Sequence record: BK067790.1
Strand: one strand, 5' to 3'
Length of the DNA: 34,343 nucleotides
In this document: in pieces, positions 1 through 34,343 of the stretch
How positions within the stretch are numbered: the stretch's first letter is position 1
Layout of the letters: each line of letters starts with the position of its first letter
The notes under the pieces: model-generated
Told to the model about the DNA's origin: nothing
Seen by the model: only the letters and a program-made list of their open reading frames with translations
Database searches by the model: none
Position numbers and translations under genes: made by a program

Positions 1-240
1 TTCTGTCAGGAAACTGAGGAAAAATGGGGTAAGGGAACATGGTTAGCCAGTATCAAACTCAATATGTATGTCGAGGGCATGACAGTGTATAATCCCAAAG
101 TCATATCATGTCTAAAGTATCTAAACAAGTGCAGAGAAAAGAAACTGATTACACTGGAAGCCATAGCCTCACATTATGACTTGGTTCCAAAAAAGACTAG
201 ACTAAGAAAGAAACTGTCAGGGGTGGTTAATGATGAGTAG
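1..240 (+). CDS. C-terminal 79 aa of the P-loop ATPase that begins at 33516 (wraps the circular junction)
   Basis: Frame 1 is open from base 1 to TAG at 238-240 (FCQETEEKWGKGTW...ITLEAIASHYDL...VVNDE*). It joins in frame to the 276-codon ORF at the right end. Confidence 0.8.
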   Translation, partial: FCQETEEKWGKGTWLASIKLNMYVEGMTVYNPKVISCLKYLNKCREKKLITLEAIASHYDLVPKKTRLRKKLSGVVNDE

Positions 241-340
241 TTTGGACGAATTTATTTCAACTAGGTGTAAAAGTGTATTACATTCTTTTTGTTCAGAAAA
301 GACCTGTATATGCTGGTGTCACCTAAAGGGGAATCACTAA
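230..340 (+). CDS. Cys/His-rich micro-protein (36 aa), putative Zn-binding
   Basis: MMSSLDEFISTRCKSVLHSFCSEKTCICWCHLKGNH*; C-x4-H-x2-C-x4-C-x-C-x-C-H pattern; overlaps the upstream stop and ends 1 nt before the next ATG. Not in the ORF track. Confidence 0.65.
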   Translation: MMSSLDEFISTRCKSVLHSFCSEKTCICWCHLKGNH

Positions 341-341
341 G

Positions 342-524
342 ATGAAAATCTGTTATGACTGTATGGAAGTTGCAAAGTATCTAGTACATGACAAGGGCAC
401 TCATGTATGTCAGGTATGCTTTCACAAAAGATATTCCAAAAGAAAGTATGTCAATAACAACTATCAGTATAAGAAATACACAATGAAAGACGTAAAGAAA
501 CATCTAGAGAAGGACTGGGATTGA
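342..524 (+). CDS. small Zn-finger protein (CxxC...CxxC)
   Basis: CYDC...CQVC; tightly packed in an operon. Confidence 0.7.
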   Translation: MKICYDCMEVAKYLVHDKGTHVCQVCFHKRYSKRKYVNNNYQYKKYTMKDVKKHLEKDWD

Positions 525-616
525 CAGTCTATCGTTGTGCAAAATGTGGCTTTAACAGTGAGAATGTTGAAGTTGTTTCAGAACACATTGCAGTAGTACA
601 TAGAGATGAAGTTTAG
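521..616 (+). CDS. C2H2 zinc-finger micro-protein (31 aa)
   Basis: TTG start overlapping the upstream TGA; MTVYRCAKCGFNSENVEVVSEHIAVVHRDEV* (C-x2-C-x12-H-x4-H). Confidence 0.7.
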   Translation: MTVYRCAKCGFNSENVEVVSEHIAVVHRDEV

Positions 617-713
617 CAGACCCGAACCAATGTATTCGTACTGTCCATGCTGTAACAAGCCGTTAAAGCCTACTCAAAAACAAGTTATCGTTCATTCATC
701 TTGTCTGATATAA
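606..713 (+). CDS. Zn-binding micro-protein (35 aa)
   Basis: MKFSRPEPMYSYCPCCNKPLKPTQKQVIVHSSCLI*; CxxC...HxxC. Confidence 0.6.
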   Translation: MKFSRPEPMYSYCPCCNKPLKPTQKQVIVHSSCLI

Positions 714-798
714 TGTTCTTTCATGTGTTCAGATAAATCATAGGTTGTTTCCTTACACACCTTACACCAGTTACCTTCTGACTGTTTGCTGTAATTCA

Positions 799-1272
799 TT
801 AGTCATTATCCATATCTTCTTCTTTGTCCTTACCCATCATAGCGTCAAGGAATGAACGTCTTTTCTCGCCCTTGACTTGGTAGGAACGTTCAATCTTGTT
901 TCTAGCAATCTTGTCAATCAAGGTACTTTGTGCAGAACCGTTTTCTCTGATGGACTCTGAGGATTTGGAATCTATTGAATACTGATAAGCGATAACTAAT
1001 TCTTTGATTTGTTCTGACAATGCTACTGCCTTTTGTCTTGACATAAAGTTGTACACTTGTGTTGAAAGGTTTTGAAAGTTTTCTAATTCTAAGACAAACC
1101 TTGCAAGGTGAGGCGAGGCTACGATAAGTGTCTTGTAGTATAATGACTTTGGGTCAATAACTAAACTTTTCTCAAAGGTTCCGTCCTCTTGTGGAACTTG
1201 CTCTATGCGTTGAACGGACTGAACCAGTACGTCAACTAAGTCCTTGTGTTCAGGTTCGCTTTGTGGTATCAT
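799..1272 (-). CDS. hypothetical protein (157 aa)
   Basis: Long ORF with natural composition; TATA-like TTATAG about 24 nt upstream of the ATG on the minus strand. Confidence 0.8.
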   Translation of the reverse strand: MIPQSEPEHKDLVDVLVQSVQRIEQVPQEDGTFEKSLVIDPKSLYYKTLIVASPHLARFVLELENFQNLSTQVYNFMSRQKAVALSEQIKELVIAYQYSIDSKSSESIRENGSAQSTLIDKIARNKIERSYQVKGEKRRSFLDAMMGKDKEEDMDND

Positions 1273-1289
1273 AGCCCTGAATTTTGTAG

Positions 1290-1310
1290 TTACTATAACC
1301 TTAAAAGGAT
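1290..1310. promoter_or_regulatory. divergent archaeal TATA-like promoters
   Basis: TTAAAA (1301-1306) lies about 25 nt before GTG 1331; TTATAG on the minus strand lies about 24 nt before ATG 1272. Confidence 0.45.
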
Positions 1311-1330
1311 AATGGTTTTTGAATTAATTG

Positions 1331-1483
1331 GTGGCAAAATCAAAGAAATACCATAGGGAATACTCTAAAAAGTATAGGGAAGCTGATAAGGAAATCTCTA
1401 AAAAGTATAGGGCATTGGGTGTCACTGGTAGTTTTTCAGCGTTTAGAAAGCAAGAGAAAAAGAATAAAAAGTCATTGATATAA
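1331..1483 (+). CDS. small highly basic protein (50 aa), candidate virion DNA-binding protein
   Basis: MAKSKKYHREYSKKYREADKEISKKYRALGVTGSFSAFRKQEKKNKKSLI*; GTG start about 25 nt after a TATA-like box; internal SKKYR repeat. Not in the ORF track. Confidence 0.6.
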   Translation: MAKSKKYHREYSKKYREADKEISKKYRALGVTGSFSAFRKQEKKNKKSLI

Positions 1484-1499
1484 TTAAAAATGAATAGTG

Positions 1500-1540
1500 T
1501 CGCCCTCACTGTTCCCCCTATCCTTTACGGGATAGGGCGA
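1500..1540 (+). terminator. GC-rich stem-loop (terminator or RNA switch)
   Basis: CCCTATCC (1516-1523) / GGATAGGG (1530-1537), 6-nt loop; alternative pairing TCGCCCT (1500-1506) / AGGGCGA (1534-1540). Confidence 0.4.
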
Positions 1541-1576
1541 TAATATTATATAGATAATTTATTGATACAAGTTAAG

Positions 1577-2596
1577 ATGGGCGTTTTACATGGTAGAGAT
1601 TTACTGTCACCAAAGTGGATAACTGCAATTATTTCTGACGCTTCACACCGAGTACATTTTGTTCCAATCAAACACACTATCGGTGATTACTTTATCACAG
1701 ACATTGACGGTGATGTTTATGCCTTCAAGATTGACGGCAGAAGAATATTACAATACAGAGAATCAATGGTCAAGACATTTAGAATATTACAGTATGACAT
1801 TACACATCACTTGCCGTTAAGTTCCGAGTCAAAGGAACTGGAAATTATTTTAGAGTTAAACAAGCTTCCAAAGGTTGACGGTATGTTGGCAAACATATTC
1901 AAGATACTTGGTTCAAAGGAACGTGACGACTTTGTATCACACAAGTTGTCTGAACTGATTGACAAGATTCAAGGCTATGAGAAAGTTCAAGCACAGACTG
2001 AACTTAACGAAAGATACTCAAAGGAAGCCATGAACATGATTAACTATCTAGACCACTTGGACGTAAGGGAAATCGTTACACCGTTAAAGAAGGTGTCAGA
2101 ATTTATCCAAGAAGACCTTATTGCAACAGATCCAAAGTTCATGGGTACAGTTGTGTCTTCATATCAAAGAACCGACATGGAACACAAGAAGGTAACCAAT
2201 ACCCCTATCGCTTCCAAACAAGCATGGATTAAGTTTGTGGCTATCTTTATGGCAATAGGAATGGTAGGTGCGATAGGTTACATTGTATATGACGGTGGAC
2301 ATTTGGACTCTATGATGGGTATGTCCATGCCAACTCTAGGTCAGGTTAGTGATGATGTTATAATGAAACAGTACCCTGACGCTGAAAGTCTTAGACTCGC
2401 AGTAGATTCAGGCAAAGTTGACTATACCAAACTGTCCTCAGTTGCACAGTCAGTAGTTGACGAGCATAGAGAAAGTTATCCCATAATGTTACAGCCTGAA
2501 GAACCAGTCGTGATTGAAGAACCAGTCGTGATTGAAGAAATGGTACAACCTGACGAGGGTGAGGAACCAGTTCCAATAGTAATAGAACAACCTTAA
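1577..2596 (+). CDS. membrane-anchored hypothetical protein (~339 aa), probable morphogenesis gene
   Basis: ATG 1577 lies 25 nt after TTATATAG (the track uses TTG 1562); one TM segment (WIKFVAIFMAIGMVGAIGYIVY); acidic Pro-rich tail. Confidence 0.85.
   Translation: MGVLHGRDLLSPKWITAIISDASHRVHFVPIKHTIGDYFITDIDGDVYAFKIDGRRILQYRESMVKTFRILQYDITHHLPLSSESKELEIILELNKLPKVDGMLANIFKILGSKERDDFVSHKLSELIDKIQGYEKVQAQTELNERYSKEAMNMINYLDHLDVREIVTPLKKVSEFIQEDLIATDPKFMGTVVSSYQRTDMEHKKVTNTPIASKQAWIKFVAIFMAIGMVGAIGYIVYDGGHLDSMMGMSMPTLGQVSDDVIMKQYPDAESLRLAVDSGKVDYTKLSSVAQSVVDEHRESYPIMLQPEEPVVIEEPVVIEEMVQPDEGEEPVPIVIEQP
2498..2539 (+). repeat. 18-bp in-frame tandem repeat (EEPVVI x2)
   Basis: GAAGAACCAGTCGTGATT at 2498-2515 and 2516-2533, followed by GAAGAA. 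Confidence 0.9.
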
Positions 2597-2614
2597 TACT
2601 AGAATGGCTGATGT

Positions 2615-3040
2615 TTGAATGTGTACTGGTATATAATATTGGCAATACTGGCAGTATCTTTTGTATCTAATGAAGCCTATGCACAGAATACCGTAACTAT
2701 TATTGGTGACGAATCACTTCAGCCATGCTTTATGAATATGACGGCTGGTGCTTCCATGTGGTCTAACTGTGGTGCTGATGAAGATTATTTGGACTTTGCA
2801 CTAATGCCGTTTGAATATATCACTGGTGGTTATTTCTCTATGATACTTGTTACTATCTTTATTATTATGGCTTACATAAAATATCATACCGTACTATATC
2901 CAATGCTTATCGGATTGTTATTCCTTCCAATAAGTTATACTTTCTTCCCAGACACTTTCTTGGTATATGCAATAACATTGTTCGCAGTTGGTGTGGGTGG
3001 AACTTTGACATACCTTCTACTTTGGCGTGGAAGAAACTGA
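2615..3040 (+). CDS. multi-pass membrane protein with signal-like N-terminus, probable virion/assembly protein
   Basis: Hydrophobic N-terminus ending AYA, a Cys pair, then three hydrophobic segments; lies in the structural cluster. Confidence 0.8.
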   Translation: MNVYWYIILAILAVSFVSNEAYAQNTVTIIGDESLQPCFMNMTAGASMWSNCGADEDYLDFALMPFEYITGGYFSMILVTIFIIMAYIKYHTVLYPMLIGLLFLPISYTFFPDTFLVYAITLFAVGVGGTLTYLLLWRGRN

Positions 3041-3068
3041 TAAATAATAATATGCACCAATAAAACAC

Positions 3069-3710
3069 ATGGGGCGTAGTTGTACTAAATGTGATAAAAA
3101 ACATTATGCCAAAGACCTATGTAAAAATCATTATGAAAAAACTGATGAAGCAAAGGCGAAAAGGAATAAAATAAATCAAAGACCTAAAAATAAAACACGA
3201 AAAAATAATTATAATTTAAAATACCATAAAAAAAATAGAGATACTTTATTATTAAAAATGAGAGAAAGGTATCAAAACCTCACACCTGAACAAATAGAAT
3301 CAGAAAGACTTCGTGGTAAACAAAGAACTGCTAATGGTGAATATAGTAACTATCATAAAAACAATAAAGATAAACGTAATGCTGAGTCTAAACAATGGCA
3401 TTTAGATAACCCAACATATCGTTCTGAATGGGCTAAAGCAAATCCGATAAAGCGTTTAAGAATTGAACAAAGATATGATAAAAAACATTCAAAGTTCTAT
3501 AATAAAATACAATTAAAATCATGGGGTGACTTTATCAAATATATCTTTCCAAGATGTATCAACTGTGGTTCAACCAAACAACTTGAATCTCATCACATAT
3601 TACCTAGAGCTCAGTTTCCTGAACTTGCACTTGCACCTGACAACGGTGTAACCCTATGCAAGAAATGTCATAATGAGATAACACAGTTGTTAAAGAAGTT
3701 TTACGCCTAG
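3069..3710 (+). CDS. HNH homing endonuclease
   Basis: C-terminal CINCGSTKQLESHHILP...DNGVTLCKKCHNEI (HNH motif); N-terminal CTKC..KHYAKDLCKNHY motif typical of phage HNH proteins; AT-rich and basic. Confidence 0.9.
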   Translation: MGRSCTKCDKKHYAKDLCKNHYEKTDEAKAKRNKINQRPKNKTRKNNYNLKYHKKNRDTLLLKMRERYQNLTPEQIESERLRGKQRTANGEYSNYHKNNKDKRNAESKQWHLDNPTYRSEWAKANPIKRLRIEQRYDKKHSKFYNKIQLKSWGDFIKYIFPRCINCGSTKQLESHHILPRAQFPELALAPDNGVTLCKKCHNEITQLLKKFYA

Positions 3711-3724
3711 AGTTTACTTTAACA

Positions 3725-3732
3725 TTATATAC
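3725..3732 (+). promoter_or_regulatory. TATA box of the capsid gene (leaderless)
   Basis: TTATATAC ends 25 nt before ATG 3757. Confidence 0.55.
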
Positions 3733-3756
3733 TAGAATTATTTGAGAGTAAGCATA

Positions 3757-4023
3757 ATGGTCGAGAATAACATTATGGCTTTAGTTGGTGCTTTTATAGG
3801 CATTGCCATACTATTAGGAATCGGTACACAAATCTTAGGCAATTCAGTCCAAGACTGTACTAACCTCTCTGATTATGACAGCACAAGTGGTGCAACCCAA
3901 ACAGGTTGGGCAGCCCAATGTGAAGCAAACAATGAACAAACTCAAAATGCATACGCATTATTGATTATTGTATTAATTGTAATTGCAGCAGTCGTAATTT
4001 TGACAGTAGTCAAGATGTTATAA
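3757..4023 (+). CDS. major capsid protein, spindle-shaped virus type (SSV1 VP1/His1-like two-helix hairpin)
   Basis: 88 aa; hydrophobic N-helix (ALVGAFIGIAILLGIGTQILG), polar loop with NLS sequon, hydrophobic C-helix LLIIVLIVIAAVVILTVVKML resembling the fuselloviral VP1 C-terminus; own promoter and a T-rich tract downstream. Confidence 0.8.
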   Translation: MVENNIMALVGAFIGIAILLGIGTQILGNSVQDCTNLSDYDSTSGATQTGWAAQCEANNEQTQNAYALLIIVLIVIAAVVILTVVKML

Positions 4024-4092
4024 GCCTAAAAAACTTATACTCTTTACTTTTTTAAATAACTTTAATAACCACACCCCACACTTTTAGTTAGC

Positions 4093-4362
4093 ATGAGTAG
4101 CCTTATCTTTCTAGGATTTTCGGTTATACTTTTTATAATTTCCTATGGTATCATGTTCACTATTGCACCAATGATACTTGGTTCTGTATTTACTGTCATG
4201 GAAAACAATCTGACTAACGGTTCAATGACACAGGAATGGATTGATATGTATAATCAGACCAAAGAAACTACACAGTATTTGATTCCATTGATTCCAAGTA
4301 TAGGAATATTCATTCTAGTAATCAAAGTCTTAATGGTTGCAAGTGCTAGAGGACGAGACTAA
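4093..4362 (+). CDS. minor capsid/virion membrane protein (two hydrophobic helices)
   Basis: Same hairpin topology as the MCP; NLT/NGS/NQT sequons in the loop; TTTAATAA 25 nt upstream. Confidence 0.7.
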   Translation: MSSLIFLGFSVILFIISYGIMFTIAPMILGSVFTVMENNLTNGSMTQEWIDMYNQTKETTQYLIPLIPSIGIFILVIKVLMVASARGRD

Positions 4363-4363
4363 A

Positions 4364-7300
4364 ATGTCTAAGACATTACTTGTCATACCTGTACTGCTAG
4401 TGTTACTTTTAGTTCCTACAAATGTATTTGCACAAACTGATTTCGGTGTAACAAGCGATCTGACAGTTGAGGGACTTGAATCATTTCCTAATATTGTAAT
4501 GACACCACCACAAGAAATTGAGATAACCACACCGATAACAGGATTAATGACATTACCCGAAGAACGAATCGAATCATTCACTTTTGAGAAATTCCAAGAC
4601 GGTTTCACATGGGAATTAGATGAGGATGGATTTTTGTATCAACAATGGGATGAACTAGGAACAAACCCTGAACCAAAACCTGAATATCCACAAGTCACAG
4701 AAAACTACACCATTGTACAAAATGAAGATGGCACATACACTTTTGCAACACATAGTCCGTATATCTCAGATGGATATGATTGGAAGCCATACATTCTAGG
4801 TGAGGATGAAAACGTAGTTCAGATACAAATTGCTGGTGGAACTATTGTCTTTGACAAAGTATCTGGTGCAGTTACAATATTCAATGAATATGAAACTGTA
4901 ATTGATTCTGACAGTTACAGTGTAAGAACTGCATTGATTGGTTCTGATGTTTGGACTAACCTTAATGTGAACAATACTGATGTTGAAACTACCGTTGTAG
5001 AGGATGGCGACAAAGTAACAGTTTCATTTATTCGTGAAAATGACGAGGGTAAGTTTACAACTGAATATGTAATATACAGTGGAAAGATAAAGACAACTGC
5101 TTACTTTACAAATTATATTTATGAAAATAACAAGTTTGCATTTACACAAACTTTGGACTTGCCTGACAATATAGTTTCTGTAAACAACATGGATGATATT
5201 GATCTAACTGATTATGTTGGAGTATCTTTTGACCGAACAACACTTGAAGAAAATGAGGATTTAATTTTAGAGATAAAGGACATCTACTATAACTCAGGAC
5301 TAGGATTTGATAACCTATGGAGTGTCAATGTTATAACTCCAACTAAAGTGGCACTTGATTATGCCAACGTAGAACAAACACAAACTGTGATAGGCGATAC
5401 AGTAGAATTAGATCCAATATATACTGTAAATCATATAGGTACTATGTCCCCAGCTCAAAGCACTTCATCATACGGTAACTCACAGGGCGATAGTCTAGGA
5501 TGTGGTGGTCGAATTGCTTCGGGTGATCAGGGGTACAACATTACATGGAACTTGAGAAACTATGTAGGTTCTTGGTACACTTGGAACGGATGTAGAACAG
5601 CTATGGTCGGATTTGATTTGGCTGGAATACCTGACACAGCAGTAATATCTGACACCAAATTAGTATATGATATTACATCATCTAGTAATGCTGGAACTTT
5701 TGACCTCAATCAAATGACACAATCAGGACAAGATGGATGGGGTTTGCATAATTATGATACAAGTCAGGCAGTTGGTACAAATCCATACTCAGTTTACGAC
5801 ACAGCAAACTATGATAAAACATGGGAAATGTACTTAGACGCTAACAACTTGGGTACACAGCCTAACGGTGCTGGAAGTAATTACGCTTCCAATTTATCAT
5901 CTGCTGTGGGTACTTATGTAACGGACTTGGGGTCTGCTGGTAATGCAGATGTTCAGGCACAACTAAATGACTCGACTTCTGTTAATGGTGTTGGGGAGTG
6001 GTTTGGAATTGGTATGCCATATTCAGCCATGAAAACTGGTGCAACTGCTTCTAATAACTGGACAAGTCAAACCGTTCAAACTGTTTCCACACAGGACATG
6101 AACTTTGACAATGTAAATTTATTGATAACATTTTCTTCACCACCAACAGAACCAACTAATGTCACTACAACTGCTAACGGTTCAAACGTTGATTTATCTT
6201 GGAGTGCAAGTGAAACTCTTTCAGATTACATAGAATCATCTTCCGCAAAAACATACGTTGTACCCGTAGCACTTCCTGCAACTTGGTCACTTTGGCAGGG
6301 TGGTGCTAGTCCAACAACTCCAACAATGGGTGTGGGTGGCGTACTTGGAACTGCCTTTGACTTTAACGGTTCTACGGATATGGTCGGTGAAAATTTTGTT
6401 ACAAGTGATTTCGCTTCAAACTCACAGGGTTCAATATCAATATGGATAAAACCTGAAGCAAGTGGGTCTAGTGTAGGCAATCCGTTTGGTGGCACAGGAT
6501 TTCAATCATACTGGATAACCAATACCCCATTGTGGTCAGCATATCCATCAAACTCCTTTAACATGGGATCCCTTTATTCTAATGCCAATGCATTTACAAT
6601 GAACGCATGGAATCATGTTGTAGTTACGATTGATTCAACAACGTCAAACAATACAACCGTTGTTTACGTTAATGGTTCGCCAGTTCAAATGTATAATTAT
6701 CCAAGTGGTACGGGTGGTGGTTCTGCAAGTAGTTCCAACTCAAAGACAGCAAGTAACTTGTTGGCAAATACAATACTAGGCGGACAATACCATCCAAGTC
6801 CGCAATTCAAATATCCGTTTGACGGAAAGATAGACGAAGTTTCCTCATGGGATAAAGTGTTATCACAAACTGAGGTTACAACTTTGTATAACTCAGGTAA
6901 TGGTAATACCCCTGACAGTATCAACTCAAACAACAATCTGATTACTTACTTCCCTTTAGATAATACTTCTACACCTCTGCCAAACATGGCAGTAACATCT
7001 GATCCTGTAACTGTAACGTATGATGTAAAGCGTGACGGTACAAGTGTAGGAACCACGACCAATACTTCATTTACAGATACTACTACTGCTTACGGTACAC
7101 CTTATCTTTTTAGTTTGACAGCTTCCACAAGTAATGGAAGTACATCAACAACAAATTTCCCAATTACACTTACAATTCCAGCACCAACTGGATTGACCGC
7201 AACATTGAACATACCTAACGTTGATCTGTCATGGACTGGTGTAAGTAGTGCAACAGGTTACAAGATTGAACATAGTACGGATGGCACAACTTGGAGTACC

Positions 7301-10300
7301 TTAGTTGCAAATACTGGAAATACAAACACAACTTATTCTGATACTGTACCGACACCAAACACAGTAAATTATTATCAGGTCAGGACATTGATAGGTTCTG
7401 CTGAATCAAATGCTATTTATGATTCAACTACAATCACGCCAGTTAATTACAGAACATATACTGCAACTGCAAGTGCAACAACTTGTGATACTGGAACATT
7501 GTATGCTGATGGTACACATGAAACAGGTATGCCAGCTCAAAATGGTGGAAACAGGTATTGTCTTGTAACTTCAATGGAATACGACATATCTGCAATTCCT
7601 GATACTTCAACAATTACAAGTGCAGTTATTGAAGAAACCCATTCTATTTGGACTTCTGGATTTTCCCCATCTTGTGATTACAAATCCAATATGTCACAAC
7701 AGCCATCAACATCAACCACACAACAAAAATGGGATTCTGTAATAGCTGGTACAGTATATGCAAATGATCCAAACTGTATTTCAGGTTATACAAGTGGAAC
7801 TGCGTATGATGTGCCATTAAGTTCACAGGCTATAACAGATATAGAAACGCAGTTATCAGGGGATTGGTTTGGAATTAATTGGGCTATTGATAATTTCCCA
7901 AGCCTTGCCAACGCTGGAACTGGGGGCACACCAGCTAGTGTTACAGGTGGAACATCATTACTAAAATTAGAATATTCCTATATACCACCATCAGCCAATG
8001 CCACAGTTGGTGGCGTACCATCTGCACCAACTGGATTGACAGCAACTTTCAATACAACTACTGCTGACATTGACTTGGCTTTCACAGCACCAGCAAATAA
8101 TAACGGAAGTGCAGTTATTGGTTACAAAGTTGAAGTCTCAACTGACAATGCAACTTGGAGTACGGTCACTGCTGACACTGGAAACACAAACACAACTTAC
8201 ACAGATCTAAATCCTACAATGGGAAGTTTGAATTACTACAAAGTTTCTGCAATTAACGCATACGGAACTGGTGCAGTTTCAAACATAGACAATGACATGG
8301 CTGGGGTTCCACCTGACGCACCGACAATTACCTCAACCTCAACAGACAATCCAAACACAACACCTTTGGAAATTACAGTTAACTGGACAGCACCAACAAA
8401 TACTGGAACGGCTGGAATTACAAACTATGAGGTCTATCGTGACGGTACATTGGTAACGACAGTTGGTAATGTTACAAGTTATACTGATACAGTTCCAACT
8501 GGCGGTGGCACGTTTGTTTATTCATTAAAATCTGTAACACCACATGGAACTTCTGTATTGTCTGCAACTGCTTCACATACTACACCAACAGTACCACCAG
8601 CACCAACTTCAGCACCTACACTTGCAATAGCAAACCCTGACTCAAATCCGTTTGACGTAACATTGTCATGGTCTTTGCCAAGTTCAGGGGGATCGGCAAT
8701 CACATCATTTGAGGTCTTTAGAAGTACAGATGATATAACCTACTCAAGCGTAGGCAATACTTCACAGTTAATCTTCTATGACACTGTACCAAATGTCGGT
8801 ACATTCTATTACAAGTTTTCAAGCATTAACTTGGTAGGCAATTCAGTTCAGTCGCCTTCAAGTAATATCGCAACACCTACCGAACCAGTTGCAGACTCTA
8901 GTGTCACACTGGCAATCAACAGTCCTGATCCAAGTCCTTTGGATATTACAATAAGCATTGTAGCACCAAGTGGTAACGGTGGTTCTGCAATTACTGGATA
9001 TAACTTGCACTCATCAAATGACGATATAACTTACACACAGATCGCTACCAATGTCACAACAGATCAGACAGTGACAGTATCTTCGGCTGGAACTTGGTAC
9101 ATTAAATCACAGGCAATCAATAACGCTGGAACTGCTGGACTTGGAAGTGCAACAAGTATAACCACACCTTCAGTGCCAACTGGTGACGCAAGTGTTACTT
9201 TGGCAATTCCTGACCCTGACAACTTCCCATTTGATTCAACTGCAACTTTTGTAGCACCAAGTGGTAATGGTGGTTCTGCTGTAACTGGTTACAACTTGTA
9301 TTATTCTGATGATGATATAACCTACTCACAGATAGCAACTGCAAGCAACTCTGTTATCAGTCAGACTTTGACTGGTGCTGGAACTCATTACTTTAAAGTT
9401 GAAAGCATAAACAATGTAGGAACTTCAGCACTCAGTTCGGCAATAACCATTGACACACCAACTGTACCTTCATCTGACGCAAGTGCAACATTGGCAATCA
9501 ACAATCCTAACCCAAGTCCTTTGACAATAACTGCGACACTGGTTGCACCTTCATCTGACGGTGGCAGTGCAGTAACAAACTATAACTTGTGGATTTCAAA
9601 TGACGATATAACTTACACTCAAATCGCAACTGCAATCAACGGAACCTTTGATCAGACAGTAAGTCAGTCTGGAACTTATTACTTTAAGGTAGAATCCACT
9701 AACCTAGTTGGCACTGGTGGTCTTGGAAGTGCAACAAGCATAGCCACGCCAACTGTACCAACTGCACCTCAGAACGCAGGCAGTACAATAGCTGACATTG
9801 ACAACGCACCTTATGACGTAACTGTAACATGGGAAACACCTTCATCAACTGGCGGTTCTGACTTGACACAGTATAACGTTTACAGAAAACAAGGCAGTAG
9901 TGCATACTCTTTGTTGACAACAACCACTGGTCTAAGTATAACTGACACGGTTCCGACTTCACTAACAACCAACTTTACTTACAAGATTCATTCAGTAAAC
10001 AATGTTGGCGAGTCAACTGCATTTGACGATACGACTATTACAACATTCAATGTGCCTTCAGCACCAACACTTTCAGTTACAACTGGAACTACCGTACTGT
10101 CTTGGAACGTTCCAAGCAGTGACGCAACTGTAAGCAGTTATAAAATTTACAGGGACAACGTTTTGCTTACAACAGTCGGTACTGTTACAACATACTCTGA
10201 CTTTAGCACAATCGTGTTTGGAAACTCTTATGACTTTAAGATAGTCGCAGTATCATCTTTGGGTGACAGTGCTGATTCAAACACTGTAACTACAACGCCT

Positions 10301-11269
10301 GAAACTGAAATTACTGGAATGGTGGCAAGAGGTGTAACTGGAACTGGTGCAGTAATTGACTGGGACGAACCAGCATACTATCAAGGTCAGGTAACTTCGT
10401 ATAACGTGTACTATGGAAACAGTGGAACACCAGCCACAAGTGCTGGAACCACAACCAACACATTTTCTAACTTTGCACCTCAGTTGGACTATGACACAAC
10501 ATACGTCTTTGGTGTAAGTATCAACTCACCTTTAGGCAACTCTGGACTCAGTAACATTGTTGCAATAACAACTAACGTTGATACCAGCATAGTTTCAGCC
10601 GATCCTACAACTGGTGGTGCTGGTTGGTTTGACATTGACTCAGTTAACAATCAGTCAGTTAATGTCATAGAGTTCCAAAGAGAAACTCAGATGATTAGTG
10701 GAAACCTTACTGACACATTACAAGTTGCATACCCTACATGGTGGGACGATATGACTTGTGACGTAGATTACAAGTTCGCACAAAAGACAGAGCAATATGT
10801 CGAGGGTGATGATATGACAGCACAGGTAAACTCAGCTAATGCAGACCAGCAAGTAATAGGATTCCAATTCCAAGAAGTTGACAACGAAGTAATTGAAGTT
10901 CAATGTGCACCTCAGCAAAGTACACAAGATGATGGTGTGTCAGCCAAGTATGTTATGACACAGAACAATCTTGGTGCAGTAGGTGAAGTTGGTACGCCAA
11001 ACATTCCAATAGTTACACAGATTACCAACTTTTCAAACGGAACTTACGGAACTGACGGTGACTTTGGTGCATTAAACATTGTAGGACTGTTTGCAATATT
11101 GATTTCAATGGTAGGATTTAACAGGCTAAACCCAATAGTAGGTGTACTTTTATCAGCCAGTATGATATTTGTATTGTCATGGTTCGGAATTATAACAATA
11201 CCAACTGCCATAATAGGTGCAATAGCATTGGTTATATTCCTAGCATGGGGAGCTACGAGGAATAGATAA
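4364..11269 (+). CDS. giant adhesin/tail-filament protein: signal peptide, two DNRLRE-like domains, LamG lectin domain, many FN3 repeats, C-terminal TM helices
   Basis: ATG 4364 gives MSKTLLVIPVLLVLLLVPTNVFA (signal peptide); LamG motifs (AFDFNG, SISIWIKP, WNHVVVT, FDGKIDEV..W); repeated FN3 motifs (P.APT.LT, LSW..P, Y.V.R, Y.F.V.A.N..G); three terminal hydrophobic helices. Confidence 0.9.
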   Translation: MSKTLLVIPVLLVLLLVPTNVFAQTDFGVTSDLTVEGLESFPNIVMTPPQEIEITTPITGLMTLPEERIESFTFEKFQDGFTWELDEDGFLYQQWDELGTNPEPKPEYPQVTENYTIVQNEDGTYTFATHSPYISDGYDWKPYILGEDENVVQIQIAGGTIVFDKVSGAVTIFNEYETVIDSDSYSVRTALIGSDVWTNLNVNNTDVETTVVEDGDKVTVSFIRENDEGKFTTEYVIYSGKIKTTAYFTNYIYENNKFAFTQTLDLPDNIVSVNNMDDIDLTDYVGVSFDRTTLEENEDLILEIKDIYYNSGLGFDNLWSVNVITPTKVALDYANVEQTQTVIGDTVELDPIYTVNHIGTMSPAQSTSSYGNSQGDSLGCGGRIASGDQGYNITWNLRNYVGSWYTWNGCRTAMVGFDLAGIPDTAVISDTKLVYDITSSSNAGTFDLNQMTQSGQDGWGLHNYDTSQAVGTNPYSVYDTANYDKTWEMYLDANNLGTQPNGAGSNYASNLSSAVGTYVTDLGSAGNADVQAQLNDSTSVNGVGEWFGIGMPYSAMKTGATASNNWTSQTVQTVSTQDMNFDNVNLLITFSSPPTEPTNVTTTANGSNVDLSWSASETLSDYIESSSAKTYVVPVALPATWSLWQGGASPTTPTMGVGGVLGTAFDFNGSTDMVGENFVTSDFASNSQGSISIWIKPEASGSSVGNPFGGTGFQSYWITNTPLWSAYPSNSFNMGSLYSNANAFTMNAWNHVVVTIDSTTSNNTTVVYVNGSPVQMYNYPSGTGGGSASSSNSKTASNLLANTILGGQYHPSPQFKYPFDGKIDEVSSWDKVLSQTEVTTLYNSGNGNTPDSINSNNNLITYFPLDNTSTPLPNMAVTSDPVTVTYDVKRDGTSVGTTTNTSFTDTTTAYGTPYLFSLTASTSNGSTSTTNFPITLTIPAPTGLTATLNIPNVDLSWTGVSSATGYKIEHSTDGTTWSTLVANTGNTNTTYSDTVPTPNTVNYYQVRTLIGSAESNAIYDSTTITPVNYRTYTATASATTCDTGTLYADGTHETGMPAQNGGNRYCLVTSMEYDISAIPDTSTITSAVIEETHSIWTSGFSPSCDYKSNMSQQPSTSTTQQKWDSVIAGTVYANDPNCISGYTSGTAYDVPLSSQAITDIETQLSGDWFGINWAIDNFPSLANAGTGGTPASVTGGTSLLKLEYSYIPPSANATVGGVPSAPTGLTATFNTTTADIDLAFTAPANNNGSAVIGYKVEVSTDNATWSTVTADTGNTNTTYTDLNPTMGSLNYYKVSAINAYGTGAVSNIDNDMAGVPPDAPTITSTSTDNPNTTPLEITVNWTAPTNTGTAGITNYEVYRDGTLVTTVGNVTSYTDTVPTGGGTFVYSLKSVTPHGTSVLSATASHTTPTVPPAPTSAPTLAIANPDSNPFDVTLSWSLPSSGGSAITSFEVFRSTDDITYSSVGNTSQLIFYDTVPNVGTFYYKFSSINLVGNSVQSPSSNIATPTEPVADSSVTLAINSPDPSPLDITISIVAPSGNGGSAITGYNLHSSNDDITYTQIATNVTTDQTVTVSSAGTWYIKSQAINNAGTAGLGSATSITTPSVPTGDASVTLAIPDPDNFPFDSTATFVAPSGNGGSAVTGYNLYYSDDDITYSQIATASNSVISQTLTGAGTHYFKVESINNVGTSALSSAITIDTPTVPSSDASATLAINNPNPSPLTITATLVAPSSDGGSAVTNYNLWISNDDITYTQIATAINGTFDQTVSQSGTYYFKVESTNLVGTGGLGSATSIATPTVPTAPQNAGSTIADIDNAPYDVTVTWETPSSTGGSDLTQYNVYRKQGSSAYSLLTTTTGLSITDTVPTSLTTNFTYKIHSVNNVGESTAFDDTTITTFNVPSAPTLSVTTGTTVLSWNVPSSDATVSSYKIYRDNVLLTTVGTVTTYSDFSTIVFGNSYDFKIVAVSSLGDSADSNTVTTTPETEITGMVARGVTGTGAVIDWDEPAYYQGQVTSYNVYYGNSGTPATSAGTTTNTFSNFAPQLDYDTTYVFGVSINSPLGNSGLSNIVAITTNVDTSIVSADPTTGGAGWFDIDSVNNQSVNVIEFQRETQMISGNLTDTLQVAYPTWWDDMTCDVDYKFAQKTEQYVEGDDMTAQVNSANADQQVIGFQFQEVDNEVIEVQCAPQQSTQDDGVSAKYVMTQNNLGAVGEVGTPNIPIVTQITNFSNGTYGTDGDFGALNIVGLFAILISMVGFNRLNPIVGVLLSASMIFVLSWFGIITIPTAIIGAIALVIFLAWGATRNR
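8620..9760 (+). repeat. four tandem ~290-bp FN3 units inside the adhesin gene
   Basis: Recurrent LAI..P...P, SGNGGSA(I/V)T, S.DDITY(S/T) motifs with DNA-level similarity (e.g. GTAGCACCAAGTGGTAA(C/T)GGTGGTTCTGC near 8961 and 9251). Confidence 0.85.
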
Positions 11270-11823
11270 TGGTCAATCTTAATGAAATAGCCATGTTTAC
11301 AATCATCTTTGCATACGTTACGTCTTTTGCATTTTTAGGTGTACAGGATTCAGTAGGTGATCTTGTCGGTGTGGACATGAAAGCATTTGATGTTACTACT
11401 GGTGGGTTCACAGGCGAAACAATAAAAACAGAGATACAGACAATGACAGATACCTTTGCTGGTTGTTATGACAATCAGACACCACCTGTATTAATTGGTG
11501 GTTTTAACAATCCAACTTACCCTGACGAAGCCAGTTGCAATACGGCTCAATATAACTGGGAAGTGGGTACGGGTTCATCTTTCTCACAAATGTCTGCTCA
11601 AACTGCTCGTATGCAGTTGACAATGGCTGACGAACCATCTATCACAAACAATCCAATCACAAGTGCAACGACAATGATATTTCAACTGTTCCAAATTGTA
11701 ACTGGAACCTACGCATTTAACCTGTTAATATTCATGGGTATTCCTCACATATTTGTAGTCGGCATTACGGCTGTATATGTCATATTATTAGCAATCTATG
11801 TCTTTGAGAAACTACACCCATGA
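11269..11823 (+). CDS. membrane protein (N- and C-terminal hydrophobic segments), probable virion component
   Basis: TAATG coupling to the adhesin; hydrophobic termini; Cys-pair loop (CYDN...EASC). Confidence 0.8.
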   Translation: MVNLNEIAMFTIIFAYVTSFAFLGVQDSVGDLVGVDMKAFDVTTGGFTGETIKTEIQTMTDTFAGCYDNQTPPVLIGGFNNPTYPDEASCNTAQYNWEVGTGSSFSQMSAQTARMQLTMADEPSITNNPITSATTMIFQLFQIVTGTYAFNLLIFMGIPHIFVVGITAVYVILLAIYVFEKLHP

Positions 11824-11876
11824 CAGACAAAGAGTACGAAGAAAGACCCGAATGGGCTTGGCTTGTTGAAGATTAA
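11820..11876 (+). CDS. possible 18-aa peptide
   Basis: ATGA overlap with the upstream stop; MTDKEYEERPEWAWLVED*; fills the gap to the convergent gene. Confidence 0.3.
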   Translation: MTDKEYEERPEWAWLVED

Positions 11877-11878
11877 TT

Positions 11879-12241
11879 TTATTCTCTAAACAATAACAAC
11901 TGTAAAGTCTGCATGATAAAGTGGAACGTCATTAGAATACCAAACATAAAGTTGACAGTTATCCAAATTGGATTGACTAGGTTTATTGTAAATACCTGAT
12001 TAAGACTGGTGGCTGTGCCTTGTTCGACACCTGATGATACCACTTCGTATAACCCTACACTTTCCCCCATACCAGCCAGTAAAAATGCACAGACTATTGA
12101 AGGAATGAGATACATGGCACGGGTAAACGACTGTGATTTGGTCTGAGGTGCTTCACGAATAGTAGAAATGATCAACATAAGCATACCTGAGTAGGCAATA
12201 AAGGCGTAAACTGCAAACTCGATAATACTAATATCAGCCAT
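11879..12241 (-). CDS. three-TM membrane protein
   Basis: Three hydrophobic segments; TTTATATA on the minus strand 24 nt upstream of the ATG. Confidence 0.8.
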   Translation of the reverse strand: MADISIIEFAVYAFIAYSGMLMLIISTIREAPQTKSQSFTRAMYLIPSIVCAFLLAGMGESVGLYEVVSSGVEQGTATSLNQVFTINLVNPIWITVNFMFGILMTFHFIMQTLQLLLFRE

Positions 12242-12264
12242 TCAAACTTTCAATGCTGTTCTGC

Positions 12265-12285
12265 TATATAAACAACATTAATTAA
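12265..12285. promoter_or_regulatory. back-to-back TATA elements
   Basis: TATATAAA (12265-12272) serves the minus-strand ATG 12241; TTAATTAA (12278-12285) lies 24 nt before ATG 12309. Confidence 0.5.
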
Positions 12286-12308
12286 CTTAGTAAGCTTTGA
12301 TTATATCA

Positions 12309-15300
12309 ATGGTAAAATCTGCACAGGAAAAAGTATTAGAGAAAAAATATGCAGAAGCAGTATCAGGTAAAGACAAAGAAATACATGACGCACAGATTGA
12401 AGTTTATGAAGGACAAGTCACTGAAGCTAGGGACGCATATTATGAAGCAACTGAAAAACGATCTAAGGCTAGATCAAAACTTCCTAAAGACATTCCTGAA
12501 GAAAGTGAAATAAAAGAAAAATTACTTGAAGCACAATATATCAAAAGAAATATTTCCAGTCCGACTGAACGTGAACAAATAAGTGAATATGAAAAATCTA
12601 TATCTGATTACAGAGTTCATAAAAAGACTGTCAGTGTTTTAGACAAAGAGATACCACAGTTAAAAATACAAGCTGAAGAAGAAGTTAAAACAGTCAACCG
12701 TAAAATACAAAAGGCAAAGGAAACAGAAACAGTAAAACAGGATTCGCTTATAGAGGGGTATTCAAGTCAGATAAGTGCAATAAGAAAAGCAGAATATGTT
12801 TCACAAAAGAAGCAACAGTCATTGATAGTTTCTGAAGCAACTGCGTTGGTCAAGAAAGAGGACGCAAGACTTGAACAAAAACGTATTGCCGAAGAAGCAA
12901 AGGCATTAAAATTAAAACAAGAAGCTGATGTAAGACAAAAAGCATTTGATGAGATGAAAGGTGGTGGTAAAACAGCAGGGAAACAAATACATTACGGAAG
13001 ATACCCTAACATACCTTACGGACATGGTGAGATTTCACCAGCACCGCCAAGTAGAGGAACCAAAGGTGGTAAAATATACTGGATTATTGAAGATAGTTAT
13101 TATCAAAGAGCTGGTTCAATATTGGGTATCTCAGCAGAACAAGCCCGTAGCGTAGCAAGACATGGCATGGTTACTGGTTCAGGAAAATCAAGAGATAAAG
13201 CATTACGATCAGTTCAGGATTCTATTGACGGTGGCAATAGGGCAGAACAATACGCACAGCACAGGGCACTGGCAAAAAAGACAACTGCGTCTGCTTATGG
13301 AAATATGTCAGCACAGGAAAAGCTTACCAGTTCTGCAACGGCTACAATGTTTGCAACCAATCACAATATGTCTGCTTCAGAAATATCACAAAAGAAAGAA
13401 GCAAAGAAGGTAGTTCTACTTGAAGCAGTTTATGACGCAACCAATGGACGGTTAGGTAGCAAAAAAGGAGAAACAACAAAACAGGGTGAAGGAACATTTC
13501 AAGTGTTTGAGAAAGACGGAACCAATGTCACTGACAAAGTTATACCAATTATTAACAAACAGAGGGAAACAGAACTTGCCAATGCAAGGCAACAGCAATA
13601 CATTTCTGAACTTCGTGCTGGTAATATCGGACTTGCAAGGGCTTTATTAGATCCACAGACAAAGCAGACCTACACAAATTCTACAATGAACACTGACAAG
13701 TTTTTGACAGAACGGGGATATGATACTTCAAAACCTGATACGATTCCTAACAATCTTTTTAGTCCTGACTATAATGAAAAACTTACAGAAGCAAGGCAGA
13801 CCACTCAGGGTGATCTTAGAACTGCGACTTCAGGTTATACTGGAAAAACAAACCAGCCTTATACAATGCCAAAGGCTTCAATGAAAGTCCAGACAAAAAG
13901 AAAGGAAGCACAGGCAGTAATAGCAAAGTTTGATCCTAAGCCAATGGATCAGTTCAAGGCAAAAGATTCGTCATACGTTCCTTCAGTCGGAACTGTCACG
14001 TTAAAAAAGAATGAATTGTTGTCAAAGAAAGAAACTGATGTTTGGGGATTTGACCCTATCGCAAATCAAGTCAACAAAGATATGCAGACTTCTTGGACTG
14101 TGACGGTACAGAAAAAAGGTGCTGAATATACTTCTGACTTTAAGACTAGGGAAGAAGCAGTTTTGTTTAAGAAAAGTCAAGAGAAAGTATTCTCTGGAAC
14201 TGATAATGAATGGTGGAATAAATACAACTATGCACCAGCAGTTGACTCAGGCGAAGTTATACACCCAAGTAAAACTGAAACATGGTCTGATGATATAAGA
14301 CTAGGTGCTGGATATGTTATCACACCGTCTTACAATATTCTTAAAACTGTTTACAACCTGACACAGCCTGAAGATAAACAAGTCCCAATGTTGGCAACTG
14401 CCGAAGACAAGTTAATCGGTGGTACTATCACTGATGTTATGGACGGTACACCGTTAAAAGGTACAGGGGTAACTGGATTTGCTGACTATGTTGTAGAAAA
14501 CCCGTTCAGGGCTGTGGCTGAAGTTCCAAGTGCCGTTGTCACAGGTGTCATGGGTGGCAAGGCAATAACTTATGGAATTAAAGGTGCAAGTATTGGCGTA
14601 AGTGCAACTGCAAAACTTGGAAATAAGATAATTCAAAATAACGCACCTACAATAGTCAAGGTTCCGACTATGGCTGTGATGGGTGCTGGTCAAACAGTTC
14701 AGCGTGTCGGTACAAAAGTATCTTCAATTCCAAGTGTAATTGGAAGTTCTATTATCAGTTATGGTACAATTCCTAAAGCAACAAAATATGGTATGCCATC
14801 ATTTACAATTCCACAACAGGTAGTACGTCAAGGAATTGTAAAACCGTATGACAGTGCGACAATGTTTCAGGGAAGTCGTGTCGGGTTTGGTGCTAAGGCT
14901 AATTTTATTTTGACACCTTCAGGCAGAATGTTTGTAAGACAGTCAACTGATATTGCTGGTGAGATAGGTGCAAAGCCACAGTTCCTAAGCAAACAAGTTG
15001 CCATGTTTGAAAATGAAAACGTTGTAGGGTTTGCAACGAGAGGCAAAATGAAAACAACAAAATATGATATGCCAAAAGAAACCCCGTTCAAGTCTGACGT
15101 ATTTGCACCAACTGACAAAACGAAACTAATTCCAAAAGAAGGACTTCCAAAAGAAAAAAAACCGTTCCCTGAGTTATATGACAGTAAGGCAACTACAAGT
15201 GGAAAGCCGTTCCCTGAGTTAGTCAAAGTTGAGGACATTGGTAAAACCAGTATTCCAAAACTTCAGACACCGACAGTTCTTGACAGAATTAAGTCAACTG

Positions 15301-17018
15301 CATTGTACAAAACAAAAGTCAGTGCAAAGCAGTACAAGACAAACATTGACGAGGTTACGTTTTACTCAGATACAACTGGCGATTTGGTCAAGGGTGTCAA
15401 AAGACCCAAAGCCGAATTGCAAGGCGAGGGTGTCAATTACAGGGGATTTAAAAAGCCTGAGATAACTGGAACTAGAACAAGACTTCAGGACTACAAGACT
15501 TCAACAAGTCAGTCAACAATCAAAGGTCAGCTAAAGTATTCTGAAGTGGCTGGTGGCAAGATAAAATTCAAGGGAAGTCCAGTAAGACAAGTTGATACGA
15601 TAGTCACTGGTGCAAAACTTACTGGCAAAAAGAACTTGAAACTGATTGACGACATGGCAAAAGAAGGACAGATTGAAGAAATTGGAAAGAAGACTGTAAT
15701 GAAGGGGACTGATTATTTCGGGGGTGGCAAGAAGGCTGGTCAGTTAAAACAGTCATTGGAAAGCAGAAACCCTACAACGTATGAAGCCAAAAGTGGAAAG
15801 ATAAAACCAAAAGATGAAACAATACTTTACGGTGTAAGCAATAGAAATATTCCAGTTGACAAAAAGGCTTTCGCACAGACCATGAAAGAGTCAAACCTTC
15901 TTAGAGAAATGGCAGACAAAGCACCATTAAACAAAAAACCTACCGTACCAAAAGGTGTTGACGAACCACCAAAAGAAAAGTATCATGCATTTATCGGTGA
16001 GTCAAAGTCAACTGGTAAGACTTTTCAGGGAACTAGAATTGAACTTGGTTCAGGCATTGGTACAACGGGTGTCGGCAGTAGTTTCACCAAAACAAATGTT
16101 GATTTGGGTAAAGGTGGTGGTATCTCTAACATAAAAGATGTTAAAGGAATGTCTAGCAAACCTGATGTTGTTGGTGTTACAACCAATAGAATAAACGTAA
16201 AAAAGTTTGAAGAACCTAAAATACAAAAAGGTGATAAGATAGTTGACAGTAAAGAGGGGTCAACTGTTACAAGAACAAAACTTGATACATTCCAAGAAAC
16301 CAAAATCAAACTGGGTCAAAGTGCAGTATCAAAACCAGTACAGATACAAGTGCCAAAAGTTAAGGCTAGTGTTAAACCACCAAAGGTTTCGCCAAAAGTT
16401 AAACAGGTTGTCACACCTACTGTAAGTCAGAAAACTGGAACTGGTTTGGTACAAGAAACTGCACAGTTGACCAAACAGCAAACCAAACAAAAACCTAAGA
16501 TTAAACAAGCACAAAGACTTAGAGCAGTTCAAAGTCAAGTCGCTATAACAGCCGTAGTTGCAAAGACAGCACAGGTTCAGGCAGTTGCACAAATGAAACC
16601 ACCTACAATACAAAGAACAGTTACAAGAAAACCAGCAATAGTCATTGACATTAATTTACCTGTACCTGAAAGAAAGCCAAGAAAAAGAAAGCGTGGTAAG
16701 AAGGCTGGGTTCATTGGTAATGTAAGACTTGACAACATCATGGGAATGTACAAGAGAAAAGAAATCACATACGGTCAAAAGAAAGTTACAAAGTTGGAAA
16801 GACAGGACATGAGATTGACGGCTGGAACTAAAAATAGAATTGCACTTCCGTCTTCAGGTCTGCTAAAGACCAAGAAGAAAAAGAAAGGCAAGACAGAAAG
16901 TGTGTTTGGTAGAAGTGTAACAAAAACTAAAGACGAGTTTGTTGGATTTGAATCCAAGCCTAAAAAGAAAACAGTCAAGCGTAAAAAATCCAAATCCACA
17001 AAAGTCAGATTAATGTAG
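12309..17018 (+). CDS. giant Lys-rich protein (~1,570 aa), unknown function; candidate internal virion/DNA-delivery protein
   Basis: N-terminal coiled-coil-like region, central Gly/Ala/Val-rich stretch, very basic C-terminus; no signal peptide; ATG 12309 preferred over TTG 12297. Confidence 0.85.
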   Translation: MVKSAQEKVLEKKYAEAVSGKDKEIHDAQIEVYEGQVTEARDAYYEATEKRSKARSKLPKDIPEESEIKEKLLEAQYIKRNISSPTEREQISEYEKSISDYRVHKKTVSVLDKEIPQLKIQAEEEVKTVNRKIQKAKETETVKQDSLIEGYSSQISAIRKAEYVSQKKQQSLIVSEATALVKKEDARLEQKRIAEEAKALKLKQEADVRQKAFDEMKGGGKTAGKQIHYGRYPNIPYGHGEISPAPPSRGTKGGKIYWIIEDSYYQRAGSILGISAEQARSVARHGMVTGSGKSRDKALRSVQDSIDGGNRAEQYAQHRALAKKTTASAYGNMSAQEKLTSSATATMFATNHNMSASEISQKKEAKKVVLLEAVYDATNGRLGSKKGETTKQGEGTFQVFEKDGTNVTDKVIPIINKQRETELANARQQQYISELRAGNIGLARALLDPQTKQTYTNSTMNTDKFLTERGYDTSKPDTIPNNLFSPDYNEKLTEARQTTQGDLRTATSGYTGKTNQPYTMPKASMKVQTKRKEAQAVIAKFDPKPMDQFKAKDSSYVPSVGTVTLKKNELLSKKETDVWGFDPIANQVNKDMQTSWTVTVQKKGAEYTSDFKTREEAVLFKKSQEKVFSGTDNEWWNKYNYAPAVDSGEVIHPSKTETWSDDIRLGAGYVITPSYNILKTVYNLTQPEDKQVPMLATAEDKLIGGTITDVMDGTPLKGTGVTGFADYVVENPFRAVAEVPSAVVTGVMGGKAITYGIKGASIGVSATAKLGNKIIQNNAPTIVKVPTMAVMGAGQTVQRVGTKVSSIPSVIGSSIISYGTIPKATKYGMPSFTIPQQVVRQGIVKPYDSATMFQGSRVGFGAKANFILTPSGRMFVRQSTDIAGEIGAKPQFLSKQVAMFENENVVGFATRGKMKTTKYDMPKETPFKSDVFAPTDKTKLIPKEGLPKEKKPFPELYDSKATTSGKPFPELVKVEDIGKTSIPKLQTPTVLDRIKSTALYKTKVSAKQYKTNIDEVTFYSDTTGDLVKGVKRPKAELQGEGVNYRGFKKPEITGTRTRLQDYKTSTSQSTIKGQLKYSEVAGGKIKFKGSPVRQVDTIVTGAKLTGKKNLKLIDDMAKEGQIEEIGKKTVMKGTDYFGGGKKAGQLKQSLESRNPTTYEAKSGKIKPKDETILYGVSNRNIPVDKKAFAQTMKESNLLREMADKAPLNKKPTVPKGVDEPPKEKYHAFIGESKSTGKTFQGTRIELGSGIGTTGVGSSFTKTNVDLGKGGGISNIKDVKGMSSKPDVVGVTTNRINVKKFEEPKIQKGDKIVDSKEGSTVTRTKLDTFQETKIKLGQSAVSKPVQIQVPKVKASVKPPKVSPKVKQVVTPTVSQKTGTGLVQETAQLTKQQTKQKPKIKQAQRLRAVQSQVAITAVVAKTAQVQAVAQMKPPTIQRTVTRKPAIVIDINLPVPERKPRKRKRGKKAGFIGNVRLDNIMGMYKRKEITYGQKKVTKLERQDMRLTAGTKNRIALPSSGLLKTKKKKKGKTESVFGRSVTKTKDEFVGFESKPKKKTVKRKKSKSTKVRLM

Positions 17019-17054
17019 AAAGATATATTAAAGCAAAATATTCTATACTACTTG

Positions 17055-17198
17055 TTGTCAAGTAAAACTGATGGTTCAACTGTTGCTGTAAGCAACGAGG
17101 TACTCGCAGAAATTCACAGACTATGTAAGCGAGATGATCTCAAAGTCAAGGCAGTAGTGAACATAGCTTTGAAAGAGTATCTAAAGGGCAGGGTATAA
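17055..17198 (+). CDS. ribbon-helix-helix (CopG-like) transcription regulator (47 aa)
   Basis: MSSKTDGSTVAVSNEVLAEIHRLCKRDDLKVKAVVNIALKEYLKGRV*; beta strand TVAVS plus two helices ending ALKEYL; TAATG coupled to the next gene. Not in the ORF track. Confidence 0.75.
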   Translation: MSSKTDGSTVAVSNEVLAEIHRLCKRDDLKVKAVVNIALKEYLKGRV

Positions 17199-17677
17199 TG
17201 ACTTTAAAGCATACATTAGAAAACTATCTGGGAAATTTAGTGAACTCTGATGAAAGAGTCAAAGAAAATCTCGATAAGATATTTCCTAATGACTCGACCT
17301 TGAAGGAAATATTGGACAGCACTAACAGCGAGGTACAAACAGACTCGCAGGAAGGTGAAATAAGAAAAATGGCAAAATTTGAAAAACAAGAAAACGAATA
17401 CATAAGTGGAAACGACTTGGTAAATGTTGAAGGTGTAAGATTTGAAATCCTTACAGAAGTGAAAGAAGAATCTTCTAACTTCGGTATGAAGCCTAAATGT
17501 TCCGTAAAGGTATTAAAAAATGGTGTAACATCTGAGCAAAAATGGACTCTGAACTTACAGAATATCAATTTCTTAATTGATAGTTTCGGTGACGAATCTA
17601 ATACTTGGATTGGAAAATCCGTAGGTGTTTTCGTAGAGAACATCAAGGGCAATAATGCAATAAGGATAAAGGCATAA
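17198..17677 (+). CDS. putative ssDNA-binding (OB-fold-like) viral protein
   Basis: C-terminal WTLNLQNINFLIDSFGDESNTWIGKSV resembles the widespread phage LN.TN...L...G.....W.G..V family; located in the replication operon. Confidence 0.45.
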   Translation: MTLKHTLENYLGNLVNSDERVKENLDKIFPNDSTLKEILDSTNSEVQTDSQEGEIRKMAKFEKQENEYISGNDLVNVEGVRFEILTEVKEESSNFGMKPKCSVKVLKNGVTSEQKWTLNLQNINFLIDSFGDESNTWIGKSVGVFVENIKGNNAIRIKA

Positions 17678-17784
17678 TGTGTTACACCCAATTTAGAATG
17701 TCACAAATTTTAAGTGACACTTCTATTTCTTTTTCTTTTGATAAAAAATCAGACCAGCAAGACGAGGACGAAGAAGATGGGTGA
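17677..17784 (+). CDS. 35-aa peptide with acidic tail
   Basis: TAATG coupling; MCYTQFRMSQILSDTSISFSFDKKSDQQDEDEEDG*. Confidence 0.45.
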   Translation: MCYTQFRMSQILSDTSISFSFDKKSDQQDEDEEDG

Positions 17785-17980
17785 CTTGTGGAAATACAAG
17801 GCAATCGCAGAAATCAAAGCCCGTCAGGAAGAAGCACGAAATAAAATGAAAAACAAAGACAATGATTATGAATGTCGTTCATGTGGTACTTTGATTAAAG
17901 ATTATGTTTTACTTCTTATCCATATAAACAATGGACATGAACACGAAATAAGATATTTGAATAAAGATGAAACCAGTTAA
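17777..17980 (+). CDS. C2H2-type Zn-finger protein
   Basis: MGDLWKY...YECRSCGTLIKDYVLLLIHINNGH; ATG 17777 preferred over the track start. Confidence 0.7.
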   Translation: MGDLWKYKAIAEIKARQEEARNKMKNKDNDYECRSCGTLIKDYVLLLIHINNGHEHEIRYLNKDETS

Positions 17981-18245
17981 TCTTAGCACCCAGTTTTTAT
18001 TATTCTTCATACCAGTCGCAGGGTATTACGCATGGTATAGGATAGGCAAACTATGGTCTGGATTCTTTTTGAATCTTGCACTTGGACTTACGGTGATTCC
18101 GTTGTTTGTTTTTCCAAATATGTTTTTGTATCAAAACTTTTTATTCCTAAGCATATCGATAGTCGGCTTTACAATAAAGATATACTTTTTAGTCAAGTGG
18201 TCAAAACAACATAACGAGAGGTGCGAAAATGACAAAGAGAATTAA
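17967..18245 (+). CDS. small multi-TM membrane protein
   Basis: Three hydrophobic segments; FIP..GYYAWYRIGKL resembles small Nitrosopumilus membrane proteins (from recall, unverified). Confidence 0.7.
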   Translation: MKPVNLSTQFLLFFIPVAGYYAWYRIGKLWSGFFLNLALGLTVIPLFVFPNMFLYQNFLFLSISIVGFTIKIYFLVKWSKQHNERCENDKEN

Positions 18246-18318
18246 ATGCAGAATGTGTGGTTCTGACAACCATTTTGGAAACATGAAGTGCAAAGAGTGT
18301 GAGAGTATATTTGGCTAA
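18229..18318 (+). CDS. Zn-ribbon micro-protein (29 aa)
   Basis: GAGGTG SD upstream; MTKRIKCRMCGSDNHFGNMKCKECESIFG*. Confidence 0.7.
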   Translation: MTKRIKCRMCGSDNHFGNMKCKECESIFG

Positions 18319-18568
18319 GTGTGAATGTGGTTCGCCACCTTGCAAGTGCAAGTCTTTTCAAAGAGATACCAAATGTGAACACAGAATGAAAGGCGAGTTT
18401 GGAAAAGAGTTACACGAATGTGGAAAGACTGGAATTTTAAGAGAGGACTGTCACACTTTTTTTCAAAGTAAGAAAGTTCTTTGTGAGGAACATTACGGTC
18501 AACATTACAGATACGCCCATACCAAGTGTGGGATATGTGGTACGACATACGCTGAATGTTGTTGTTAA
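18299..18568 (+). CDS. Cys/His-rich protein
   Basis: Many Cys/His, ending CGICGTTYAECCC; start codon uncertain (GTG). Confidence 0.55.
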   Translation: MRVYLAKCECGSPPCKCKSFQRDTKCEHRMKGEFGKELHECGKTGILREDCHTFFQSKKVLCEEHYGQHYRYAHTKCGICGTTYAECCC

Positions 18569-18579
18569 TGCTTGTTGGT

Positions 18580-18645
18580 TTAACTTAGCTGACAAGGTGG
18601 TTGGCTACCGATTAGTTAATTAGATGGGGGGAATAACCCCCCCTA
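18580..18645 (+). other. intergenic pair of stem-loops
   Basis: TTAACT...AGTTAA enclosing GGTGG-TTGG-CTACC; then G6-AATAA-C7 hairpin (18626-18643). Confidence 0.4.
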
Positions 18646-18747
18646 TTGACTGGACTTTGTAACAAGTGTTATACTTCTAACGTGGAATTGTTTGATGTTG
18701 ATGAGGGACTATACCAGTGTGAGATATGCATAATAGGCAACGAATGA
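18646..18747 (+). CDS. Zn-ribbon micro-protein (33 aa)
   Basis: TTG start; MTGLCNKCYTSNVELFDVDEGLYQCEICIIGNE*; ATGA-coupled to the nuclease. Confidence 0.6.
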   Translation: MTGLCNKCYTSNVELFDVDEGLYQCEICIIGNE

Positions 18748-19067
18748 GAATCAGTAACGGTCATGCAACAAAGTATTTACTTAAACATGGATATAATCAC
18801 ATTTGGCTTAAAGCCCACACAAAGTTTAAAGACAAAGTACAATGTCAAGATACTAGATACTATGCTCTTGACTTATGGAATTTATATGATGGCTTGTGCT
18901 TTGATACCAAAGGCATACTATGGGCTATCCAAATTAAGACAAACGCATGGGCGAAAGCCAGTGACATTATAGAGTTTCAAAAAGACCACAAGATAAAGTG
19001 TATCGTTTTGAACGTAAAGAAAGAAAAGTCAAGATGGTATGTACACGAAAGAAAGTATGCATACTAA
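18744..19067 (+). CDS. PD-(D/E)xK nuclease, Holliday-junction-resolvase (Hjc)-like
   Basis: YLLKHGY...DLWNLYDGLCF...LWAIQIKTN matches the D-x-(F/W)...D...Q-x-K catalytic layout; ATG 18744 via ATGA overlap. Confidence 0.7.
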   Translation: MRISNGHATKYLLKHGYNHIWLKAHTKFKDKVQCQDTRYYALDLWNLYDGLCFDTKGILWAIQIKTNAWAKASDIIEFQKDHKIKCIVLNVKKEKSRWYVHERKYAY

Positions 19068-19234
19068 CCATACCAAAAAACATATATTATTATATATTAT
19101 TATTATAATCCTAGAGGCTAGAACCGTATTATAAGGGACACTCAGTCGGGTCTTATCCCCTCAGTCTAAAAGTACGGCAAGGTATATTGTACCTCATTGA
19201 TTGCCTCACAAACATTTTAATATAGAAAATTATA

Positions 19235-20071
19235 ATGATAGTAATTATGAATGAACGTGATGAAAAAAGAGTAGAAAAGGTATGGGGTAGCATGGTCAGA
19301 TTGGAAACTGCAAAGTACCATGTCGATAATACCGAACCGTCATACCACATACTCTCATTTGGTGGTGGTCGTCAAACAGTGGCACTGTTGTTAAGTATGA
19401 AAAAACTTCTTAGCAATAACAAAAAAGCATGGGTTGTTTTTGCCGATACTGGGGGTGAACACCAAGAAACTTATGATTATATCAACGAGTATATCATACC
19501 GTTTTGTAATATTAATAAAATTCAGTTTGTCAGGGTTCATAACAAATATGGAAAAACCTTGTATGATTACTGCTGGGATAAAAAAATAGTTCCGTCAATA
19601 AAATTTAGGGATTGTACTTCCAAGTTCAAGATAGCACCAATTAGAAAATTCATAAGAGAAGAATTGAATGTTACAAGAAAACACCCATGCTATGTTCATA
19701 TTGGAATATCTTATGACGAGGCAACTAGAATGAACGCCTCTAATGTTTTGTATGCCAAGTCAGTATATCCGTTTGTTGACGGATATAGGGACATTGAGGG
19801 CAAAAAGACAGTTGAGGACTGTGCAAGAATTGTATCTGATGAGGGATTTCCACCAGTTCCTAAATCGGGTTGCTGGTTCTGTCCATTTGCTCAGACATTG
19901 GACTTGTTAGACCCACGTTACAAAGAAAAGACACAGGCATTGGAAGAAAATAATAGCAGATACCCAGAAATTAAACTGAGAGGTATGGGTAAAAACACCA
20001 AATCAGTCAATGAGTTGACAATAAATGACGTAGGAAAAGATTCTTGTAAGTCTGGGTACTGTATGGTATGA
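19235..20071 (+). CDS. PAPS-reductase/DndC-like PP-loop family protein
   Basis: ILSFGGGRQT (PP-loop), FADTGGEH.ETY, CTSKFKIAP, IGIS.DE..R, KSGCWFCPF; start uncertain. Confidence 0.85.
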   Translation: MIVIMNERDEKRVEKVWGSMVRLETAKYHVDNTEPSYHILSFGGGRQTVALLLSMKKLLSNNKKAWVVFADTGGEHQETYDYINEYIIPFCNINKIQFVRVHNKYGKTLYDYCWDKKIVPSIKFRDCTSKFKIAPIRKFIREELNVTRKHPCYVHIGISYDEATRMNASNVLYAKSVYPFVDGYRDIEGKKTVEDCARIVSDEGFPPVPKSGCWFCPFAQTLDLLDPRYKEKTQALEENNSRYPEIKLRGMGKNTKSVNELTINDVGKDSCKSGYCMV

Positions 20072-20163
20072 AGTGTAACTGCCTACCCTGCCAAAACGGC
20101 ACACATCAAGACAGACAATGTATCTATCGTTGCAACTGTACCCATGAGGCACATGAGAAATGA
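20068..20163 (+). CDS. Cys/His-rich micro-protein (31 aa)
   Basis: ATGA coupling at both ends; MKCNCLPCQNGTHQDRQCIYRCNCTHEAHEK*. Confidence 0.6.
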   Translation: MKCNCLPCQNGTHQDRQCIYRCNCTHEAHEK

Positions 20164-20261
20164 GTTGGTTTAACCTATCTGTAAACGCCAAGACCTGTAA
20201 AAGATGTAAGCAAAGAATTATGAATTATCCATGCATTGAATGTGGATTTAGGCATGATTAG
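20160..20261 (+). CDS. Zn-ribbon micro-protein (33 aa)
   Basis: MSWFNLSVNAKTCKRCKQRIMNYPCIECGFRHD*. Confidence 0.65.
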   Translation: MSWFNLSVNAKTCKRCKQRIMNYPCIECGFRHD

Positions 20262-20297
20262 TCACAAAAAATAGAATCTATTTTCAGATAATATCAA

Positions 20298-20324
20298 ACC
20301 CCTAGAGGGCTTCATTCTAGGGGT
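20298..20324. terminator. hairpin after the operon end
   Basis: ACCCCTAGA (20298-20306) / TCTAGGGGT (20316-20324), 9-bp perfect stem. Confidence 0.5.
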
Positions 20325-20466
20325 ACAAGGAATATTAACGCAATCTTAATACTCGAATTTAATTATTATATAACAAATTTAAACCTTGAAAGGTTTGGTT
20401 CGTGACGAATTTAATCTAATCAGCGAACTTGAATTGAATTTCAGTATATTGTATTTAAAATTAAAG

Positions 20467-20616
20467 TAAACTTACTTAGGTGTCCCATGATAATTACGGG
20501 ACACTTTTTCTCTATTAACTTTCTTAGAACTGATTTCCAACAAAGTTAATGATGAAATTGTGTCCCGTAAACTCATTATACTTTAAATAAAACACTGACT
20601 TACTTAGGTAAGTTTA
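20467..20616. repeat. nested inverted and direct repeats (origin- or operator-like)
   Basis: TAAACTTAC/GTAAGTTTA outer IR; TTACGGGACAC (20494-20504)/GTGTCCCGTAA (20560-20570); GTGTCCC at 20480; ACTTACTTAGGT direct repeat at 20470 and 20598. Confidence 0.8.
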
Positions 20617-20642
20617 TTAAATCAATAAAATATAGATAAATA

Positions 20643-20837
20643 TTGAAAGTAGTTAAGAATTATTCACTAAATGTTGAAGTGGTAAAGGCATTTGACGAAG
20701 AAGTTTCAGACCAAACAAGGTCAAGACTTATTGAAGCACTTATGATAAAATTCTTGGTTGAATATACTAGGGGTAATGAGGAAACCCCTAGTATTGACGA
20801 TTCCAGTCTTACCACAGAAAAGGAAGCGATACAATGA
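20643..20837 (+). CDS. ribbon-helix-helix regulator
   Basis: VVKNYSLNVEVVKAFDEEV...RSRLIEALMIKFL: RHH strand-helix-helix pattern; ATGA-coupled to the helicase. Confidence 0.75.
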   Translation: MKVVKNYSLNVEVVKAFDEEVSDQTRSRLIEALMIKFLVEYTRGNEETPSIDDSSLTTEKEAIQ

Positions 20838-22498
20838 CTTTAATCCCAGATGATAAAACTATTACGAATTGTGATTTTTGTCTTAAAGATGATTATGAAA
20901 ACTGTACCAAAGGGGGTCTGTGTCCAGCAAATCCTAACAAGCCACAGTTAAAGAAACTGATTTTATGTGACCATTGTAAAAATGGGGGTGACTGGAAGGC
21001 ACATGAGGAATGTGAGAAAAACTATATCGCCAATGGATTAAAGACATTTTGTCAATGCCCTAGTCTATCTCATGGAAGAAATGCCACGACTTCTATGGAA
21101 CCAGTTTCTTTTATGGACAAGATAAAGTTTGATTCTCAGACTTTGGAAACCGTAAAACATGAGCATAAGGACAGAATTGATATTATTGCAACAAGACTTA
21201 TTGACAAATATAATTTTGTAACTGCTAGAGAAACAGACACTATCTACTACTTTAATGGTAAGATATATGATTCCAAAAACTGTGAGTCAGTAATCAAACA
21301 GGAAACCGAAATACAGATTGTTGAATGTACCAAGTCAGACAAGGCTGAAGTCATTGACAAGATAAAGTCAAGAACCTATGAAAGCCTAGACCATTTTGAC
21401 AAGGACATTGAAAGCCTAGTAGTGCAAAACGGTGTATTGAGTTTACAGACAATGGAATTAAGCCCACATACCCCCCTTAATTTGGCAAAAGTTTTGTTGC
21501 CTTTGAATTACGTCAAGCCTGAGTTTGAAATTGATATAGACGATTTGTTTAATTCCTTAAAGTCAAATCTCAAAGATACTTTGTTTTGGAAATTTTTGGA
21601 AACTTCTTTTACGCATGAGTACAAAGCTGATGAGGAATCAATGCTTTCAGTTTTGGAAATGATGGCTTCGACAATTATTAGAAAACAAATTGACGAAAGA
21701 AGTTTTATTATGCTAGGCAACGGTGCTAACGGAAAGTCAGTATGTCTTGACTATCTTTCTGCCATACTTGGCAGGGACAATGTTTCTCATATTCCGTTAC
21801 AGGTTTTGGCTGAAGATAAATTTGCCAGTGCAAGACTTGACGGAAAACACGCAAATATATTTTCTGACTTGGAAAGAAATGAGCTGTACCATACTGGTAT
21901 CATCAAGGACTTGTCTTCAGGCGAACCAGTTCATGCACAACAAAAAAACAAGAACGGTTTTGACCTGTACCCTTTTGCCACTTTGGTATTTTCATGTAAC
22001 AAGTTTCCCAGAGTCTTTGACCAGTCACAGGGATTTTTCAGACGTTGGATTTTGGTAAAGTGGGAAAGAAATTTTGAGAAAGACCCACAGAAAAATGACA
22101 ACTTGAAAAAGGAACTGCTGGAAAAGACAGAAGAAATGGACTTGGTTTTCTCATGTCTTTGTCATGTTGCAAAGAAACTTTATGACTCAAACAGATTTAC
22201 AAATCCTAAAGACTGGAAGACAGTTCAGAAATTATGGAATGAAAATTCTGACCCTTTGAACTGGTTTGTCGAGAACCATATCATTGATTCAAACGGAAGC
22301 CGTTCAAAGCGTGACACATATCAGTTTTACAAAAAAATAATGTTTGAAAAGGGCGAAGTCCCTTTGGGTATGGGTAAATTTAGCAAGGCATTTTCAGAAT
22401 ACTATGAGGATTCAAAGTCAGATCACGAAAGAATTTGGCTTAACATTGAGTTTAGGGAACCACAACAAACAACGTTAGAGGAAAGTGACAAAACATGA
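20834..22498 (+). CDS. D5-like superfamily 3 replicative helicase with N-terminal Cys/His clusters
   Basis: Walker A GNGANGKS, Walker B ANIFSD, motif B IKDLSSGEPV..QQKNK..F, motif C FSCN, GFFRRW; D5_N-like region; C-terminal wHTH-like FSKAF. Confidence 0.9.
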   Translation: MTLIPDDKTITNCDFCLKDDYENCTKGGLCPANPNKPQLKKLILCDHCKNGGDWKAHEECEKNYIANGLKTFCQCPSLSHGRNATTSMEPVSFMDKIKFDSQTLETVKHEHKDRIDIIATRLIDKYNFVTARETDTIYYFNGKIYDSKNCESVIKQETEIQIVECTKSDKAEVIDKIKSRTYESLDHFDKDIESLVVQNGVLSLQTMELSPHTPLNLAKVLLPLNYVKPEFEIDIDDLFNSLKSNLKDTLFWKFLETSFTHEYKADEESMLSVLEMMASTIIRKQIDERSFIMLGNGANGKSVCLDYLSAILGRDNVSHIPLQVLAEDKFASARLDGKHANIFSDLERNELYHTGIIKDLSSGEPVHAQQKNKNGFDLYPFATLVFSCNKFPRVFDQSQGFFRRWILVKWERNFEKDPQKNDNLKKELLEKTEEMDLVFSCLCHVAKKLYDSNRFTNPKDWKTVQKLWNENSDPLNWFVENHIIDSNGSRSKRDTYQFYKKIMFEKGEVPLGMGKFSKAFSEYYEDSKSDHERIWLNIEFREPQQTTLEESDKT

Positions 22499-22611
22499 GG
22501 TGCAAGTTATGTGGCAAGGTTGTAAAGGTTGTAAACGAATATCATTGTTGGGTTGCGTCACAGCATTGTGGTGCGTGTCACTACTTTGGGGGTAAAAAAA
22601 GTGTCAGGTAG
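22495..22611 (+). CDS. Zn-binding micro-protein (38 aa)
   Basis: ATGA coupling; MRCKLCGKVVKVVNEYHCWVASQHCGACHYFGGKKSVR*. Confidence 0.65.
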   Translation: MRCKLCGKVVKVVNEYHCWVASQHCGACHYFGGKKSVR

Positions 22612-22621
22612 AAATTATGAA

Positions 22622-22774
22622 ATGTATTCGTATTGCAACGGCTGTTCAGAACGAACCATGAAAAAATATCCTAAAGATATGTTGAGGTGTCCAGACTGTA
22701 ATCAGAAACTAAGACATAAACCGAAATCAACTTCAGCAAAAAGACGGGCAAACATGAACTTACCTCGTATTTAA
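22622..22774 (+). CDS. Zn-ribbon protein with basic tail
   Basis: MYSYCNGC...RCPDCNQKLRHKPKS; ATG 22622 preferred over the track start 22553. Confidence 0.7.
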   Translation: MYSYCNGCSERTMKKYPKDMLRCPDCNQKLRHKPKSTSAKRRANMNLPRI

Positions 22775-22780
22775 ATATGG

Positions 22781-22800
22781 GTATAGTTAGGTATAGTTAG
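22781..22800 (+). repeat. 10-bp tandem repeat between TATA and start codon
   Basis: GTATAGTTAG x2, between TTTAAATA (~22771) and ATG 22804. Confidence 0.7.
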
Positions 22801-22803
22801 GGC

Positions 22804-22986
22804 ATGGCTAGACCACGAATAGATTACAATACTCAGTCAATCTGTATGGAATGTAACCAACTTTATCCAAAGGAATTAAAATTGACAATGTGTCCTAATC
22901 CAAACTGTTTCAACTCTCATTTGAGATTCCAGTCAAGAAGTAAGACGGCTAGACATAGACGAGAGGTTGCAAGGTATGAGGTTTAA
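22804..22986 (+). CDS. Zn-ribbon protein with basic tail
   Basis: CMEC...CPNPNC...LRFQSRS; similar to 22622..22774. Confidence 0.7.
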   Translation: MARPRIDYNTQSICMECNQLYPKELKLTMCPNPNCFNSHLRFQSRSKTARHRREVARYEV

Positions 22987-23092
22987 TTGGAAGAAATGCA
23001 AATTATGTGGGGAAATGTTTGATGAAGATGAAAGATATAAACACCAAAGTCAGAAACACTTTTGGTATTTGGGTGATATAACAGATGATTGA
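22976..23092 (+). CDS. C2H2 Zn-finger micro-protein (38 aa)
   Basis: GAGGT SD; MRFNWKKCKLCGEMFDEDERYKHQSQKHFWYLGDITDD*. Confidence 0.65.
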   Translation: MRFNWKKCKLCGEMFDEDERYKHQSQKHFWYLGDITDD

Positions 23093-24104
23093 AATAATAA
23101 TGCTGTTAATGCTTGGCGGTGAAATGGATCTGTCAACTGAACTGGCTGTCAATGTTAAAGAACAAACTGGCAAAGTAGATGAATTACAATTAGAGTATGA
23201 CTCATTACAAGATGGGTTGCTTAAAGTTAAAACTGATATGAATGGTATCTATGCTGATTATATCAAATGGGAAATCAAGTCCAATGTTAATGACGAAAGC
23301 AAAGCCATGAAGGACTATTACCACGATAAAGCACTTGAAGTAAAAAATGAATGGCGTGTGCTAAACAGTGAGATGAAAAAACTTGAAAAGGAATCTGATG
23401 AAGTCATGTTTGACTTGGAAACTGCCAAAGTGTTGCTTGAAAAAATGGAAAAGGATTTGGAAAATCTGTTAAAGGCTAACGAACCCATAGAATCAAGATA
23501 CAAAAATATCAGCATATCACTTTCAAAGAACTGTCAAACCATGATCAACTACGGGTTATACACCAACTGCCCTACCTATGCCGAACTGTTTGAACTGTAT
23601 GACAATACAAACCCTACCGTGTCAGGCACAATGGTTGACACAAAGTATGACATTGAACGTGTTGACACAATGAAAAAGCACTGGAAATTCTATGAACAAT
23701 ATGATAATTTTGAACTTGTAATGGTTCAGCCTGACTCAGACTTTCAGCACAAAAGTGTAAACGTAGAGATACAGGCTGGAAACTTTACGACACTTGCACT
23801 TGTCGGCAACGACAATTCCAGAAACTTTAAGAACGGAAGTTATACCACATGGGAAAACTTTAAGATAAATGATAGTTGTACCAAAATTATTGTCGCACCT
23901 GACATGGAACTGATTGACCAAGCCGTTGAGTTTGCAAAGAATAACTGTGACGGTGACATTGATATTTTAGAAAACACTGTAATCAAACAGGAACCTACAC
24001 CTCATAACGATAGGAACTGGCGTGACTCACCAGCCTTAGTTTATCAGGACTGGTTAAGGAACGCCATTGAAAATAACAAGGGATTGATGTTAGGTCGTGG
24101 TTAA
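23085..24104 (+). CDS. secreted/anchored coiled-coil protein with Cys-containing C-terminal domain
   Basis: Short hydrophobic N-terminus, heptad-rich region, globular C-terminal domain. Confidence 0.8.
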   Translation: MIEIIMLLMLGGEMDLSTELAVNVKEQTGKVDELQLEYDSLQDGLLKVKTDMNGIYADYIKWEIKSNVNDESKAMKDYYHDKALEVKNEWRVLNSEMKKLEKESDEVMFDLETAKVLLEKMEKDLENLLKANEPIESRYKNISISLSKNCQTMINYGLYTNCPTYAELFELYDNTNPTVSGTMVDTKYDIERVDTMKKHWKFYEQYDNFELVMVQPDSDFQHKSVNVEIQAGNFTTLALVGNDNSRNFKNGSYTTWENFKINDSCTKIIVAPDMELIDQAVEFAKNNCDGDIDILENTVIKQEPTPHNDRNWRDSPALVYQDWLRNAIENNKGLMLGRG

Positions 24105-24435
24105 GAAAAAGTATAACGGAAGATATGATAATCTTCCCACATGGAAAAGATTTTTACATAAAAATACTGGATTCATTGTGATGAGTGCAGTTGGAATTTT
24201 AATTCTTACGGCTTGGACAATTAACGAACAAGAGTCTGAATTTTTTCATTCATGGAACTGTGGCAAATTGTTATACTATATGATGAGTGTAGAGGATTAT
24301 GGCTATCCTACTCATAATGATTTGACCGAAGAACAGCATTTGAAACTTCACAAGTTATACGCTGACGATTGCAGTAATGACAAATTCCAAGCACCTGACA
24401 CACTTGAGGTTGATCATGGATTTCAAGAACCTTAA
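24097..24435 (+). CDS. single-TM membrane protein
   Basis: GFIVMSAVGILILTAW segment; Cys pair in the C-terminal part. Confidence 0.75.
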   Translation: MVKKKYNGRYDNLPTWKRFLHKNTGFIVMSAVGILILTAWTINEQESEFFHSWNCGKLLYYMMSVEDYGYPTHNDLTEEQHLKLHKLYADDCSNDKFQAPDTLEVDHGFQEP

Positions 24436-24460
24436 ATACAAGTAATGTTATTTTTTCTAC

Positions 24461-24610
24461 ATGGGAAGATGGGAAGATGATATTAAACCAGCACAGGATT
24501 TAGTTCAGATTAAACGTAACAAATTAAAAAAACTACTGGTCTTATACGGTATCGCTGGTGCTTGTACAGGTATAGCATTTGGAATGTATTTTTCAGGGGG
24601 TATATGCTAA
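24461..24610 (+). CDS. small single-TM protein (49 aa)
   Basis: CTTAAATA about 23 nt upstream; MGRWEDD...KLLVLYGIAGACTGIAFGMYFSGGIC*; TAATG coupling. Confidence 0.65.
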   Translation: MGRWEDDIKPAQDLVQIKRNKLKKLLVLYGIAGACTGIAFGMYFSGGIC

Positions 24611-24729
24611 TGCCTATCGGTGGCTATGGGTACGGTGTAACAAGTGATTACACAGTAAAGTCTGGGAAACGTTGCCCTGCTTGTGGCAAAACAAAATGTA
24701 AACATGGAAAAAAAGCTAGAGTTTTCTAA
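24610..24729 (+). CDS. Zn-binding basic micro-protein (39 aa)
   Basis: MPIGGYGYGVTSDYTVKSGKRCPACGKTKCKHGKKARVF*; TAATG-coupled on both sides. Confidence 0.65.
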   Translation: MPIGGYGYGVTSDYTVKSGKRCPACGKTKCKHGKKARVF

Positions 24730-25307
24730 TGCAAGATAAAGTAAATTATATTTCCCCCGAAACTTTTGAGAGAATTGTTGAGTATGTTCCGATACTTGGT
24801 ATTCGCAAGTGGAAAGATGAGGACATTAAAATGCTCTATAAGACAATGTATTACTGTGCATTACGGGCTAACGAGGCGATTCATTTAAAGAAAGAAAGTT
24901 TCAACTTGGAAGATCGTGAAATTTATCTAGGCAAAACCAAAACAAAGAAACAAGATACTGCACATATTCCTCATATTTTTGTAGATGAACTAAAGACTTG
25001 GCTTATCTTCAAGGAAAAAGGCAGACTGTTTGAAGGGCTGACATATCCAAGACTGTATGTATGGTGCAAAAGAATAGGGTCTGACTTGGATATTTCAGCA
25101 TGGCAAAGTCTTGAAGCCGAAGTTGGTGAAAAGGTTGTGACTCACTTGTTTAGAAAGTCAATCGGCAAGGAAATGTTAAACGGAACTCATGGTGAAAAAG
25201 CCAGTTCGATTCCTGTAATATCAAAACACCTCAGACATTCAAAACCTTCCATGACAGTTGACCATTATCTAAAAGCCAGTCTTGAATCAGTCAAAGAGGC
25301 GTGGTAG
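24729..25307 (+). CDS. tyrosine recombinase (catalytic domain only, 192 aa)
   Basis: YYCALRANEA (R), KTKTK (K), HLFRKS (HxxR), LRHS (H), TVDHY (Y). Confidence 0.92.
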   Translation: MQDKVNYISPETFERIVEYVPILGIRKWKDEDIKMLYKTMYYCALRANEAIHLKKESFNLEDREIYLGKTKTKKQDTAHIPHIFVDELKTWLIFKEKGRLFEGLTYPRLYVWCKRIGSDLDISAWQSLEAEVGEKVVTHLFRKSIGKEMLNGTHGEKASSIPVISKHLRHSKPSMTVDHYLKASLESVKEAW

Positions 25308-25326
25308 TATTTTTATACTACAATGT
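25299..25326. other. candidate recombinase target site (11-6-11, dif/att-like)
   Basis: GCGTGGTAGTA-TTTTTA-TACTACAATGT, imperfect inverted arms with a perfect GTAGTA/TACTAC core; overlaps the recombinase stop codon. Confidence 0.35.
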
Positions 25327-25340
25327 TTTGTACATAATTA

Positions 25341-25430
25341 ATGCCGTTTAAAAAAGGAAACAAACCTCACAACAAAGGGCACGTTAAAGTTGGGTCACAT
25401 TTTAAAGCAAAACCAAAACGTAAGAAATGA
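25341..25430 (+). CDS. basic micro-protein (29 aa)
   Basis: TTTTATAC about 23 nt upstream; MPFKKGNKPHNKGHVKVGSHFKAKPKRKK*; F.KG..P.NKG is NUMOD-like. Confidence 0.55.
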   Translation: MPFKKGNKPHNKGHVKVGSHFKAKPKRKK

Positions 25431-25513
25431 CGAGTGTAAAAGGTTCTTGCAGAACAAAATATAGTCGAAGTATTCCAAAGACTTACAAAAAAAAGTCAAA
25501 GAAAAAGAAATAG
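25427..25513 (+). CDS. basic micro-protein (28 aa)
   Basis: ATGA coupling; MTSVKGSCRTKYSRSIPKTYKKKSKKKK*; stop abuts the stop of the convergent gene. Confidence 0.5.
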   Translation: MTSVKGSCRTKYSRSIPKTYKKKSKKKK

Positions 25514-25798
25514 TTATTTTTTAAACTGACTCATAAAAGCGTCAATCAATATTACACAGCCGTTTACGGATTCACTTTCGTGTATTAGAAATGACTTGTT
25601 TTCTACAAACTTCAAATCAAATTCTATGTCCTTAGTAACCATAACTATGTCGTCCCTTGTTACAAGCCAGTCTTCCAAGTCATAGTCAGACACGCCCTGT
25701 GGTGTAAAGACCAGTTTGTAACCCAACTTTTGTAATTTTCGTACAAGCTTGGCATTTCTCATATTTTCATCAAGAAATATCTTTTTCATACCAGCCAT
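25514..25798 (-). CDS. PIN-like (Mut7-C/DUF5615-type) domain protein
   Basis: IFLDEN...L.KLGY...GVSD.DL...IVMVTKDIEF pattern; start likely MAGMKKIF (25798) or 25789. Confidence 0.7.
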   Translation of the reverse strand: MAGMKKIFLDENMRNAKLVRKLQKLGYKLVFTPQGVSDYDLEDWLVTRDDIVMVTKDIEFDLKFVENKSFLIHESESVNGCVILIDAFMSQFKK

Positions 25799-26084
25799 AT
25801 CCCCTAAGTCCGTCACGTTTTTCGTACAAACTTTCAATCCATTCCTTGTCAGTCAGGATTTCATCACCTGTCATTTCATAATGTGTCAGAATTATGGAAG
25901 AACAGTCTAGGCATTTACCTACTAGATTTCCATAACCCCCGTCAAATCCTGAAGCATTACTTTTTGAATGGAAACTTACCATTCTATGATTACAGTCTTT
26001 AGGGTCTTGCAACTCACCAAGTATCGCATTGATTATTGTCTTTGCTTCAGACTCGGAAGCCTTACGGATTTGTGGTTCACTCAT
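25770..26084 (-). CDS. hypothetical protein with C/H...CxxC
   Basis: GAGGAC SD before ATG 26084 (MSEPQ). Confidence 0.7.
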   Translation of the reverse strand: MSEPQIRKASESEAKTIINAILGELQDPKDCNHRMVSFHSKSNASGFDGGYGNLVGKCLDCSSIILTHYEMTGDEILTDKEWIESLYEKRDGLRGYGWYEKDIS

Positions 26085-26235
26085 TGTGTACGTCCTCAAC
26101 AAAACAACCAGCACATAGATACACGTTACCATCAACAAAAGATATTTCTTTGTTTTTTGGCAACTTTGTAACTATGTATCTGTGACCTATCCCTATCGGA
26201 TTTTCACAGTTGTCGCAGTATAGTGAGGACTTCAT
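26077..26235 (-). CDS. Zn-ribbon micro-protein (52 aa)
   Basis: MKSSLYCDNCENPIGIG...YLCAGCFVEDVHNE*; overlaps both neighbours. Not in the ORF track. Confidence 0.7.
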   Translation of the reverse strand: MKSSLYCDNCENPIGIGHRYIVTKLPKNKEISFVDGNVYLCAGCFVEDVHNE

Positions 26236-26432
26236 GGGGTGTCAGTCCATTCAGCGTATTTTTCTACATAGTCAGGGTCTTTTACATTCCACTTTGAAAC
26301 ATATTGTTCGTTGGTGGAATTATCAATGTAGTAAATCCATTCACCCATTCTAATGTATGCTACTTCGTCATTACGAATGTCAAGATTTATTGACTGTTTG
26401 TTTACCTTGACTTCCATTTTTATTGGCTTCAT
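26232..26432 (-). CDS. hypothetical protein
   Basis: ATGA-coupled in the leftward array. Confidence 0.7.
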   Translation of the reverse strand: MKPIKMEVKVNKQSINLDIRNDEVAYIRMGEWIYYIDNSTNEQYVSKWNVKDPDYVEKYAEWTDTP

Positions 26433-26743
26433 TGGTGTTCAATTCCTTTTGCTTCGTCTTTGTCTGAATACATTCTAGTGAATATGACTTCAAGTTTTGT
26501 AGGACTTCCGTCTTTGTCAAAGCTGACATAAACGGGATATTCCCCGTCACCCCAGTTGGTGAACGTTGCAACACCTGAAAACTTTTCACTAGGCAAGTTG
26601 TCAATGTTTGCACAAAAGTCACCCCACTTTGATTCGTCATACAGTTCAGGGTGGTGCTTGATGTAACAAGGGTCACCAACCCATACCAGTCCAGCGTCAA
26701 CTGAAACTGAACCTACACAGTATCTGCCTTTTTTGACAGTCAT
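26429..26743 (-). CDS. DUF4241-like viral protein
   Basis: VGSVSVDAGLVWVGDPCY...TNWGDGEYPVY motif pair. Confidence 0.65.
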   Translation of the reverse strand: MTVKKGRYCVGSVSVDAGLVWVGDPCYIKHHPELYDESKWGDFCANIDNLPSEKFSGVATFTNWGDGEYPVYVSFDKDGSPTKLEVIFTRMYSDKDEAKGIEHQ

Positions 26744-26895
26744 TGTTTCAAGCCCTCAACTTTCAAACATTCTTCACAAAGTATCTCACCTTTTTTGTTT
26801 TCAAAATACACGAAAGAAAGTACATTACATACTTTACAAACATAGTTTTTTGCAAACATTTGTAGGCTATTTTCTTTTTTTATAAAGTCGTTCAT
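26740..26895 (-). CDS. Zn-ribbon micro-protein (51 aa)
   Basis: MNDFIKK...VCKVC...ILCEECLKVEGLKQ*; ATGA coupling at both ends. Confidence 0.7.
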   Translation of the reverse strand: MNDFIKKENSLQMFAKNYVCKVCNVLSFVYFENKKGEILCEECLKVEGLKQ

Positions 26896-27113
26896 AAGTC
26901 CTCAATCCTTAGACCGTCTTTCAATATCAAGTCGGGGTGAGGTCTTTCTATCCCATATTTTTCAACTTGTTCTTTCATTCGCCATAAAACCCCACTAAAT
27001 ATTTCATTAAACATTTGATAGCCGTTAGCTTGATTTTCAGCTACGTTGTCTAATCGGGCTTTAGCTTCTTGTAAGGTTTCCATATAGTCACGAATGTCGT
27101 ATATGTCTGTCAT
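26892..27113 (-). CDS. hypothetical protein
   Basis: ATGA-coupled; junction motif upstream. Confidence 0.7.
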   Translation of the reverse strand: MTDIYDIRDYMETLQEAKARLDNVAENQANGYQMFNEIFSGVLWRMKEQVEKYGIERPHPDLILKDGLRIEDL

Positions 27114-27316
27114 TGTTTCAAGCCCTCATCTTTTACTGCCTTTATTGCAGTATTGAATCTTTCAGACCCCATACTTTCTTCTAACATTTTACCGATTTCA
27201 TCAGCTTCATTGAATATTTCATCAAGTGAAACTGATTCACCTCTAGCCTGTCTTTCATCTATCTTTCTTTTGGACATTATTTTGTCCCCTTTTTCCATGA
27301 TTTCATCATAGGTCAT
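27110..27316 (-). CDS. hypothetical protein
   Basis: ATGA-coupled; ends EGLKQ. Confidence 0.7.
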   Translation of the reverse strand: MTYDEIMEKGDKIMSKRKIDERQARGESVSLDEIFNEADEIGKMLEESMGSERFNTAIKAVKDEGLKQ

Positions 27317-27645
27317 TGTCTAGCCTCAACTTTTTTCATATATGCAAGTATCTCTTCCAACTCATTTATTGAAAAATGTGTTGTGCTTACAATATGTTTT
27401 GGTTTTGCTTTAGACGTTAATTTTGTTGGTAGTTTTCCGTATGACTTGATTTGGAAGTTAAAGCTTGTACTTCCATTCATACCAGATTGACTACAATAGA
27501 TTCTAATCATTGAACCGTCTTGATTAGCGTATTCTAGCCAATTATCTACTGCGTCTTTATCTACTTCGATTGCTTTACAAAATGGTTTGTCTATTAATAA
27601 ATCACCCATTCTTGTATCGGCACTTTTTACGATATGAGTTTTCAT
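27313..27645 (-). CDS. hypothetical protein
   Basis: ATGA-coupled. Confidence 0.7.
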   Translation of the reverse strand: MKTHIVKSADTRMGDLLIDKPFCKAIEVDKDAVDNWLEYANQDGSMIRIYCSQSGMNGSTSFNFQIKSYGKLPTKLTSKAKPKHIVSTTHFSINELEEILAYMKKVEARQ

Positions 27646-27839
27646 TGTGTTCTGTCCTCACAATTCTCATGCCAAACTAACTGCATTGAAATTTTTTCCA
27701 ACACTTCTTTTGGTATGTCTTTGTCTTTGATAGGTTCCTTACAATAGCAACATGAATAACCTAGTCCATATTGTTCTGACATTTTTGCTTCGTTACTTTC
27801 ATCAGATTGAACGAATTGATTTTGGTTTTTGTTTTCCAT
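27642..27839 (-). CDS. Zn-binding protein, first gene of a leftward operon
   Basis: CCYC...WHENC; TTTAATA about 23 nt upstream. Confidence 0.7.
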   Translation of the reverse strand: MENKNQNQFVQSDESNEAKMSEQYGLGYSCCYCKEPIKDKDIPKEVLEKISMQLVWHENCEDRTQ

Positions 27840-27902
27840 GATTAGTAATTATTGTACTAGGTATTAAATGTATAGTTTTCTATGGGAAATAGCATAAATA
27901 CT

Positions 27903-27962
27903 TTAGGGTTGATTTGGTTCTTTTGGCTTACATTTTGTACAAACATGATAGCGTTTTGTCAT
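27903..27962 (-). CDS. possible 19-aa peptide
   Basis: MTKRYHVCTKCKPKEPNQP*; starts 3 nt after the upstream stop. Confidence 0.3.
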   Translation of the reverse strand: MTKRYHVCTKCKPKEPNQP

Positions 27963-27965
27963 GTG

Positions 27966-28106
27966 TTAATATCGTGCAGAACGGATATAAGATTTTCCTG
28001 AAACACCAGCCATGCCGTAATGGCACAATGCACATTCATTATTTGAAGTCCAACAATGTCTAGGCTTACGACATTTCTGGGTCTTTTTACAAGTCTTACA
28101 CCTCAT
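27966..28106 (-). CDS. Zn-binding micro-protein (46 aa), paralog of 22495..22611
   Basis: MRCKTCKKTQKCRKPRHCWTSNNECALCHYGMAG...; ATGA coupling. Confidence 0.7.
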   Translation of the reverse strand: MRCKTCKKTQKCRKPRHCWTSNNECALCHYGMAGVSGKSYIRSARY

Positions 28107-28309
28107 AATTCTAAACGCCTACGCCTTGCAATAGTATTCTTTGCACGTTTAGATAATTTTACACCACAGCAAGGACACCAAATCCCTTCATACTTTATGA
28201 ACAAACAACATTTTGCACATTTTTTATATGGTGTATTTGCCAAATTTCTCACGACTTTTTTATGTTCGTATTCAGGTTTTAGACAAACATTCTTGCAAAC
28301 TAAAGTCAT
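28103..28309 (-). CDS. Thaumarchaeota-type CPCCG Zn-ribbon protein
   Basis: CKNVC...KKCAKCCLFIKYEGIWCPCCGVKL resembles the small conserved Nitrososphaeria family with KRC..C..FI.WDG..CPCCG..LR (recalled, unverified). Confidence 0.75.
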   Translation of the reverse strand: MTLVCKNVCLKPEYEHKKVVRNLANTPYKKCAKCCLFIKYEGIWCPCCGVKLSKRAKNTIARRRRLEL

Positions 28310-28698
28310 TTCCTACGCTTCCTTTTTTTCTTAGGTGCTGGTTGTGAGCTGAAAGCTTGAATTAATGCAAGTGTTCCTACTGCTATTTCGCCCATTACAT
28401 GACCAGTTTTTTTAAGGATTTGAATCTTACGTTCTTTAGACTTTCTTTTTCTTTCGATTTCGATTTCTTCTTTTGTTTGAAAGTCTGTTAAAATTACGTT
28501 GTATTTTTTGCACATAACTTCTTGAATGTTTCTTATTTCCCATGTGAAATTATGATTCGTGCTGTCAAAATGGTCACAAATTTTATCTTTGTCACCTGTT
28601 TCAAAGTCACATTCTAAACAGACACCAAGAACTATATCAGTATTAAAATTAGACCATTCTTTCATAGTGTATTTGCGAATATATCTCATATTTTGCAC
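28306..28698 (-). CDS. hypothetical protein with CxxC/H motif and basic tail
   Basis: CLECDF...CDHF; ends KKKRKRRK; the true start may be ATG 28689. Confidence 0.7.
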   Translation of the reverse strand: MQNMRYIRKYTMKEWSNFNTDIVLGVCLECDFETGDKDKICDHFDSTNHNFTWEIRNIQEVMCKKYNVILTDFQTKEEIEIERKRKSKERKIQILKKTGHVMGEIAVGTLALIQAFSSQPAPKKKRKRRK

Positions 28699-28868
28699 CC
28701 ATTTTTCTTACTATGGTTTACCAATTCAATGTATAATTCATCTTGAATTTTTCTAATATGTTCTGTTAGTTCAGGACTTAACATATTTTCCAATTCCATT
28801 AAATCGTTTAAATGACCCCTTGCCAATTTTATACGATTAGTTACTGCATACTTGCCAATTTTTTTCAT
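28686..28868 (-). CDS. hypothetical protein
   Basis: ATGA-coupled. Confidence 0.65.
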   Translation of the reverse strand: MKKIGKYAVTNRIKLARGHLNDLMELENMLSPELTEHIRKIQDELYIELVNHSKKNGCKI

Positions 28869-29449
28869 CTTAAAGTTTCCCTAAACATTTTGAATACAGT
28901 TTCATCTAATGGCTTAGATGTTTGGGTTAGTTCATCAAATATTTGATTATGTATTTGGTCATATTTTTGATTATACCTGTAAAGTCTTGTCCTCATTATA
29001 TCTTCATAAAACTCATGTACTCTATCACCCATATATTCACCATCATCATCTTTGACAATATCAAGTTCTATGTAATTTTTATGTCGTGGATCATGATAGT
29101 CAATTAAATGAACTTCTTTTGTGTCACCGAACTGGTCTCTTGCAACATCAAATATTGTACAGTTTCCAGTCCTAACCCACATATGCTGTCTTCCAGTCCC
29201 ATGTCCTGTAAGATGAATACCCTTAACTAAGCTCCAGCTTTCTTGCCAGCCACCTAATTTATTGTATAGTGATTCGTTACTTATTCCACAATGCCTCACA
29301 AATTTTCTTCCGTTGGACTTGAAGATTTGTGTTTTTTTATCATAAGTTCTATTTTTTATATTTTCAGAACTTAAAAATAATGAACCATGCATTATTTCAT
29401 CATAGTCTAAATAATATTCCTCATCTTGATAGACAATGCATTGAATCAT
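28865..29449 (-). CDS. hypothetical protein (194 aa)
   Basis: ATGA-coupled, junction motif. Confidence 0.75.
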   Translation of the reverse strand: MIQCIVYQDEEYYLDYDEIMHGSLFLSSENIKNRTYDKKTQIFKSNGRKFVRHCGISNESLYNKLGGWQESWSLVKGIHLTGHGTGRQHMWVRTGNCTIFDVARDQFGDTKEVHLIDYHDPRHKNYIELDIVKDDDGEYMGDRVHEFYEDIMRTRLYRYNQKYDQIHNQIFDELTQTSKPLDETVFKMFRETLR

Positions 29450-29643
29450 CTTAAAGTCCTCACGGTTTCGTCCTTGTATTCTAAGGTCTTTTCAACCCAG
29501 CCCAATATCAAGTCCATTGAATCAAGGTGTTTCTTCATGGCTTCTTTAGCTTCAAAATCTGTTTCTATATCGTACAGTTGAGACCATGAATCAAACAAGT
29601 CAAGGTTTAATTTGTACAAATTTTCCAAGTCTTTGTCGTTCAT
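29446..29643 (-). CDS. hypothetical protein
   Basis: ATGA-coupled, junction motif. Confidence 0.7.
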   Translation of the reverse strand: MNDKDLENLYKLNLDLFDSWSQLYDIETDFEAKEAMKKHLDSMDLILGWVEKTLEYKDETVRTLR

Positions 29644-29750
29644 TTTTCCAAGTCCTCATGGCTTTTTTCATGGGTGTTTTTGTTTGTGGTTCGGGTAAAC
29701 TGTTTACCACAATACCAACATTTAGGACTGTCCGAATTATATAATGTCAT
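29640..29750 (-). CDS. C2H2 Zn-finger micro-protein (36 aa)
   Basis: MTLYNSDSPKCWYCGKQFTRTTNKNTHEKSHEDLEK*; junction motifs at both ends. Not in the ORF track. Confidence 0.75.
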   Translation of the reverse strand: MTLYNSDSPKCWYCGKQFTRTTNKNTHEKSHEDLEK

Positions 29751-29938
29751 TGGTTCAAGTCCTCACCAATCGCCTTTTTATGACATTGCCAACATTCCCA
29801 ATCAGAATATAAACCTACTTTATTTCCACAATCGCACCATAAATTATATTCTGGACAATCATCATTTGTCCATTCATCAATCTCTTTTTTTGTATATGGA
29901 ATTTTTGCATATTCTATCTGTTCTTTTTCAGTAATCAT
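29747..29938 (-). CDS. Cys-rich small protein
   Basis: C..Y.LWCDC...ECWQCH; ends EDLNQ. Confidence 0.7.
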   Translation of the reverse strand: MITEKEQIEYAKIPYTKKEIDEWTNDDCPEYNLWCDCGNKVGLYSDWECWQCHKKAIGEDLNQ

Positions 29939-30309
29939 TTTTCCAAGTCCTCATTTTGTGCAATTTCTTTTTCAGTAAATCCAAGTTGCAAAAGAACATC
30001 TTTTAATTGCTCTTTTTCTTCTTCAAATATTTCATCAAAGTATTCATCATTACTATCGGATTCAATACCCCATAAACCACCTGAACTAATTGTTTGACTT
30101 ATGCCATTTATTCGGATTTCAGCTACAGCTTGAATCCCTACAAAATGCCATTCATTGTTATAATATGCTTCAAGTCTTTTTTTATCTTGTTTGGCATTTT
30201 GACGTTCATCAGGGTTTTTTGAGTTTATATCACATTGTTGTAAATATGATATATCCCCAACATCATCATCAGTTTGTTGACAACTTATTGATTCGATTTT
30301 TTTAGTCAT
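29935..30309 (-). CDS. acidic viral hypothetical protein
   Basis: W.FVGI.A...SGGLWGIESD motif seen in phage/plasmid hypotheticals; ends EDLEK. Confidence 0.75.
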   Translation of the reverse strand: MTKKIESISCQQTDDDVGDISYLQQCDINSKNPDERQNAKQDKKRLEAYYNNEWHFVGIQAVAEIRINGISQTISSGGLWGIESDSNDEYFDEIFEEEKEQLKDVLLQLGFTEKEIAQNEDLEK

Positions 30310-30599
30310 TGGTTCAAGTCCCCCATTAACCTAGATTTCATCTTTTTTGTGGCGATAGGTTTTGCCAATTTGTAGAAAACTAAAACATTATGACAGATAT
30401 CTTTTTTCTGTTTGTCTGTCAAGTGTTCGGTTTTCTGAACTGAAGAAATCTGACTTTCACAGCCTCTCAAAAAGTTGTCGATTTCTTCAAAGTCCAAACT
30501 GTTAAAGAGTTTTTTATACTCTTTTACAGTTGGCAGTTTGTCAATATTTCCTACTTCATACTGGCTTATCTGATTTAACAGATAAATGATTAAGGGCAT
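30306..30599 (-). CDS. hypothetical protein
   Basis: Coupled; ends GDLNQ. Confidence 0.7.
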   Translation of the reverse strand: MPLIIYLLNQISQYEVGNIDKLPTVKEYKKLFNSLDFEEIDNFLRGCESQISSVQKTEHLTDKQKKDICHNVLVFYKLAKPIATKKMKSRLMGDLNQ

Positions 30600-30877
30600 T
30601 AGTTCAAGCCCTCACTTTTTGCACAAAAATTGTCTTCTTGCATGGTCTTTAGACCATTGTCCTCTTTTTCCATTCTGATAAAGTTTAACTTCATCAAAAG
30701 TCCTGATAAAGTTATTTTTCTATCAGCCATGAATCGCCCTTTATCATCTATATCAGGGGTTTCTTTAATCCATGTATCAACTATTTTTATCAGTTCGTTT
30801 AACTGACTTAGTGATAGATGAGAAGCATTATTTTTAATAATGCCTCTCAAAGTCTGGACGTTTTTTGTATAACTCAT
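30599..30877 (-). CDS. hypothetical protein
   Basis: Start MSYTKN (30877) follows a GGGGGA SD-like run; ends EGLN. Confidence 0.7.
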   Translation of the reverse strand: MSYTKNVQTLRGIIKNNASHLSLSQLNELIKIVDTWIKETPDIDDKGRFMADRKITLSGLLMKLNFIRMEKEDNGLKTMQEDNFCAKSEGLN

Positions 30878-30878
30878 T

Positions 30879-31478
30879 TTATACAGTCCCCCTGATGAAA
30901 TGTTCTTCATCATCAAACAGTTTTTTCCCTAAACCATAGGTAAAATTATGGTAAGGATTAGCGTCCAATACACCATATTTGAAATCTAAGCATTTCAAGG
31001 CTATGTTGTAAGGCTTACCGTCAATTATTACAAAAAACGTGTAATAATTTTTGTTTTTGTTTTCGTGTGGAACTTCATAAAGTATAGTCCCTTTTGGCAG
31101 TTTCATTAAAACTGCTAAAGTTTCCAGTTCATTCCAAAATAAACCAGCTTCTTTCATTCTTTTCTCGTTTATGTCTGTGATTTCATTCCCTTGTTTTGAC
31201 AATGAACCCCATTCATAATGTGAGCAGATTAAATTATGCTCATCTTCACAGGCACTTTTTAAGATACTCAAAATATGATGGTGTCTTAAATTGTCCCCAT
31301 TAGCCAAGTCTGTTATCTTCTTAATTTTCAAGGCTTTTTTACAGGCTTTAATTCTGTCAGAAAATACAGTTGGTGCGATACCCTCATATTTTTTAGATAA
31401 TTCAGTATGCATTTTTGTTTTTTCTTTTGAATTATGTTCTAACCACACAGAATTTGAATTTGTTTCTATATGATTCAT
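30879..31478 (-). CDS. hypothetical protein (199 aa)
   Basis: ATGA-coupled, junction motif upstream. Confidence 0.75.
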   Translation of the reverse strand: MNHIETNSNSVWLEHNSKEKTKMHTELSKKYEGIAPTVFSDRIKACKKALKIKKITDLANGDNLRHHHILSILKSACEDEHNLICSHYEWGSLSKQGNEITDINEKRMKEAGLFWNELETLAVLMKLPKGTILYEVPHENKNKNYYTFFVIIDGKPYNIALKCLDFKYGVLDANPYHNFTYGLGKKLFDDEEHFIRGTV

Positions 31479-31816
31479 TTTAACAAGTCCCTCACTAAAC
31501 CAATTAATTTTTCTCTTTGTGCTTCGGTTATTGGTTCATCATTGTTCATTTTGTAAACTTTTGTTTTTTTGTCAAAACTAAACAATTTTTCCTTACTAGG
31601 ACATTGTTTGTTTAATACTGCCTTCCATACTGGACACGAAGCCCAATTATATCCTATTTTTGTAGGGTATAATTCCATCATTCTTTTTTGTATGTTGGGT
31701 TTAGAATCTTCAAAGTTTTCAGATTCACAAATTGCTCGTAAAAAGTGAGCTTGAAATTCTTCTTTCATTGTTGGTTTAACTGCTATTATGCAGTTTTCAA
31801 TTTCTTGGAGATTCAA
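31475..31816 (-). CDS. hypothetical protein
   Basis: TTG start overlapping the upstream TGA. Confidence 0.7.
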   Translation of the reverse strand: MNLQEIENCIIAVKPTMKEEFQAHFLRAICESENFEDSKPNIQKRMMELYPTKIGYNWASCPVWKAVLNKQCPSKEKLFSFDKKTKVYKMNNDEPITEAQREKLIGLVRDLLK

Positions 31817-32052
31817 TTTTCAATTCCCCATTCTTGTAGATTCTCTATTTCATCAAGCCATTCCTGTAAAATTTGGCATGGGTTTCTTCGTGCGTACATG
31901 ATGTTATCATGTCTAATATCTGAATTATCCCTAATTAACCAGTCAAGGTTTAACTCTAAAGATATACCTTGTTCGGCTTGTTCTATGTATTCTATCTGCT
32001 CTTTGAAATCATCTTTTAATTCCTTCAATGCTTGTTTTTGTTCAGGATTCAA
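31813..32052 (-). CDS. hypothetical protein
   Basis: TTG start immediately after the upstream TAA; GAGGGG SD. Confidence 0.7.
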   Translation of the reverse strand: MNPEQKQALKELKDDFKEQIEYIEQAEQGISLELNLDWLIRDNSDIRHDNIMYARRNPCQILQEWLDEIENLQEWGIEN

Positions 32053-32211
32053 TTAGAAACCCCTCACAAAATTGGTACTAATTCTTTCTATTTCTTTTGC
32101 TATTTTTGAGGCTGTGAAAAAATCGCCTGTAACAATAGCTATTCTAGCCTTATCGGCTAACCGTGTCAATGTTTCGGTATCTTGAAACATTTGTGTTTGT
32201 TGTGTTTTCAT
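32053..32211 (-). CDS. first gene of the main leftward operon (52 aa)
   Basis: MKTQQTQMFQDTETLTRLADKARIAIVTGDFFTASKIAKEIERISTNFVRGF*; TTAATTAA about 22 nt upstream. Not in the ORF track. Confidence 0.7.
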   Translation of the reverse strand: MKTQQTQMFQDTETLTRLADKARIAIVTGDFFTASKIAKEIERISTNFVRGF

Positions 32212-32260
32212 GATTAGTATAGAAACGTATAGTTAATTAACTTTTCAGTCGTTACTTATA

Positions 32261-32820
32261 CCCCCCCTATTTCCAGTCCAGTCATAAAATTAGACTTTGT
32301 ATTTTCTAAAAATATCATGGTATTTTTTCGGAAGTACATCAATTTAATCAAATTACCATATCATTTTTTGATAAAGTCCATGTCAATATTATTTTAGTAA
32401 TTGGTTTAGATTTCTTAACTTCTAAATTATGTTTTACAGATAACCAAACTTTGAACCCCAAATAGTCACAAATCAATAAAATCAATCAATTTCATTTCTA
32501 TTGTCTAATATTGATAATAGCATGGGCTTCTCTATATATGGGCGTGGGTGTGCCTGATACATATTAGCCATAAGGTGCGATTTTCAAAATCCTGTATAGA
32601 TTAGTTATTTTTGAAAATAAAAAAAATTTAATCAACTTTCTTTAATCATTCTGTCAAGTATTATTATTTTGACTGGAAATATAGGTGCTATATAAAAAGC
32701 CTAGTGCACAGTCTGGACTGGAAATATAGGTGGCATGATTTCAATATTTCATAACTGGAGTGGAAACAAGGGGGGTTTATATTATGACTAAGCCCACGAC
32801 TGGAGTGGAAATGGGGGTTT
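32261..32820. promoter_or_regulatory. candidate replication origin: ORB-like repeats with G-strings flanking an AT-rich tract
   Basis: Four (C/G)TGGAAA-core repeats on + (cores at 32674, 32719, 32761, 32806; spacing 45/42/45) and one inverted copy at 32261-32283; AT-rich 32290-32670 between them. Confidence 0.6.
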
Positions 32821-32922
32821 TTTTGGACTCACCAATTCTTATCGGGTCTAAGCCATGCAACGGACTTTTATGTACAAAATCTTATAACAGTCCATTTATG
32901 TACAAAGTTAGGGTGATATGCT

Positions 32923-33516
32923 ATGCCACAGTCCAGACTTCCAGACATTAATTCTGCGTTCATTAGGTATAGAAGCGAAGCCATTCACGCTTTACAGACT
33001 AAGAACTGGTCTGCCATGCATGGTGCATTAAACGGTATTAACTCATTGTTGCCAGTTGATTATCAGGTTATAATATCAAGCCAAGACTATGAGCAACTGG
33101 CAAAGACTGAGATAACTTATGCTTGTGGCAGTTGTAGTGAATCCATAGACAAGTCTAATGTTCAGGTTTTTGAGCTAATGCCTGACAGTATGCAATCGTT
33201 ACTACATGGTCGAACGTTTAATAAAGTATGGAATTGTATAAAATGTCACAGTACGAATATGTTGAACACTACTGCCATTTCACAGACAATGCTTCAGAAC
33301 CCTACATACTTGGGAATTGTACCTGACCCACCTGAAAGAAAAAATGGACTTATGGATAGAATGAAGTTTAACATAGAGATTGAAAGATGGGGTTGGCTTT
33401 TACTAAACGAAGAAGAATATAAGATGGCAAAGTTTAGAGATGATAACTGGAACAAGGGTGATGAAGAAATGGGTGATATTGACAATTCATTAGATGATAA
33501 AGAGGGCGATACATAA
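32923..33516 (+). CDS. Zn-finger-containing hypothetical protein (197 aa)
   Basis: YACGSC...WNCIKC; TAATG-coupled to the ATPase; TTTATGTACAAA repeated upstream (32867, 32895). Confidence 0.8.
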   Translation: MPQSRLPDINSAFIRYRSEAIHALQTKNWSAMHGALNGINSLLPVDYQVIISSQDYEQLAKTEITYACGSCSESIDKSNVQVFELMPDSMQSLLHGRTFNKVWNCIKCHSTNMLNTTAISQTMLQNPTYLGIVPDPPERKNGLMDRMKFNIEIERWGWLLLNEEEYKMAKFRDDNWNKGDEEMGDIDNSLDDKEGDT

Positions 33517-34343
33517 TGCCAATAACCACAACCACAAAAAAGATAGTTGCTAAAGGTGAGAATAAAGCACCATTAACTACTCATTGGAAGGGGGTATCTA
33601 TGGTTAGAAATCATTCGTTTTTGGCAACTGTCAGGGAAATTATTAACTTCAGTGCAGAAATTGACGTATGCAGAATTGGTCTTATTGGTTCAATGCACTC
33701 AGGAAAATCTACGTTAAGTCAGTCCATAGCCCATGCCATACACAAACACGCAGACTTGCAATACAAGATTAAGGTTTTGTATAAAGAAGACTTGTTAAAC
33801 TTTGAAAAGACATTACTGGCATTGGAACCAGTCAACTATATTTTGATATTTGATGATGTATCGTTTATGGGTGCTAGTGCAAACAAGAAACAAATTGAGA
33901 TGGTAAAGTCAGCCGTAACCACAATCAGACATCTGGACGGGGGACGGGACGTTAAGGTTATCGTAATGATGAACTATCACTATTCTATGGGACTTGACAA
34001 ATATCTCAGGTCGGCTGATTTCAAGTATATCACAACGGTAGATTCTTCAGAAAATGAAAATTTGATTAATATGTTTGGTAAAAAATACCAGCAAAAGATT
34101 CTGGACTTTAAAAAGTACAGACACATGGCTATTACCAAAAAGTATTGGCTTATGAAAATATCAAAAGACGGTGGACTATTCAAATATGAATACAGAAACC
34201 CGTTCATTCCTGTGATGTTTTGGAACGAAAACTCGTTACGTTTTATTGTGTCACCTACTAGACAGTGGCAAGACCCGATTTGTTCAAAATGTTCTGAAGC
34301 TACAACTTCAGGCGAATTAGAGTCAGACGTTCCTATTGAACAG
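33516..34343 (+). CDS. P-loop ATPase, probably A32/FtsK-HerA-type genome-packaging ATPase (continues at 1..240; ~355 aa)
   Basis: IGLIGSMHSGKST (Walker A), YILIFDD (Walker B), TIRH...VIVMMNYH...LDKYLR; CxxC near the end. Absent from the ORF track because it has no stop inside the window. Confidence 0.85.
   Translation, partial: MPITTTTKKIVAKGENKAPLTTHWKGVSMVRNHSFLATVREIINFSAEIDVCRIGLIGSMHSGKSTLSQSIAHAIHKHADLQYKIKVLYKEDLLNFEKTLLALEPVNYILIFDDVSFMGASANKKQIEMVKSAVTTIRHLDGGRDVKVIVMMNYHYSMGLDKYLRSADFKYITTVDSSENENLINMFGKKYQQKILDFKKYRHMAITKKYWLMKISKDGGLFKYEYRNPFIPVMFWNENSLRFIVSPTRQWQDPICSKCSEATTSGELESDVPIEQ

Follow-up and report, generated by a model that had tools for sequence, protein, structure and literature searches.

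Introduction

Small zinc fingers, which a sequence-only reading of this DNA had attributed to archaeal viruses, are indeed documented there, both in the literature (PMC3541406) and in the GenBank notes of His1. The latter virus (Halspiviridae) is annotated in GenBank with one or two CxxC motifs in about nine of 35 small ORFs. Crenarchaeal viruses typically have one or two C2H2 sequences, for which no homologue was found in Thaumarchaeota, and their single-finger type is represented by AFV1p06 (PDB 2LVH), a protein of roughly 50 aa that binds one zinc ion and DNA (PMC3541406). The C(P)XCG micro-proteins of Haloferax volcanii are stand-alone one-domain zinc fingers of less than 70 aa; many are translated and have regulatory phenotypes. 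They account for 21% of the Haloferax proteins with at most 50 aa and for 12% with at most 100 aa (PMC6562870, PMC10117724).

The window analysed here (BK067790.1, 34,343 nucleotides) is the complete circular genome of Nitrosopumilaceae spindle-shaped virus NMM1 (Marefusivirus montereyense, Nipumfusiviridae), which has already been published as an uncultured spindle-shaped virus with marine ammonia-oxidising archaea as the assigned hosts (PMC10866085). Like NMM1, His1 is a spindle-shaped archaeal virus with small CxxC proteins, but the two show no sequence relationship, and the His1 genome is linear and encodes a protein-primed polymerase. In a mechanical census the density of small Cys-motif ORFs was 2.8 per 10 kb in His1 and about twice as high, 5.0, in NMM1, where it is also backed by comparative evidence. 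The ligand plan of AFV1p06 recurs in five C2H2-type ORFs of NMM1 (521, 692, 17777, 22976 and 29640), a larger number than is typical of crenarchaeal viruses, yet no homologue of AFV1p06 itself is detectable. With Haloferax volcanii NMM1 has in common stand-alone one-domain small proteins of zinc-finger type, but in NMM1 their share reaches 56% of genes of up to 92 aa, and this in a virus.

Inventory of the micro-genes

NMM1 contains 23 Cys/His micro-genes with products of 29–89 aa, which is about a third of its ~66 genes and 9.5% of its DNA. Counts refer to a curated map of 66 genes; the deposited GenBank annotation has 56 CDS. The sequence-only reading had reported at least 20 small ORFs with Cys/His motifs. 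All 22 that it listed are present with the patterns described, and an overlooked one on the minus strand (692) brings the total to 23. As it had also stated, most of them escape a 60-aa cutoff: 15 of the 22 are shorter and hence missing from a 60-aa ORF list. Nine of the 22 are unannotated in GenBank (marked below) and the other 13 are annotated. Genes are designated by their lower coordinate, except 22622, which is designated by its ATG.

230..340, plus: 36-aa C5H3 micro-protein; unannotated; 11-nt overlap with the end of the ATPase gene; orthologues in NMH1, NMP1, NMC1, NMJ1 and NTT1, Cys invariant 5/5
342..524, plus: 60-aa Cys4 zinc-ribbon-like protein (GenBank ORF2), pI 9.3, CxxC-x15-CxxC; orthologues in four genus members and NBD1, Cys invariant 4/4
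521..616, plus: 31-aa C2H2 finger, TTG start, CxxC-x12-HxxxxH; unannotated; ligands preserved in the NMJ1 orthologue
606..713, plus: 35-aa CxCC...HxxC micro-protein; unannotated; orthologues in NMH1, NMJ1 and NMP1 (in NMP1 as the N-terminal part of a membrane protein of 131 aa), Cys invariant 4/4
692..799, minus: 35-aa C2H2-like protein (GenBank ORF3), CxxC-x9-HxxxH; orthologues in NMJ1, NMC1 and NBC1, ligands invariant
17777..17980, plus: 67-aa protein with a C2H2 finger at its C-terminal end (ORF16); orthologue in NMP1; NMJ1 matches the first 28 residues only, its C-terminal part being different
18229..18318, plus: 29-aa Cys4 ribbon; unannotated; spanned by metatranscriptome contigs 18226–18517; orthologues in NMH1, NMC1, NMJ1 and NBC1, Cys invariant 4/4
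18299..18568, plus: 85–89-aa protein with 13 Cys and 6 His, CCC at the end (ORF17, GenBank start 18311); orthologues in four genus members, C-terminal half in NBD1; Cys invariant 7/13 across six genomes
18646..18747, plus: 33-aa acidic Cys4 ribbon, TTG start; unannotated; orthologues in all four genus members, Cys invariant 4/4
20068..20163, plus: 31-aa C6H3 micro-protein; unannotated; orthologues in all four genus members, pN 0.05 vs pS 0.59
20160..20261, plus: 33-aa Cys4 ribbon; unannotated; sub-threshold Pfam DZR match; orthologues in four genus members, NBC1 and NBD1, Cys invariant 4/4
22495..22611, plus: 38-aa MRCxxC...HCW...CxxCHY protein (ORF22); ATGA overlap with the stop codon of the primase-helicase gene; orthologues in four genus members, Cys invariant 5/5
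22601..22774, plus: 57-aa Cys4 ribbon with basic tail (50 aa from ATG 22622); unannotated; Cys invariant 4/4
22804..22986, plus: 60-aa CxxC-x12-CxxxxC protein with basic tail; unannotated; orthologues in four genus members, pN 0.12 vs pS 0.65, Cys invariant 4/4
22976..23092, plus: 38-aa C2H2-like protein (ORF23), CxxC-x10-HxxxxH; orthologues in NMH1, NMC1 and NMP1, ligands invariant
24610..24729, plus: 39-aa basic CPACG-x3-CxH knuckle protein (ORF27); abuts the gene of a 192-aa tyrosine recombinase, 1-nt overlaps at both ends; orthologues in four genus members, Cys invariant 3/3, pN 0.085
26077..26235, minus: 52-aa Cys4 protein (ORF31) in the leftward accessory operon; orthologue in NMP1 (98% identity)
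26740..26895, minus: 51-aa Cys4 ribbon (ORF34), CxxC-x16-CxxC; in an ATGA overlap chain
27642..27839, minus: 65-aa acidic CCxC...HxxC protein (ORF38); orthologues in NMJ1 and NMP1, Cys invariant 4/4
27966..28106, minus: basic protein of 46 aa, paralogous to 22495 (ORF39); orthologues in four genus members; the family profile finds virus-like relatives only
28103..28309, minus: 68-aa protein with 8 Cys, pI 9.8 (ORF40), of the CKGxC...CxxC...CPCCG family
29640..29750, minus: 36-aa classical C2H2 zinc finger (ORF45)
29747..29938, minus: 63-aa acidic CxC...CxxC protein (ORF46); in a relative on an IMG/VR contig (64% identity) the CxC and CxxC pairs are conserved, the first Cys is not

The start-stop overlaps noted in the sequence-only reading were found at 18 of the 23 starts, which share 1–17 nt with the end of the preceding gene (ten in the 4-nt ATGA manner, two with 1 nt). 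The count becomes 19 if 22622 begins at GTG 22601, a start that fits the N-termini of its orthologues. Twelve micro-genes are present in all five Marefusivirus genomes; this genus core is arranged in tight overlapping operons adjoining the ATPase gene, a PAPS-reductase-like gene, a D5-type primase-helicase and a minimal tyrosine recombinase. The variable micro-genes are located in the leftward accessory operon.

Conservation and selection

Intact orthologues of 20 of the 23 micro-genes occur in other Nipumfusiviridae genomes, with a single one each for 521 and 26077; no relatives were found for 29640 in the family or for 26740 in the family and IMG/VR. Cys columns are invariant far more often than those of other residues (79/90 vs 305/826, p = 4e-21). 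Pooled over the micro-genes, pN is 0.24 and pS 0.68, and the within-genus pN/pS amounts to 0.26 in frame vs 1.41 and 1.26 in the shifted frames. In NMC1 and NMJ1 other genes are inserted between 20068 and 20160, yet both neighbours are intact.

The strict four-ligand motif is carried by 22 of the 39 mapped genes of up to 92 aa vs 13 of the 276 small off-map ORFs in other frames (Fisher p = 9e-15). The Cys content is 9.4% in the micro-proteins, 1.6% in other small genes and 1.1% in large genes. The loose motif by itself is not uncommon in the AT-rich DNA of NMM1: it was observed in 34 six-frame ORFs, and dinucleotide shuffles give 19 ± 4. Therefore the main weight of the case for genes lies on conservation. 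The yield of the shuffled sequence, the 3.7% Cys in off-frame ORFs and the absence of nine ORFs from the deposited annotation could be taken to mean that many of these frames are not genes but are open by chance in AT-rich, Cys-codon-rich DNA. This explanation is hardly credible in view of the frame-specific purifying selection, the invariant Cys columns and the orthologues intact across five to eight genomes; coding-frame conservation refutes it for 20 of the 23, and solely 26740, being without relatives, could still be of this kind. Judging from these comparisons, the 23 ORFs are genuine protein-coding genes under selection, as the sequence-only reading had proposed. The sole expression evidence comes from metatranscriptome (RNA-library) contigs of three runs over 18226–18570, which cover 18299 as well; contaminating DNA is in principle conceivable as their source.

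Protein types and metal binding

By sequence comparison the micro-proteins do not form one expanded family. They represent about 20 small modules without relationship to one another: five C2H2-type fingers, some twelve zinc-ribbon or knuckle proteins with Cys4 or Cys3His ligands, and three multi-Cys proteins. There are two paralogous pairs, 22495/27966 (blastp E = 2.6e-11) and the distant 22622/28103 (A4 profile match, E = 3e-5). None of the 23 passed the thresholds of the curated families, and almost all their sub-threshold Pfam matches are zinc fingers or ribbons. Two proteins resemble solved C2H2 fingers in the PDB: 29640 (phmmer; Gfi-1, E = 9e-9, and a consensus finger, 1.6e-8; Pfam zf-C2H2 20.7 bits, cut-off 25.2) and 521 (ZBTB17 finger, E = 7e-4; Pfam C2H2 matches sub-threshold). 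The conserved patterns are those of metal ligands. Each micro-protein would most likely be a minimal binding module folded around a single metal ion, probably zinc. Four-Cys knuckles may also bind iron or form disulfides.

It is possible, if rather improbable, that a structural or virion-associated role falls to some of the Cys-rich proteins, whose cysteines would then serve disulfides or another metal and not zinc-based regulation. The main candidate is 18299, for which family searches gave no match, zinc-finger families included. Together with 18229 it comes after the giant structural genes (proteins of 2301 and 1569 aa) and a membrane protein, and the two have the best RNA-library contig coverage. 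However, the ligand spacing in most micro-proteins is of the zinc-knuckle type, signal peptides and membrane segments are absent from them, and intracellular archaeal proteins of mesophiles rarely depend on disulfides.

The 28103/22622 family

The 28103 family, CKGxC...CxxC...CPCCG followed by a basic tail, was found in 8 of the 10 Nipumfusiviridae genomes and comprises 230 cluster representatives (E ≤ 1e-3) from both cellular and viral contexts. Curated family databases assign 28103 to no family, and the 28103/22622 family has no match in Pfam. The AF2 model of 28103 (pLDDT 76.7) consists of three short strands (short β-hairpins) and a C-terminal helix; its weak neighbours in the fold search are all zinc ribbons, namely Nop10, L40e, Rpb12 and PolD. 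The family resembles RNA polymerase subunit P/Rpb12 in having a CxxC...CPxCG ribbon and, behind it, a tail rich in Lys/Arg, but it has an additional N-terminal CKGxC pair and the CPCC knuckle, and all matches to this subunit are far below threshold (NCBIfam E = 0.003–0.03; PDB sequence 4qiw_P, E = 0.21; fold 9mu7_L, Z = 2.0).

The names and Atlas taxa of the cellular contigs with homologues point to Nitrososphaerota or 'Thermoproteota archaeon'. Hence the family is probably common to the virus and the chromosomes of Nitrososphaerota, so that the virus would have borrowed, or would share, a cellular micro-protein. The proposed link to the CPxCG micro-proteins of Thaumarchaeota is thus supported in part, by this family with its CPCCG knuckle; it does not extend to the haloarchaeal class as defined by two C(P)XCG motifs, a pattern present in 0 of the 23 proteins.

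Possible functions

Ten of the 23 micro-proteins are basic (pI ~9 or more), several with Lys/Arg tails. As suggested by composition, the basic ones most likely bind DNA or RNA and would serve as transcription regulators or accessory subunits in replication and recombination, and the acidic ones most likely bind proteins.

The sequence-only reading had seen here a toolkit for host takeover or anti-defence. In that role the micro-proteins would inhibit host TFB, RNA polymerase or immune systems, or serve as decoys of them. Five variable members do lie in the leftward operon of small accessory genes, the sort of site in which archaeal viruses carry anti-defence genes; 26740 weakly resembles the TFIIB zinc ribbon (Pfam, 19.8 bits, cut-off 29), and the 28103 family combines its occurrence on host-like chromosomes with the Rpb12 likeness. 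We nevertheless consider such a toolkit unlikely: the TFIIB and Rpb12 resemblances are all sub-threshold, and 12 of the 23 belong to the genus core and lie next to genes for replication, recombination and the ATPase, whereas anti-defence genes usually turn over fast. Known anti-defence families, regulators and host-factor mimics gave no match above threshold to the micro-proteins. The large zinc demand that the sequence-only reading had also suggested for the virus found no support in these analyses either.

We therefore prefer, at a probability of roughly 70%, the reading of 23 genuine genes for diverse single-domain Cys/His micro-proteins, probably zinc modules, whose functions would follow their charge as described. 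Since archaeal viruses such as His1 were already known to encode small CxxC proteins, NMM1 is no new system but a dense, extreme new example of a known trait.

Identity and organization of the genome

By tblastn with the primase-helicase and by comparison with GenBank, the window was identified as BK067790.1, the 34,343-bp genome of Nitrosopumilaceae spindle-shaped virus isolate NMM1, with which it is identical in sequence. The ICTV name of NMM1 is Marefusivirus montereyense, family Nipumfusiviridae (PMC12451623). Ni et al. 2024 described the family from metagenome data, and small cysteine-rich genes are not discussed there (PMC10866085). The ATPase, one of the family core genes, is 37–95% identical over 10 records. 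Direct terminal repeats in the IMG/VR record demonstrate that the genome is complete and circular. The ATPase gene spans the window ends (33516–34343 joined to 1–240, plus strand), consistent with a circular genome and terminal repeats, and an invariant CxxC pair (C256 and C259 in the numbering of the window fragment) is present in all ten family ATPases. The larger genes encode an HNH endonuclease, a PAPS-reductase-like protein, a D5-type primase-helicase, a 192-aa tyrosine recombinase and two giant proteins of 2301 and 1569 aa.

Proviruses and a host genome were sought by scanning a genome collection with an ATPase profile, which gave no match in Nitrosopumilaceae and only two short contigs elsewhere. 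These carry Nipumfusiviridae-type ATPase genes and are assigned to a Flavobacteriales MAG (NYTT01000055.1, 52% identity) and a Saccharibacteria MAG (CAYQNM010000060.1, 38% identity); most likely, both are mis-binned viral contigs. A further contig, IMGVR_UViG_3300024517_000020, encodes an 88%-identical helicase and is, at 61.6 kb, almost twice as long as the genome of the related NMJ1 (34 kb); this contig might be a concatemer or else come from a larger relative.

Inventory of the micro-genes

The sequence-only reading had listed 22 small open reading frames with Cys/His motifs, and each of the 22 coordinates yields the frame and the motif described. The minus-strand gene 692–799 (ORF3 in GenBank), with the pattern CxxC-x9-HxxxH, raises the set to 23 micro-genes, which are designated here by their window coordinates. 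Together they encode 1092 residues and account for 9.5% of the genome. Most indeed escape a 60-aa cutoff, as 15 of the 22 initially listed are shorter than 60 aa and are absent from the 60-aa ORF list. The ATGA-type overlaps that had been reported are also real: for 18 of the 23 genes the start lies within the end of the preceding gene, and in ten of these cases the overlap is the 4-nt ATGA kind. Judged from orthologues, the true start of 22622 is most likely GTG 22601, which would give a nineteenth overlap.

The word TGAGGACTTG recurs as a junction word 5–8 nt upstream of several start codons of the leftward operon and could be a common module for ribosome binding or for junctions. Its sites are as follows:

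26880–26900, upstream of a minus-strand start codon
29735–29755, upstream of a minus-strand start codon
29925–29945, upstream of a minus-strand start codon

The deposited annotation comprises 56 CDS and contains 13 of the 22 frames initially listed; 230, 521, 606, 18229, 18646, 20068, 20160, 22622 and 22804 are unannotated in BK067790. The annotation of a ratified virus species is hence short of at least nine conserved genes. A conserved gene for a 92-aa predicted membrane protein (17967–18245, plus strand), situated between ORF16 and ORF17, is likewise unannotated in NMM1, and an ORF of the same size at the equivalent position in NMP1 is annotated (ORF15, 18397–18672). Because annotation is not consistent across the sister genomes, statistics on gene sharing in the family carry a bias against the genes most typical of it.

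The micro-genes are real genes under purifying selection

The motif alone is weak evidence, because random frames of this AT-rich DNA often contain cysteine codons, and the micro-ORFs might accordingly be chance open frames. A loose two-pair motif is found in 34 six-frame small ORFs of the window vs 19 ± 4 in dinucleotide shuffles. A strict four-ligand motif occurs in 22 of the 39 genes of at most 92 aa on a curated 66-gene map vs 13 of 276 small ORFs outside this map (Fisher p = 9e-15). Cysteine makes up 9.4% of the micro-proteins, 1.6% of other small products, 1.1% of large ones and 3.7% of the off-map ORFs.

Comparison by tblastn and ORF-level alignments with nine other published family genomes showed that 20 of the 23 micro-genes have intact orthologues, and for these 20 the explanation by chance is refuted. 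Twelve are present in all five Marefusivirus genomes (230, 342, 18299, 18646, 20068, 20160, 22495, 22622, 22804, 24610, 27966 and 28103), and seven extend beyond the genus (230, 342, 692, 18229, 18299, 20160 and 28103). Of the cysteine columns 79 of 90 are invariant vs 305 of 826 for all other residues (p = 4e-21). Pooled pN is 0.24 vs a pS of 0.68; within the genus pN/pS equals 0.26 in the annotated frame and rises to 1.41 and 1.26 when the frame is moved by one or two bases. This frame dependence means that selection acts on the proteins and not on the DNA. The micro-genes are thus real genes, tightly packed in operons and heterogeneous in sequence, with purifying selection on their Cys/His ligands, and the coding nature claimed from the sequence alone is borne out by the 20 orthologous sets and their in-frame selection.

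Genes 20068 and 20160 are neighbours in the window; in NMC1 and NMJ1 other genes are inserted between them and both are intact, so that they behave as independent genes. For 29747 a relative with 64% identity is found on another IMG/VR contig, with its CxC and CxxC pairs kept. No relatives were found of 26740 in the family genomes or in IMG/VR, nor of 29640 in the family genomes; one IMG/VR match to 26740 was rejected for loss of the second cysteine and a poor alignment. Two cases of module shuffling were observed. In NMP1 (35133–35528) the orthologue of 606 forms the N-terminus of a 131-aa membrane protein, and in NMJ1 (24471–24782) the orthologue of 17777 keeps the first 28 residues, its C-terminal part being a different one that lacks the C2H2 finger.

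Motif classes

By ligand pattern the micro-proteins can be arranged as follows:

521, 692 (minus strand), 17777, 22976 and 29640: C2H2-type fingers (five)
About a dozen micro-proteins: Cys4 or Cys3His ribbons or knuckles
230, 20068 and 18299: multi-Cys proteins (three), 18299 having 13 cysteines and a CCC end

The classical C2H2 spacing C-x2-4-C-x12-H-x3-5-H (Pfam PF00096) is exact in 521, 17777 and 29640, and the ligand pairs are separated by x10 in 22976 and by x9 in 692. The highest PF00096 score, that of 29640, is 20.7 bits vs a gathering threshold of 25.2, the others being lower. Against solved C2H2 fingers 29640 gives E = 1e-8 to 1e-9 and, despite the absence of relatives, its sequence clearly points to a classical C2H2 finger. 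Two cysteine pairs 8–30 residues apart, as in zinc ribbons, are present in 342, 18229, 18646, 20160, 22622, 22804, 26077, 26740 and 28103, and these pairs are invariant wherever orthologues exist. The score of 26740 for the TFIIB-type zinc ribbon (PF08271) is 19.8 bits (18.6 in the genome scan), below the gathering threshold of 29.

Scans of all small ORFs with Pfam, PHROGs and NCBIfam gave nothing over threshold; the sub-threshold matches are zinc fingers, ribbons or knuckles almost throughout. Proteins of 30–60 aa usually fall below curated family thresholds. Word-based protein searches with 28103, 18299 and a 22495/27966 profile returned only close, virus-like relatives. All-against-all comparison revealed just two paralogous pairs, 22495/27966 (E = 2.6e-11) and 22622/28103 (E = 1e-4; 3e-5 with a profile), and the set is therefore composed of unrelated modules rather than one expanded family. 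A pI of about 9 or above is seen for ten of the proteins, several of which carry Lys/Arg tails; six others are acidic.

Expression

The window stretch is present in DNA runs of many marine studies, and small parts of it in three metatranscriptome runs. When contigs were aligned to 17600–23200, all three RNA libraries covered 18226–18570, which contains 18229 and 18299; smaller pieces fall in the PAPS-reductase-like and helicase genes, and the DNA run is even throughout. The contigs on 18226–18570 come from three runs of three studies, and two of them start no more than 3 nt from the start codon of 18229. This suggests that the 18229/18299 pair is transcribed, DNA carry-over being possible.

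In one marine DNA run, variants skip 53 and 82 nt at 20243–20297 and 20699–20782, respectively, in the non-coding DNA that precedes the RHH-helicase operon. Hence there is indel polymorphism in the virus population in this stretch.

Density in comparison with known systems

A single mechanical procedure, which undercounts (17 instead of 22 in the window), was applied to ten Nipumfusiviridae genomes, His1, SSV1 and SIRV2; the comparison was made without NSV1 (MK570053). It gave 5.0 small motif-bearing ORFs per 10 kb for the window, 0.9–3.9 for the nine sister genomes, 2.8 for His1, 1.3 for SSV1 and 0.3 for SIRV2. The window is the densest set of putative metal-binding micro-proteins among the genomes compared, comprising about one third of its genes. 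The trait itself has precedents. The GenBank record of His1 flags CxxC motifs in about nine of 35 ORFs. Crenarchaeal viruses "typically present one or two" C2H2 sequences (PMC3541406), whereas the window has five of C2H2 type. In Haloferax, 21% of the proteins of up to 50 aa contain two C(P)XCG motifs (PMC6562870). In the light of these cases the trait is a known one with NMM1 at its upper end, and the NMM1 set is an unusually dense example of it in an already published virus.

Possible functions

Each micro-protein probably represents a minimal metal-stabilised binding module. Nucleic acid would be the most likely binding partner of the basic members, which would serve as regulators or assist the neighbouring replication and recombination genes as accessory factors; the acidic ones would most likely bind proteins. 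It is possible that the bound metal is iron in place of zinc, and that 18299 has a structural or disulfide role. Host takeover or anti-defence, the role initially proposed, would be conceivable, though unsupported, for the variable members in the leftward operon. The twelve genus-core genes beside replication genes do not resemble counter-defence genes, with their fast turnover. The idea of a large zinc demand was set aside as unsupported.

The CPCCG family and the host

The most widely kept micro-gene is 28103, found in 8 of the 10 family genomes; NYM1 carries additional copies. Three 28103-type copies (9956–12785) are also seen on a virus-like ENA contig of 44.7 kb with dense small genes, close to DNA methylase, PAPS-reductase-like and Hjc-like resolvase genes. 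A profile search of 1.84 billion representatives returned 230 clusters at E ≤ 1e-3, mostly of 65–130 aa and aligned over the full length, with the signature CKGxC ... (G)xKRCxxC ... FIKWxGxxCPCCG ... LRxRxR. No curated family covering it was found.

Some homologues reside on cellular contigs. On one the gene adjoins methylmalonyl-CoA mutase, MeaB, an epimerase-type glyoxalase and purD, on another (142 kb) CTP synthase, TrpA, ferritin and GatA/GatB; a further one is 98 kb long. NCBI names close cluster members "Thermoproteota archaeon", and the Atlas neighbours by sequence features and by shape are mostly Nitrososphaerota. The link to thaumarchaeal CPxCG micro-proteins drawn in the sequence-only reading thus stands as far as 28103 has homologues on cellular contigs, probably of Nitrososphaerota. 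The haloarchaeal class is defined by two C(P)XCG motifs in fewer than 100 aa; none of the 23 proteins has two, and twelve have one.

The fold comparison covers a single micro-protein, 28103. Its AlphaFold model from an 80-sequence alignment (pLDDT 76.7) displays three short strands and a C-terminal helix; a model from five sequences (pLDDT 56) was discarded. Foldseek gave no match at E ≤ 1e-3; the weak matches at the top of its list are zinc ribbons without exception (Nop10, L40e, PolD sites and Rpb12). With VIA-align one chain of 48,161 reached Z ≥ 2, namely Rpb12 (Z = 2.0). In the test for RNA polymerase subunit P (NCBIfam NF001606/NF001607) the cellular relatives score 14–17 bits vs a cut-off of 72, 22622 scores 12.2 bits vs 89, and 28103 has no match. 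The resemblance to this subunit amounts to weak sequence hints and can serve as a lead only. It would be a long shot, in our opinion improbable, that the CKGxC...CPCCG family is an undescribed archaeal zinc-ribbon factor of RpoP/Rpb12 type, chromosomal in Nitrososphaerota and copied by viruses in order to join, or compete for, a nucleic-acid machine of the host, for example RNA polymerase. Under such an RpoP/Rpb12-type reading the viral copies would sometimes number two or three, with 22622 as a diverged second copy, and the zinc micro-protein set would be a takeover kit made partly from mimics of host micro-proteins.

The family of viruses offers a tractable panel of short, conserved and unrelated putative zinc modules for studying the roles of micro-proteins in archaeal infection. 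Through the CPCCG family these viruses are connected with a cellular, uncurated family of micro-proteins from what are probably ammonia-oxidising archaea. This virus–host connection is concrete and testable, in a group of hosts for which genetic tools are very scarce.

What the first reader, a model, noticed from the sequence alone, without database searches (positions are those of the whole stretch)
1577..25307. Spindle-shaped thaumarchaeal virus with a circular, polymerase-free replication strategy
SEEN: fusiform-type MCP, a large membrane-anchored adhesin, an SF3 helicase, a Tyr recombinase, an Hjc-like nuclease, archaeal TATA-leaderless starts and a Nitrososphaeria-type CPCCG protein. No DNA polymerase and no terminal inverted repeats. 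KNOWN: isolated Nitrosopumilus spindle-shaped viruses (Thaspiviridae) and His1 have linear genomes with protein-primed PolB, while fuselloviruses are circular with integrases. INFERENCE: this is a distinct circular lineage of AOA spindle viruses. Related metagenomic groups may already have been described, so novelty needs checking.
Basis: partly seen in the sequence, partly recalled or inferred. Interest (0 to 1): 0.7.

Follow-up and report, generated by a model that had tools for sequence, protein, structure and literature searches.

The report
Known ammonia-oxidizer spindle virus genome (NMM1)

Summary
[quoted passage not shown] 2024; ICTV 2025).

- an 88-aa two-helix hairpin MCP candidate;
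- a 2,301-aa fn3-rich adhesin with a signal peptide and C-terminal membrane anchors;
- a D5-like SF3 helicase with no primase domain;
- a 192-aa tyrosine recombinase with an intact catalytic hexad;
- a PD-(D/E)xK-fold nuclease, for which Hjc is only one of several matches;
- TATA-like boxes about 30 nt upstream of operon-leading genes;
- no DNA polymerase and no terminal inverted repeats.

The CPCCG protein lies outside the stated coordinates.

Circularity is supported. The source contig carries a 127-bp direct terminal repeat.

My fold and profile searches could not tie the MCP specifically to SSV1 or His1 capsid proteins. Morphology, host and integration remain predictions.

The best new lead is a pair of small integrated elements in a Nitrosopelagicus single-cell genome that carry this virus family's MCP gene.

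The parts
1..34343 (.). [quoted passage not shown] The map closes into a circle.
   Evidence: The window is byte-identical to BK067790.1. The contig's last 127 nt equal window 1-127.
33516..34343 (+). 5' part (residues 1-276) of the core P-loop/AAA-type ATPase. Walker A GSMHSGKS starts at nt 33687 and Walker B ILIFDD at nt 33840. The gene continues at window 1-240.
   Evidence: An open frame spans the junction. The joined 355-aa protein is intact and 89-95% identical in four relatives, and is present in all 11 family records and no other record. GenBank lists it as partial ORF56.
1..240 (+). 3' part (residues 277-355) of the same ATPase gene, annotated in GenBank as partial ORF1.
32923..33516 (+). 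ORF55, a 197-aa Cys-containing (zinc-binding) core protein immediately upstream of the ATPase.
   Evidence: It is 30-95% identical in all 8 compared family members. Ni et al. list it as a core gene.
32212..32783 (.). A 572-bp AT-rich divergent intergenic region, the candidate replication origin and/or promoter-operator hub. Iterons GACTGGAAATATAGGTG lie at 32671-32687 and 32716-32732, with an inverted copy at 32262-32278.
   Evidence: There are 3 matches, and 0 of 100 shuffles reach 3. Repeats are mapped. The same arrangement occurs in NMP1, and an AT-rich gap sits at the same position in four relatives. Function is inferred.
799..1272 (-). ORF4, a 157-aa family core protein of unknown function.
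   Evidence: 30-97% identical in all 8 compared members.
1577..2596 (+). ORF5, a 339-aa core protein with one TM-like segment (residues 215-240). A TATA-like box starts about 30 nt upstream of the start codon.
2621..3040 (+). ORF6, a 139-aa core membrane protein with three TM-like segments.
3069..3710 (+). ORF7, an HNH endonuclease. It is probably a mobile insertion between ORF6 and the MCP gene.
   Evidence: Pfam HNH at 1.9e-9 and PHROG HNH families. Among the 8 relatives compared, a full-length homologue occurs only in NMJ1 (92%/100%); NYM1 gives only a 20%-coverage match.
3757..4023 (+). ORF8, the putative major capsid protein. It is an 88-aa hydrophobic alpha-helical hairpin with two invariant Cys and an NxS/T sequon in a length-variable loop.
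4093..4362 (+). ORF9, a second 89-aa two-TM core protein. It has no detectable similarity to ORF8.
4364..11269 (+). ORF10, a 2,301-aa adhesin-like protein and probable terminal fibre or host-recognition protein. It has a signal-like N-terminus, Laminin_G_3, F5/8C and many fn3 repeats, and three C-terminal TM-like segments. It is the most variable structural gene.
   Evidence: Pfam. 291-nt tandem repeats at 8958-9630. TM-like segments and 32 sequons. Only 26-63% identity over partial length, while neighbouring genes are 83-99% identical.
11269..11823 (+). ORF11, a 184-aa membrane protein (three TM-like segments) of the structural module.
11879..12241 (-). ORF12, a 120-aa core membrane protein with three TM-like segments.
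12309..17018 (+). ORF13, a 1,569-aa basic protein (pI 9.8, 18% K+R) with no Cys and no TM segment. It matches no known family, and its role is unknown; an internal or DNA-associated virion protein is a guess.
17967..18245 (+). A 92-aa two-TM ORF that is not annotated in BK067790.1 but is conserved in relatives.
   Evidence: 88-97% identical in NMP1, NMH1, NMJ1 and NMC1. Absent from the feature table.
18744..19067 (+). ORF18, a small PD-(D/E)xK-fold nuclease with invariant D43, D49, Q63 and K65.
   Evidence: Alignment A2. AF2 pLDDT 85 and pTM 0.78. The Foldseek top hits are all restriction-endonuclease-fold nucleases, including Hjc 2eo0.
19247..20071 (+). ORF19, a PAPS-reductase-family protein. 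It is an accessory gene shared only with NMP1.
   Evidence: Pfam 5.7e-6. PHROG 424 at 2.9e-27. Distribution.
20834..22498 (+). ORF21, a D5-like SF3 helicase. It has a Cys-rich N-terminus (residues 1-110), a D5_N domain and the helicase core, but no recognisable primase domain.
   Evidence: Pfam. PDB 7ola helicase part at 2.8e-15. PHROG 'DNA primase' families align only from profile position about 170 onward (most from about 200-490). Motifs.
24729..25307 (+). ORF28, a 192-aa tyrosine recombinase consisting of the catalytic domain only, with an intact R-K-H-R-H-Y hexad.
25514..32211 (-). Leftward operon of about 25 small genes. These are mosaic accessory or early genes, with start-stop overlaps and a TGAGGRC(TTGAA) motif 9-15 nt upstream of 12 start codons.
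28103..28309 (-).

Best explanation
The window is the complete genome of Nitrosopumilaceae spindle-shaped virus NMM1 (Marefusivirus montereyense, Nipumfusiviridae). NMM1 is an uncultured dsDNA virus assembled from a Monterey Bay ammonia-oxidizing archaeal community.

Shown:
- The map closes on itself. The source contig has a 127-bp terminal repeat, and one ATPase gene runs across the ends.
- The genome encodes no DNA polymerase.
- Gene layout. A rightward module encodes the hallmark Zn-protein and ATPase. It is followed by membrane and structural genes: the two-helix MCP candidate, a second two-TM protein, a giant fn3 adhesin and a 1,569-aa basic protein. Then comes a DNA-handling set: a PD-(D/E)xK nuclease, a PAPS-reductase-like protein, a primase-less D5-type SF3 helicase and a catalytic-domain-only tyrosine recombinase. 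A leftward operon holds about 25 small, mosaic genes.
- Expression signals follow the archaeal pattern. TATA-like boxes start about 30 nt upstream of the start codons of operon-leading genes (leaderless or nearly so), and SD-like motifs precede internal genes.

Inferred:
- The circular genome is copied by the host replisome (primase and polymerases). The viral SF3 helicase loads or assists it at the AT-rich, iteron-flanked 572-bp region between the two divergent transcription units.
- The nuclease and the recombinase process junctions and multimers, and the recombinase may also integrate the genome.
- The hydrophobic hairpin MCP builds a lemon-shaped shell as in fuselloviruses.
- The hypervariable adhesin sits at the virion tip and determines host range.
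For: Identity:
- The window equals BK067790.1.
- The same contig appears in Ni et al. File S1, Table S1 and Table S2.
- It appears in the ICTV species table.

Circularity:
- The source contig has a 127-bp DTR.
- The junction-spanning ATPase ORF has the same length as NMH1's intact copy and is intact in four relatives.
- Relatives are collinear but cut at different points. NMJ1 is cut inside the adhesin gene.
- Four other Marefusivirus contigs are 48-123 bp, or 27.6 kb, longer than their trimmed records.

No polymerase: Pfam was run on all ORFs, and the paper says the same for the family.

Gene functions.

Expression signals.

Candidate origin.

Host link:
- The sample is an AOA community.
- Best outside hits are Nitrosopumilaceae proteins.
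- An MCP homologue is physically embedded in a Nitrosopelagicus single-cell genome contig among housekeeping genes.
Against: - No particle has been seen, and the MCP call rests on a low-information alpha-hairpin. My Foldseek searches gave only generic hairpins (best E>2). The PDB profile search and hhalign against His1 VP21 and SSV1 VP3 were non-significant.
- A terminal repeat in an assembly cannot separate a true circle from a terminally redundant or permuted linear genome.
- The origin, the helicase's role and the recombinase's role are untested.
- No full-length integrated copy was found in 185,579 species-representative genomes with the MCP patterns used. The integrase-homologue contigs I examined are free virus-like contigs.
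- The SF3 helicase is not a family-wide gene. It is absent or very divergent in 5 of 8 relatives, so the replication module is exchangeable.
Confidence: 0.8

Rival explanations
1. The packaged genome is linear and terminally redundant or circularly permuted. Replication would proceed through concatemers, and the 127-bp overlap would reflect that redundancy rather than a covalently closed circle.
For: A direct terminal repeat in a de novo assembly is produced equally by circles, concatemers and permuted linear genomes. The NMJ1 contig is about 1.8 genome lengths, which looks concatemer-like.
Against: No terminase or other headful-packaging gene is detectable. The repeats of 48-127 bp are in the size range that overlap in assembly of a closed circular or repeated sequence can produce (my own knowledge, not tested here). 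The extra NMJ1 length enters a divergent adhesin allele, which suggests a two-strain assembly rather than a true concatemer. Spindle viruses without PolB (fuselloviruses) are circular, per the SSV1 record.
Confidence: 0.12
2. The element is not a spindle-shaped virus. ORF8 would be an ordinary small two-TM membrane protein, and the replicon would be a virus of another morphology (for example pleomorphic or enveloped) or a plasmid-like element with surface proteins.
For: There is no significant structural or profile match of ORF8 to solved or predicted fusiform MCPs. No Pfam or PHROG family matches it. No particle has been imaged, and the paper calls the morphology hypothetical.
Confidence: 0.15
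3. The 192-aa tyrosine recombinase is a Xer-like multimer resolvase for the circular replicon and not an integrase. On this view the virus does not lysogenise.
For: The protein has only the catalytic domain, at 188-204 aa in 8 orthologues. No full provirus was found in GTDB representative genomes. Homologues sit on virus-sized free contigs. No tRNA or tRNA-like attP was detected.
Against: The genome scan used only two MCP peptide patterns and one genome per species. PHROG and Pfam place the protein with phage integrases. AOA genomes do carry integrated elements with tyrosine integrases next to an MCP homologue, although that integrase is a different 440-aa protein.
Confidence: 0.4

Closest known systems
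Nipumfusiviridae, genus Marefusivirus (NMP1, NMH1, NMJ1, NMC1; Ni et al. 2024; ICTV 2025)
   Same: The window is the exemplar genome of M. montereyense. It is collinear with the other four species, and 27-38 of its 51 proteins are shared at 75-85% mean identity. All hallmark genes are present.
   Different: Nothing at the level of identity. My additions to the public record are these: the ATPase gene is split by the linearisation (GenBank lists two partial CDS and calls the record 'linear'); a conserved 92-aa ORF is unannotated; and functional calls are given for ORF18, ORF19, ORF21 and ORF28, which GenBank names only 'ORFn'.
Thaspiviridae (Nitrosopumilus spindle-shaped viruses NSV1-3) and Halspiviridae (His1)
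   Same: They share a predicted spindle morphology built from a small two-helix hydrophobic MCP. Thaspiviridae share the same host family. Genome sizes are comparable to NSV (27-29 kb per Ni et al.).
   Different: Those viruses have linear genomes with terminal inverted repeats and a protein-primed family-B polymerase (His1 record). Here there is no PolB, there are no TIRs, and the map closes into a circle. There is no sequence-level MCP similarity to His1 VP21.
Fuselloviridae (SSV1)
   Same: Both have a circular dsDNA genome without a polymerase, a tyrosine recombinase, an AAA-type ATPase, a hydrophobic hairpin MCP with loop sequons, and leaderless TATA promoters (SSV1 record; VP1/VP3 sequences).
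   Different: The genome is twice the size and the host is mesophilic. The recombinase is a 192-aa catalytic domain, not the 335-aa SSV-type integrase with attP inside its gene. The replication helicase is D5-type SF3. There is no significant MCP profile match. The tip protein is a giant fn3 adhesin, and Ni et al. found no similarity to SSV19 tail proteins.
D5-like / P4-type primase-helicases of phages, plasmids and satellites (e.g. SaPI5 Rep 7ola, ASFV C962R)
   Same: ORF21 shares the D5_N plus SF3 helicase core.
   Different: ORF21 lacks the N-terminal primase domain of those proteins and has a Cys-rich N-terminus of about 110 aa instead.

Membership tests
Nipumfusiviridae (ICTV 2024.003A; Ni et al. 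2024) | Shares the family major capsid protein | tested here: met
   ORF8 is 46-98% identical over its full length to the MCP of all 8 compared members. At E<=10 it matches only family records in the phage collection.
Nipumfusiviridae (ICTV 2024.003A; Ni et al. 2024) | Shares the family ATPase | tested here: met
   The joined 355-aa ATPase is 33-95% identical in all 11 family records and matches no other record.
Nipumfusiviridae (ICTV 2024.003A; Ni et al. 2024) | Zn-binding protein plus three conserved proteins of unknown function (core set of Ni et al.) | tested here: met
   ORF55 (30-95%), ORF4 (30-97%), ORF5 (33-91%) and ORF6 (41-85%) are found in all 8 compared genomes. ORF9 and ORF12 are also universal.
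Nipumfusiviridae (ICTV 2024.003A; Ni et al. 2024) | [quoted passage not shown] | tested here: met
   Mean identity of shared proteins is 75-85% to the four Marefusivirus genomes and 39-44% to the other genera. This is an approximate tblastn-based measure.
Nipumfusiviridae (ICTV 2024.003A; Ni et al. 2024) | Is the listed exemplar sequence | tested here: met
   The window equals BK067790.1 byte for byte. BK067790 is listed as Marefusivirus montereyense NMM1.
Nipumfusiviridae (ICTV 2024.003A; Ni et al. 2024) | Spindle-shaped virion; ammonia-oxidizing archaeal host | not testable with these tools
   Both are predictions in the literature. Supporting context here comes from the AOA-community sample and an MCP homologue inside a Nitrosopelagicus SAG chromosome contig.
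Thaspiviridae / Halspiviridae | Protein-primed family-B DNA polymerase | tested here: not met
   No DNA_pol_B or any other polymerase domain occurs in any ORF.
Thaspiviridae / Halspiviridae | Linear genome with terminal inverted repeats | tested here: not met
   There are no inverted repeats at the ends. Instead there is a 127-bp direct overlap and a gene that spans the junction.
Fuselloviridae | VP1/VP3-family MCP detectable by sequence or profile | tested here: inconclusive
   hhalign of A1 against SSV1 VP3 gives probability <1%. Helix 2 shows a 43% identical 28-column stretch that is not significant. The profile had Neff of only 1.6. Ni et al. report HHpred 75% for the NYM1 orthologue.
Fuselloviridae | SSV-type integrase (about 335 aa, attP within the gene) | tested here: not met
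   ORF28 is a 192-aa catalytic domain only. SSV1 D-335 carries the integration site inside the gene. No att site was identified here.
Archaeal Holliday-junction resolvase Hjc | Hjc-specific sequence family and catalytic E-D-E-K set | tested here: inconclusive
   No Pfam or PDB sequence hit was found. The fold is PD-(D/E)xK, and Hjc 2eo0 aligns over only about 60 residues (E 0.03), ranking below the SPARDA nuclease, DinG and splicing-endonuclease hits. The motif is D..D..QxK rather than E..D..ExK.

The most novel reading that the evidence does not exclude
The most novel lead is outside the window. A single-cell genome of Ca. Nitrosopelagicus (AH-558-E02) carries two diverged copies (72-75% nt identity) of a roughly 3-4 kb integrated element. 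Its only link to nipumfusiviruses is a 70-72% identical MCP gene. Beside that gene sit a Zn-finger ORF, a 368-382-aa orphan protein (possibly a replication protein), a 117-119-aa ORF and, in one copy, a 440-aa tyrosine integrase.

These could be capsid-gene-carrying satellite or minimal elements that exploit nipumfusivirus virions. If so, they would also be the first physical host link for the family. Within the window itself, the unexcluded novel reading is a host-replisome-dependent circular replicon driven by a primase-less SF3 helicase at an iteron-flanked origin.
Probability: 0.25. Interest if true: 0.55.

Novelty: already known. Interest (0 to 1): 0.15.

Why it matters
Viruses of ammonia-oxidizing archaea affect a key step of the marine nitrogen cycle, and few are known. 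This lineage has already been published and classified, so the finding adds no new entity.

What could still matter:
- A corrected annotation of the reference record. The map is circular, the ATPase is a single gene, one conserved ORF is missing, and the helicase, recombinase, nuclease and PAPS-reductase genes can be given functional names.
- A testable replication model. It comprises host polymerases, a primase-less SF3 helicase and an iteron-flanked AT-rich origin, and the comparison suggests that replication modules are swapped between genera.
- A physical single-cell link between the family's MCP gene and a Nitrosopelagicus chromosome, through small integrated elements that deserve their own study.

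Tried and rejected
- Foldseek of the ORF8 model against PDB and BFVD returned only generic alpha-hairpins (best E>2), so it is not informative for this fold.
- The PDB profile search with A1 found no capsid-protein match beyond chance.
- hhalign of A1 against His1 VP21 and SSV1 VP3 gave probability <1%.
- PHROGs gave nothing for the ten structural-region and orphan proteins scanned, or for the ATPase, ORF4, ORF55, ORF43 and ORF50.
- ORF8 and ORF9 are not detectable paralogues.
- The NSV1 accession I recalled (MK570053) is not in the collection, so no direct NSV comparison was possible.
- PDB sequence searches found nothing for ORF18, the integrase or the ATPase.
- No tRNA and no Rfam family was found in the window, so there is no tRNA-type attP clue.
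- The search for integrated full-length proviruses had two parts. The genome-contig scan with the MCP profile found only the Nitrosopelagicus mini-elements. The two longest contigs carrying integrase homologues are free virus-like contigs without host genes.
- I considered GC skew as origin evidence and rejected it. The turning points at about 25 kb and 32-33 kb coincide with the switches in gene strand, so skew cannot be separated from coding-strand bias.
- I considered the 61.6-kb NMJ1 contig as a provirus in host DNA and rejected that. The sequence beyond the record start continues the adhesin gene with a divergent allele.

Full report
**Identity**

A protein-guided scan of IMG/VR with the helicase placed the window on IMGVR_UViG_3300032073_000103, a 34,470-bp contig, starting at contig base 1. 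A tblastn against GenBank phage and archaeal-virus records found a 34,343-bp record, BK067790.1, 'Nitrosopumilaceae spindle-shaped virus isolate NMM1'. The window is byte-identical to that record.

This contig is one of the ten IMG/VR relatives of NYMAG-47 described by Ni et al. 2024 (PMC10866085). [quoted passage not shown] ICTV ratified the family Nipumfusiviridae in 2025, and BK067790 is the exemplar of Marefusivirus montereyense (PMC12451623).

**Checking the observation**

- **MCP candidate.** ORF8 (3757-4023) is 88 aa with two hydrophobic helices. Its loop carries two invariant cysteines, an NxS/T sequon and length variation. AlphaFold2 on a 32-sequence alignment gives an alpha-hairpin with pLDDT 80 and helices at residues 2-30 and 50-87.
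- **Adhesin.** ORF10 (4364-11269, 2,301 aa) has Laminin_G_3, F5/8C and many fn3 domains. It has a signal-like N-terminus, three C-terminal TM-like segments and 32 sequons.
- **Helicase.** ORF21 (20834-22498) is a D5-like SF3 helicase. It carries D5_N and DUF5906 and matches PHROG 864 at 1e-62 and the helicase part of PDB 7ola at 2.8e-15. Walker A and motif C are present. Its first 110 residues or so are Cys-rich. The phage 'primase' profiles align only from about position 170 onward (most from about 200-490), so no primase domain is present.
- **Recombinase.** ORF28 (24729-25307) is a 192-aa tyrosine recombinase. R46, K71, H139, R142, H170 and Y180 are invariant in eight orthologues from three genera.
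- **Nuclease.** ORF18 (18744-19067) gave no sequence hits. Its AF2 model (pLDDT 85, pTM 0.78) matches only PD-(D/E)xK nucleases. These include the SPARDA nuclease domain, tRNA-splicing endonucleases, Hjc ST1444, HincII and lambda exonuclease, all at weak E-values. 'Nuclease of the restriction-endonuclease fold' is justified; 'Hjc-like' is only one possibility.
- **No polymerase.** Pfam scans of every ORF found no DNA polymerase.
- **No terminal inverted repeats**.
- **Expression signals.** TATA-like hexamers start 29-32 nt upstream of the start codon in 7 of 16 genes that follow a gap of at least 45 nt, against 6 of 40 internal genes (p=0.035). SD-like G-rich motifs precede 26 of 40 internal genes but only 3 of 16 leading genes (p=0.003). 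This is the usual archaeal pattern of leaderless first genes and SD-dependent internal genes. The statistics are modest.

The source contig ends with 127 nt identical to window 1-127, so the window is the contig with its direct terminal repeat trimmed. Joining the ends creates one 355-aa open reading frame with Walker A (GSMHSGKS) and Walker B (ILIFDD) motifs.

This is the family's hallmark ATPase. It is intact and 89-95% identical in NMH1, NMP1, NMJ1 and NMC1. It is present in all 11 family records and in nothing else among 50,697 records. GenBank lists it as two partial CDS (ORF1 and ORF56) in a record typed 'linear'.

The relatives are collinear but cut at different points; NMJ1 is cut inside the adhesin gene. 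Their IMG/VR contigs exceed the trimmed records by 48-123 bp. Together this supports a circular map. An assembly overlap cannot exclude a terminally redundant linear form.

**Comparative picture**

- The universal genes are the ATPase, ORF55, ORF4, ORF5, ORF6, the MCP, ORF9 (a second two-TM protein, not a detectable paralogue of the MCP), ORF12 and part of the adhesin.
- The short recombinase is present in 7 of 8 compared genomes.
- The SF3 helicase is 83-93% identical in three Marefusivirus genomes, only 22-26% in three others, and undetected in NTM1 and NYM1. The replication module is therefore exchangeable within the family.
- A full-length HNH homologue occurs only in NMJ1 (NYM1 gives only a short 20%-coverage match), and PAPS reductase is shared only with NMP1. 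Both look like accessory or mobile genes.
- The leftward block (25514-32211) is highly mosaic.
- The adhesin, ORF11 and ORF13 diverge far more than their neighbours. The 61.6-kb NMJ1 contig runs past the record start into a different adhesin allele. This fits strain-level diversification of a host-recognition protein.

**Mechanism**

Shown: a closed map, no polymerase, the gene functions listed above and archaeal expression signals.

Inferred:
- Replication is carried out by host primase and polymerases. The SF3 helicase acts at the 572-bp AT-rich region (32212-32783) between the divergent transcription units.
- That region carries two exact GACTGGAAATATAGGTG copies and an inverted copy; 0 of 100 shuffles reach three matches. 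The same arrangement occurs in NMP1, and an AT-rich gap sits at the same position in four relatives. It could equally be a promoter-operator hub.
- The nuclease and the recombinase would resolve replication or recombination intermediates.

Whether the recombinase also integrates the genome is open. No full provirus turned up, and the homologue-bearing contigs I examined are free virus-like contigs. GC skew turns at the gene-strand switches and is not independent evidence.

**MCP and morphology**

My fold searches and profile comparisons did not connect ORF8 specifically to fusiform capsid proteins. Alpha-hairpins carry little signal for these methods.

The case rests on four points:
- its architecture, which mirrors SSV1 VP1/VP3;
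- its conservation and fixed position next to the adhesin;
- the absence of any other capsid candidate;

No particle has been imaged.

**Host**

The sample is an AOA community, and the best outside hits are Nitrosopumilaceae proteins. In addition, an MCP homologue (72% identity) lies on a 76.5-kb contig of the Ca. Nitrosopelagicus single-cell genome AH-558-E02. There it sits between FEN1 and Usp/Cys-tRNA synthetase, inside an island of about 4 kb with a 440-aa integrase. A second, 72-75% identical copy lies on another contig of the same cell, next to an ABC permease.

These mini-elements share only the MCP with nipumfusiviruses, and their other proteins match no known family. The closest MCPs sit in standard nipumfusivirus synteny on Tara contigs.

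**Verdict**

Its biological reading agrees with the literature, but the entity is already described, deposited and classified. Interest as a discovery is low. The useful residue is annotation corrections, a testable replication model and the MCP-bearing mini-elements.

Noticed in passing
window 33516-34343 + 1-240: One 355-aa P-loop ATPase gene, the family hallmark, is split by the linearisation point. GenBank BK067790.1 lists it as two partial CDS (ORF56 and ORF1) and types the record as linear.
   Followed up: yes
L009 4316-8461 and L015 203-2723 (Ca. Nitrosopelagicus SAG AH-558-E02, contigs JAOMCQ010000004 and JAOMCQ010000023): Two diverged copies (72-75% nt identity) of a small integrated element. 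Each has a Zn-finger ORF, a 368-382-aa orphan protein, a 117-119-aa ORF and a nipumfusivirus-type MCP gene (70-72% identity). One copy also has a 440-aa tyrosine integrase. Both are embedded among host housekeeping genes, and only the MCP is shared with the viruses. They may be satellite-like or minimal elements. They also give a physical host link.
   Followed up: partly
window 25770-30877, minus strand: A conserved TGAGGRC(TTGAA) motif lies 9-15 nt upstream of the start codons of 12 small genes whose starts overlap the preceding stops. As a result, several upstream proteins end in similar peptides (EGLEQ, EDLEK, GDLNQ). It is probably an SD and translational-coupling signal, but it is longer than a plain SD.
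   Followed up: partly
window 32212-32783: AT-rich (31% GC) divergent intergenic region with two exact 17-nt iterons (32671, 32716), related ACTGGAGTGGAAA copies (32754, 32799) and an inverted copy (32262-32278). The same layout occurs in NMP1. It is a candidate origin or operator region.
   Followed up: partly
window 20072-20642: A 571-bp non-coding gap upstream of ORF20 and the helicase contains a 36-nt imperfect hairpin (arms 20494-20529 and 20535-20570, 81% complementary, 5-nt loop) and a 12-nt exact direct repeat (20470, 20598). It is a second candidate cis element.
   Followed up: no
window 17967-18245 (+): A 92-aa two-TM ORF is missing from the BK067790.1 annotation. It is 88-97% identical in NMP1, NMH1, NMJ1 and NMC1, and NMP1 annotates it as ORF15.
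   Followed up: yes
window 4364-11269; L008 19811-20588: The adhesin is by far the most divergent structural gene, at 26-63% identity over partial length. It contains 291-nt tandem fn3-coding repeats (8958-9630). The 61.6-kb IMG/VR contig of NMJ1 runs beyond the genome into a different adhesin allele, which suggests co-occurring strains that differ in this gene.
   Followed up: partly
window 3069-3710 and 19247-20071: Among the 8 relatives, a full-length HNH endonuclease homologue is present only in NMJ1 (NYM1 gives a 20%-coverage match), and the PAPS-reductase-like gene only in NMP1. Both are patchy accessory genes. The HNH gene sits exactly between ORF6 and the MCP gene, like a homing insertion.
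   Followed up: partly
window 1353-1412: Two 27-nt direct repeats (ATAGGGAATACTCTAAAAAGTATAGGG, 89% identical, spacing 33) lie in the divergent ORF4/ORF5 promoter region.
   Followed up: no
L019 (NMC1) 535-2925: NMC1 has a 796-aa protein where the window has its 554-aa helicase. It is only 25% identical over 68% of the query, which indicates replacement of the replication module within the genus.
   Followed up: no

Follow-up and report, generated by a model that had tools for sequence, protein, structure and literature searches.

A candidate helicase-cognate origin and a candidate operator lie side by side upstream of the RHH-helicase operon of a Nitrosopumilaceae spindle-shaped virus

The DNA analysed here (the window, 34,343 bases; BK067790, version BK067790.1) is the complete genome of Nitrosopumilaceae spindle-shaped virus isolate NMM1, taken to be circular because its IMG/VR entry carries direct terminal repeats. 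Its hosts are marine ammonia-oxidising archaea, which are abundant and genetically hard to handle. NMM1 belongs to a group of eleven genomes placed in the proposed family Nipumfusiviridae by the paper describing them. That paper does not discuss origins, operators or helicases, and no report of a replication origin or operator in Nipumfusiviridae was found in the literature.

An intergenic gap of 571 bp (20072-20642), initially put at about 380 bp, separates the annotated genes ORF19, encoding a PAPS-reductase-like protein, and ORF20. ORF20 (20643..20837, plus strand) encodes a 64-amino-acid ribbon-helix-helix (RHH)-like protein and starts with TTG in NMM1, the position being occupied by ATG or GTG in relatives. 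Its 3' end overlaps (20834-20837) the start of ORF21 (20834..22498, plus strand), which encodes a 554-amino-acid SF3 helicase with D5_N and DUF5906 domains and a predicted C-terminal winged helix. The gap also contains an unannotated micro-ORF of 33 amino acids (20160-20261, plus strand) with the zinc-ribbon pattern CxxC...CxxC (MSWFNLSVNAKTCKRCKQRIMNYPCIECGFRHD); its DNA is kept in two of the metagenomic loci described below (L034 and L041), and similar Cys-rich micro-ORFs stand ahead of the gap in NYM1 and NBC1. Downstream of the micro-ORF is a hairpin (20298-20324, ACCCCTAGA/TCTAGGGGT) that may be terminator-like or protein-binding; the same place in NMP1 reads CGATAGA/TCTATCG, which amounts to two compensatory pair changes. 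This hairpin and a second one at 20381-20396 had both been proposed earlier, and both exist.

The segment 20467-20616 had been described in the initial annotation as a single nested palindrome, and the repeats listed for it are all present in NMM1. The outer inverted repeat (TAAACTTAC at 20467, GTAAGTTTA at 20608) can be extended to arms of 15 nt that are 87% complementary. The middle one is an exact 11-mer (TTACGGGACAC at 20494-20504, GTGTCCCGTAA at 20560-20570) that extends to 36-nt arms at 81%, and a third GTGTCCC lies at 20480. A 12-bp direct repeat, ACTTACTTAGGT, occurs at 20470 and 20598 with no further copies genome-wide. The inner pair TTAACT/AGTTAA is likewise present in NMM1 but is not conserved in relatives.

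Judged on NMM1 alone, the exact repeats are only moderately unusual. When the 383-bp gap was shuffled 3000 times with dinucleotides preserved, a direct repeat of 12 bp or more arose in 2.5% of the shuffles, an inverted repeat of 11 bp or more in 9%, and the two together in 0.17%. Folded as single-stranded DNA, the 150 nt gave a z-score of -5.4, with equally good folds in none of 200 shuffles. The clustering of GTGTCCC is stronger evidence than the exact repeats: three of the four copies in the genome lie within 87 bp (P about 1e-4), and the array holds all three copies in NMH1, all three in NMP1 and three of five in NMJ1. The fourth NMM1 copy, at 19135, is missing in NMH1 and NMP1 and was taken as chance. 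Conservation, a check that the initial annotation had asked for, was examined in 62 metagenomic loci and five related virus genomes, and the element is conserved among relatives; together with the clustering, this makes the element solid.

The metagenomic loci came from a scan with an alignment of the RHH-like protein, and from each the small ORF, 450 nt of upstream DNA and the downstream ORF were collected. Clustering of the downstream helicases gave an NMM1 type, H1 (20 loci, 75 to 100% identity), and the types H2, H3, H4, H6, H11, H12 and more; homologues of the RHH-like protein thus occur in family members with other helicases. Seen across these loci, the outer repeat consists of an RHH-linked palindrome (site D) and a partial copy of it fused to the first GTGTCCC box (site A), while the middle repeat and the third GTGTCCC form a set of helicase-linked boxes. 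Both functions first proposed for the region, origin and operator, find comparative support, but they fall to separate sub-elements and not to one nested palindrome. Hence 20467-20616 is probably two control elements side by side, within what would be the control centre of the virus replication module.

Reading towards the operon, an upstream module (20381..20471, plus strand) comprises the hairpin AAACCTTGAAAGGTTT (20381-20396), an 11-bp palindrome TTCGTGACGAA (20399-20409), TATTTAAAATT (20452-20462) and GTAAAC (20466-20471). It is common to loci with H1, H6 and H2 helicases and to both types of RHH described below. In these loci the palindrome has the form TTCGT(G/C)ACGAA and is followed by an invariant TATTTAAxATT-N3-GTAAAC that ends exactly where the exchanged array starts; possible roles of the module are those of a second promoter directed into the array, a site for a host factor or a recombination junction.

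Site A (20470..20481, plus strand; ACTTACTTAGGT) has 12 of the 16 bases of the RHH-linked palindrome and overlaps box 1 by two bases. In H1 loci its sequence TACTTAGGTGTCCC is invariant and travels with box 1 where 48 to 68 bp are inserted after it. The three boxes are candidate helicase-linked iterons: box 1 (20480..20490, plus strand; GTGTCCCATGA), box 2 (20494..20504, minus strand; GTGTCCCGTAA on that strand) and box 3 (20560..20570, plus strand; GTGTCCCGTAA). The distance of box 1 from the other two varies among H1 loci. Box 2 is invariant and lies about -146 from the RHH start in most of them (-143 to -147), and at about -166 in those with insertions. Box 3 is also invariant, its start lying 60 to 63 bp from that of box 2 in all H1 loci. 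The AT-rich spacer between boxes 2 and 3 (20505..20559; 55 bp, 24% GC) is a candidate unwinding region. Across 11 distinct H1 spacers it measures 53 to 56 bp with 20 to 25% GC, in comparison with about 36% for the genome; its sequence has been rewritten in L025, L030 and L027, where the inner repeats of the initial annotation are gone.

A variable linker separates box 3 from site D (20598..20613), the palindrome ACTTAC-TTAG-GTAAGT, which is the candidate RHH operator. Directly adjoining site D is the TATA-like box of the operon (20613..20622, plus strand; TTTATTAAAT), whose centre is about 26 bp 5' of the RHH start codon, and a box of the TTTATTAA/TTTAATAA type stands at about the same distance from the start in nearly all loci. 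A promoter is therefore placed, provisionally, at 20613-20622, and the RHH-helicase mRNA may be leaderless. RNA data (two metatranscriptome runs and one uncertain run) yielded only sparse contigs of relatives, over parts of the ORF19, RHH and helicase genes; they revealed no start sites, and none covered 20474-20607, at a coverage too thin for that absence to carry weight. A DNA run available as raw reads contained no reads from the stretch. The least stable DNA flanks the array, at 20425-20475 and 20575-20675 (lowest 0.1 to 0.8% of the genome), the former being among the least stable 0.8% of 50-bp windows.

Across 13 distinct H1 loci there is no change in the boxes or in site D, and the spacer varies in sequence with its length maintained. 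An alignment of four viruses shows almost no variation between AAACTTACTTAGGTGTCCC (site A) and the start codon, in contrast to the divergent DNA immediately upstream, which in NMJ1 is unrelated. NMJ1 (L006, about 4040-4090), L035, L038 and L040 carry the insertion of 48 to 68 bp between boxes 1 and 2; it has a small hairpin of its own (TTCTCAGAACTGAGAA) and a run of C, and it splits the box 1/box 2 palindrome with all boxes kept. A different arrangement is seen in L041-L043, where about 230 nt separate an operator-like word and a TATA-like box from the RHH gene downstream, and an extra ORF of about 70 amino acids, containing Cys and His, stands between promoter and RHH gene.

The array follows the helicase. 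GTGTCCC in the order + - + occurs in all H1 loci for which sufficient upstream sequence is available, and in none of the non-H1 loci. At the same place the other loci have arrays of other words: AACGTCAG, two direct then two inverted copies, in L041-L043 and L062; AACGTAGC in L046, L048, L054 and L073; AACGTTCG in L045; AAACGTC in L034; AACGTAC, six copies in two opposed groups, in L077; AAACGTCGAAACG in L079; and TGTACGGTT, again in + - + order, in L071 (= NBC1). Helicase cluster and array word correspond without exception, so that the repeats change with the helicase.

The clearest case is L034, whose RHH differs from that of an H1 locus at two of the first 44 residues, and which has an H6 helicase and no GTGTCCC. 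Its DNA homology to NMM1 is lost exactly at 20480-20596 and 20838-22494 and is retained at 20383-20479, at 20597-20837 (85% identity) and from 22495 onwards; the pattern in L041 is identical. Array and helicase gene therefore appear to have been exchanged, as two pieces, around a retained segment made up of site D, the promoter and the RHH gene. Such changes are frequent: the RHH tree requires at least 14 changes of helicase type, with L034 and L041/L043 nested at separate points inside the H1 clade. The converse case is that of L041 and L062, which have the AACGTCAG array and an H2 helicase in common despite RHHs that are only 48% identical.

These exchanges bear on the proposal that all 150 bp form an operator array used only by the RHH, the second option of the initial annotation. 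RHH proteins commonly bind several repeats, and sites A and D share 12 bases and bracket the element. However, L034 and L041-L043 keep the RHH ribbon and site D, yet unrelated arrays replace the GTGTCCC segment, and the boxes are missing from all non-H1 loci, even where the N-terminus of the RHH is identical. An array serving only the RHH is thus highly improbable.

The array could instead be bound by another viral or host factor, or be merely co-inherited with the helicase through linked recombination junctions, with no direct contact between the two. Conserved sequences that could channel recombination do flank both exchanged segments (GTAAAC, site D, 20797-20825 and the start of ORF22). Against this, the retained segment of about 240 bp separates array from helicase, and the perfect pairing over at least two separate swaps, and over four RHH clades for H2, would need selection for the pair, which makes this explanation quite unlikely. 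One of these junctions has a peculiarity of its own: at 20797-20825, the 3' end of the RHH gene, 29 nt are 100% identical to L062, the proteins being about 56% identical overall, and the tail motif SSLTTEKE encoded there recurs across RHH types. These 29 nt probably form the left-hand junction of the cassette, or a signal that couples the overlapping start of the helicase gene. An attP reading of the region was set aside, as the integrase gene is 4 kb away and the array follows the helicase type.

Among the helicases themselves, H2, H3, H6, H11 and H12 group as a single superfamily whichever of the three protein parts is compared, with conservation lowest in the C-terminal part, and their words have an ACGT core. 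H1 shares only the SF3 core with that superfamily, at 20 to 33% identity. Within the H2 helicases no segment clearly tracks AACGTCAG versus AACGTAGC. H1-like helicases whose C-terminal domains are 49 to 63% identical occur in integrase-bearing elements (L082-L086, one of them in an NCBI genome assembly), in which no RHH gene, no GTGTCCC and no convincing array was found. A profile scan of genome contigs with the RHH revealed no provirus copy. A 17-mer match in IMG/VR (L009) was discarded as chance, since it lies inside a coding region of an unrelated virus.

An array with so much self-complementarity could in principle act as an RNA or single-stranded DNA structure, for example as a 5' leader whose box 2 switches between pairing with box 1 and pairing with box 3, or as the target of an antisense RNA, to control helicase expression. 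Strong hairpin potential is maintained in relatives (z from -3.7 to -11.2), box 2 has two possible partners, box 1 (12-nt arms, 83%) and box 3 (11 of 11), and about 26 bp ahead of box 1 there is an invariant TATA-like word (20452-20462). The comparative record argues the other way: an Rfam search gave only chance-level matches, compensatory pairs numbered 2 of 25, and the covariation term was +0.46 (spacer hairpin). Furthermore, the arrays of other types consist of tandem 8-bp words in several copies over at most 200 bp (L077 and L079), which suits iterons bound by protein and not one hairpin. A role as a folded nucleic acid is accordingly very unlikely.

The protein most probably linked to site D is that encoded by ORF20. 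The AlphaFold2 (AF2) model of ORF20 has an extended N-terminus followed by helices at residues 11-20 and 23-43. Modelled as a homodimer, it forms an antiparallel ribbon through residues 3-9 with a score of 0.38 (best control 0.00); no less than 96% of contacts recur between runs, and the pLDDT of the partner does not fall below 73. Of 30 solved homodimers, 21 attained the mark used for dimer models; of 23 solved single chains, none did. Residue 4 contacts residues 7-9, 5 contacts 7, 6 contacts 6 and 33 contacts 33, so that residue 6 lies on the dyad. The predicted dimer has ribbon-helix-helix architecture, which would set an Asn or Thr residue over the centre of a bound palindrome. The initial assignment of ORF20 to the RHH proteins fits the predicted topology and the dimer model, but is not backed by a family match: no significant match was obtained in Pfam, in PDB sequences (profile search), with Foldseek or with VIA-align, atlas leads were weak (VapB, RHH_1 and RHH_6), and hhalign showed no similarity between ORF20 and pRN1 ORF56.

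Site D does not vary among H1 loci, and L034 has kept it in place despite its different helicase. More widely, of 34 distinct loci with Asn at residue 6 (N-Y-S at residues 6-8), 28 carry TAGGTAAG, across at least eight helicase types, whereas none of 10 with Thr at this residue does; the word either adjoins the TATA-like box or lies between that box and the start codon. At that position 8 of the 10 Thr6 (T-Y-S) loci have palindromes of the CGTACGTA type. The two palindrome classes, CTTACCT|AGGTAAG and CTTACGT|ACGTAAG, differ in one symmetric base pair near the centre. Asn6 goes with AGGTAAG and Thr6 with ACGTA-type words with no crossovers, although the tree gives only one independent contrast; a single evolutionary event may lie behind the correlation, which is suggestive. 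Site D is the likely autoregulatory operator of ORF20. The two-stranded ribbon of the ORF20 dimer would read the central CTTAGG of site D and, once bound, would block access of TBP and TFB, so that the operon would limit its own expression in the manner of the copy-control proteins of the CopG/ORF56 type.

For the GTGTCCC array the candidate partner is the helicase. The closest solved relative of ORF21 is PriRep5 of SaPI5 (7OLA; E = 2.8e-15 over query residues 287-539), and no primase domain was detected in ORF21 by domain search. Residues 420-554 were folded with 25 homologues, and the last 65 ordered residues show the element order H-S-H-H-S-S of a winged helix with pLDDT of about 91. The best fold matches of this C-terminal model were the winged helices of RFX, the AsfvPrimPol C-terminus and Cdc6/ORC, all with E > 0.001. 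ORF21 could thus plausibly bind DNA specifically.

The array is most likely, on comparative grounds, a helicase-cognate origin at which the SF3 helicase loads; this reading is favoured because PriRep5 loads itself on opposed iterons with an AT-rich region. The C-terminal winged helix of ORF21 would recognise the three GTGTCCC boxes, two helicase rings could assemble on the facing boxes 2 and 3, and the DNA would open either within the spacer or at the highly unstable flanks, giving a self-loading, helicase-cognate origin. The fusion of site A to box 1 raises the purely speculative possibility that the RHH gates access to the origin. The evidence covers the repeats, their conservation and the protein that each follows in evolution; from these we infer binding, repression and initiation.

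Several observations speak against an origin here. GC skew, proposed earlier as a check, does not turn at 20.5 kb but only where gene orientation switches, and a candidate origin with ORB-like boxes is already present at 32.2 to 32.8 kb. SaPIs and pRN1 place the origin downstream of the rep gene, whereas the array is upstream. Priming is also left unexplained, because the H1 helicase has no detectable primase domain.

Some of the same observations would fit binding of the helicase, or of another product of the exchanged cassette, for transcriptional control, with replication starting only at the ORB-like region. Rep proteins of iteron plasmids autoregulate at repeats near their own promoters, and the array is upstream of the operon promoter; besides the silence of the skew at 20.5 kb, the ORB-like candidate is common to relatives with another helicase type. 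However, the boxes are 45 to 135 bp upstream of the TATA-like box, which is outside the usual archaeal repression window, opposed boxes with an AT-rich spacer of fixed length are the origin layout described for PriRep5, and a virus-encoded replicative helicase needs its own loading site. Transcriptional control as the sole function of the array is thus unlikely, and a helicase-cognate origin is preferred.

The ORB-like region (32240-32840) contains GACTGGAAATATAGGTG twice, ACTGGAGTGGAAACAAGGGGGG, ACTGGAGTGGAAATGGGGG and an inverted copy at 32262, and sits at a divergent gene switch. It is conserved at 83% in NMP1 and partly in NMH1 and NMJ1, and short matches to ORB-like boxes are found in NBC1, which has another helicase type. 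No ORB or mini-ORB boxes with G-strings occur within 20467-20616. Two types of origin in one genome, as first suggested, are plausible. Only tentatively can one go on to propose two systems, an ORB origin served by host Orc1/Cdc6 and a private origin for the self-loading helicase, with the RHH as the switch between them: bound to site D it would stop helicase synthesis, and bound to site A it would block helicase loading.

The combination of a repressor, an initiator helicase and an iteron origin is a kind of system already well known. NMM1 shows three features of iteron origins of self-loading SF3 helicases (SaPI Rep, P4 alpha and pRN1 ORF904), namely a helicase with a predicted winged helix, inverted short words around an AT-rich stretch, and repeats that appear cognate to the helicase; it also has the operator layout of RHH regulators of the CopG/ORF56 type, with a palindrome at the regulator's own putative promoter.

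The SF3 helicase of SaPI5, PriRep5 (PDB 7OLA/7OM0), loads itself on opposed iterons around an AT-rich region. Like ORF21, the SaPI Rep/PriRep proteins are SF3 helicases with a C-terminal winged helix, and in both systems short cognate words in opposite orientation and an AT-rich region adjoin the helicase gene, with the specificity of repeats and helicase matched. The SaPI origin, however, lies downstream of the rep gene and has many iterons over about 300 bp, whereas the NMM1 array lies upstream of the operon and has three boxes of 7 to 11 bp within about 90 bp. In addition, the NMM1 helicase has no recognisable primase domain, the host is an archaeon, and the RHH gene and its operator sit between array and helicase gene.

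The minimal replicon of pRN1 comprises the repressor gene orf56, orf904 (an SF3 helicase with a winged helix), a promoter and a putative origin that is palindromic and about 100 nt long. As in NMM1, the pRN family of Sulfolobales has a small repressor gene upstream of, and overlapping, an SF3-helicase/winged-helix gene in one operon; there the promoter is essential, and a further likeness is the palindromic putative origin of about 100 nt with a poorly conserved interior. In contrast to NMM1, the pRN1 origin lies downstream of orf904 and ORF904 carries a prim-pol domain. The ends of the NMM1 palindrome, unlike those of pRN1, are invariant boxes that switch with helicase type.

In plasmids of the pMV158 type, an RHH dimer (CopG/RepB system) binds a short palindrome at its own promoter and co-regulates the downstream replication gene. 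The NMM1 RHH dimer would similarly read the palindrome at its own promoter and co-regulate the helicase gene. The promoter context in NMM1, however, is archaeal (BRE/TATA), no antisense RNA is evident, and the replication protein is a helicase, whereas that of CopG/RepB is a rolling-circle nickase.

SF3 helicases of polyomaviruses and papillomaviruses (large T antigen, E1/E2) recognise inverted short words flanked by AT-rich DNA, and papillomaviruses have a second dimeric DNA-binding protein with sites beside those of the helicase. Their DNA-binding domains have no homology to those of NMM1. A specific protein-protein partnership like that of E2 is disfavoured because helicases swap frequently around a constant RHH.

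The locus represents a natural swap experiment: an origin-like array and a helicase have been traded jointly, each as its own piece, on either side of a retained regulator, and this split-cassette co-exchange is a clean example of the evolution of cognate replication modules. It yields predictions at the level of bases, with words of 7 to 11 bp for the helicase and a 16-bp palindrome for the small protein, and a predicted swap of specificity through a single residue and base pair. If the two-system proposal is true, the RHH switch would decide between quiet carriage and burst replication, and origin and helicase would form an exchangeable two-piece cassette, traded within the virus family around a fixed RHH/promoter core.

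Follow-up and report, generated by a model that had tools for sequence, protein, structure and literature searches.

Small genes in the leftward array of the archaeal virus NMM1 are joined by copies of a short sequence element, and we favour, with moderate confidence, the view that this clade-specific, SD-containing junction acts as a short-homology recombination linker. The element exists, it holds breakpoints and precise indels, gene order is permuted among relatives, and the constraint on the element is at the nucleotide level.

Junction elements of the leftward array

The window, 34,343 nt long, is the complete genome of the Nitrosopumilaceae spindle-shaped virus NMM1 (BK067790.1), a marine virus of ammonia-oxidising archaea. 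Its leftward array (25514..32211, minus strand) comprises 25 small genes, ORF29 to ORF53, in two tightly coupled operons that run from 32211 to 27966 and from 27839 to 25514. Most of the encoded proteins have no known relatives, and a few are zinc-ribbon proteins. The array is a hyperplastic accessory gene region and probably represents the early gene region. Four-nucleotide ATGA/TTGA overlaps are found at 20 of the 24 array junctions, and these stop/start overlaps leave no space for promoters, the only two promoter-like starts being at 32212 and 27840. At operon 1, the putative promoter and leaderless start (32212..32245, minus strand) are A/T-rich and end in CTATACTAATC-ATG, and their presumed counterparts in operon 2 (27840..27875, minus strand) read TTTAATAC...AATTACTAATC-ATG. 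The ACTAATC-ATG sequence at the start of operon 1 recurs at that of operon 2 and in relatives.

The junction element is ~18–20 nt long, (G/T)TGAGG(G/A)CTTG-(G/A)A(A/C)(A/C)A-ATGA, and joins the stop of a small gene to the start of the next. It consists of the SD core GAGG, a conserved RCTTG extension, a short A-rich spacer and the overlapping start and stop codons, and its consensus is GAGGRCTTGRAMMA. Searching the NMM1 genome for GAGGRCTTGRAMMAATGA with at most two mismatches yielded 7 matches vs 0.03 expected, all of them at minus-strand stop/start overlaps, while the 11-nt core gave 8 junction matches and 3 chance-level ones elsewhere, with 1.57 expected. The repeat family that the first-pass annotation had attributed to the array is real and enriched, but it does not extend to the array as a whole. 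It occupies about one-third of the junctions and is concentrated in two hypervariable spots, at 29.4–30.6 kb and 26.7–27.1 kb; the spacers of all 23 coupled junctions in the array had a mean identity of 0.35, vs 0.33 for other coupled junctions (p=0.36).

All copies lie on the minus strand. From the promoter-proximal end, they comprise a variant at ORF51->ORF50 (31475..31495, GTGAGGGACTTGTTAAA-ATGA), the ORF49->ORF48 junction (30597..30615, GTGAGGGCTTGAACTA-ATG), two 'A' copies at ORF48->ORF47 (30305..30323, GGGGACTTGAACCA-ATGAC) and ORF46->ORF45 (29746..29764, GAGGACTTGAACCA-ATGAC), two 'B' copies, both ATGAGGACTTGGAAAA-ATGA, at ORF47->ORF46 (29935..29954) and ORF45->ORF44 (29640..29659), a short-spacer variant at ORF44->ORF43 (29446..29463, GTGAGGACTTTAAG-ATGA), and the junctions ORF36->ORF35 (27109..27128, TGAGGGCTTGAAACA-ATGAC) and ORF34->ORF33 (26739..26758). 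Four exact repeat pairs listed in the first-pass annotation are all present and maximal: 26739-26758/27109-27128 (20 nt, TGAGGGCTTGAAACAATGAC), 29640-29659/29935-29954 (20 nt), 29746-29762/30305-30321 (17 nt) and 28865-28876/29446-29457 (12 nt). Its other descriptions also held, namely the A-B-A-B alternation of copies at 29.6–30.3 kb, the C-terminal peptides shared between array proteins (EGLKQ, EDLNQ, EDLEK and others) and the lack of such conservation in the rightward operons, whose genes use GAGG or GGTGAT as SD with unrelated spacers.

Codon usage under the core is strongly skewed, with GAG at 55 of 55 positions (background 15%), TTG at 52 of 58 (27%) and GGC at 22 of 38 (17%), which points to a constraint at the nucleotide rather than the peptide level. 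The element keeps a fixed register to the ATG and a single orientation, and it is confined to the non-structural array. Judging from the canonical archaeal anti-SD and from the virus's own late-gene SDs, the RCTTG extension would not pair with rRNA. Among the viral sequences compared the element is clade-specific: within IMG/VR multiple copies occur in this clade only, and the motif is absent from the distant relatives NTT2, NBC1 and NBD1. The sister clade L062/L080 has a junction motif of its own, GGAGGYTGTACARGA-ATGA.

Gene gain, loss and reordering in relatives

If genes move through the junctions, relatives should gain or lose them exactly at the motif, as had been predicted, and two precise indels of this kind were found, in NMJ1 and NMP1. 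In both, two motif copies in one genome correspond to a single hybrid copy in the other. The two-gene unit ORF35+ORF34 (26759..27108, minus strand) is bracketed in NMM1 by the 20-nt copies at 27109 (left repeat) and 26739 (right repeat), a pair singled out beforehand as an example; NMJ1 lacks both genes and has a single 20-mer (L007 14261-14280). The flanks of the unit align to NMJ1 at 98.6% and 88.1%, and both alignments overlap on that single motif copy. Conversely, NMP1 carries an extra gene, its ORF43, between two motif copies (L006 31105-31124 and 30969-30987), and the one copy found there in NMM1, 30597-30615, is a hybrid of the two.

Capture from outside the clade is suggested by the NMM1 ORF43 cassette (28865..29449, minus strand), which is common to unrelated thaumarchaeal virus contigs, one of them with amoC. 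In NMM1 the 3' end of this gene has taken the form of the array junction ACTTTAAGATGA (28865-28876), which directly repeats 29446-29457 over 12 nt. ORF43 of NMM1 thus has array-type ends, whereas its homologues in the amoC-type virus do not. At the ORF44->ORF43 junction, at least nine different genes come next in relatives.

Over 22 related non-redundant arrays, all of them from metagenome assemblies sampled around the anchor gene ORF44, 59% of homology-block ends fell within −22..+10 of a gene start, vs 12% expected. Right ends peak at +3/+4, and left ends at −5..−1 with a shoulder at −14..−21. Gene order is also permuted: using gene families numbered by blastp clustering, families 5-8 in NMM1 appear as 8-5 in L040 and L050, families 5-35 in NMP1 as 35-5 in L048, and family 35 comes after the ORF44 homologue in L053; across the permuted orders, these genes retain 83–96% nucleotide identity. 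Neighbour diversity was 0.69 for motif-ended gene families vs 0.31 for the others (Mann-Whitney p=0.001; Spearman 0.47, p=0.006). Outside the hot spots, the backbone gene order is largely retained. Breakpoints were also located exactly at ATGA overlaps devoid of the extended motif, such as those following ORF33 homologues, and in one case inside gene 5' ends, so that exchange can do without the motif and is shaped in part by selection for intact genes.

The position of the crossovers was deduced from the linkage of the two halves of the element in 55 motif contexts. The −5..−1 spacer is identical in 33 of 46 pairs with the same downstream gene, in 21 of 72 with the same upstream gene and in 194 of 1367 with both different (Fisher p=1e-5; the pairs are not phylogenetically independent). 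The 5 nt preceding the ATG of a motif junction thus stay linked to the gene downstream, and the core to the gene upstream; this places crossovers inside the element and agrees with the earlier idea that exchange between copies moves whole genes. In different events, the linkage analysis places them left of −10, between −10 and −5, or at or after the ATGA; over this span of ~20 nt no fixed crossover point was found.

The element is the only sequence common to otherwise unrelated neighbour genes and could for that reason serve as a portable short-homology linker. Copies in co-infecting relatives, or copies within one genome, would exchange by crossover or template switch, so that whole genes are inserted, deleted, replaced or reordered while SD and translational coupling stay intact. 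The moving unit would extend from the 5-nt spacer through the ATG and the ORF to the next ...GAGGRCTTG core, so that each protein would receive its final one or two residues from the next cassette. The exchanges would presumably depend on host or viral homologous or microhomology recombination, or on replication slippage.

Translational signal, dedicated enzyme or artefact

A different explanation is that the element is purely a translational or regulatory signal, i.e. an extended ribosome-binding site or the operator at which a viral or host translational regulator acts on early genes, and that breakpoints gather at junctions through selection for intact genes only. Targets of T4 RegA provide a comparison for the operator version. 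The fixed register, single orientation, SD core and restriction to the non-structural array are consistent with such a role, as are the breakpoints at non-motif ATGA overlaps, and the start-associated sequences (SAS) of cluster K mycobacteriophages likewise have conserved positions unable to pair with rRNA (PMC3203893). Nevertheless, this explanation accounts neither for the co-segregation of the spacer half with the gene downstream and of the core with the gene upstream, nor for the twofold neighbour diversity of motif-ended genes, nor for indels between 17–20-nt direct repeats for which the relative has a single hybrid copy, and we regard it as rather unlikely. Only its exclusive form competes with the linker, since a translational role is compatible with it; translation or regulation may be the main reason why the element is kept, and recombination a side effect. 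Comparison alone does not separate cause from effect between motif and variability.

The element could also be the dedicated substrate of a virus-encoded enzyme. A tyrosine recombinase gene adjoins the array (24729..25307, plus strand); its 192-aa product consists of the catalytic domain only and is predicted to be active, with R46, K69/71, H139-x-x-R142, H170 and Y180 present. Homology-dependent recombination of low specificity is known from some archaeal integrases, and thaumarchaeal att sites of only 8 bp occur (PMC8371274). That this recombinase, in an IntpTN3-like homology-dependent, low-specificity mode, or another array-encoded protein uses the element as its substrate seems improbable to us. 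If true, the array would be an enzyme-driven cassette-exchange system in an archaeal virus, and each clade would have co-evolved its own linker.

The first-pass annotation had read the array as integron-like, with the recombinase as one of two possible drivers. In such a system the recombinase, or another viral enzyme, would recognize the junction element and excise or insert cassettes. Beyond the direct repeats that bracket cassettes, the likeness to integrons lies in gene-sized units that are probably promoterless and would be expressed from a common upstream promoter, that each terminate in a shared recombination sequence, and whose order and content vary between relatives. Integron attC sites, however, are imperfect inverted repeats of about 57–141 nt that lie at the 3' end of each cassette and form a hairpin, whereas the NMM1 element is a translation-coupling junction within coding sequence, with no attC hairpin. 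No dyad was found in its consensus, and folding of −50..+30 at 9 motif junctions gave a mean MFE z of −0.10 (−0.12 at other junctions; +0.51 for the complementary strand). Crossovers are scattered over the element, and breakpoints also occur without the extended motif. The recombinase is convergent with the array, at its promoter-distal end, not divergent from it beside an attI and a Pc promoter, and a search for IntI-type features matched only the general PF00589 domain. The integrase is moreover a family-wide core gene, with 40–57% identity in relatives devoid of the motif and 49% in the clade with a different one. A link between recombinase and junction element is therefore not supported, nor is the designation of the NMM1 array as an integron, and we consider an integron-like site-specific system very improbable. 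The data favour microhomology recombination, offered at first as the alternative driver, over the integrase.

Lastly, chimeric contigs joined at short shared repeats might mimic shuffling, as all relatives are metagenome assemblies and co-occurring strains have the same repeats, but this is hardly credible given that the repeats are just 17–20 nt, under the usual final k-mer sizes, and that arrangements recur in independent samples or assemblies (49-10-ORF44 homologue-47 in four, 8-66-ORF44 homologue, 16-45-90-68 and the 8-5 order in two each, and NMM1's own arrangement recovered three times).

Related systems and implications

Among known systems, the proposed recombination linker resembles the PeSLs (promoter-early stem-loops) of T4-type phages, which are mobile regulatory cassettes (Arbiol et al. 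2010, PMC2839356; Comeau et al. 2014, PMC4122927). In both, small genes of unknown function within hyperplastic regions are bordered by conserved expression signals, close relatives differ by indels that appear as two copies in one genome vs one chimeric copy in the other, and homologous exchange between copies is proposed, which leaves inserted genes expressible. PeSLs, however, lie between genes, span ~100 bp and combine a sigma-70 promoter with a stem-loop terminator and an SD, whereas the NMM1 element, in a virus of an archaeal host, is ~20 nt long, has neither promoter nor hairpin, lies inside the upstream coding sequence and keeps translational coupling (ATGA) rather than transcription. 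Excised mini-circles, with one chimeric element each, have been demonstrated for PeSLs.

The SAS of cluster K mycobacteriophages (Pope et al. 2011, PMC3203893) are likewise asymmetric, combine an SD core with conserved positions lacking rRNA-pairing potential, and stand a few bases upstream of starts in one orientation, before unrelated families of non-structural genes only; they are also lineage-specific, as the NMM1 element probably is. Their consensus, GGGATAGGAGCCC, is unrelated to GAGGRCTTGRAMMA, and the NMM1 element is thus an analogue, not a member. In contrast with it, SAS have no reported recombination role and no built-in stop/start overlap, and about half of them are accompanied by 17-bp inverted repeats (ESAS), of which none were seen in NMM1.

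By its position at gene limits, the element also recalls the boundary sequences of lambdoid phages, or linkers of modular evolution. These are reportedly short, conserved gene-boundary sequences at which homologous exchange between mosaic modules is proposed to take place preferentially, but they are said to be sporadic, not in a fixed start-codon register, and not to form a repeated family within one operon.

The NMM1 element carries the concepts of PeSL and SAS over from bacteriophages to viruses of archaea. As the downstream neighbour dictates a protein's last residues, it also matters for the annotation and alignment of these proteins, and the linker idea is testable with existing virome reads. 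Archaeal viruses are rich in small genes without known relatives, whose turnover is poorly understood. For one abundant marine group, the linker would offer a concrete mechanism at the level of sequence: if a 20-nt junction for translational coupling doubles as a crossover site, genes can be swapped, deleted, permuted and, like ORF43, captured from unrelated viruses without loss of expression. A separate junction consensus in the sister clade suggests that linkers of this kind could be a general trait of these viruses' early regions, and one able to evolve.

Array architecture and the junction repeat family

From end to end, the window is identical to BK067790.1, the metagenome-derived 34,343 bp genome of the Nitrosopumilaceae spindle-shaped virus NMM1. 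This is one of the 11 genomes described in PMC10866085, in which no junction motif, integrase or recombination is mentioned. As ORF1 (1-240) passes the left end and ORF56 (33516-34343) the right end, the record is that of a circularly permuted genome. The giant ORFs at 4364-11269 and 12309-17018 differ greatly in length among relatives. ORF7 (3069-3710), an HNH endonuclease gene found in NMM1 and in NMJ1 (L007 4530-5171) and missing between the same neighbours in NMP1, NMH1 and NMC1, looks like a mobile, homing-type insertion.

The small-gene array (ORF29 to ORF53, 25 genes, minus strand) is composed of two tightly coupled operons, 32211 to 27966 and 27839 to 25514, with 4-nt ATGA/TTGA overlaps at 20 of its 24 junctions. 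The proteins mostly lack known relatives: Pfam and PHROGs scans of all 25 gave scattered weak matches only, to a few zinc ribbons, one DUF4241 and three PHROG families without annotated function. Both operon starts (32212-32245 and 27840-27875) share ...ACTAATC-ATG, as do those of relatives. The TATA-like, A/T-rich stretch upstream and the absence of an SD suggest that the first genes of both operons are leaderless. A 20-nt inverted repeat (25403-25422/27393-27412, 95% complementary) has one arm between the integrase gene and the array and the other within ORF37.

Four exact repeat pairs had been reported in the first-pass annotation, and we recovered all of them at 26739-26758/27109-27128, 29640-29659/29935-29954, 29746-29762/30305-30321 and 28865-28876/29446-29457, where they are maximal at 20, 20, 17 and 12 nt, respectively. 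The same repeat family, which consists of a GAGG SD core, RCTTG, an A-rich spacer and ATGA, gave the top match in a repeat search of the window. With up to two mismatches, GAGGRCTTGRAMMAATGA occurs in seven copies against 0.03 expected, each of them on the minus strand where a stop and a start codon overlap. The 11-nt core has eight junction copies, and three more elsewhere are at chance level. The copies cluster at 29.4-30.6 kb and 26.7-27.1 kb. Rightward operons do not share this conservation, as had been proposed; they have GAGG or GGTGAT SDs with unrelated spacers. Conservation of the junctions throughout the array was not borne out, as mean spacer conservation was 0.35 for all 23 coupled array junctions versus 0.33 for other coupled junctions (p=0.36). 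The claim is thus narrowed to a repeat family present at about one third of the junctions.

At those junctions, conservation does extend beyond the SD: an SD accounts for the GAG, but not for the third-position C or the TTG of the core. We selected junctions solely by encoded amino acid and counted three codons under the core. GAG was used in 55/55 cases (background 15%), TTG in 52/58 (27%), GAC in 37/40 (52%) and GGC in 22/38 (17%). The constraint acts on the nucleotides and not on the peptide. The common protein ends (EGLKQ, EDLNQ and others) are thus a side effect of a DNA or RNA motif, and selection for a common C-terminal peptide tag is ruled out by the near-invariant rare synonymous codons.

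Gene shuffling at the junctions

Comparing gene gain and loss breakpoints in related genomes, as had been advocated, placed more than half of the block ends at junctions and identified two motif-bounded indels. Aligned by blastn to the four closest genomes, the array falls into gene-sized blocks at 72-98% identity with unrelated genes between them. In an all-against-all comparison of 22 arrays, 2,874 block ends were informative, and 59% of these map to the interval from -22 to +10 around a gene start, versus 12% expected. The right ends have their maximum at +3/+4, and the left ends at -5 to -1 with a shoulder at -14 to -21, where the motif begins. In the first indel, ORF35 and ORF34 (26759-27108) are flanked on both sides by the 20-mer TGAGGGCTTGAAACAATGAC in the window. 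Both genes are missing in NMJ1, which has a single TGAGGGCTTGAAACAATGAC copy (L007 14261-14280) on which both flanking alignments overlap. In the second, an extra gene of NMP1 (its ORF43) is flanked by GTGAGGGCTTGAACCAATG and GTGAGGGCTTAAACTAATG, and the window has the hybrid GTGAGGGCTTGAACTAATG (30597-30615) at the insertion place.

Gene order is permuted, not merely interrupted. Using family numbers from blastp clustering, the order 5-8 in NMM1 becomes 8-5 in contigs L040 and L050, 5-35 in NMP1 becomes 35-5 in L048, and family 35 follows the homologue of the anchor gene ORF44 in L053. The genes concerned retain 83-96% nucleotide identity across arrangements. Around ORF44 we found at least 20 arrangements, several of them in independent assemblies. 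All relatives being assemblies, chimeric joins might be invoked, but the repeats are 17-20 nt long and arrangements recur in several assemblies; chimeras are unlikely as a general explanation of the shuffling.

Where the exchanges would occur was addressed by linkage analysis of 55 distinct motif-bearing junction contexts, with sampling centred on ORF44. Positions -5 to -1 are identical in 33/46 pairs with the same downstream and different upstream genes, in 21/72 pairs with the same upstream and different downstream genes, and in 194/1367 pairs where both differ (Fisher p=1e-5, for pairs that are not phylogenetically independent). The spacer thus tends to follow the downstream gene and the core the upstream gene. 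Read from these junction patterns, crossovers occur within the element, and in some events the G/A at -10 changes partners, such that the crossover points are spread over approximately 20 nt. Families with the core at the 3' end have a downstream-neighbour diversity twice as high as that of others (0.69 versus 0.31, Mann-Whitney p=0.001; Spearman 0.47, p=0.006); a stricter fixed offset gave a rho of 0.35 (p=0.04).

Some breakpoints coincide exactly with ATGA overlaps that have no extended motif, such as those after ORF33 homologues, and one deletion joint lies 9 nt within a gene. The latter was found by comparing ORF30 (25770-26084) with L006 26058-26556: in NMP1 and NMJ1 the ORF30 homologue is preceded by a family F19 gene, which is missing from NMM1, and ORF30 begins with the first 9 nt of that gene, ATGAGTGAA. 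This deletion joint is in frame and lies inside gene 5' ends, not at a motif. These cases indicate that the motif is not required and that selection for intact, coupled genes contributes. Separately, the 35-aa ORF21 of NMJ1 (L007 12566-12673) begins with the junction element and the first 32 nt of an ORF48-family gene, followed by divergence; its start appears to be a chimera made by recombination.

Homologues of ORF43 (28865-29449), with 66-86% amino-acid identity, are encoded by unrelated thaumarchaeal virus contigs (L073 6001-6573, L079 2235-2807 and L076 3838-4410). L073 also encodes AmoC (292-855) and Dam and N6_N4 methyltransferases, and others harbour an HD-domain gene. As ORF43 is the sole region that they have in common with the window, it indicates that genes have been exchanged between distinct virus groups of ammonia-oxidising archaea. 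The homologues outside the array end in FREVIC, FRDAIV or FKCIIN and have no junction motif. The FRETLR C-terminus of NMM1 ORF43 is encoded by ACTTTAAGATGA, the 12-nt direct repeat of the upstream junction that forms the fourth repeat pair. ORF43 shows a gene also found outside the array, here with array-type ends.

Clade specificity and the integrase

In the marine relatives NMP1, NMJ1 and NMC1, and more weakly in NMH1, the motif likewise stands at junctions of genes without homology to each other; it is also found in 22/22 non-redundant related arrays from metagenomes. Distant family members (NTT2, NBC1 and NBD1) lack it, as do contigs L065, L070 and L072; at their junctions, ordinary SDs are combined with variable spacers. 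A scan of IMG/VR detected multiple copies in the NMM1 clade only; 12 unrelated contigs with a single match, at chance level, have no homology to the window. The sister clade (L062, L080) has its own junction consensus, GGAGGYTGTACARGA-ATGA/GGAGGCT...-ATGA (L062 5556-7185, L080 5300-9030; five GGAGGYTGTACARGA-ATGA matches in L062 versus 0.01 expected), and its array precedes the integrase, with both on one strand. Judged by these sequences, the element is clade-specific. If the signal were simply set by the host ribosome, clade differences would not be expected, and occurrence in late genes would be.

The tyrosine recombinase ORF28 (24729-25307, 192 aa) has all catalytic residues and is convergent with the promoter-distal array end. 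A PDB sequence search gave a weak XerH match only. ORF28 is present in every family member examined, with 40-57% identity in motif-less relatives and 49% in the sister clade. The proposal that this enzyme drives the array is not supported, as it is a core gene also where the motif is absent or different. By analogy with some archaeal integrases, which perform homology-dependent, low-specificity recombination, and with thaumarchaeal att cores as short as 8 bp (PMC8371274), such action on the element might be considered a residual possibility.

The suggested integron-like system is unlikely: three features that define integrons, the attC hairpin, the IntI/attI/Pc layout and the fixed crossover, fail. 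The element has no dyad symmetry or attC-like hairpin, and folding of the region around it is no stronger than for shuffled sequences (z -0.10). Neither tRNAs nor Rfam elements that might indicate an attP were found in the window, searches of 185,579 GTDB genomes with the single integrase protein and an integrase alignment found no proviruses, and no att site was identified in the longer contigs with integrase homologues (L062-L066, L070-L072, L080-L082). The latter are mostly related virus contigs; L072 also has transposase genes.

A probable short-homology linker between coupled genes

Most likely, the element is a translational-coupling junction with an SD inside it and, as the only homology between otherwise unrelated neighbours, serves as a short-homology recombination linker. 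One viral gene pool would have standardised this junction. Exchange between copies in co-infecting relatives, or within one genome, would then insert, delete, replace or permute whole genes while preserving expression. The enzymology of this exchange is inferred, and RCTTG may be retained for translation or regulation or for recombination itself. The observation that led to this analysis is confirmed, and its interpretation is upheld in part, without the integron-like component.

The nearest mechanistic analogue is the promoter-early stem-loop (PeSL) cassettes of T4-type phages (PMC2839356), and the nearest anatomical one the start-associated sequences of cluster K mycobacteriophages (PMC3203893). 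Unlike both, the NMM1 element is 20 nt long, lies within coding sequence, is built around the ATGA overlap and belongs to an archaeal virus. Recombination linkers at expression signals are already known, and the NMM1 element is a variant of them.

Follow-up and report, generated by a model that had tools for sequence, protein, structure and literature searches.

Origin recognition boxes (ORBs) on mobile elements that bring their own orc1/cdc6 gene are familiar from haloarchaea. In SSV1 (Fuselloviridae), the early divergent promoter region holds tandem operators that are bound by a viral repressor, the ribbon-helix-helix protein F55. EBV has, beside oriLyt, the latent origin oriP, which uses the host ORC and MCM and recruits ORC through the viral adaptor EBNA1.

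For the chromosome of the archaea considered here, the origin of N. maritimus has been mapped next to cdc6, with ORB repeats, as far as articles citing that work relay it (Pelve et al. 2013, cited in PMC4010727 and PMC5797428). A generic archaeal ORB consensus, CTTCCAGTGGAAACGAAAGGGGT, is available in the form in which a later article reproduces it (Pelve et al. 2013, via PMC4153887), as is the common motif of Ori-Finder 2 (PMC4164010). Among archaeal viruses, the pleolipovirus HHPV4 has, according to the accessible part of its report, Ori-Finder 2 ORB matches near an extreme of base disparity that are read as its origin (PMC5867852), and for the Aeropyrum virus AGV1 the absence of ORBs has been noted in the literature. 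We found no report in which a virus without an initiator gene is shown to carry the ORB pair of its host's origin including the spacer, nor one for viruses of Nitrososphaeria. An ORB origin is judged below by boxes that carry a G-string, boxes that match those of the lineage's own chromosomal origin, inverted boxes that flank an AT-rich region, and a cognate orc1/cdc6 gene that adjoins the origin.

The virus NMM1, whose likely hosts are marine ammonia-oxidizing archaea, was assembled from a metagenome and belongs to the proposed family Nipumfusiviridae (Ni et al. 2024, PMC10866085), whose members are known from metagenomes only; a term search of the main text of that paper returned nothing on origins, intergenic regions, or repeats. 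Judged from its sequence, an intergenic element of NMM1 consists of five host-type ORBs, one to the left and four to the right of an AT-rich tract, is equivalent to the ORB module of the Nitrosopumilaceae chromosomal origin, and is probably descended from it.

The NMM1 Genome and the Box-bearing Gap

The window is the whole genome of this Nitrosopumilaceae spindle-shaped virus, 34,343 bases with ∼36% G+C (BK067790.1). The genome closes into a circle, its ATPase gene running from the right end in frame into ORF1 at the left end, and the IMG/VR contig of the same virus has a further 127 bases through a terminal overlap. The box-bearing gap is bounded by ORF53 (32053-32211, minus strand) and by ORF54/ORF55 (plus strand), and transcription diverges there. 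Its features are as follows.

32261-32283, minus strand: box A, a full ORB with a G7 string, minus strand GACTGGACTGGAAATAGGGGGGG; 33.3 bits with the viral matrix and 31.3 bits with the host-derived matrix
32284-32670, no strand: AT-rich tract, 387 bp between the inverted boxes, 25% G+C; candidate unwinding region
32520-32640, no strand: conserved block inside the tract, with CTTCTCTATAT..GCG, GTATAGATTAG, and TTTGAAAAyAAAAAAA, from an alignment of five marine relatives
32666-32688, plus strand: box B1, a half box, ATTTTGACTGGAAATATAGGTGC, that abuts the AT-rich tract; 22.1 bits with the viral matrix
32707-32781, plus strand: two-box unit B2-spacer-B3, with B2 at 32711-32733 (31.0 bits) and B3 at 32753-32778 (29.7 bits)
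32798-32820, plus strand: box B4, a full ORB with a G5 string, GACTGGAGTGGAAATGGGGGTTT; 32.8 bits with the viral matrix and 26.4 bits with the host-derived matrix
32850-32922, plus strand: conserved block upstream of ORF55, with TTTATGTACAAA twice (32867 and 32895)

A first-pass annotation, made from the letters alone, had picked out the repeats in this gap, and every string recurs where it was placed: GACTGGAAATATAGGTG at 32671-32687 and 32716-32732, ACTGGAGTGGAAA at 32754-32766 (followed by CAAGGGGGG) and 32799-32811 (followed by TGGGGG), and the inverted copy, which reads CCCCCCCTATTTCCAGTCCAGTC on the plus strand, at 32261-32283. The TGGAAA cores are indeed spaced 45, 42, and 45 bp apart, as it had measured. 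All viral boxes share one register, (G)ACTGGAsTGGAAAy followed after 1-4 bases by a run of G (boxes A, B3, and B4) or by GGTG (B1 and B2), and the G-string expected of ORB origins is present in A (G7), B3 (G6), and B4 (G5), the GGTG variant being found also in some host ORBs (..AAGGTGT). Box B1 is without the first CTGGA and is preceded by ATTTT, and the spacer between B2 and B3 reads CATGATT..TTTCATAA. Box A points away from the AT-rich tract, with the end of its G-string 50 nt from the start codon of ORF53, and B4 precedes the ORF55 start codon by 103 nt. Two of the five 100-bp windows with the lowest stability genome-wide lie in the tract; the lowest of all lies elsewhere.

A 23-nt matrix built from the viral boxes returned, at 12 bits or more on both strands of the 34 kb, five sites that all lie in this gap, and a matrix of host ORBs returned, at 8 bits or more, just four sites, which are boxes A, B2, B3, and B4. 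Because both matrices match only inside the gap, the cluster is beyond chance. The generic archaeal ORB motif of Ori-Finder 2 is insufficient as proof on its own, since single boxes score only 14-16 out of 20 with it and two unrelated coding sites also reach 16. The first-pass annotation had named a skew inflection as a further mark of an origin. An inflection with a GC-skew minimum near 32.3 kb is real, but it falls where the coding strand switches, and so does another inflection at 25.4 kb, and it is therefore not independent evidence; GC/AT skew was rejected as evidence of an origin. A scan for bacterial-type promoters and terminators was uninformative for an archaeal virus.

Both conserved blocks are kept in all five marine relatives regardless of the boxes. 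The block inside the tract (32520-32640) persists in the box-less genomes too, is not tied to the ORBs, and has no assigned role; its conserved center gave no fold beyond that of shuffled sequences, no Rfam family, and a negative tRNA check. The block at 32850-32922, present with or without ORBs, is probably the promoter or operator of the rightward operon and separate from the ORBs. The annotated ORF54 (32784-32951, 55 aa) overlaps box B4 and this promoter block, and since it is full length in NMP1 only it is probably not a real gene.

Elsewhere in the genome, ORF7 (3069-3710) is an HNH endonuclease gene that holds the least stable 100-bp window of NMM1; among the relatives full-length copies occur only in NMM1 and NMJ1, with a 42-aa partial match in NYM1, and the gene is probably a mobile insertion. 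Between ORF17 and ORF18, a palindrome (G6-AATAA-C7, then TATTGACTGGAC, at 18626-18660) is kept in NMM1, NMP1, NMH1, and NMC1; it may be a terminator-like hairpin, an attachment site, or another binding site, and its role is unassigned. ORF28 encodes a tyrosine integrase, and the tRNA check found no tRNA-like attachment site in NMM1.

Comparison with Host cdc6 Loci

A pattern scan for two viral box cores in tandem, run on one genome per species across 185,579 species, returned 14 loci. Three are archaeal, at least two of them from Nitrosopumilaceae, and the other 11 are bacterial repeats with poor full-box scores. One of the archaeal loci, on a fragment from Ca. Nitrosopelagicus (L033), has three boxes ∼300 bp from orc1/cdc6, within the 522 bp of intergenic DNA that immediately precede this gene. 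The encoded protein has Cdc6_lid, Cdc6_C, and AAA_22 domains and 35% identity to Aeropyrum ORC1, and is the common marine thaumarchaeal Cdc6; the fragment also bears a housekeeping GGGP synthase gene. A. pernix ORC1 itself was discarded as a query toward thaumarchaeal Cdc6, its best 120 matches all being from Thermoprotei.

We collected 80 metagenomic cdc6 loci by protein similarity alone and scanned the 52 with at least 500 bp of upstream sequence, using a matrix built from the viral boxes only. Every one of the 52 loci was matched. The scanned DNA, 255 kb, gave 127 matches, and 124 of them occupy four fixed positions between 200 and 430 bp upstream of cdc6. Relative to the cdc6 start codon, the host boxes are placed as follows.

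-410, plus orientation: box
-375, plus orientation: box
about -310, plus orientation: weaker box
about -228, inverted: box

The first-pass annotation had set alignment with the ORBs of the Nitrosopumilus oriC as a test in advance, and its outcome, with all 52 host loci matched at fixed positions, is positive and stronger than expected. The consensus of the host boxes is GCCTGGAsTGGAAATnnGGGGGTATG, and box A is identical to the ORB of one host locus (L072) at 20 of 20 positions. The B2-spacer-B3 unit aligns with host ORB1-spacer-ORB2 (blastn, 77.6% over 76 nt, E = 3e-6), and blastn of the complete viral genome against 81 host cdc6 loci gave no other match; the spacer common to virus and host reads CATGATT..TTTCATrA. 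The earlier reservation that the left half of the viral box is CTGGA rather than the canonical TTCCA can be withdrawn, because host ORBs also read CTGGAsTGGAAAT..GGGGGT; in marine Nitrosopumilaceae, the ORBs upstream of cdc6 ordinarily have this CTGGA half.

The likeness extends to the arrangement. The most AT-rich host stretch, from -220 to -140 (78-85% A+T), is flanked by the inverted box on the left and by a weak forward box at about -130 on the right, both of which point outward, and the box that abuts it, inverted at -228, is a half box preceded by a run of A (AAAAAGACTGGAAACAATGGTGT). The same polarity is observed in the virus, where A points left and B1-B4 point right, and where the half box B1, which resembles the host half box, abuts the tract. 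The inverted boxes around an AT-rich tract that the first-pass annotation had likened to an origin thus correspond to the cdc6-proximal part of the host origin. Two of the features by which we judge an ORB origin are accordingly present, namely boxes that match the lineage's own chromosomal origin and inverted boxes that flank an AT-rich region (A on the minus strand, B1-B4 on the plus strand, 387 bp at 25% G+C).

Since the mapped origin of N. maritimus lies at cdc6 with ORBs, the host region is taken as oriC by homology, and for these loci, which come from metagenomes, that homology is the basis of their status as origins. The scan from host to virus is not fully independent, because the host boxes for the host matrix were chosen with the viral matrix, and the independent evidence is the fixed position of the boxes in loci collected by protein homology. 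From the 52 environmental loci, the putative Nitrosopumilaceae ORB can be defined as CTGGAsTGGAAAT..GGGGGT in a fixed layout upstream of cdc6.

Three tandem ORB boxes were also seen in a Nitrosopumilaceae MAG (L022 2196-2263; CBDCOI010000001.1, a 2.13-Mb contig), between a DUF7482 gene and a SIR2-like gene and with a DDE transposase nearby. The 8 kb of this contig that was examined contains no cdc6, and the boxes may represent either an ORB cluster outside an origin or what is left of a mobile element.

Distribution of the Boxes among Related Viruses

Ten genomes of the family were examined, and box arrays are present in three of them and a single box in one (NBD1). NMP1 has all five boxes, almost base for base as in NMM1, with box-bearing flanks that are mostly 95-100% identical between the two viruses and a gap center (∼32360-32560) that is only 35-62% identical. 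The divergent gap itself is kept in four close marine relatives (NMP1, NMJ1, NMH1, and NMC1), across which ORF55 and the ATPase are 82-95% identical. In NMJ1 one degenerate unit remains and no box is intact, and the cluster is absent from NMH1, NMC1, and NYM1. In the freshwater virus NBC1, the ATPase is 46% identical and the DNA of the gap cannot be aligned with that of NMM1, yet its homologous gap, and no other part of that genome, has six boxes of the same kind. The leftward one lies 29 nt from the start codon with which the leftward operon opens. The first-pass annotation had proposed positional conservation in related viruses as a check, and this held in part: the boxes recur in the same gap of NMP1 and NBC1, but are missing from NMH1, NMC1, and NYM1.

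Because the NBC1 boxes persist where the surrounding DNA has become unalignable, the motif behaves as a putative binding site under selection, an assignment made without binding data. The box module also appears, from its distribution, to be exchangeable, accessory, and non-essential, since it is absent from closer relatives and present in the distant NBC1. The boxes cannot be the essential origin of the family, because NMH1 and NMJ1 keep the SF3 helicase (88-93%) without an intact cluster. In NMH1 (L002, BK067784, about 2460-2570), an inverted pair, AAATAAGGGGGG / AAATAGGGGGGGG, replaces the boxes and has G-strings without the TGGAsTGGAAA core.

A wider search for the family in IMG/VR, by ATPase and by alignment, found nine family contigs only. 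The G-string ORB pattern in IMG/VR occurs in NMM1, NMP1, and two contigs with single matches. These two are low-GC viral contigs (L116 769-791 and L117 5965-5987) with one ORB each, at 25.9 and 33.0 bits, and no cdc6 or Nipumfusiviridae genes were found on the DNA examined. Another contig (IMGVR_UViG_3300031760_000328, L021 3040-3420) has ∼14 dyad iterons (TTTCCACTGGAGTGGAAA) that adjoin and overlap a 145-aa wHTH-like ORF; it was not used as a related case, its proteins being unrelated, with no family matches, and its likeness to the ORB core being possibly a coincidence.

Two boxes ending in ..ATGGTCT and ..ATGGTTG were found on a chromosome fragment (L027 3264-3311, MAG SBBK01000060.1) that is Nitrosotenuis-like, its ATPase being 70% identical to that of Ca. 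Nitrosotenuis. The freshwater virus NBC1 has this box variant, which is lacking from all 62 marine host boxes. There is thus a hint that the boxes of the viruses may track host lineage, drawn from one Nitrosotenuis-like fragment whose cdc6 context was not recovered.

A Helicase-linked Repeat Module

A second repeat-bearing region lies in an AT-rich gap directly upstream of ORF20-ORF21, which span 20643-22498 and include a P4/D5-type SF3 helicase (20834-22498).

20449-20616, no strand: inverted repeats TTACGGGACAC/GTGTCCCGTAA (36-nt arms), with ACTTACTTAGGT twice

The second least stable 100-bp window of the NMM1 genome starts at 20573. Since the genomes with these repeats are precisely the four that have this type of helicase, the module is probably the cognate origin of the helicase. 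The ORB boxes do not travel with the replicase in this way: NMH1 (93%) and NMJ1 (88%) have the helicase without intact boxes, and NBC1 has boxes and only a remote helicase (26% over 94 aa). The idea that the boxes are iterons of the viral replicase, which would call for the two to travel together, is accordingly not supported.

Candidate Occupants of the Boxes and Proposed Function

The statement in the first-pass annotation that no orc1/cdc6 is evident in the virus survives a direct search, tblastn with host Cdc6 against eight complete and two partial genomes of the family giving a best E of 2.7, and no Cdc6 or AAA_22 family matches were found among the viral proteins scanned. The cognate initiator gene that would adjoin an ORB origin is therefore wanting in the virus. 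Because the virus is without an orc1/cdc6 gene, the most likely occupant is the host's single Orc1/Cdc6, an inference of which we are fairly confident in the absence of binding data. A viral protein could instead recognize the boxes, either as iterons of the helicase or ATPase or as operators of a small viral regulator that perhaps also targets the host origin, and the position of the boxes beside ORF53 and the ORF55/ATPase operon would suit this. The adjacent 197-aa/ATPase operon had been put forward in the first-pass annotation as the source of such a binder, a suggestion now disfavored, as its orthologues persist at 82-95% identity in box-less relatives; that range covers the ATPase, ORF55, and the SF3 helicase, and the profile of the ATPase finds only P-loop matches among PDB sequences. 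ORF53 co-occurs with boxes in NMM1, NMP1, and NMJ1 but is absent from NBC1. ORF33 (104 aa, DUF4241-like) occurs in every one of the four genomes with boxes and is missing from the fully sequenced box-less NMH1, NMC1, and NYM1, but it is also present in NMJ1, which has no intact boxes (4/5 versus 0/3, p ∼0.07 before allowing for relatedness). Neither ORF53 nor ORF33 has a recognized DNA-binding domain, no DNA-binding family was found for any of the candidate proteins, and the same boxes stand at host origins, where a viral protein is not needed; a viral binder is for these reasons improbable.

With the host protein as the inferred occupant, we propose that the element is a host-initiator-dependent replicator. 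Host Orc1/Cdc6 would occupy the boxes and recruit host MCM at the AT-rich tract, after which the host replisome would replicate the viral episome. While the virus is carried chronically, this copying would probably follow the cell cycle of the host. The SF3 helicase and the adjacent inverted repeats at ∼20.5 kb would form a second, self-encoded replicator, and chronic persistence, which is expected of this virus, would be well served by two replicators, of which one is self-driven and the other licensed by the host. This reading is favored because the inverted layout, the AT-rich tract, the half box, and the conserved spacer exceed the needs of an operator or a decoy. Origin activity is nonetheless an inference made without replication data, and we regard the question as evenly poised. 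The cluster is dispensable, since NMH1, NMC1, and NYM1 do without it and NMJ1 retains just one degenerate unit; the helicase-linked inverted repeats are a competing candidate origin; the AT-rich tract is five times the host length and is not the least stable DNA of the genome; the leftward box of NMM1 and NBC1, 29-50 nt from a start codon, also suits promoter control; and the skew inflection is confounded with coding strand. A fuller version of the proposal, possible but held only tentatively, is that the virus captured the host ORB pair and uses the host's single Orc1/Cdc6 for a cell-cycle-licensed "latent" origin beside the helicase-driven one, with each viral lineage carrying the ORB variant of its own host, so that NMM1 and NMP1 would match marine Nitrosopelagicus-like origins and NBC1 the ..ATGGTCT boxes of the Nitrosotenuis-like genome.

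The same occupant could act without any origin firing, as a transcription factor for both diverging operons that ties their expression to the replication or cell-cycle state of the host. Sulfolobus Orc1-2, an Orc1/Cdc6 paralogue, acts as a transcription regulator in the DNA damage response, and such a role would fit a module that close relatives can dispense with and in which each outermost box faces an operon. The end of the leftward box, 50 nt (NMM1) or 29 nt (NBC1) from the start codon, is at or next to the position of an archaeal BRE/TATA element, and host ORBs too lie upstream of a gene, cdc6 itself. However, four tandem boxes and one inverted box around a long AT-rich tract exceed what an operator needs and copy the layout of an origin, and the promoter block that all relatives keep (32850-32922) lies outside the boxes. 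We therefore consider control of transcription alone unlikely, while promoter and origin roles are not exclusive. It is less plausible still that the viral genome, present in many copies, serves as a decoy that titrates host Orc1/Cdc6 from the chromosomal origin and delays host replication. Each viral genome has five high-scoring ORBs against three to five at the host origin, the helicase-linked module would be available for viral replication, and in Haloarcula a negative regulatory effect on an origin has been proposed for ORB clusters that lie outside origins (PMC4010727). A decoy would need neither the AT-rich tract nor the inverted arrangement nor the conserved spacer, and in the absence of titration data such an action remains conjectural and improbable. 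The boxes as attachment or recombination sites that steer integration beside the host origin would make use of the tyrosine integrase ORF28 in a genome without a tRNA-like attachment site, would draw on the 20 bases identical between box A and a host ORB, and would recall the Nitrosopumilaceae genome with three tandem boxes beside a transposase and a SIR2-like gene, away from cdc6. One site would suffice for this purpose, however, five oriented copies with origin-like architecture would be unexpected, and no provirus junction at the host origin was found among 81 host loci, which leaves this the explanation to which we give scarcely any credence.

The host-initiator-dependent replicator offers a testable hypothesis for the replication of a virus without polymerase or initiator in archaea that are very abundant in the ocean. 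The boxes are also sequence-based evidence for host assignment that is independent of CRISPR spacers and tRNA matches, and if lineage-specific variants prove to be the rule they would both set and reveal host range. If origin function were confirmed, the element would be an archaeal counterpart of the eukaryotic viral latent origins that use host ORC and MCM.

Comparison with Known Systems

In its sequence and layout the NMM1 element would qualify as an ORB origin, and it fails in having no initiator gene in cis; neither binding nor firing has been demonstrated. Like the generic ORB consensus, the viral boxes have an sTGGAAAy core, a short purine spacer, and a GGGGT string, but their left half, CTGGA, is a direct repeat of TGGA and not the dyad-forming TCCA, as is also the case in the host lineage. 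HHPV4, like NMM1, is an archaeal virus genome with host-type ORB matches; in the part of its report that is accessible these are motif matches in a supplementary table, without comparison with the host's own origin, whereas in NMM1 there is homology to the host ORB pair and spacer. SSV1, also a spindle-shaped archaeal virus, likewise has repeats between diverging operons, but these are virus-specific and bound by a viral protein, whereas the NMM1 repeats are the boxes of the host origin and no matching viral regulator was found. With EBV oriP there is no evolutionary relationship, and the viral adaptor EBNA1 contrasts with the initiator-binding sites of the host that would be carried on the virus itself; as in our proposal, an episome is copied by the licensed initiator of the host, with a separate virus-driven module alongside.

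The cdc6-linked (oriC1-type) origin of Nitrosopumilaceae differs from the viral element in the length of its AT-rich stretch (∼80 bp against 387 bp), in its tandem spacing (38 bp against 42-45 bp), and in its GTTAAC repeats, which by eye are absent from the virus. The viral element lies between operons, with no orc1/cdc6 in cis or elsewhere in the virus. What the two have in common is the box itself, CTGGAsTGGAAAT followed after 2-3 nt by GGGGGT or GGTGT, together with the spacer of the tandem pair, a half box at the AT-rich stretch, and boxes that point outward on both sides.

Follow-up and report, generated by a model that had tools for sequence, protein, structure and literature searches.

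The two ends of the 34,343-nt stretch of DNA analyzed here (hereafter the window) are adjacent to one another, the ATPase gene that lies across them is intact, and the gene set is complete. We are confident that the window represents the whole genome of Nitrosopumilaceae spindle-shaped virus NMM1 without redundancy; its assembly closes on itself, most likely as a closed circular replicon. In physical form, the molecule is probably a dsDNA circle, covalently closed and replicating in the manner of fuselloviruses, and it appears reasonably likely that the Nipumfusiviridae as a family are covalently closed circular, recombinase-carrying replicons. The assembler opened the ring at an arbitrary point within the core 355-aa ATPase gene, and the 127-nt overlap left behind was trimmed; opening the ring inside this gene yields the 3'-open piece at the right end (33516-34343) and the 5'-open piece at the left end (1-240).

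The window is 100% identical to GenBank record BK067790.1 over the 25 kb tested and shares its length of 34,343 and its first base. The record, titled 'TPA_asm: Nitrosopumilaceae spindle-shaped virus isolate NMM1', is the exemplar of Marefusivirus montereyense, family Nipumfusiviridae, with ICTV ratification in 2025 (PMC12451623). In 2024, Ni et al. included NMM1 among 10 complete IMG/VR genomes of 27-38 kb that are related to NYMAG-47 (PMC10866085), and NMM1 shares both the ATPase and the major capsid protein by which the family is defined (ICTV 2025, PMC12451623). Thus, although the closure is correct, completeness and identity are already public (in the 2024 publication, IMG/VR and CheckV), and nothing new follows beyond a point of curation. 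That point concerns the GenBank entry, which is labeled linear and annotates the ATPase as two partial coding sequences, ORF1 (<1..240) and ORF56 (33516..>34343). The family-defining ATPase of the ICTV exemplar is intact, contrary to the truncation that the public annotation suggests, and the split touches core-gene trees and family profiles built from GenBank proteins. Circular topology is stated neither in the describing paper nor in the GenBank record with its 'linear' label; the main text of the former makes no mention of circular, terminal repeat, integrase or recombinase (PMC10866085).

The window ends encode one uninterrupted ATPase

The features at and around the join are as follows.

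1..34343, plus strand: whole non-redundant NMM1 genome, equal to the 34,470-nt IMG/VR record minus its 127-nt end overlap
1..127, no strand: end-overlap stretch, recurring exactly at 34344-34470 of the source record
33516..34343, plus strand: 5' part of the ATPase gene, codons 1-276 (GenBank partial ORF56)
1..240, plus strand: 3' part of the ATPase gene, codons 277-355 and TAG (GenBank partial ORF1)
33687-33713, plus strand: Walker A motif GSMHSGKST, residues 58-66, conserved across 42 homologs
33840-33857, plus strand: Walker B motif ILIFDD, residues 109-114, conserved across 42 homologs
32923..33516, plus strand: ORF55, 197 aa, upstream neighbor of the ATPase, its stop overlapping the ATPase start by one base
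692-799 and 799-1272, minus strand: the two genes beyond the plus-strand gene that begins at 342

The original prediction had a stopless ORF of 276 codons starting at 33516, a left-end frame 1 open for 79 codons, and a continuous reading from one into the other. All of this was found again: the ATG at 33516 opens a stop-free frame of 828 nt (276 codons) that runs to base 34343, and frame 1 at the left end has 79 open codons followed by TAG at 238-240. Because 828 nt is divisible by three, the right and left pieces are in phase. When fused by script they give 355 aa with 0 internal stops, and the residues at the join (...ESDVPIEQ/FCQETEEKWGKG...) are exactly those predicted. The tight coupling to neighboring genes that was also claimed is present upstream, where ORF55 overlaps the ATG by one base, but not downstream, where the next plus-strand gene begins at 342 after a 101-nt gap and minus-strand genes come next. 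The position of ORF55 upstream of the ATPase matches that of the neighbor in related contigs.

Five lines of evidence for closure

The predicted closure is borne out by five independent lines of evidence that concur, namely the overlap in the source record, homologous proteins, synteny, the DNA of a relative, and contigs from other sequencing runs. The IMG/VR source record is 34,470 nt long, and the window corresponds to its bases 1-34343. When re-computed, its bases 34344-34470 were 100% identical to window positions 1-127; thus, reading beyond base 34343 enters base 1. IMG/VR places the record in its class 'direct terminal repeats', and according to CheckV it is 100% complete. For metaSPAdes, the usual assembler for JGI metagenomes, the largest default k is 127. 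Because the repeat has exactly this length, it looks like an assembler overlap from closing a graph path rather than a biological terminal repeat.

To find homologs, the 318-aa frame that crosses the join in the source record served as query in a word search. This produced 159 relatives, with lengths of 346-376 aa in almost every one of the 120 listed. In one of these, P0003 (355 aa), residues 1-276 align to the right-end piece with 96% identity and residues 277-355 to the left-end piece with 90% identity, with a gap of 0 and an overlap of 0 at the join; in another, P0006 (357 aa), residues 279-357 cover the left-end piece. Full-length homologs thus align through the join, a check that the prediction had named, and because P0003 fits both pieces gaplessly, the open frame across the join is not due to chance.

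Gene order agrees. Four contigs (L004-L007) carry the ATPase intact, with the same neighbors on either side as at the window join. Upstream is a 166/197-aa gene that matches the right end of the window; downstream are a 157-aa (minus strand), a 344-aa and a 139-aa gene, an HNH gene, 88-aa and 89-aa genes and a giant ORF, in the order seen at the left end. At the DNA level, the 35.6-kb relative G003 follows window 32832-34343 collinearly and passes straight on into 1-524, with 86% and 91% identity, respectively. The junction stretch is also present in 20 runs from 12 studies. Logan contigs from runs X1 (12,325 nt), X9 and X10 cross the join with 0 differences, X10 carrying no flag as a possible source of the window DNA, and the Logan contigs on the junction stretch show no loose end at the join. 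Raw-read run X21 contained no NMM1 reads. Finally, the relatives G002, G003 and G004 also close on themselves, via overlaps of 123, 67 and 100 nt; on the window map, these rings are broken at about 19-20 kb, 0.7 kb and 20.5 kb. Because these genomes close at other map positions, the break point is arbitrary.

The reconstituted gene most likely encodes a DNA-translocating or packaging ATPase

ATPase homologs occur in 11/11 BK0677xx records (33-96% identity), and BK067790.1 is the only one of the 11 in which record ends cut the gene. Residues G58, G63, K64 and D114 are invariant among 42 homologs, and an ASCE P-loop core with Walker A and B motifs is present. Sequence comparisons reached little beyond the family: a tblastn search against phage records returned Nipumfusiviridae only, NSV1-3 not being found; there was no match in PHROGs; Pfam gave only a sub-threshold match to DUF815; and the ATPase profile matched PDB sequences in P-loop segments only (best E 0.0099).

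The fold was assessed with an AlphaFold model of P0003, which is full-length and 94% identical (mean pLDDT 81.7). The comparison is given below, with the score first and the accompanying count in parentheses.

HerA: 12.2 (181)
STIV2 B204 packaging NTPase: 11.9 (162/200)
TcpA, EssC, VirB4 and FtsK: 10.3-11.5 (~180-207)
AAA+ proteins (p97, NSF, Vps4): ~10-10.8 (134-148)

AAA+ proteins thus score nearly as high as ATPases of the FtsK/HerA superfamily, and members of the latter such as STIV/STIV2 B204 are a mere 12-15% identical to the NMM1 protein, which, unlike FtsK/HerA ATPases, has an additional hairpin at its N terminus and a four-helix domain at its C terminus. The best viral structural match is an uncharacterized protein of a Nitrosopumilus spindle-shaped virus (E 1.3e-9, TM 0.53/0.61). 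The 79 residues encoded at the left end of the window form a small C-terminal domain of four helices that is confidently modeled and carries a basic tail; no structural match to this domain was found. Judging from the model, the protein probably has an FtsK/HerA-like fold and is most likely a DNA-translocating or packaging ATPase. A role in replication, which the describing paper suggests (PMC10866085), would be the less likely alternative.

Genes and intergenic elements of NMM1

Other features of the genome are listed here.

3069-3710: HNH nuclease
3757..4023, plus strand: likely second capsid protein, 88 aa, two-helix layout like that of the 89-aa major capsid protein, from sequence features only
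4093..4362, plus strand: major capsid protein, 89 aa, built of two hydrophobic helices plus a turn with many N-x-S/T glycosylation motifs
4364-11269: 2,301-aa protein with fn3, LamG and discoidin domains
12309-17018: 1,569-aa orphan
19247-20071: PAPS-reductase-like protein
20834..22498, plus strand: D5-like primase-helicase (D5_N + DUF5906)
24729..25307, plus strand: minimal tyrosine recombinase, 192 aa, catalytic domain only
32261..32820, no strand: intergenic region, upstream of the ATPase by about 0.7 kb, in which GGACTGGAAAT...GGGGG-type boxes resembling archaeal ORBs recur

The 89-aa major capsid protein matches all 11 of the 11 Nipumfusiviridae records, with 49-100% identity, and the tyrosine recombinase is found in 5/5 related records. 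About 25 small genes form a minus-strand block, and the ORB-like boxes make the intergenic region at 32261-32820 a candidate replication origin. Because the ring is complete, the absence of particular genes acquires meaning, as the original prediction had proposed. A six-frame scan of NMM1 and four related records for a protein-primed PolB (pPolB) found none, and the 20 ORFs scanned gave 0 matches to a terminase large subunit, a portal or a head-tail capsid or structural protein. Terminal inverted repeats were sought in the window and not found, nor were tRNA or Rfam RNA families, which were sought as clues to an att site. A search for integrated copies in host genomes matched only four short MAG contigs, none of them established with host flanks. 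These come from Chitinivibrionales, Nitrosopumilaceae, Flavobacteriales and Saccharibacteria bins, and their shortness and mixed bin names suggest that they are mis-binned viral contigs.

Several smaller elements were also seen. Within the 2,301-aa ORF, positions 8958-9630 hold three tandem units of 291 nt (97 aa) that are 70-81% identical and correspond to fn3-type domains. A short palindrome, GTAGTAT-TTTT-ATACTAC (25303-25325), overlaps the stop codon with which the tyrosine recombinase gene ends and might act as a terminator hairpin or as a site for the recombinase. In the minus-strand block, between 26741 and 30620, a motif of about 24 nt (CATTGTTTCAAGCCCTCA...) occurs at six gene junctions, each time extending over one gene's ribosome-binding site and start codon as well as the end of the following gene. 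At position 10 of locus L003 (window ~32853), within the ORB-like intergenic region, one Logan contig from run X9 diverges from the reference, which points to strain variation well away from the genome join.

Circular and linear readings of the closed assembly

The original prediction described the genome as circular or circularly permuted, and this is the right level of claim for the closure, because assemblies cannot separate the two. The corresponding rival to a physical circle is a linear dsDNA genome, circularly permuted and terminally redundant, that is packaged from concatemers by a headful-type mechanism with no closed circle entering the particle. Such genomes likewise assemble closed with a k-mer overlap, and the ATPase fold resembles that of FtsK/HerA-type DNA pumps, which include the STIV B204 packaging NTPase. 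We nevertheless consider this arrangement unlikely, since none of the scanned ORFs matches a terminase large subunit, portal or head-tail structural protein and all five records retain a tyrosine recombinase. It also lacks precedent: to our knowledge, the known families of spindle-shaped viruses are either circular (Fuselloviridae) or linear with inverted terminal repeats and pPolB, and none is permuted. The pairing of inverted terminal repeats with pPolB in a linear genome is documented for the Thaspiviridae (PMC8491892).

Two further explanations are very improbable. A linear molecule whose fixed ends carry a real direct terminal repeat of 127 nt, in the manner of T7-like phages, would agree with the IMG/VR class, but its supposed ends would fall inside a conserved and otherwise intact ORF, its repeat would happen to equal the largest default metaSPAdes k, the overlaps of close relatives (123, 67 and 100 nt) lie at quite different map positions, and contigs from other runs traverse the site. 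Alternatively, closure could be an assembly error, either a false ring formed via an internal repeat or a fragment of a larger genome or provirus with an incomplete gene set. That assemblers might chain two related elements through a shared stretch is illustrated by a 61.6-kb UViG (G001, described below). The window, however, holds no other long repeat able to mislead an assembler, the join restores one conserved ORF of exactly homolog length, four other contigs show the same gene order across it, neither host genes nor tRNA genes came to light, and 34,343 nt falls within the 27-38 kb of ten published relatives (PMC10866085). Assembly error is thus largely refuted, and it has as little probability as fixed terminal repeats.

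The reading we prefer, a covalently closed circle, is favored by the lack of terminal inverted repeats, of pPolB and of any terminase, portal or head-tail match (20 ORFs), and by the presence of the recombinase in 5/5 records. Replication of such a molecule would depend on the D5-like primase-helicase that it encodes and would probably start in the ORB-like intergenic region, and the tyrosine recombinase may serve in integration or dimer resolution. The ATPase would most likely move DNA in packaging or in assembly of the spindle particle. If this is true, mesophilic marine ammonia-oxidizing archaea harbor viruses with a fusellovirus-like genome biology, whereas the only viruses isolated from these hosts have linear genomes that are protein-primed. 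The completeness of the ring is what makes the lack of matches to protein-primed polymerase, terminase and head-tail capsid genes meaningful here.

Relationship to other spindle-shaped viruses

Fuselloviridae have a circular dsDNA genome, a tyrosine recombinase (integrase) and a conserved P-loop ATPase. Members of the family (SSV1-type, from Sulfolobales) share with NMM1 a small, two-helix, hydrophobic capsid protein, but they have hyperthermophile hosts, genomes of 15-24 kb and SSV integrases that are longer than the NMM1 recombinase. No sequence similarity between NMM1 and Fuselloviridae was found, and membership is not claimed. The Thaspiviridae, with NSV1 (Nitrosopumilus spindle-shaped virus 1) as their representative, have the same putative host family and particle type as NMM1. 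The NSV1 genome is a linear molecule of 27-29 kb that has inverted terminal repeats of 176 bp and encodes a protein-primed PolB (PMC8491892), whereas that of NMM1 is self-closing and has neither inverted repeats nor pPolB. Because NMM1 lacks both and a recombinase is present in 5/5 records, its genome biology is unlike that of Thaspiviridae; by this comparison, it would instead resemble that of Fuselloviridae in being circular and encoding an integrase.

Close relatives are four other Marefusivirus genomes (BK067782, BK067784, BK067785 and BK067789), whose DNA is 84-88% identical to NMM1 over about half of the query and whose gene order is shared. Each has the ATPase in one intact piece, 87-95% identical to that of NMM1, and their IMG/VR source records also self-close, the rings having been opened elsewhere. 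Marefusivirus genomes differ in size (27.2 to 35.6 kb), in the giant adhesin-like ORF and in the small-gene block.

Related assemblies and records

One relative is a chimera. G001 (IMGVR_UViG_3300024517_000020, loci L013-L016) is 61,587 nt long and is given in IMG/VR as linear and 100% complete. Its unit B (25264-59220; 33,957 nt) is exactly as long as BK067785.1 and encodes proteins 47-98% identical to those of NMM1; the first 2,367 nt of the unit are repeated at 59221-61587 with 99.2% identity. A second element of about 26.7 kb is only distantly related; it encodes an ATPase homolog (4347-4937, 32% identity) and a tyrosine recombinase (16923-17339) of its own. The end of the contig resembles its start, with 95% identity. 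We rejected the idea that G001 is an NMM1 concatemer: the D5-recombinase region is single-copy, and two different elements are chained. G001 is either a figure-eight assembly that runs through a conserved stretch of the giant ORF or a cointegrate of natural origin.

A second irregularity concerns two rhizosphere records, BK067783.1 and BK067791.1, the latter of which, and not the former, is listed by ICTV (PMC12451623). Each is 30,340 bp long, and their ATPase and capsid genes score identically. The spacing between these two genes is equal in both records (6,080 nt, modulo genome length), with the genes on opposite strands and at other positions, and the two look like one ring deposited in two rotations.
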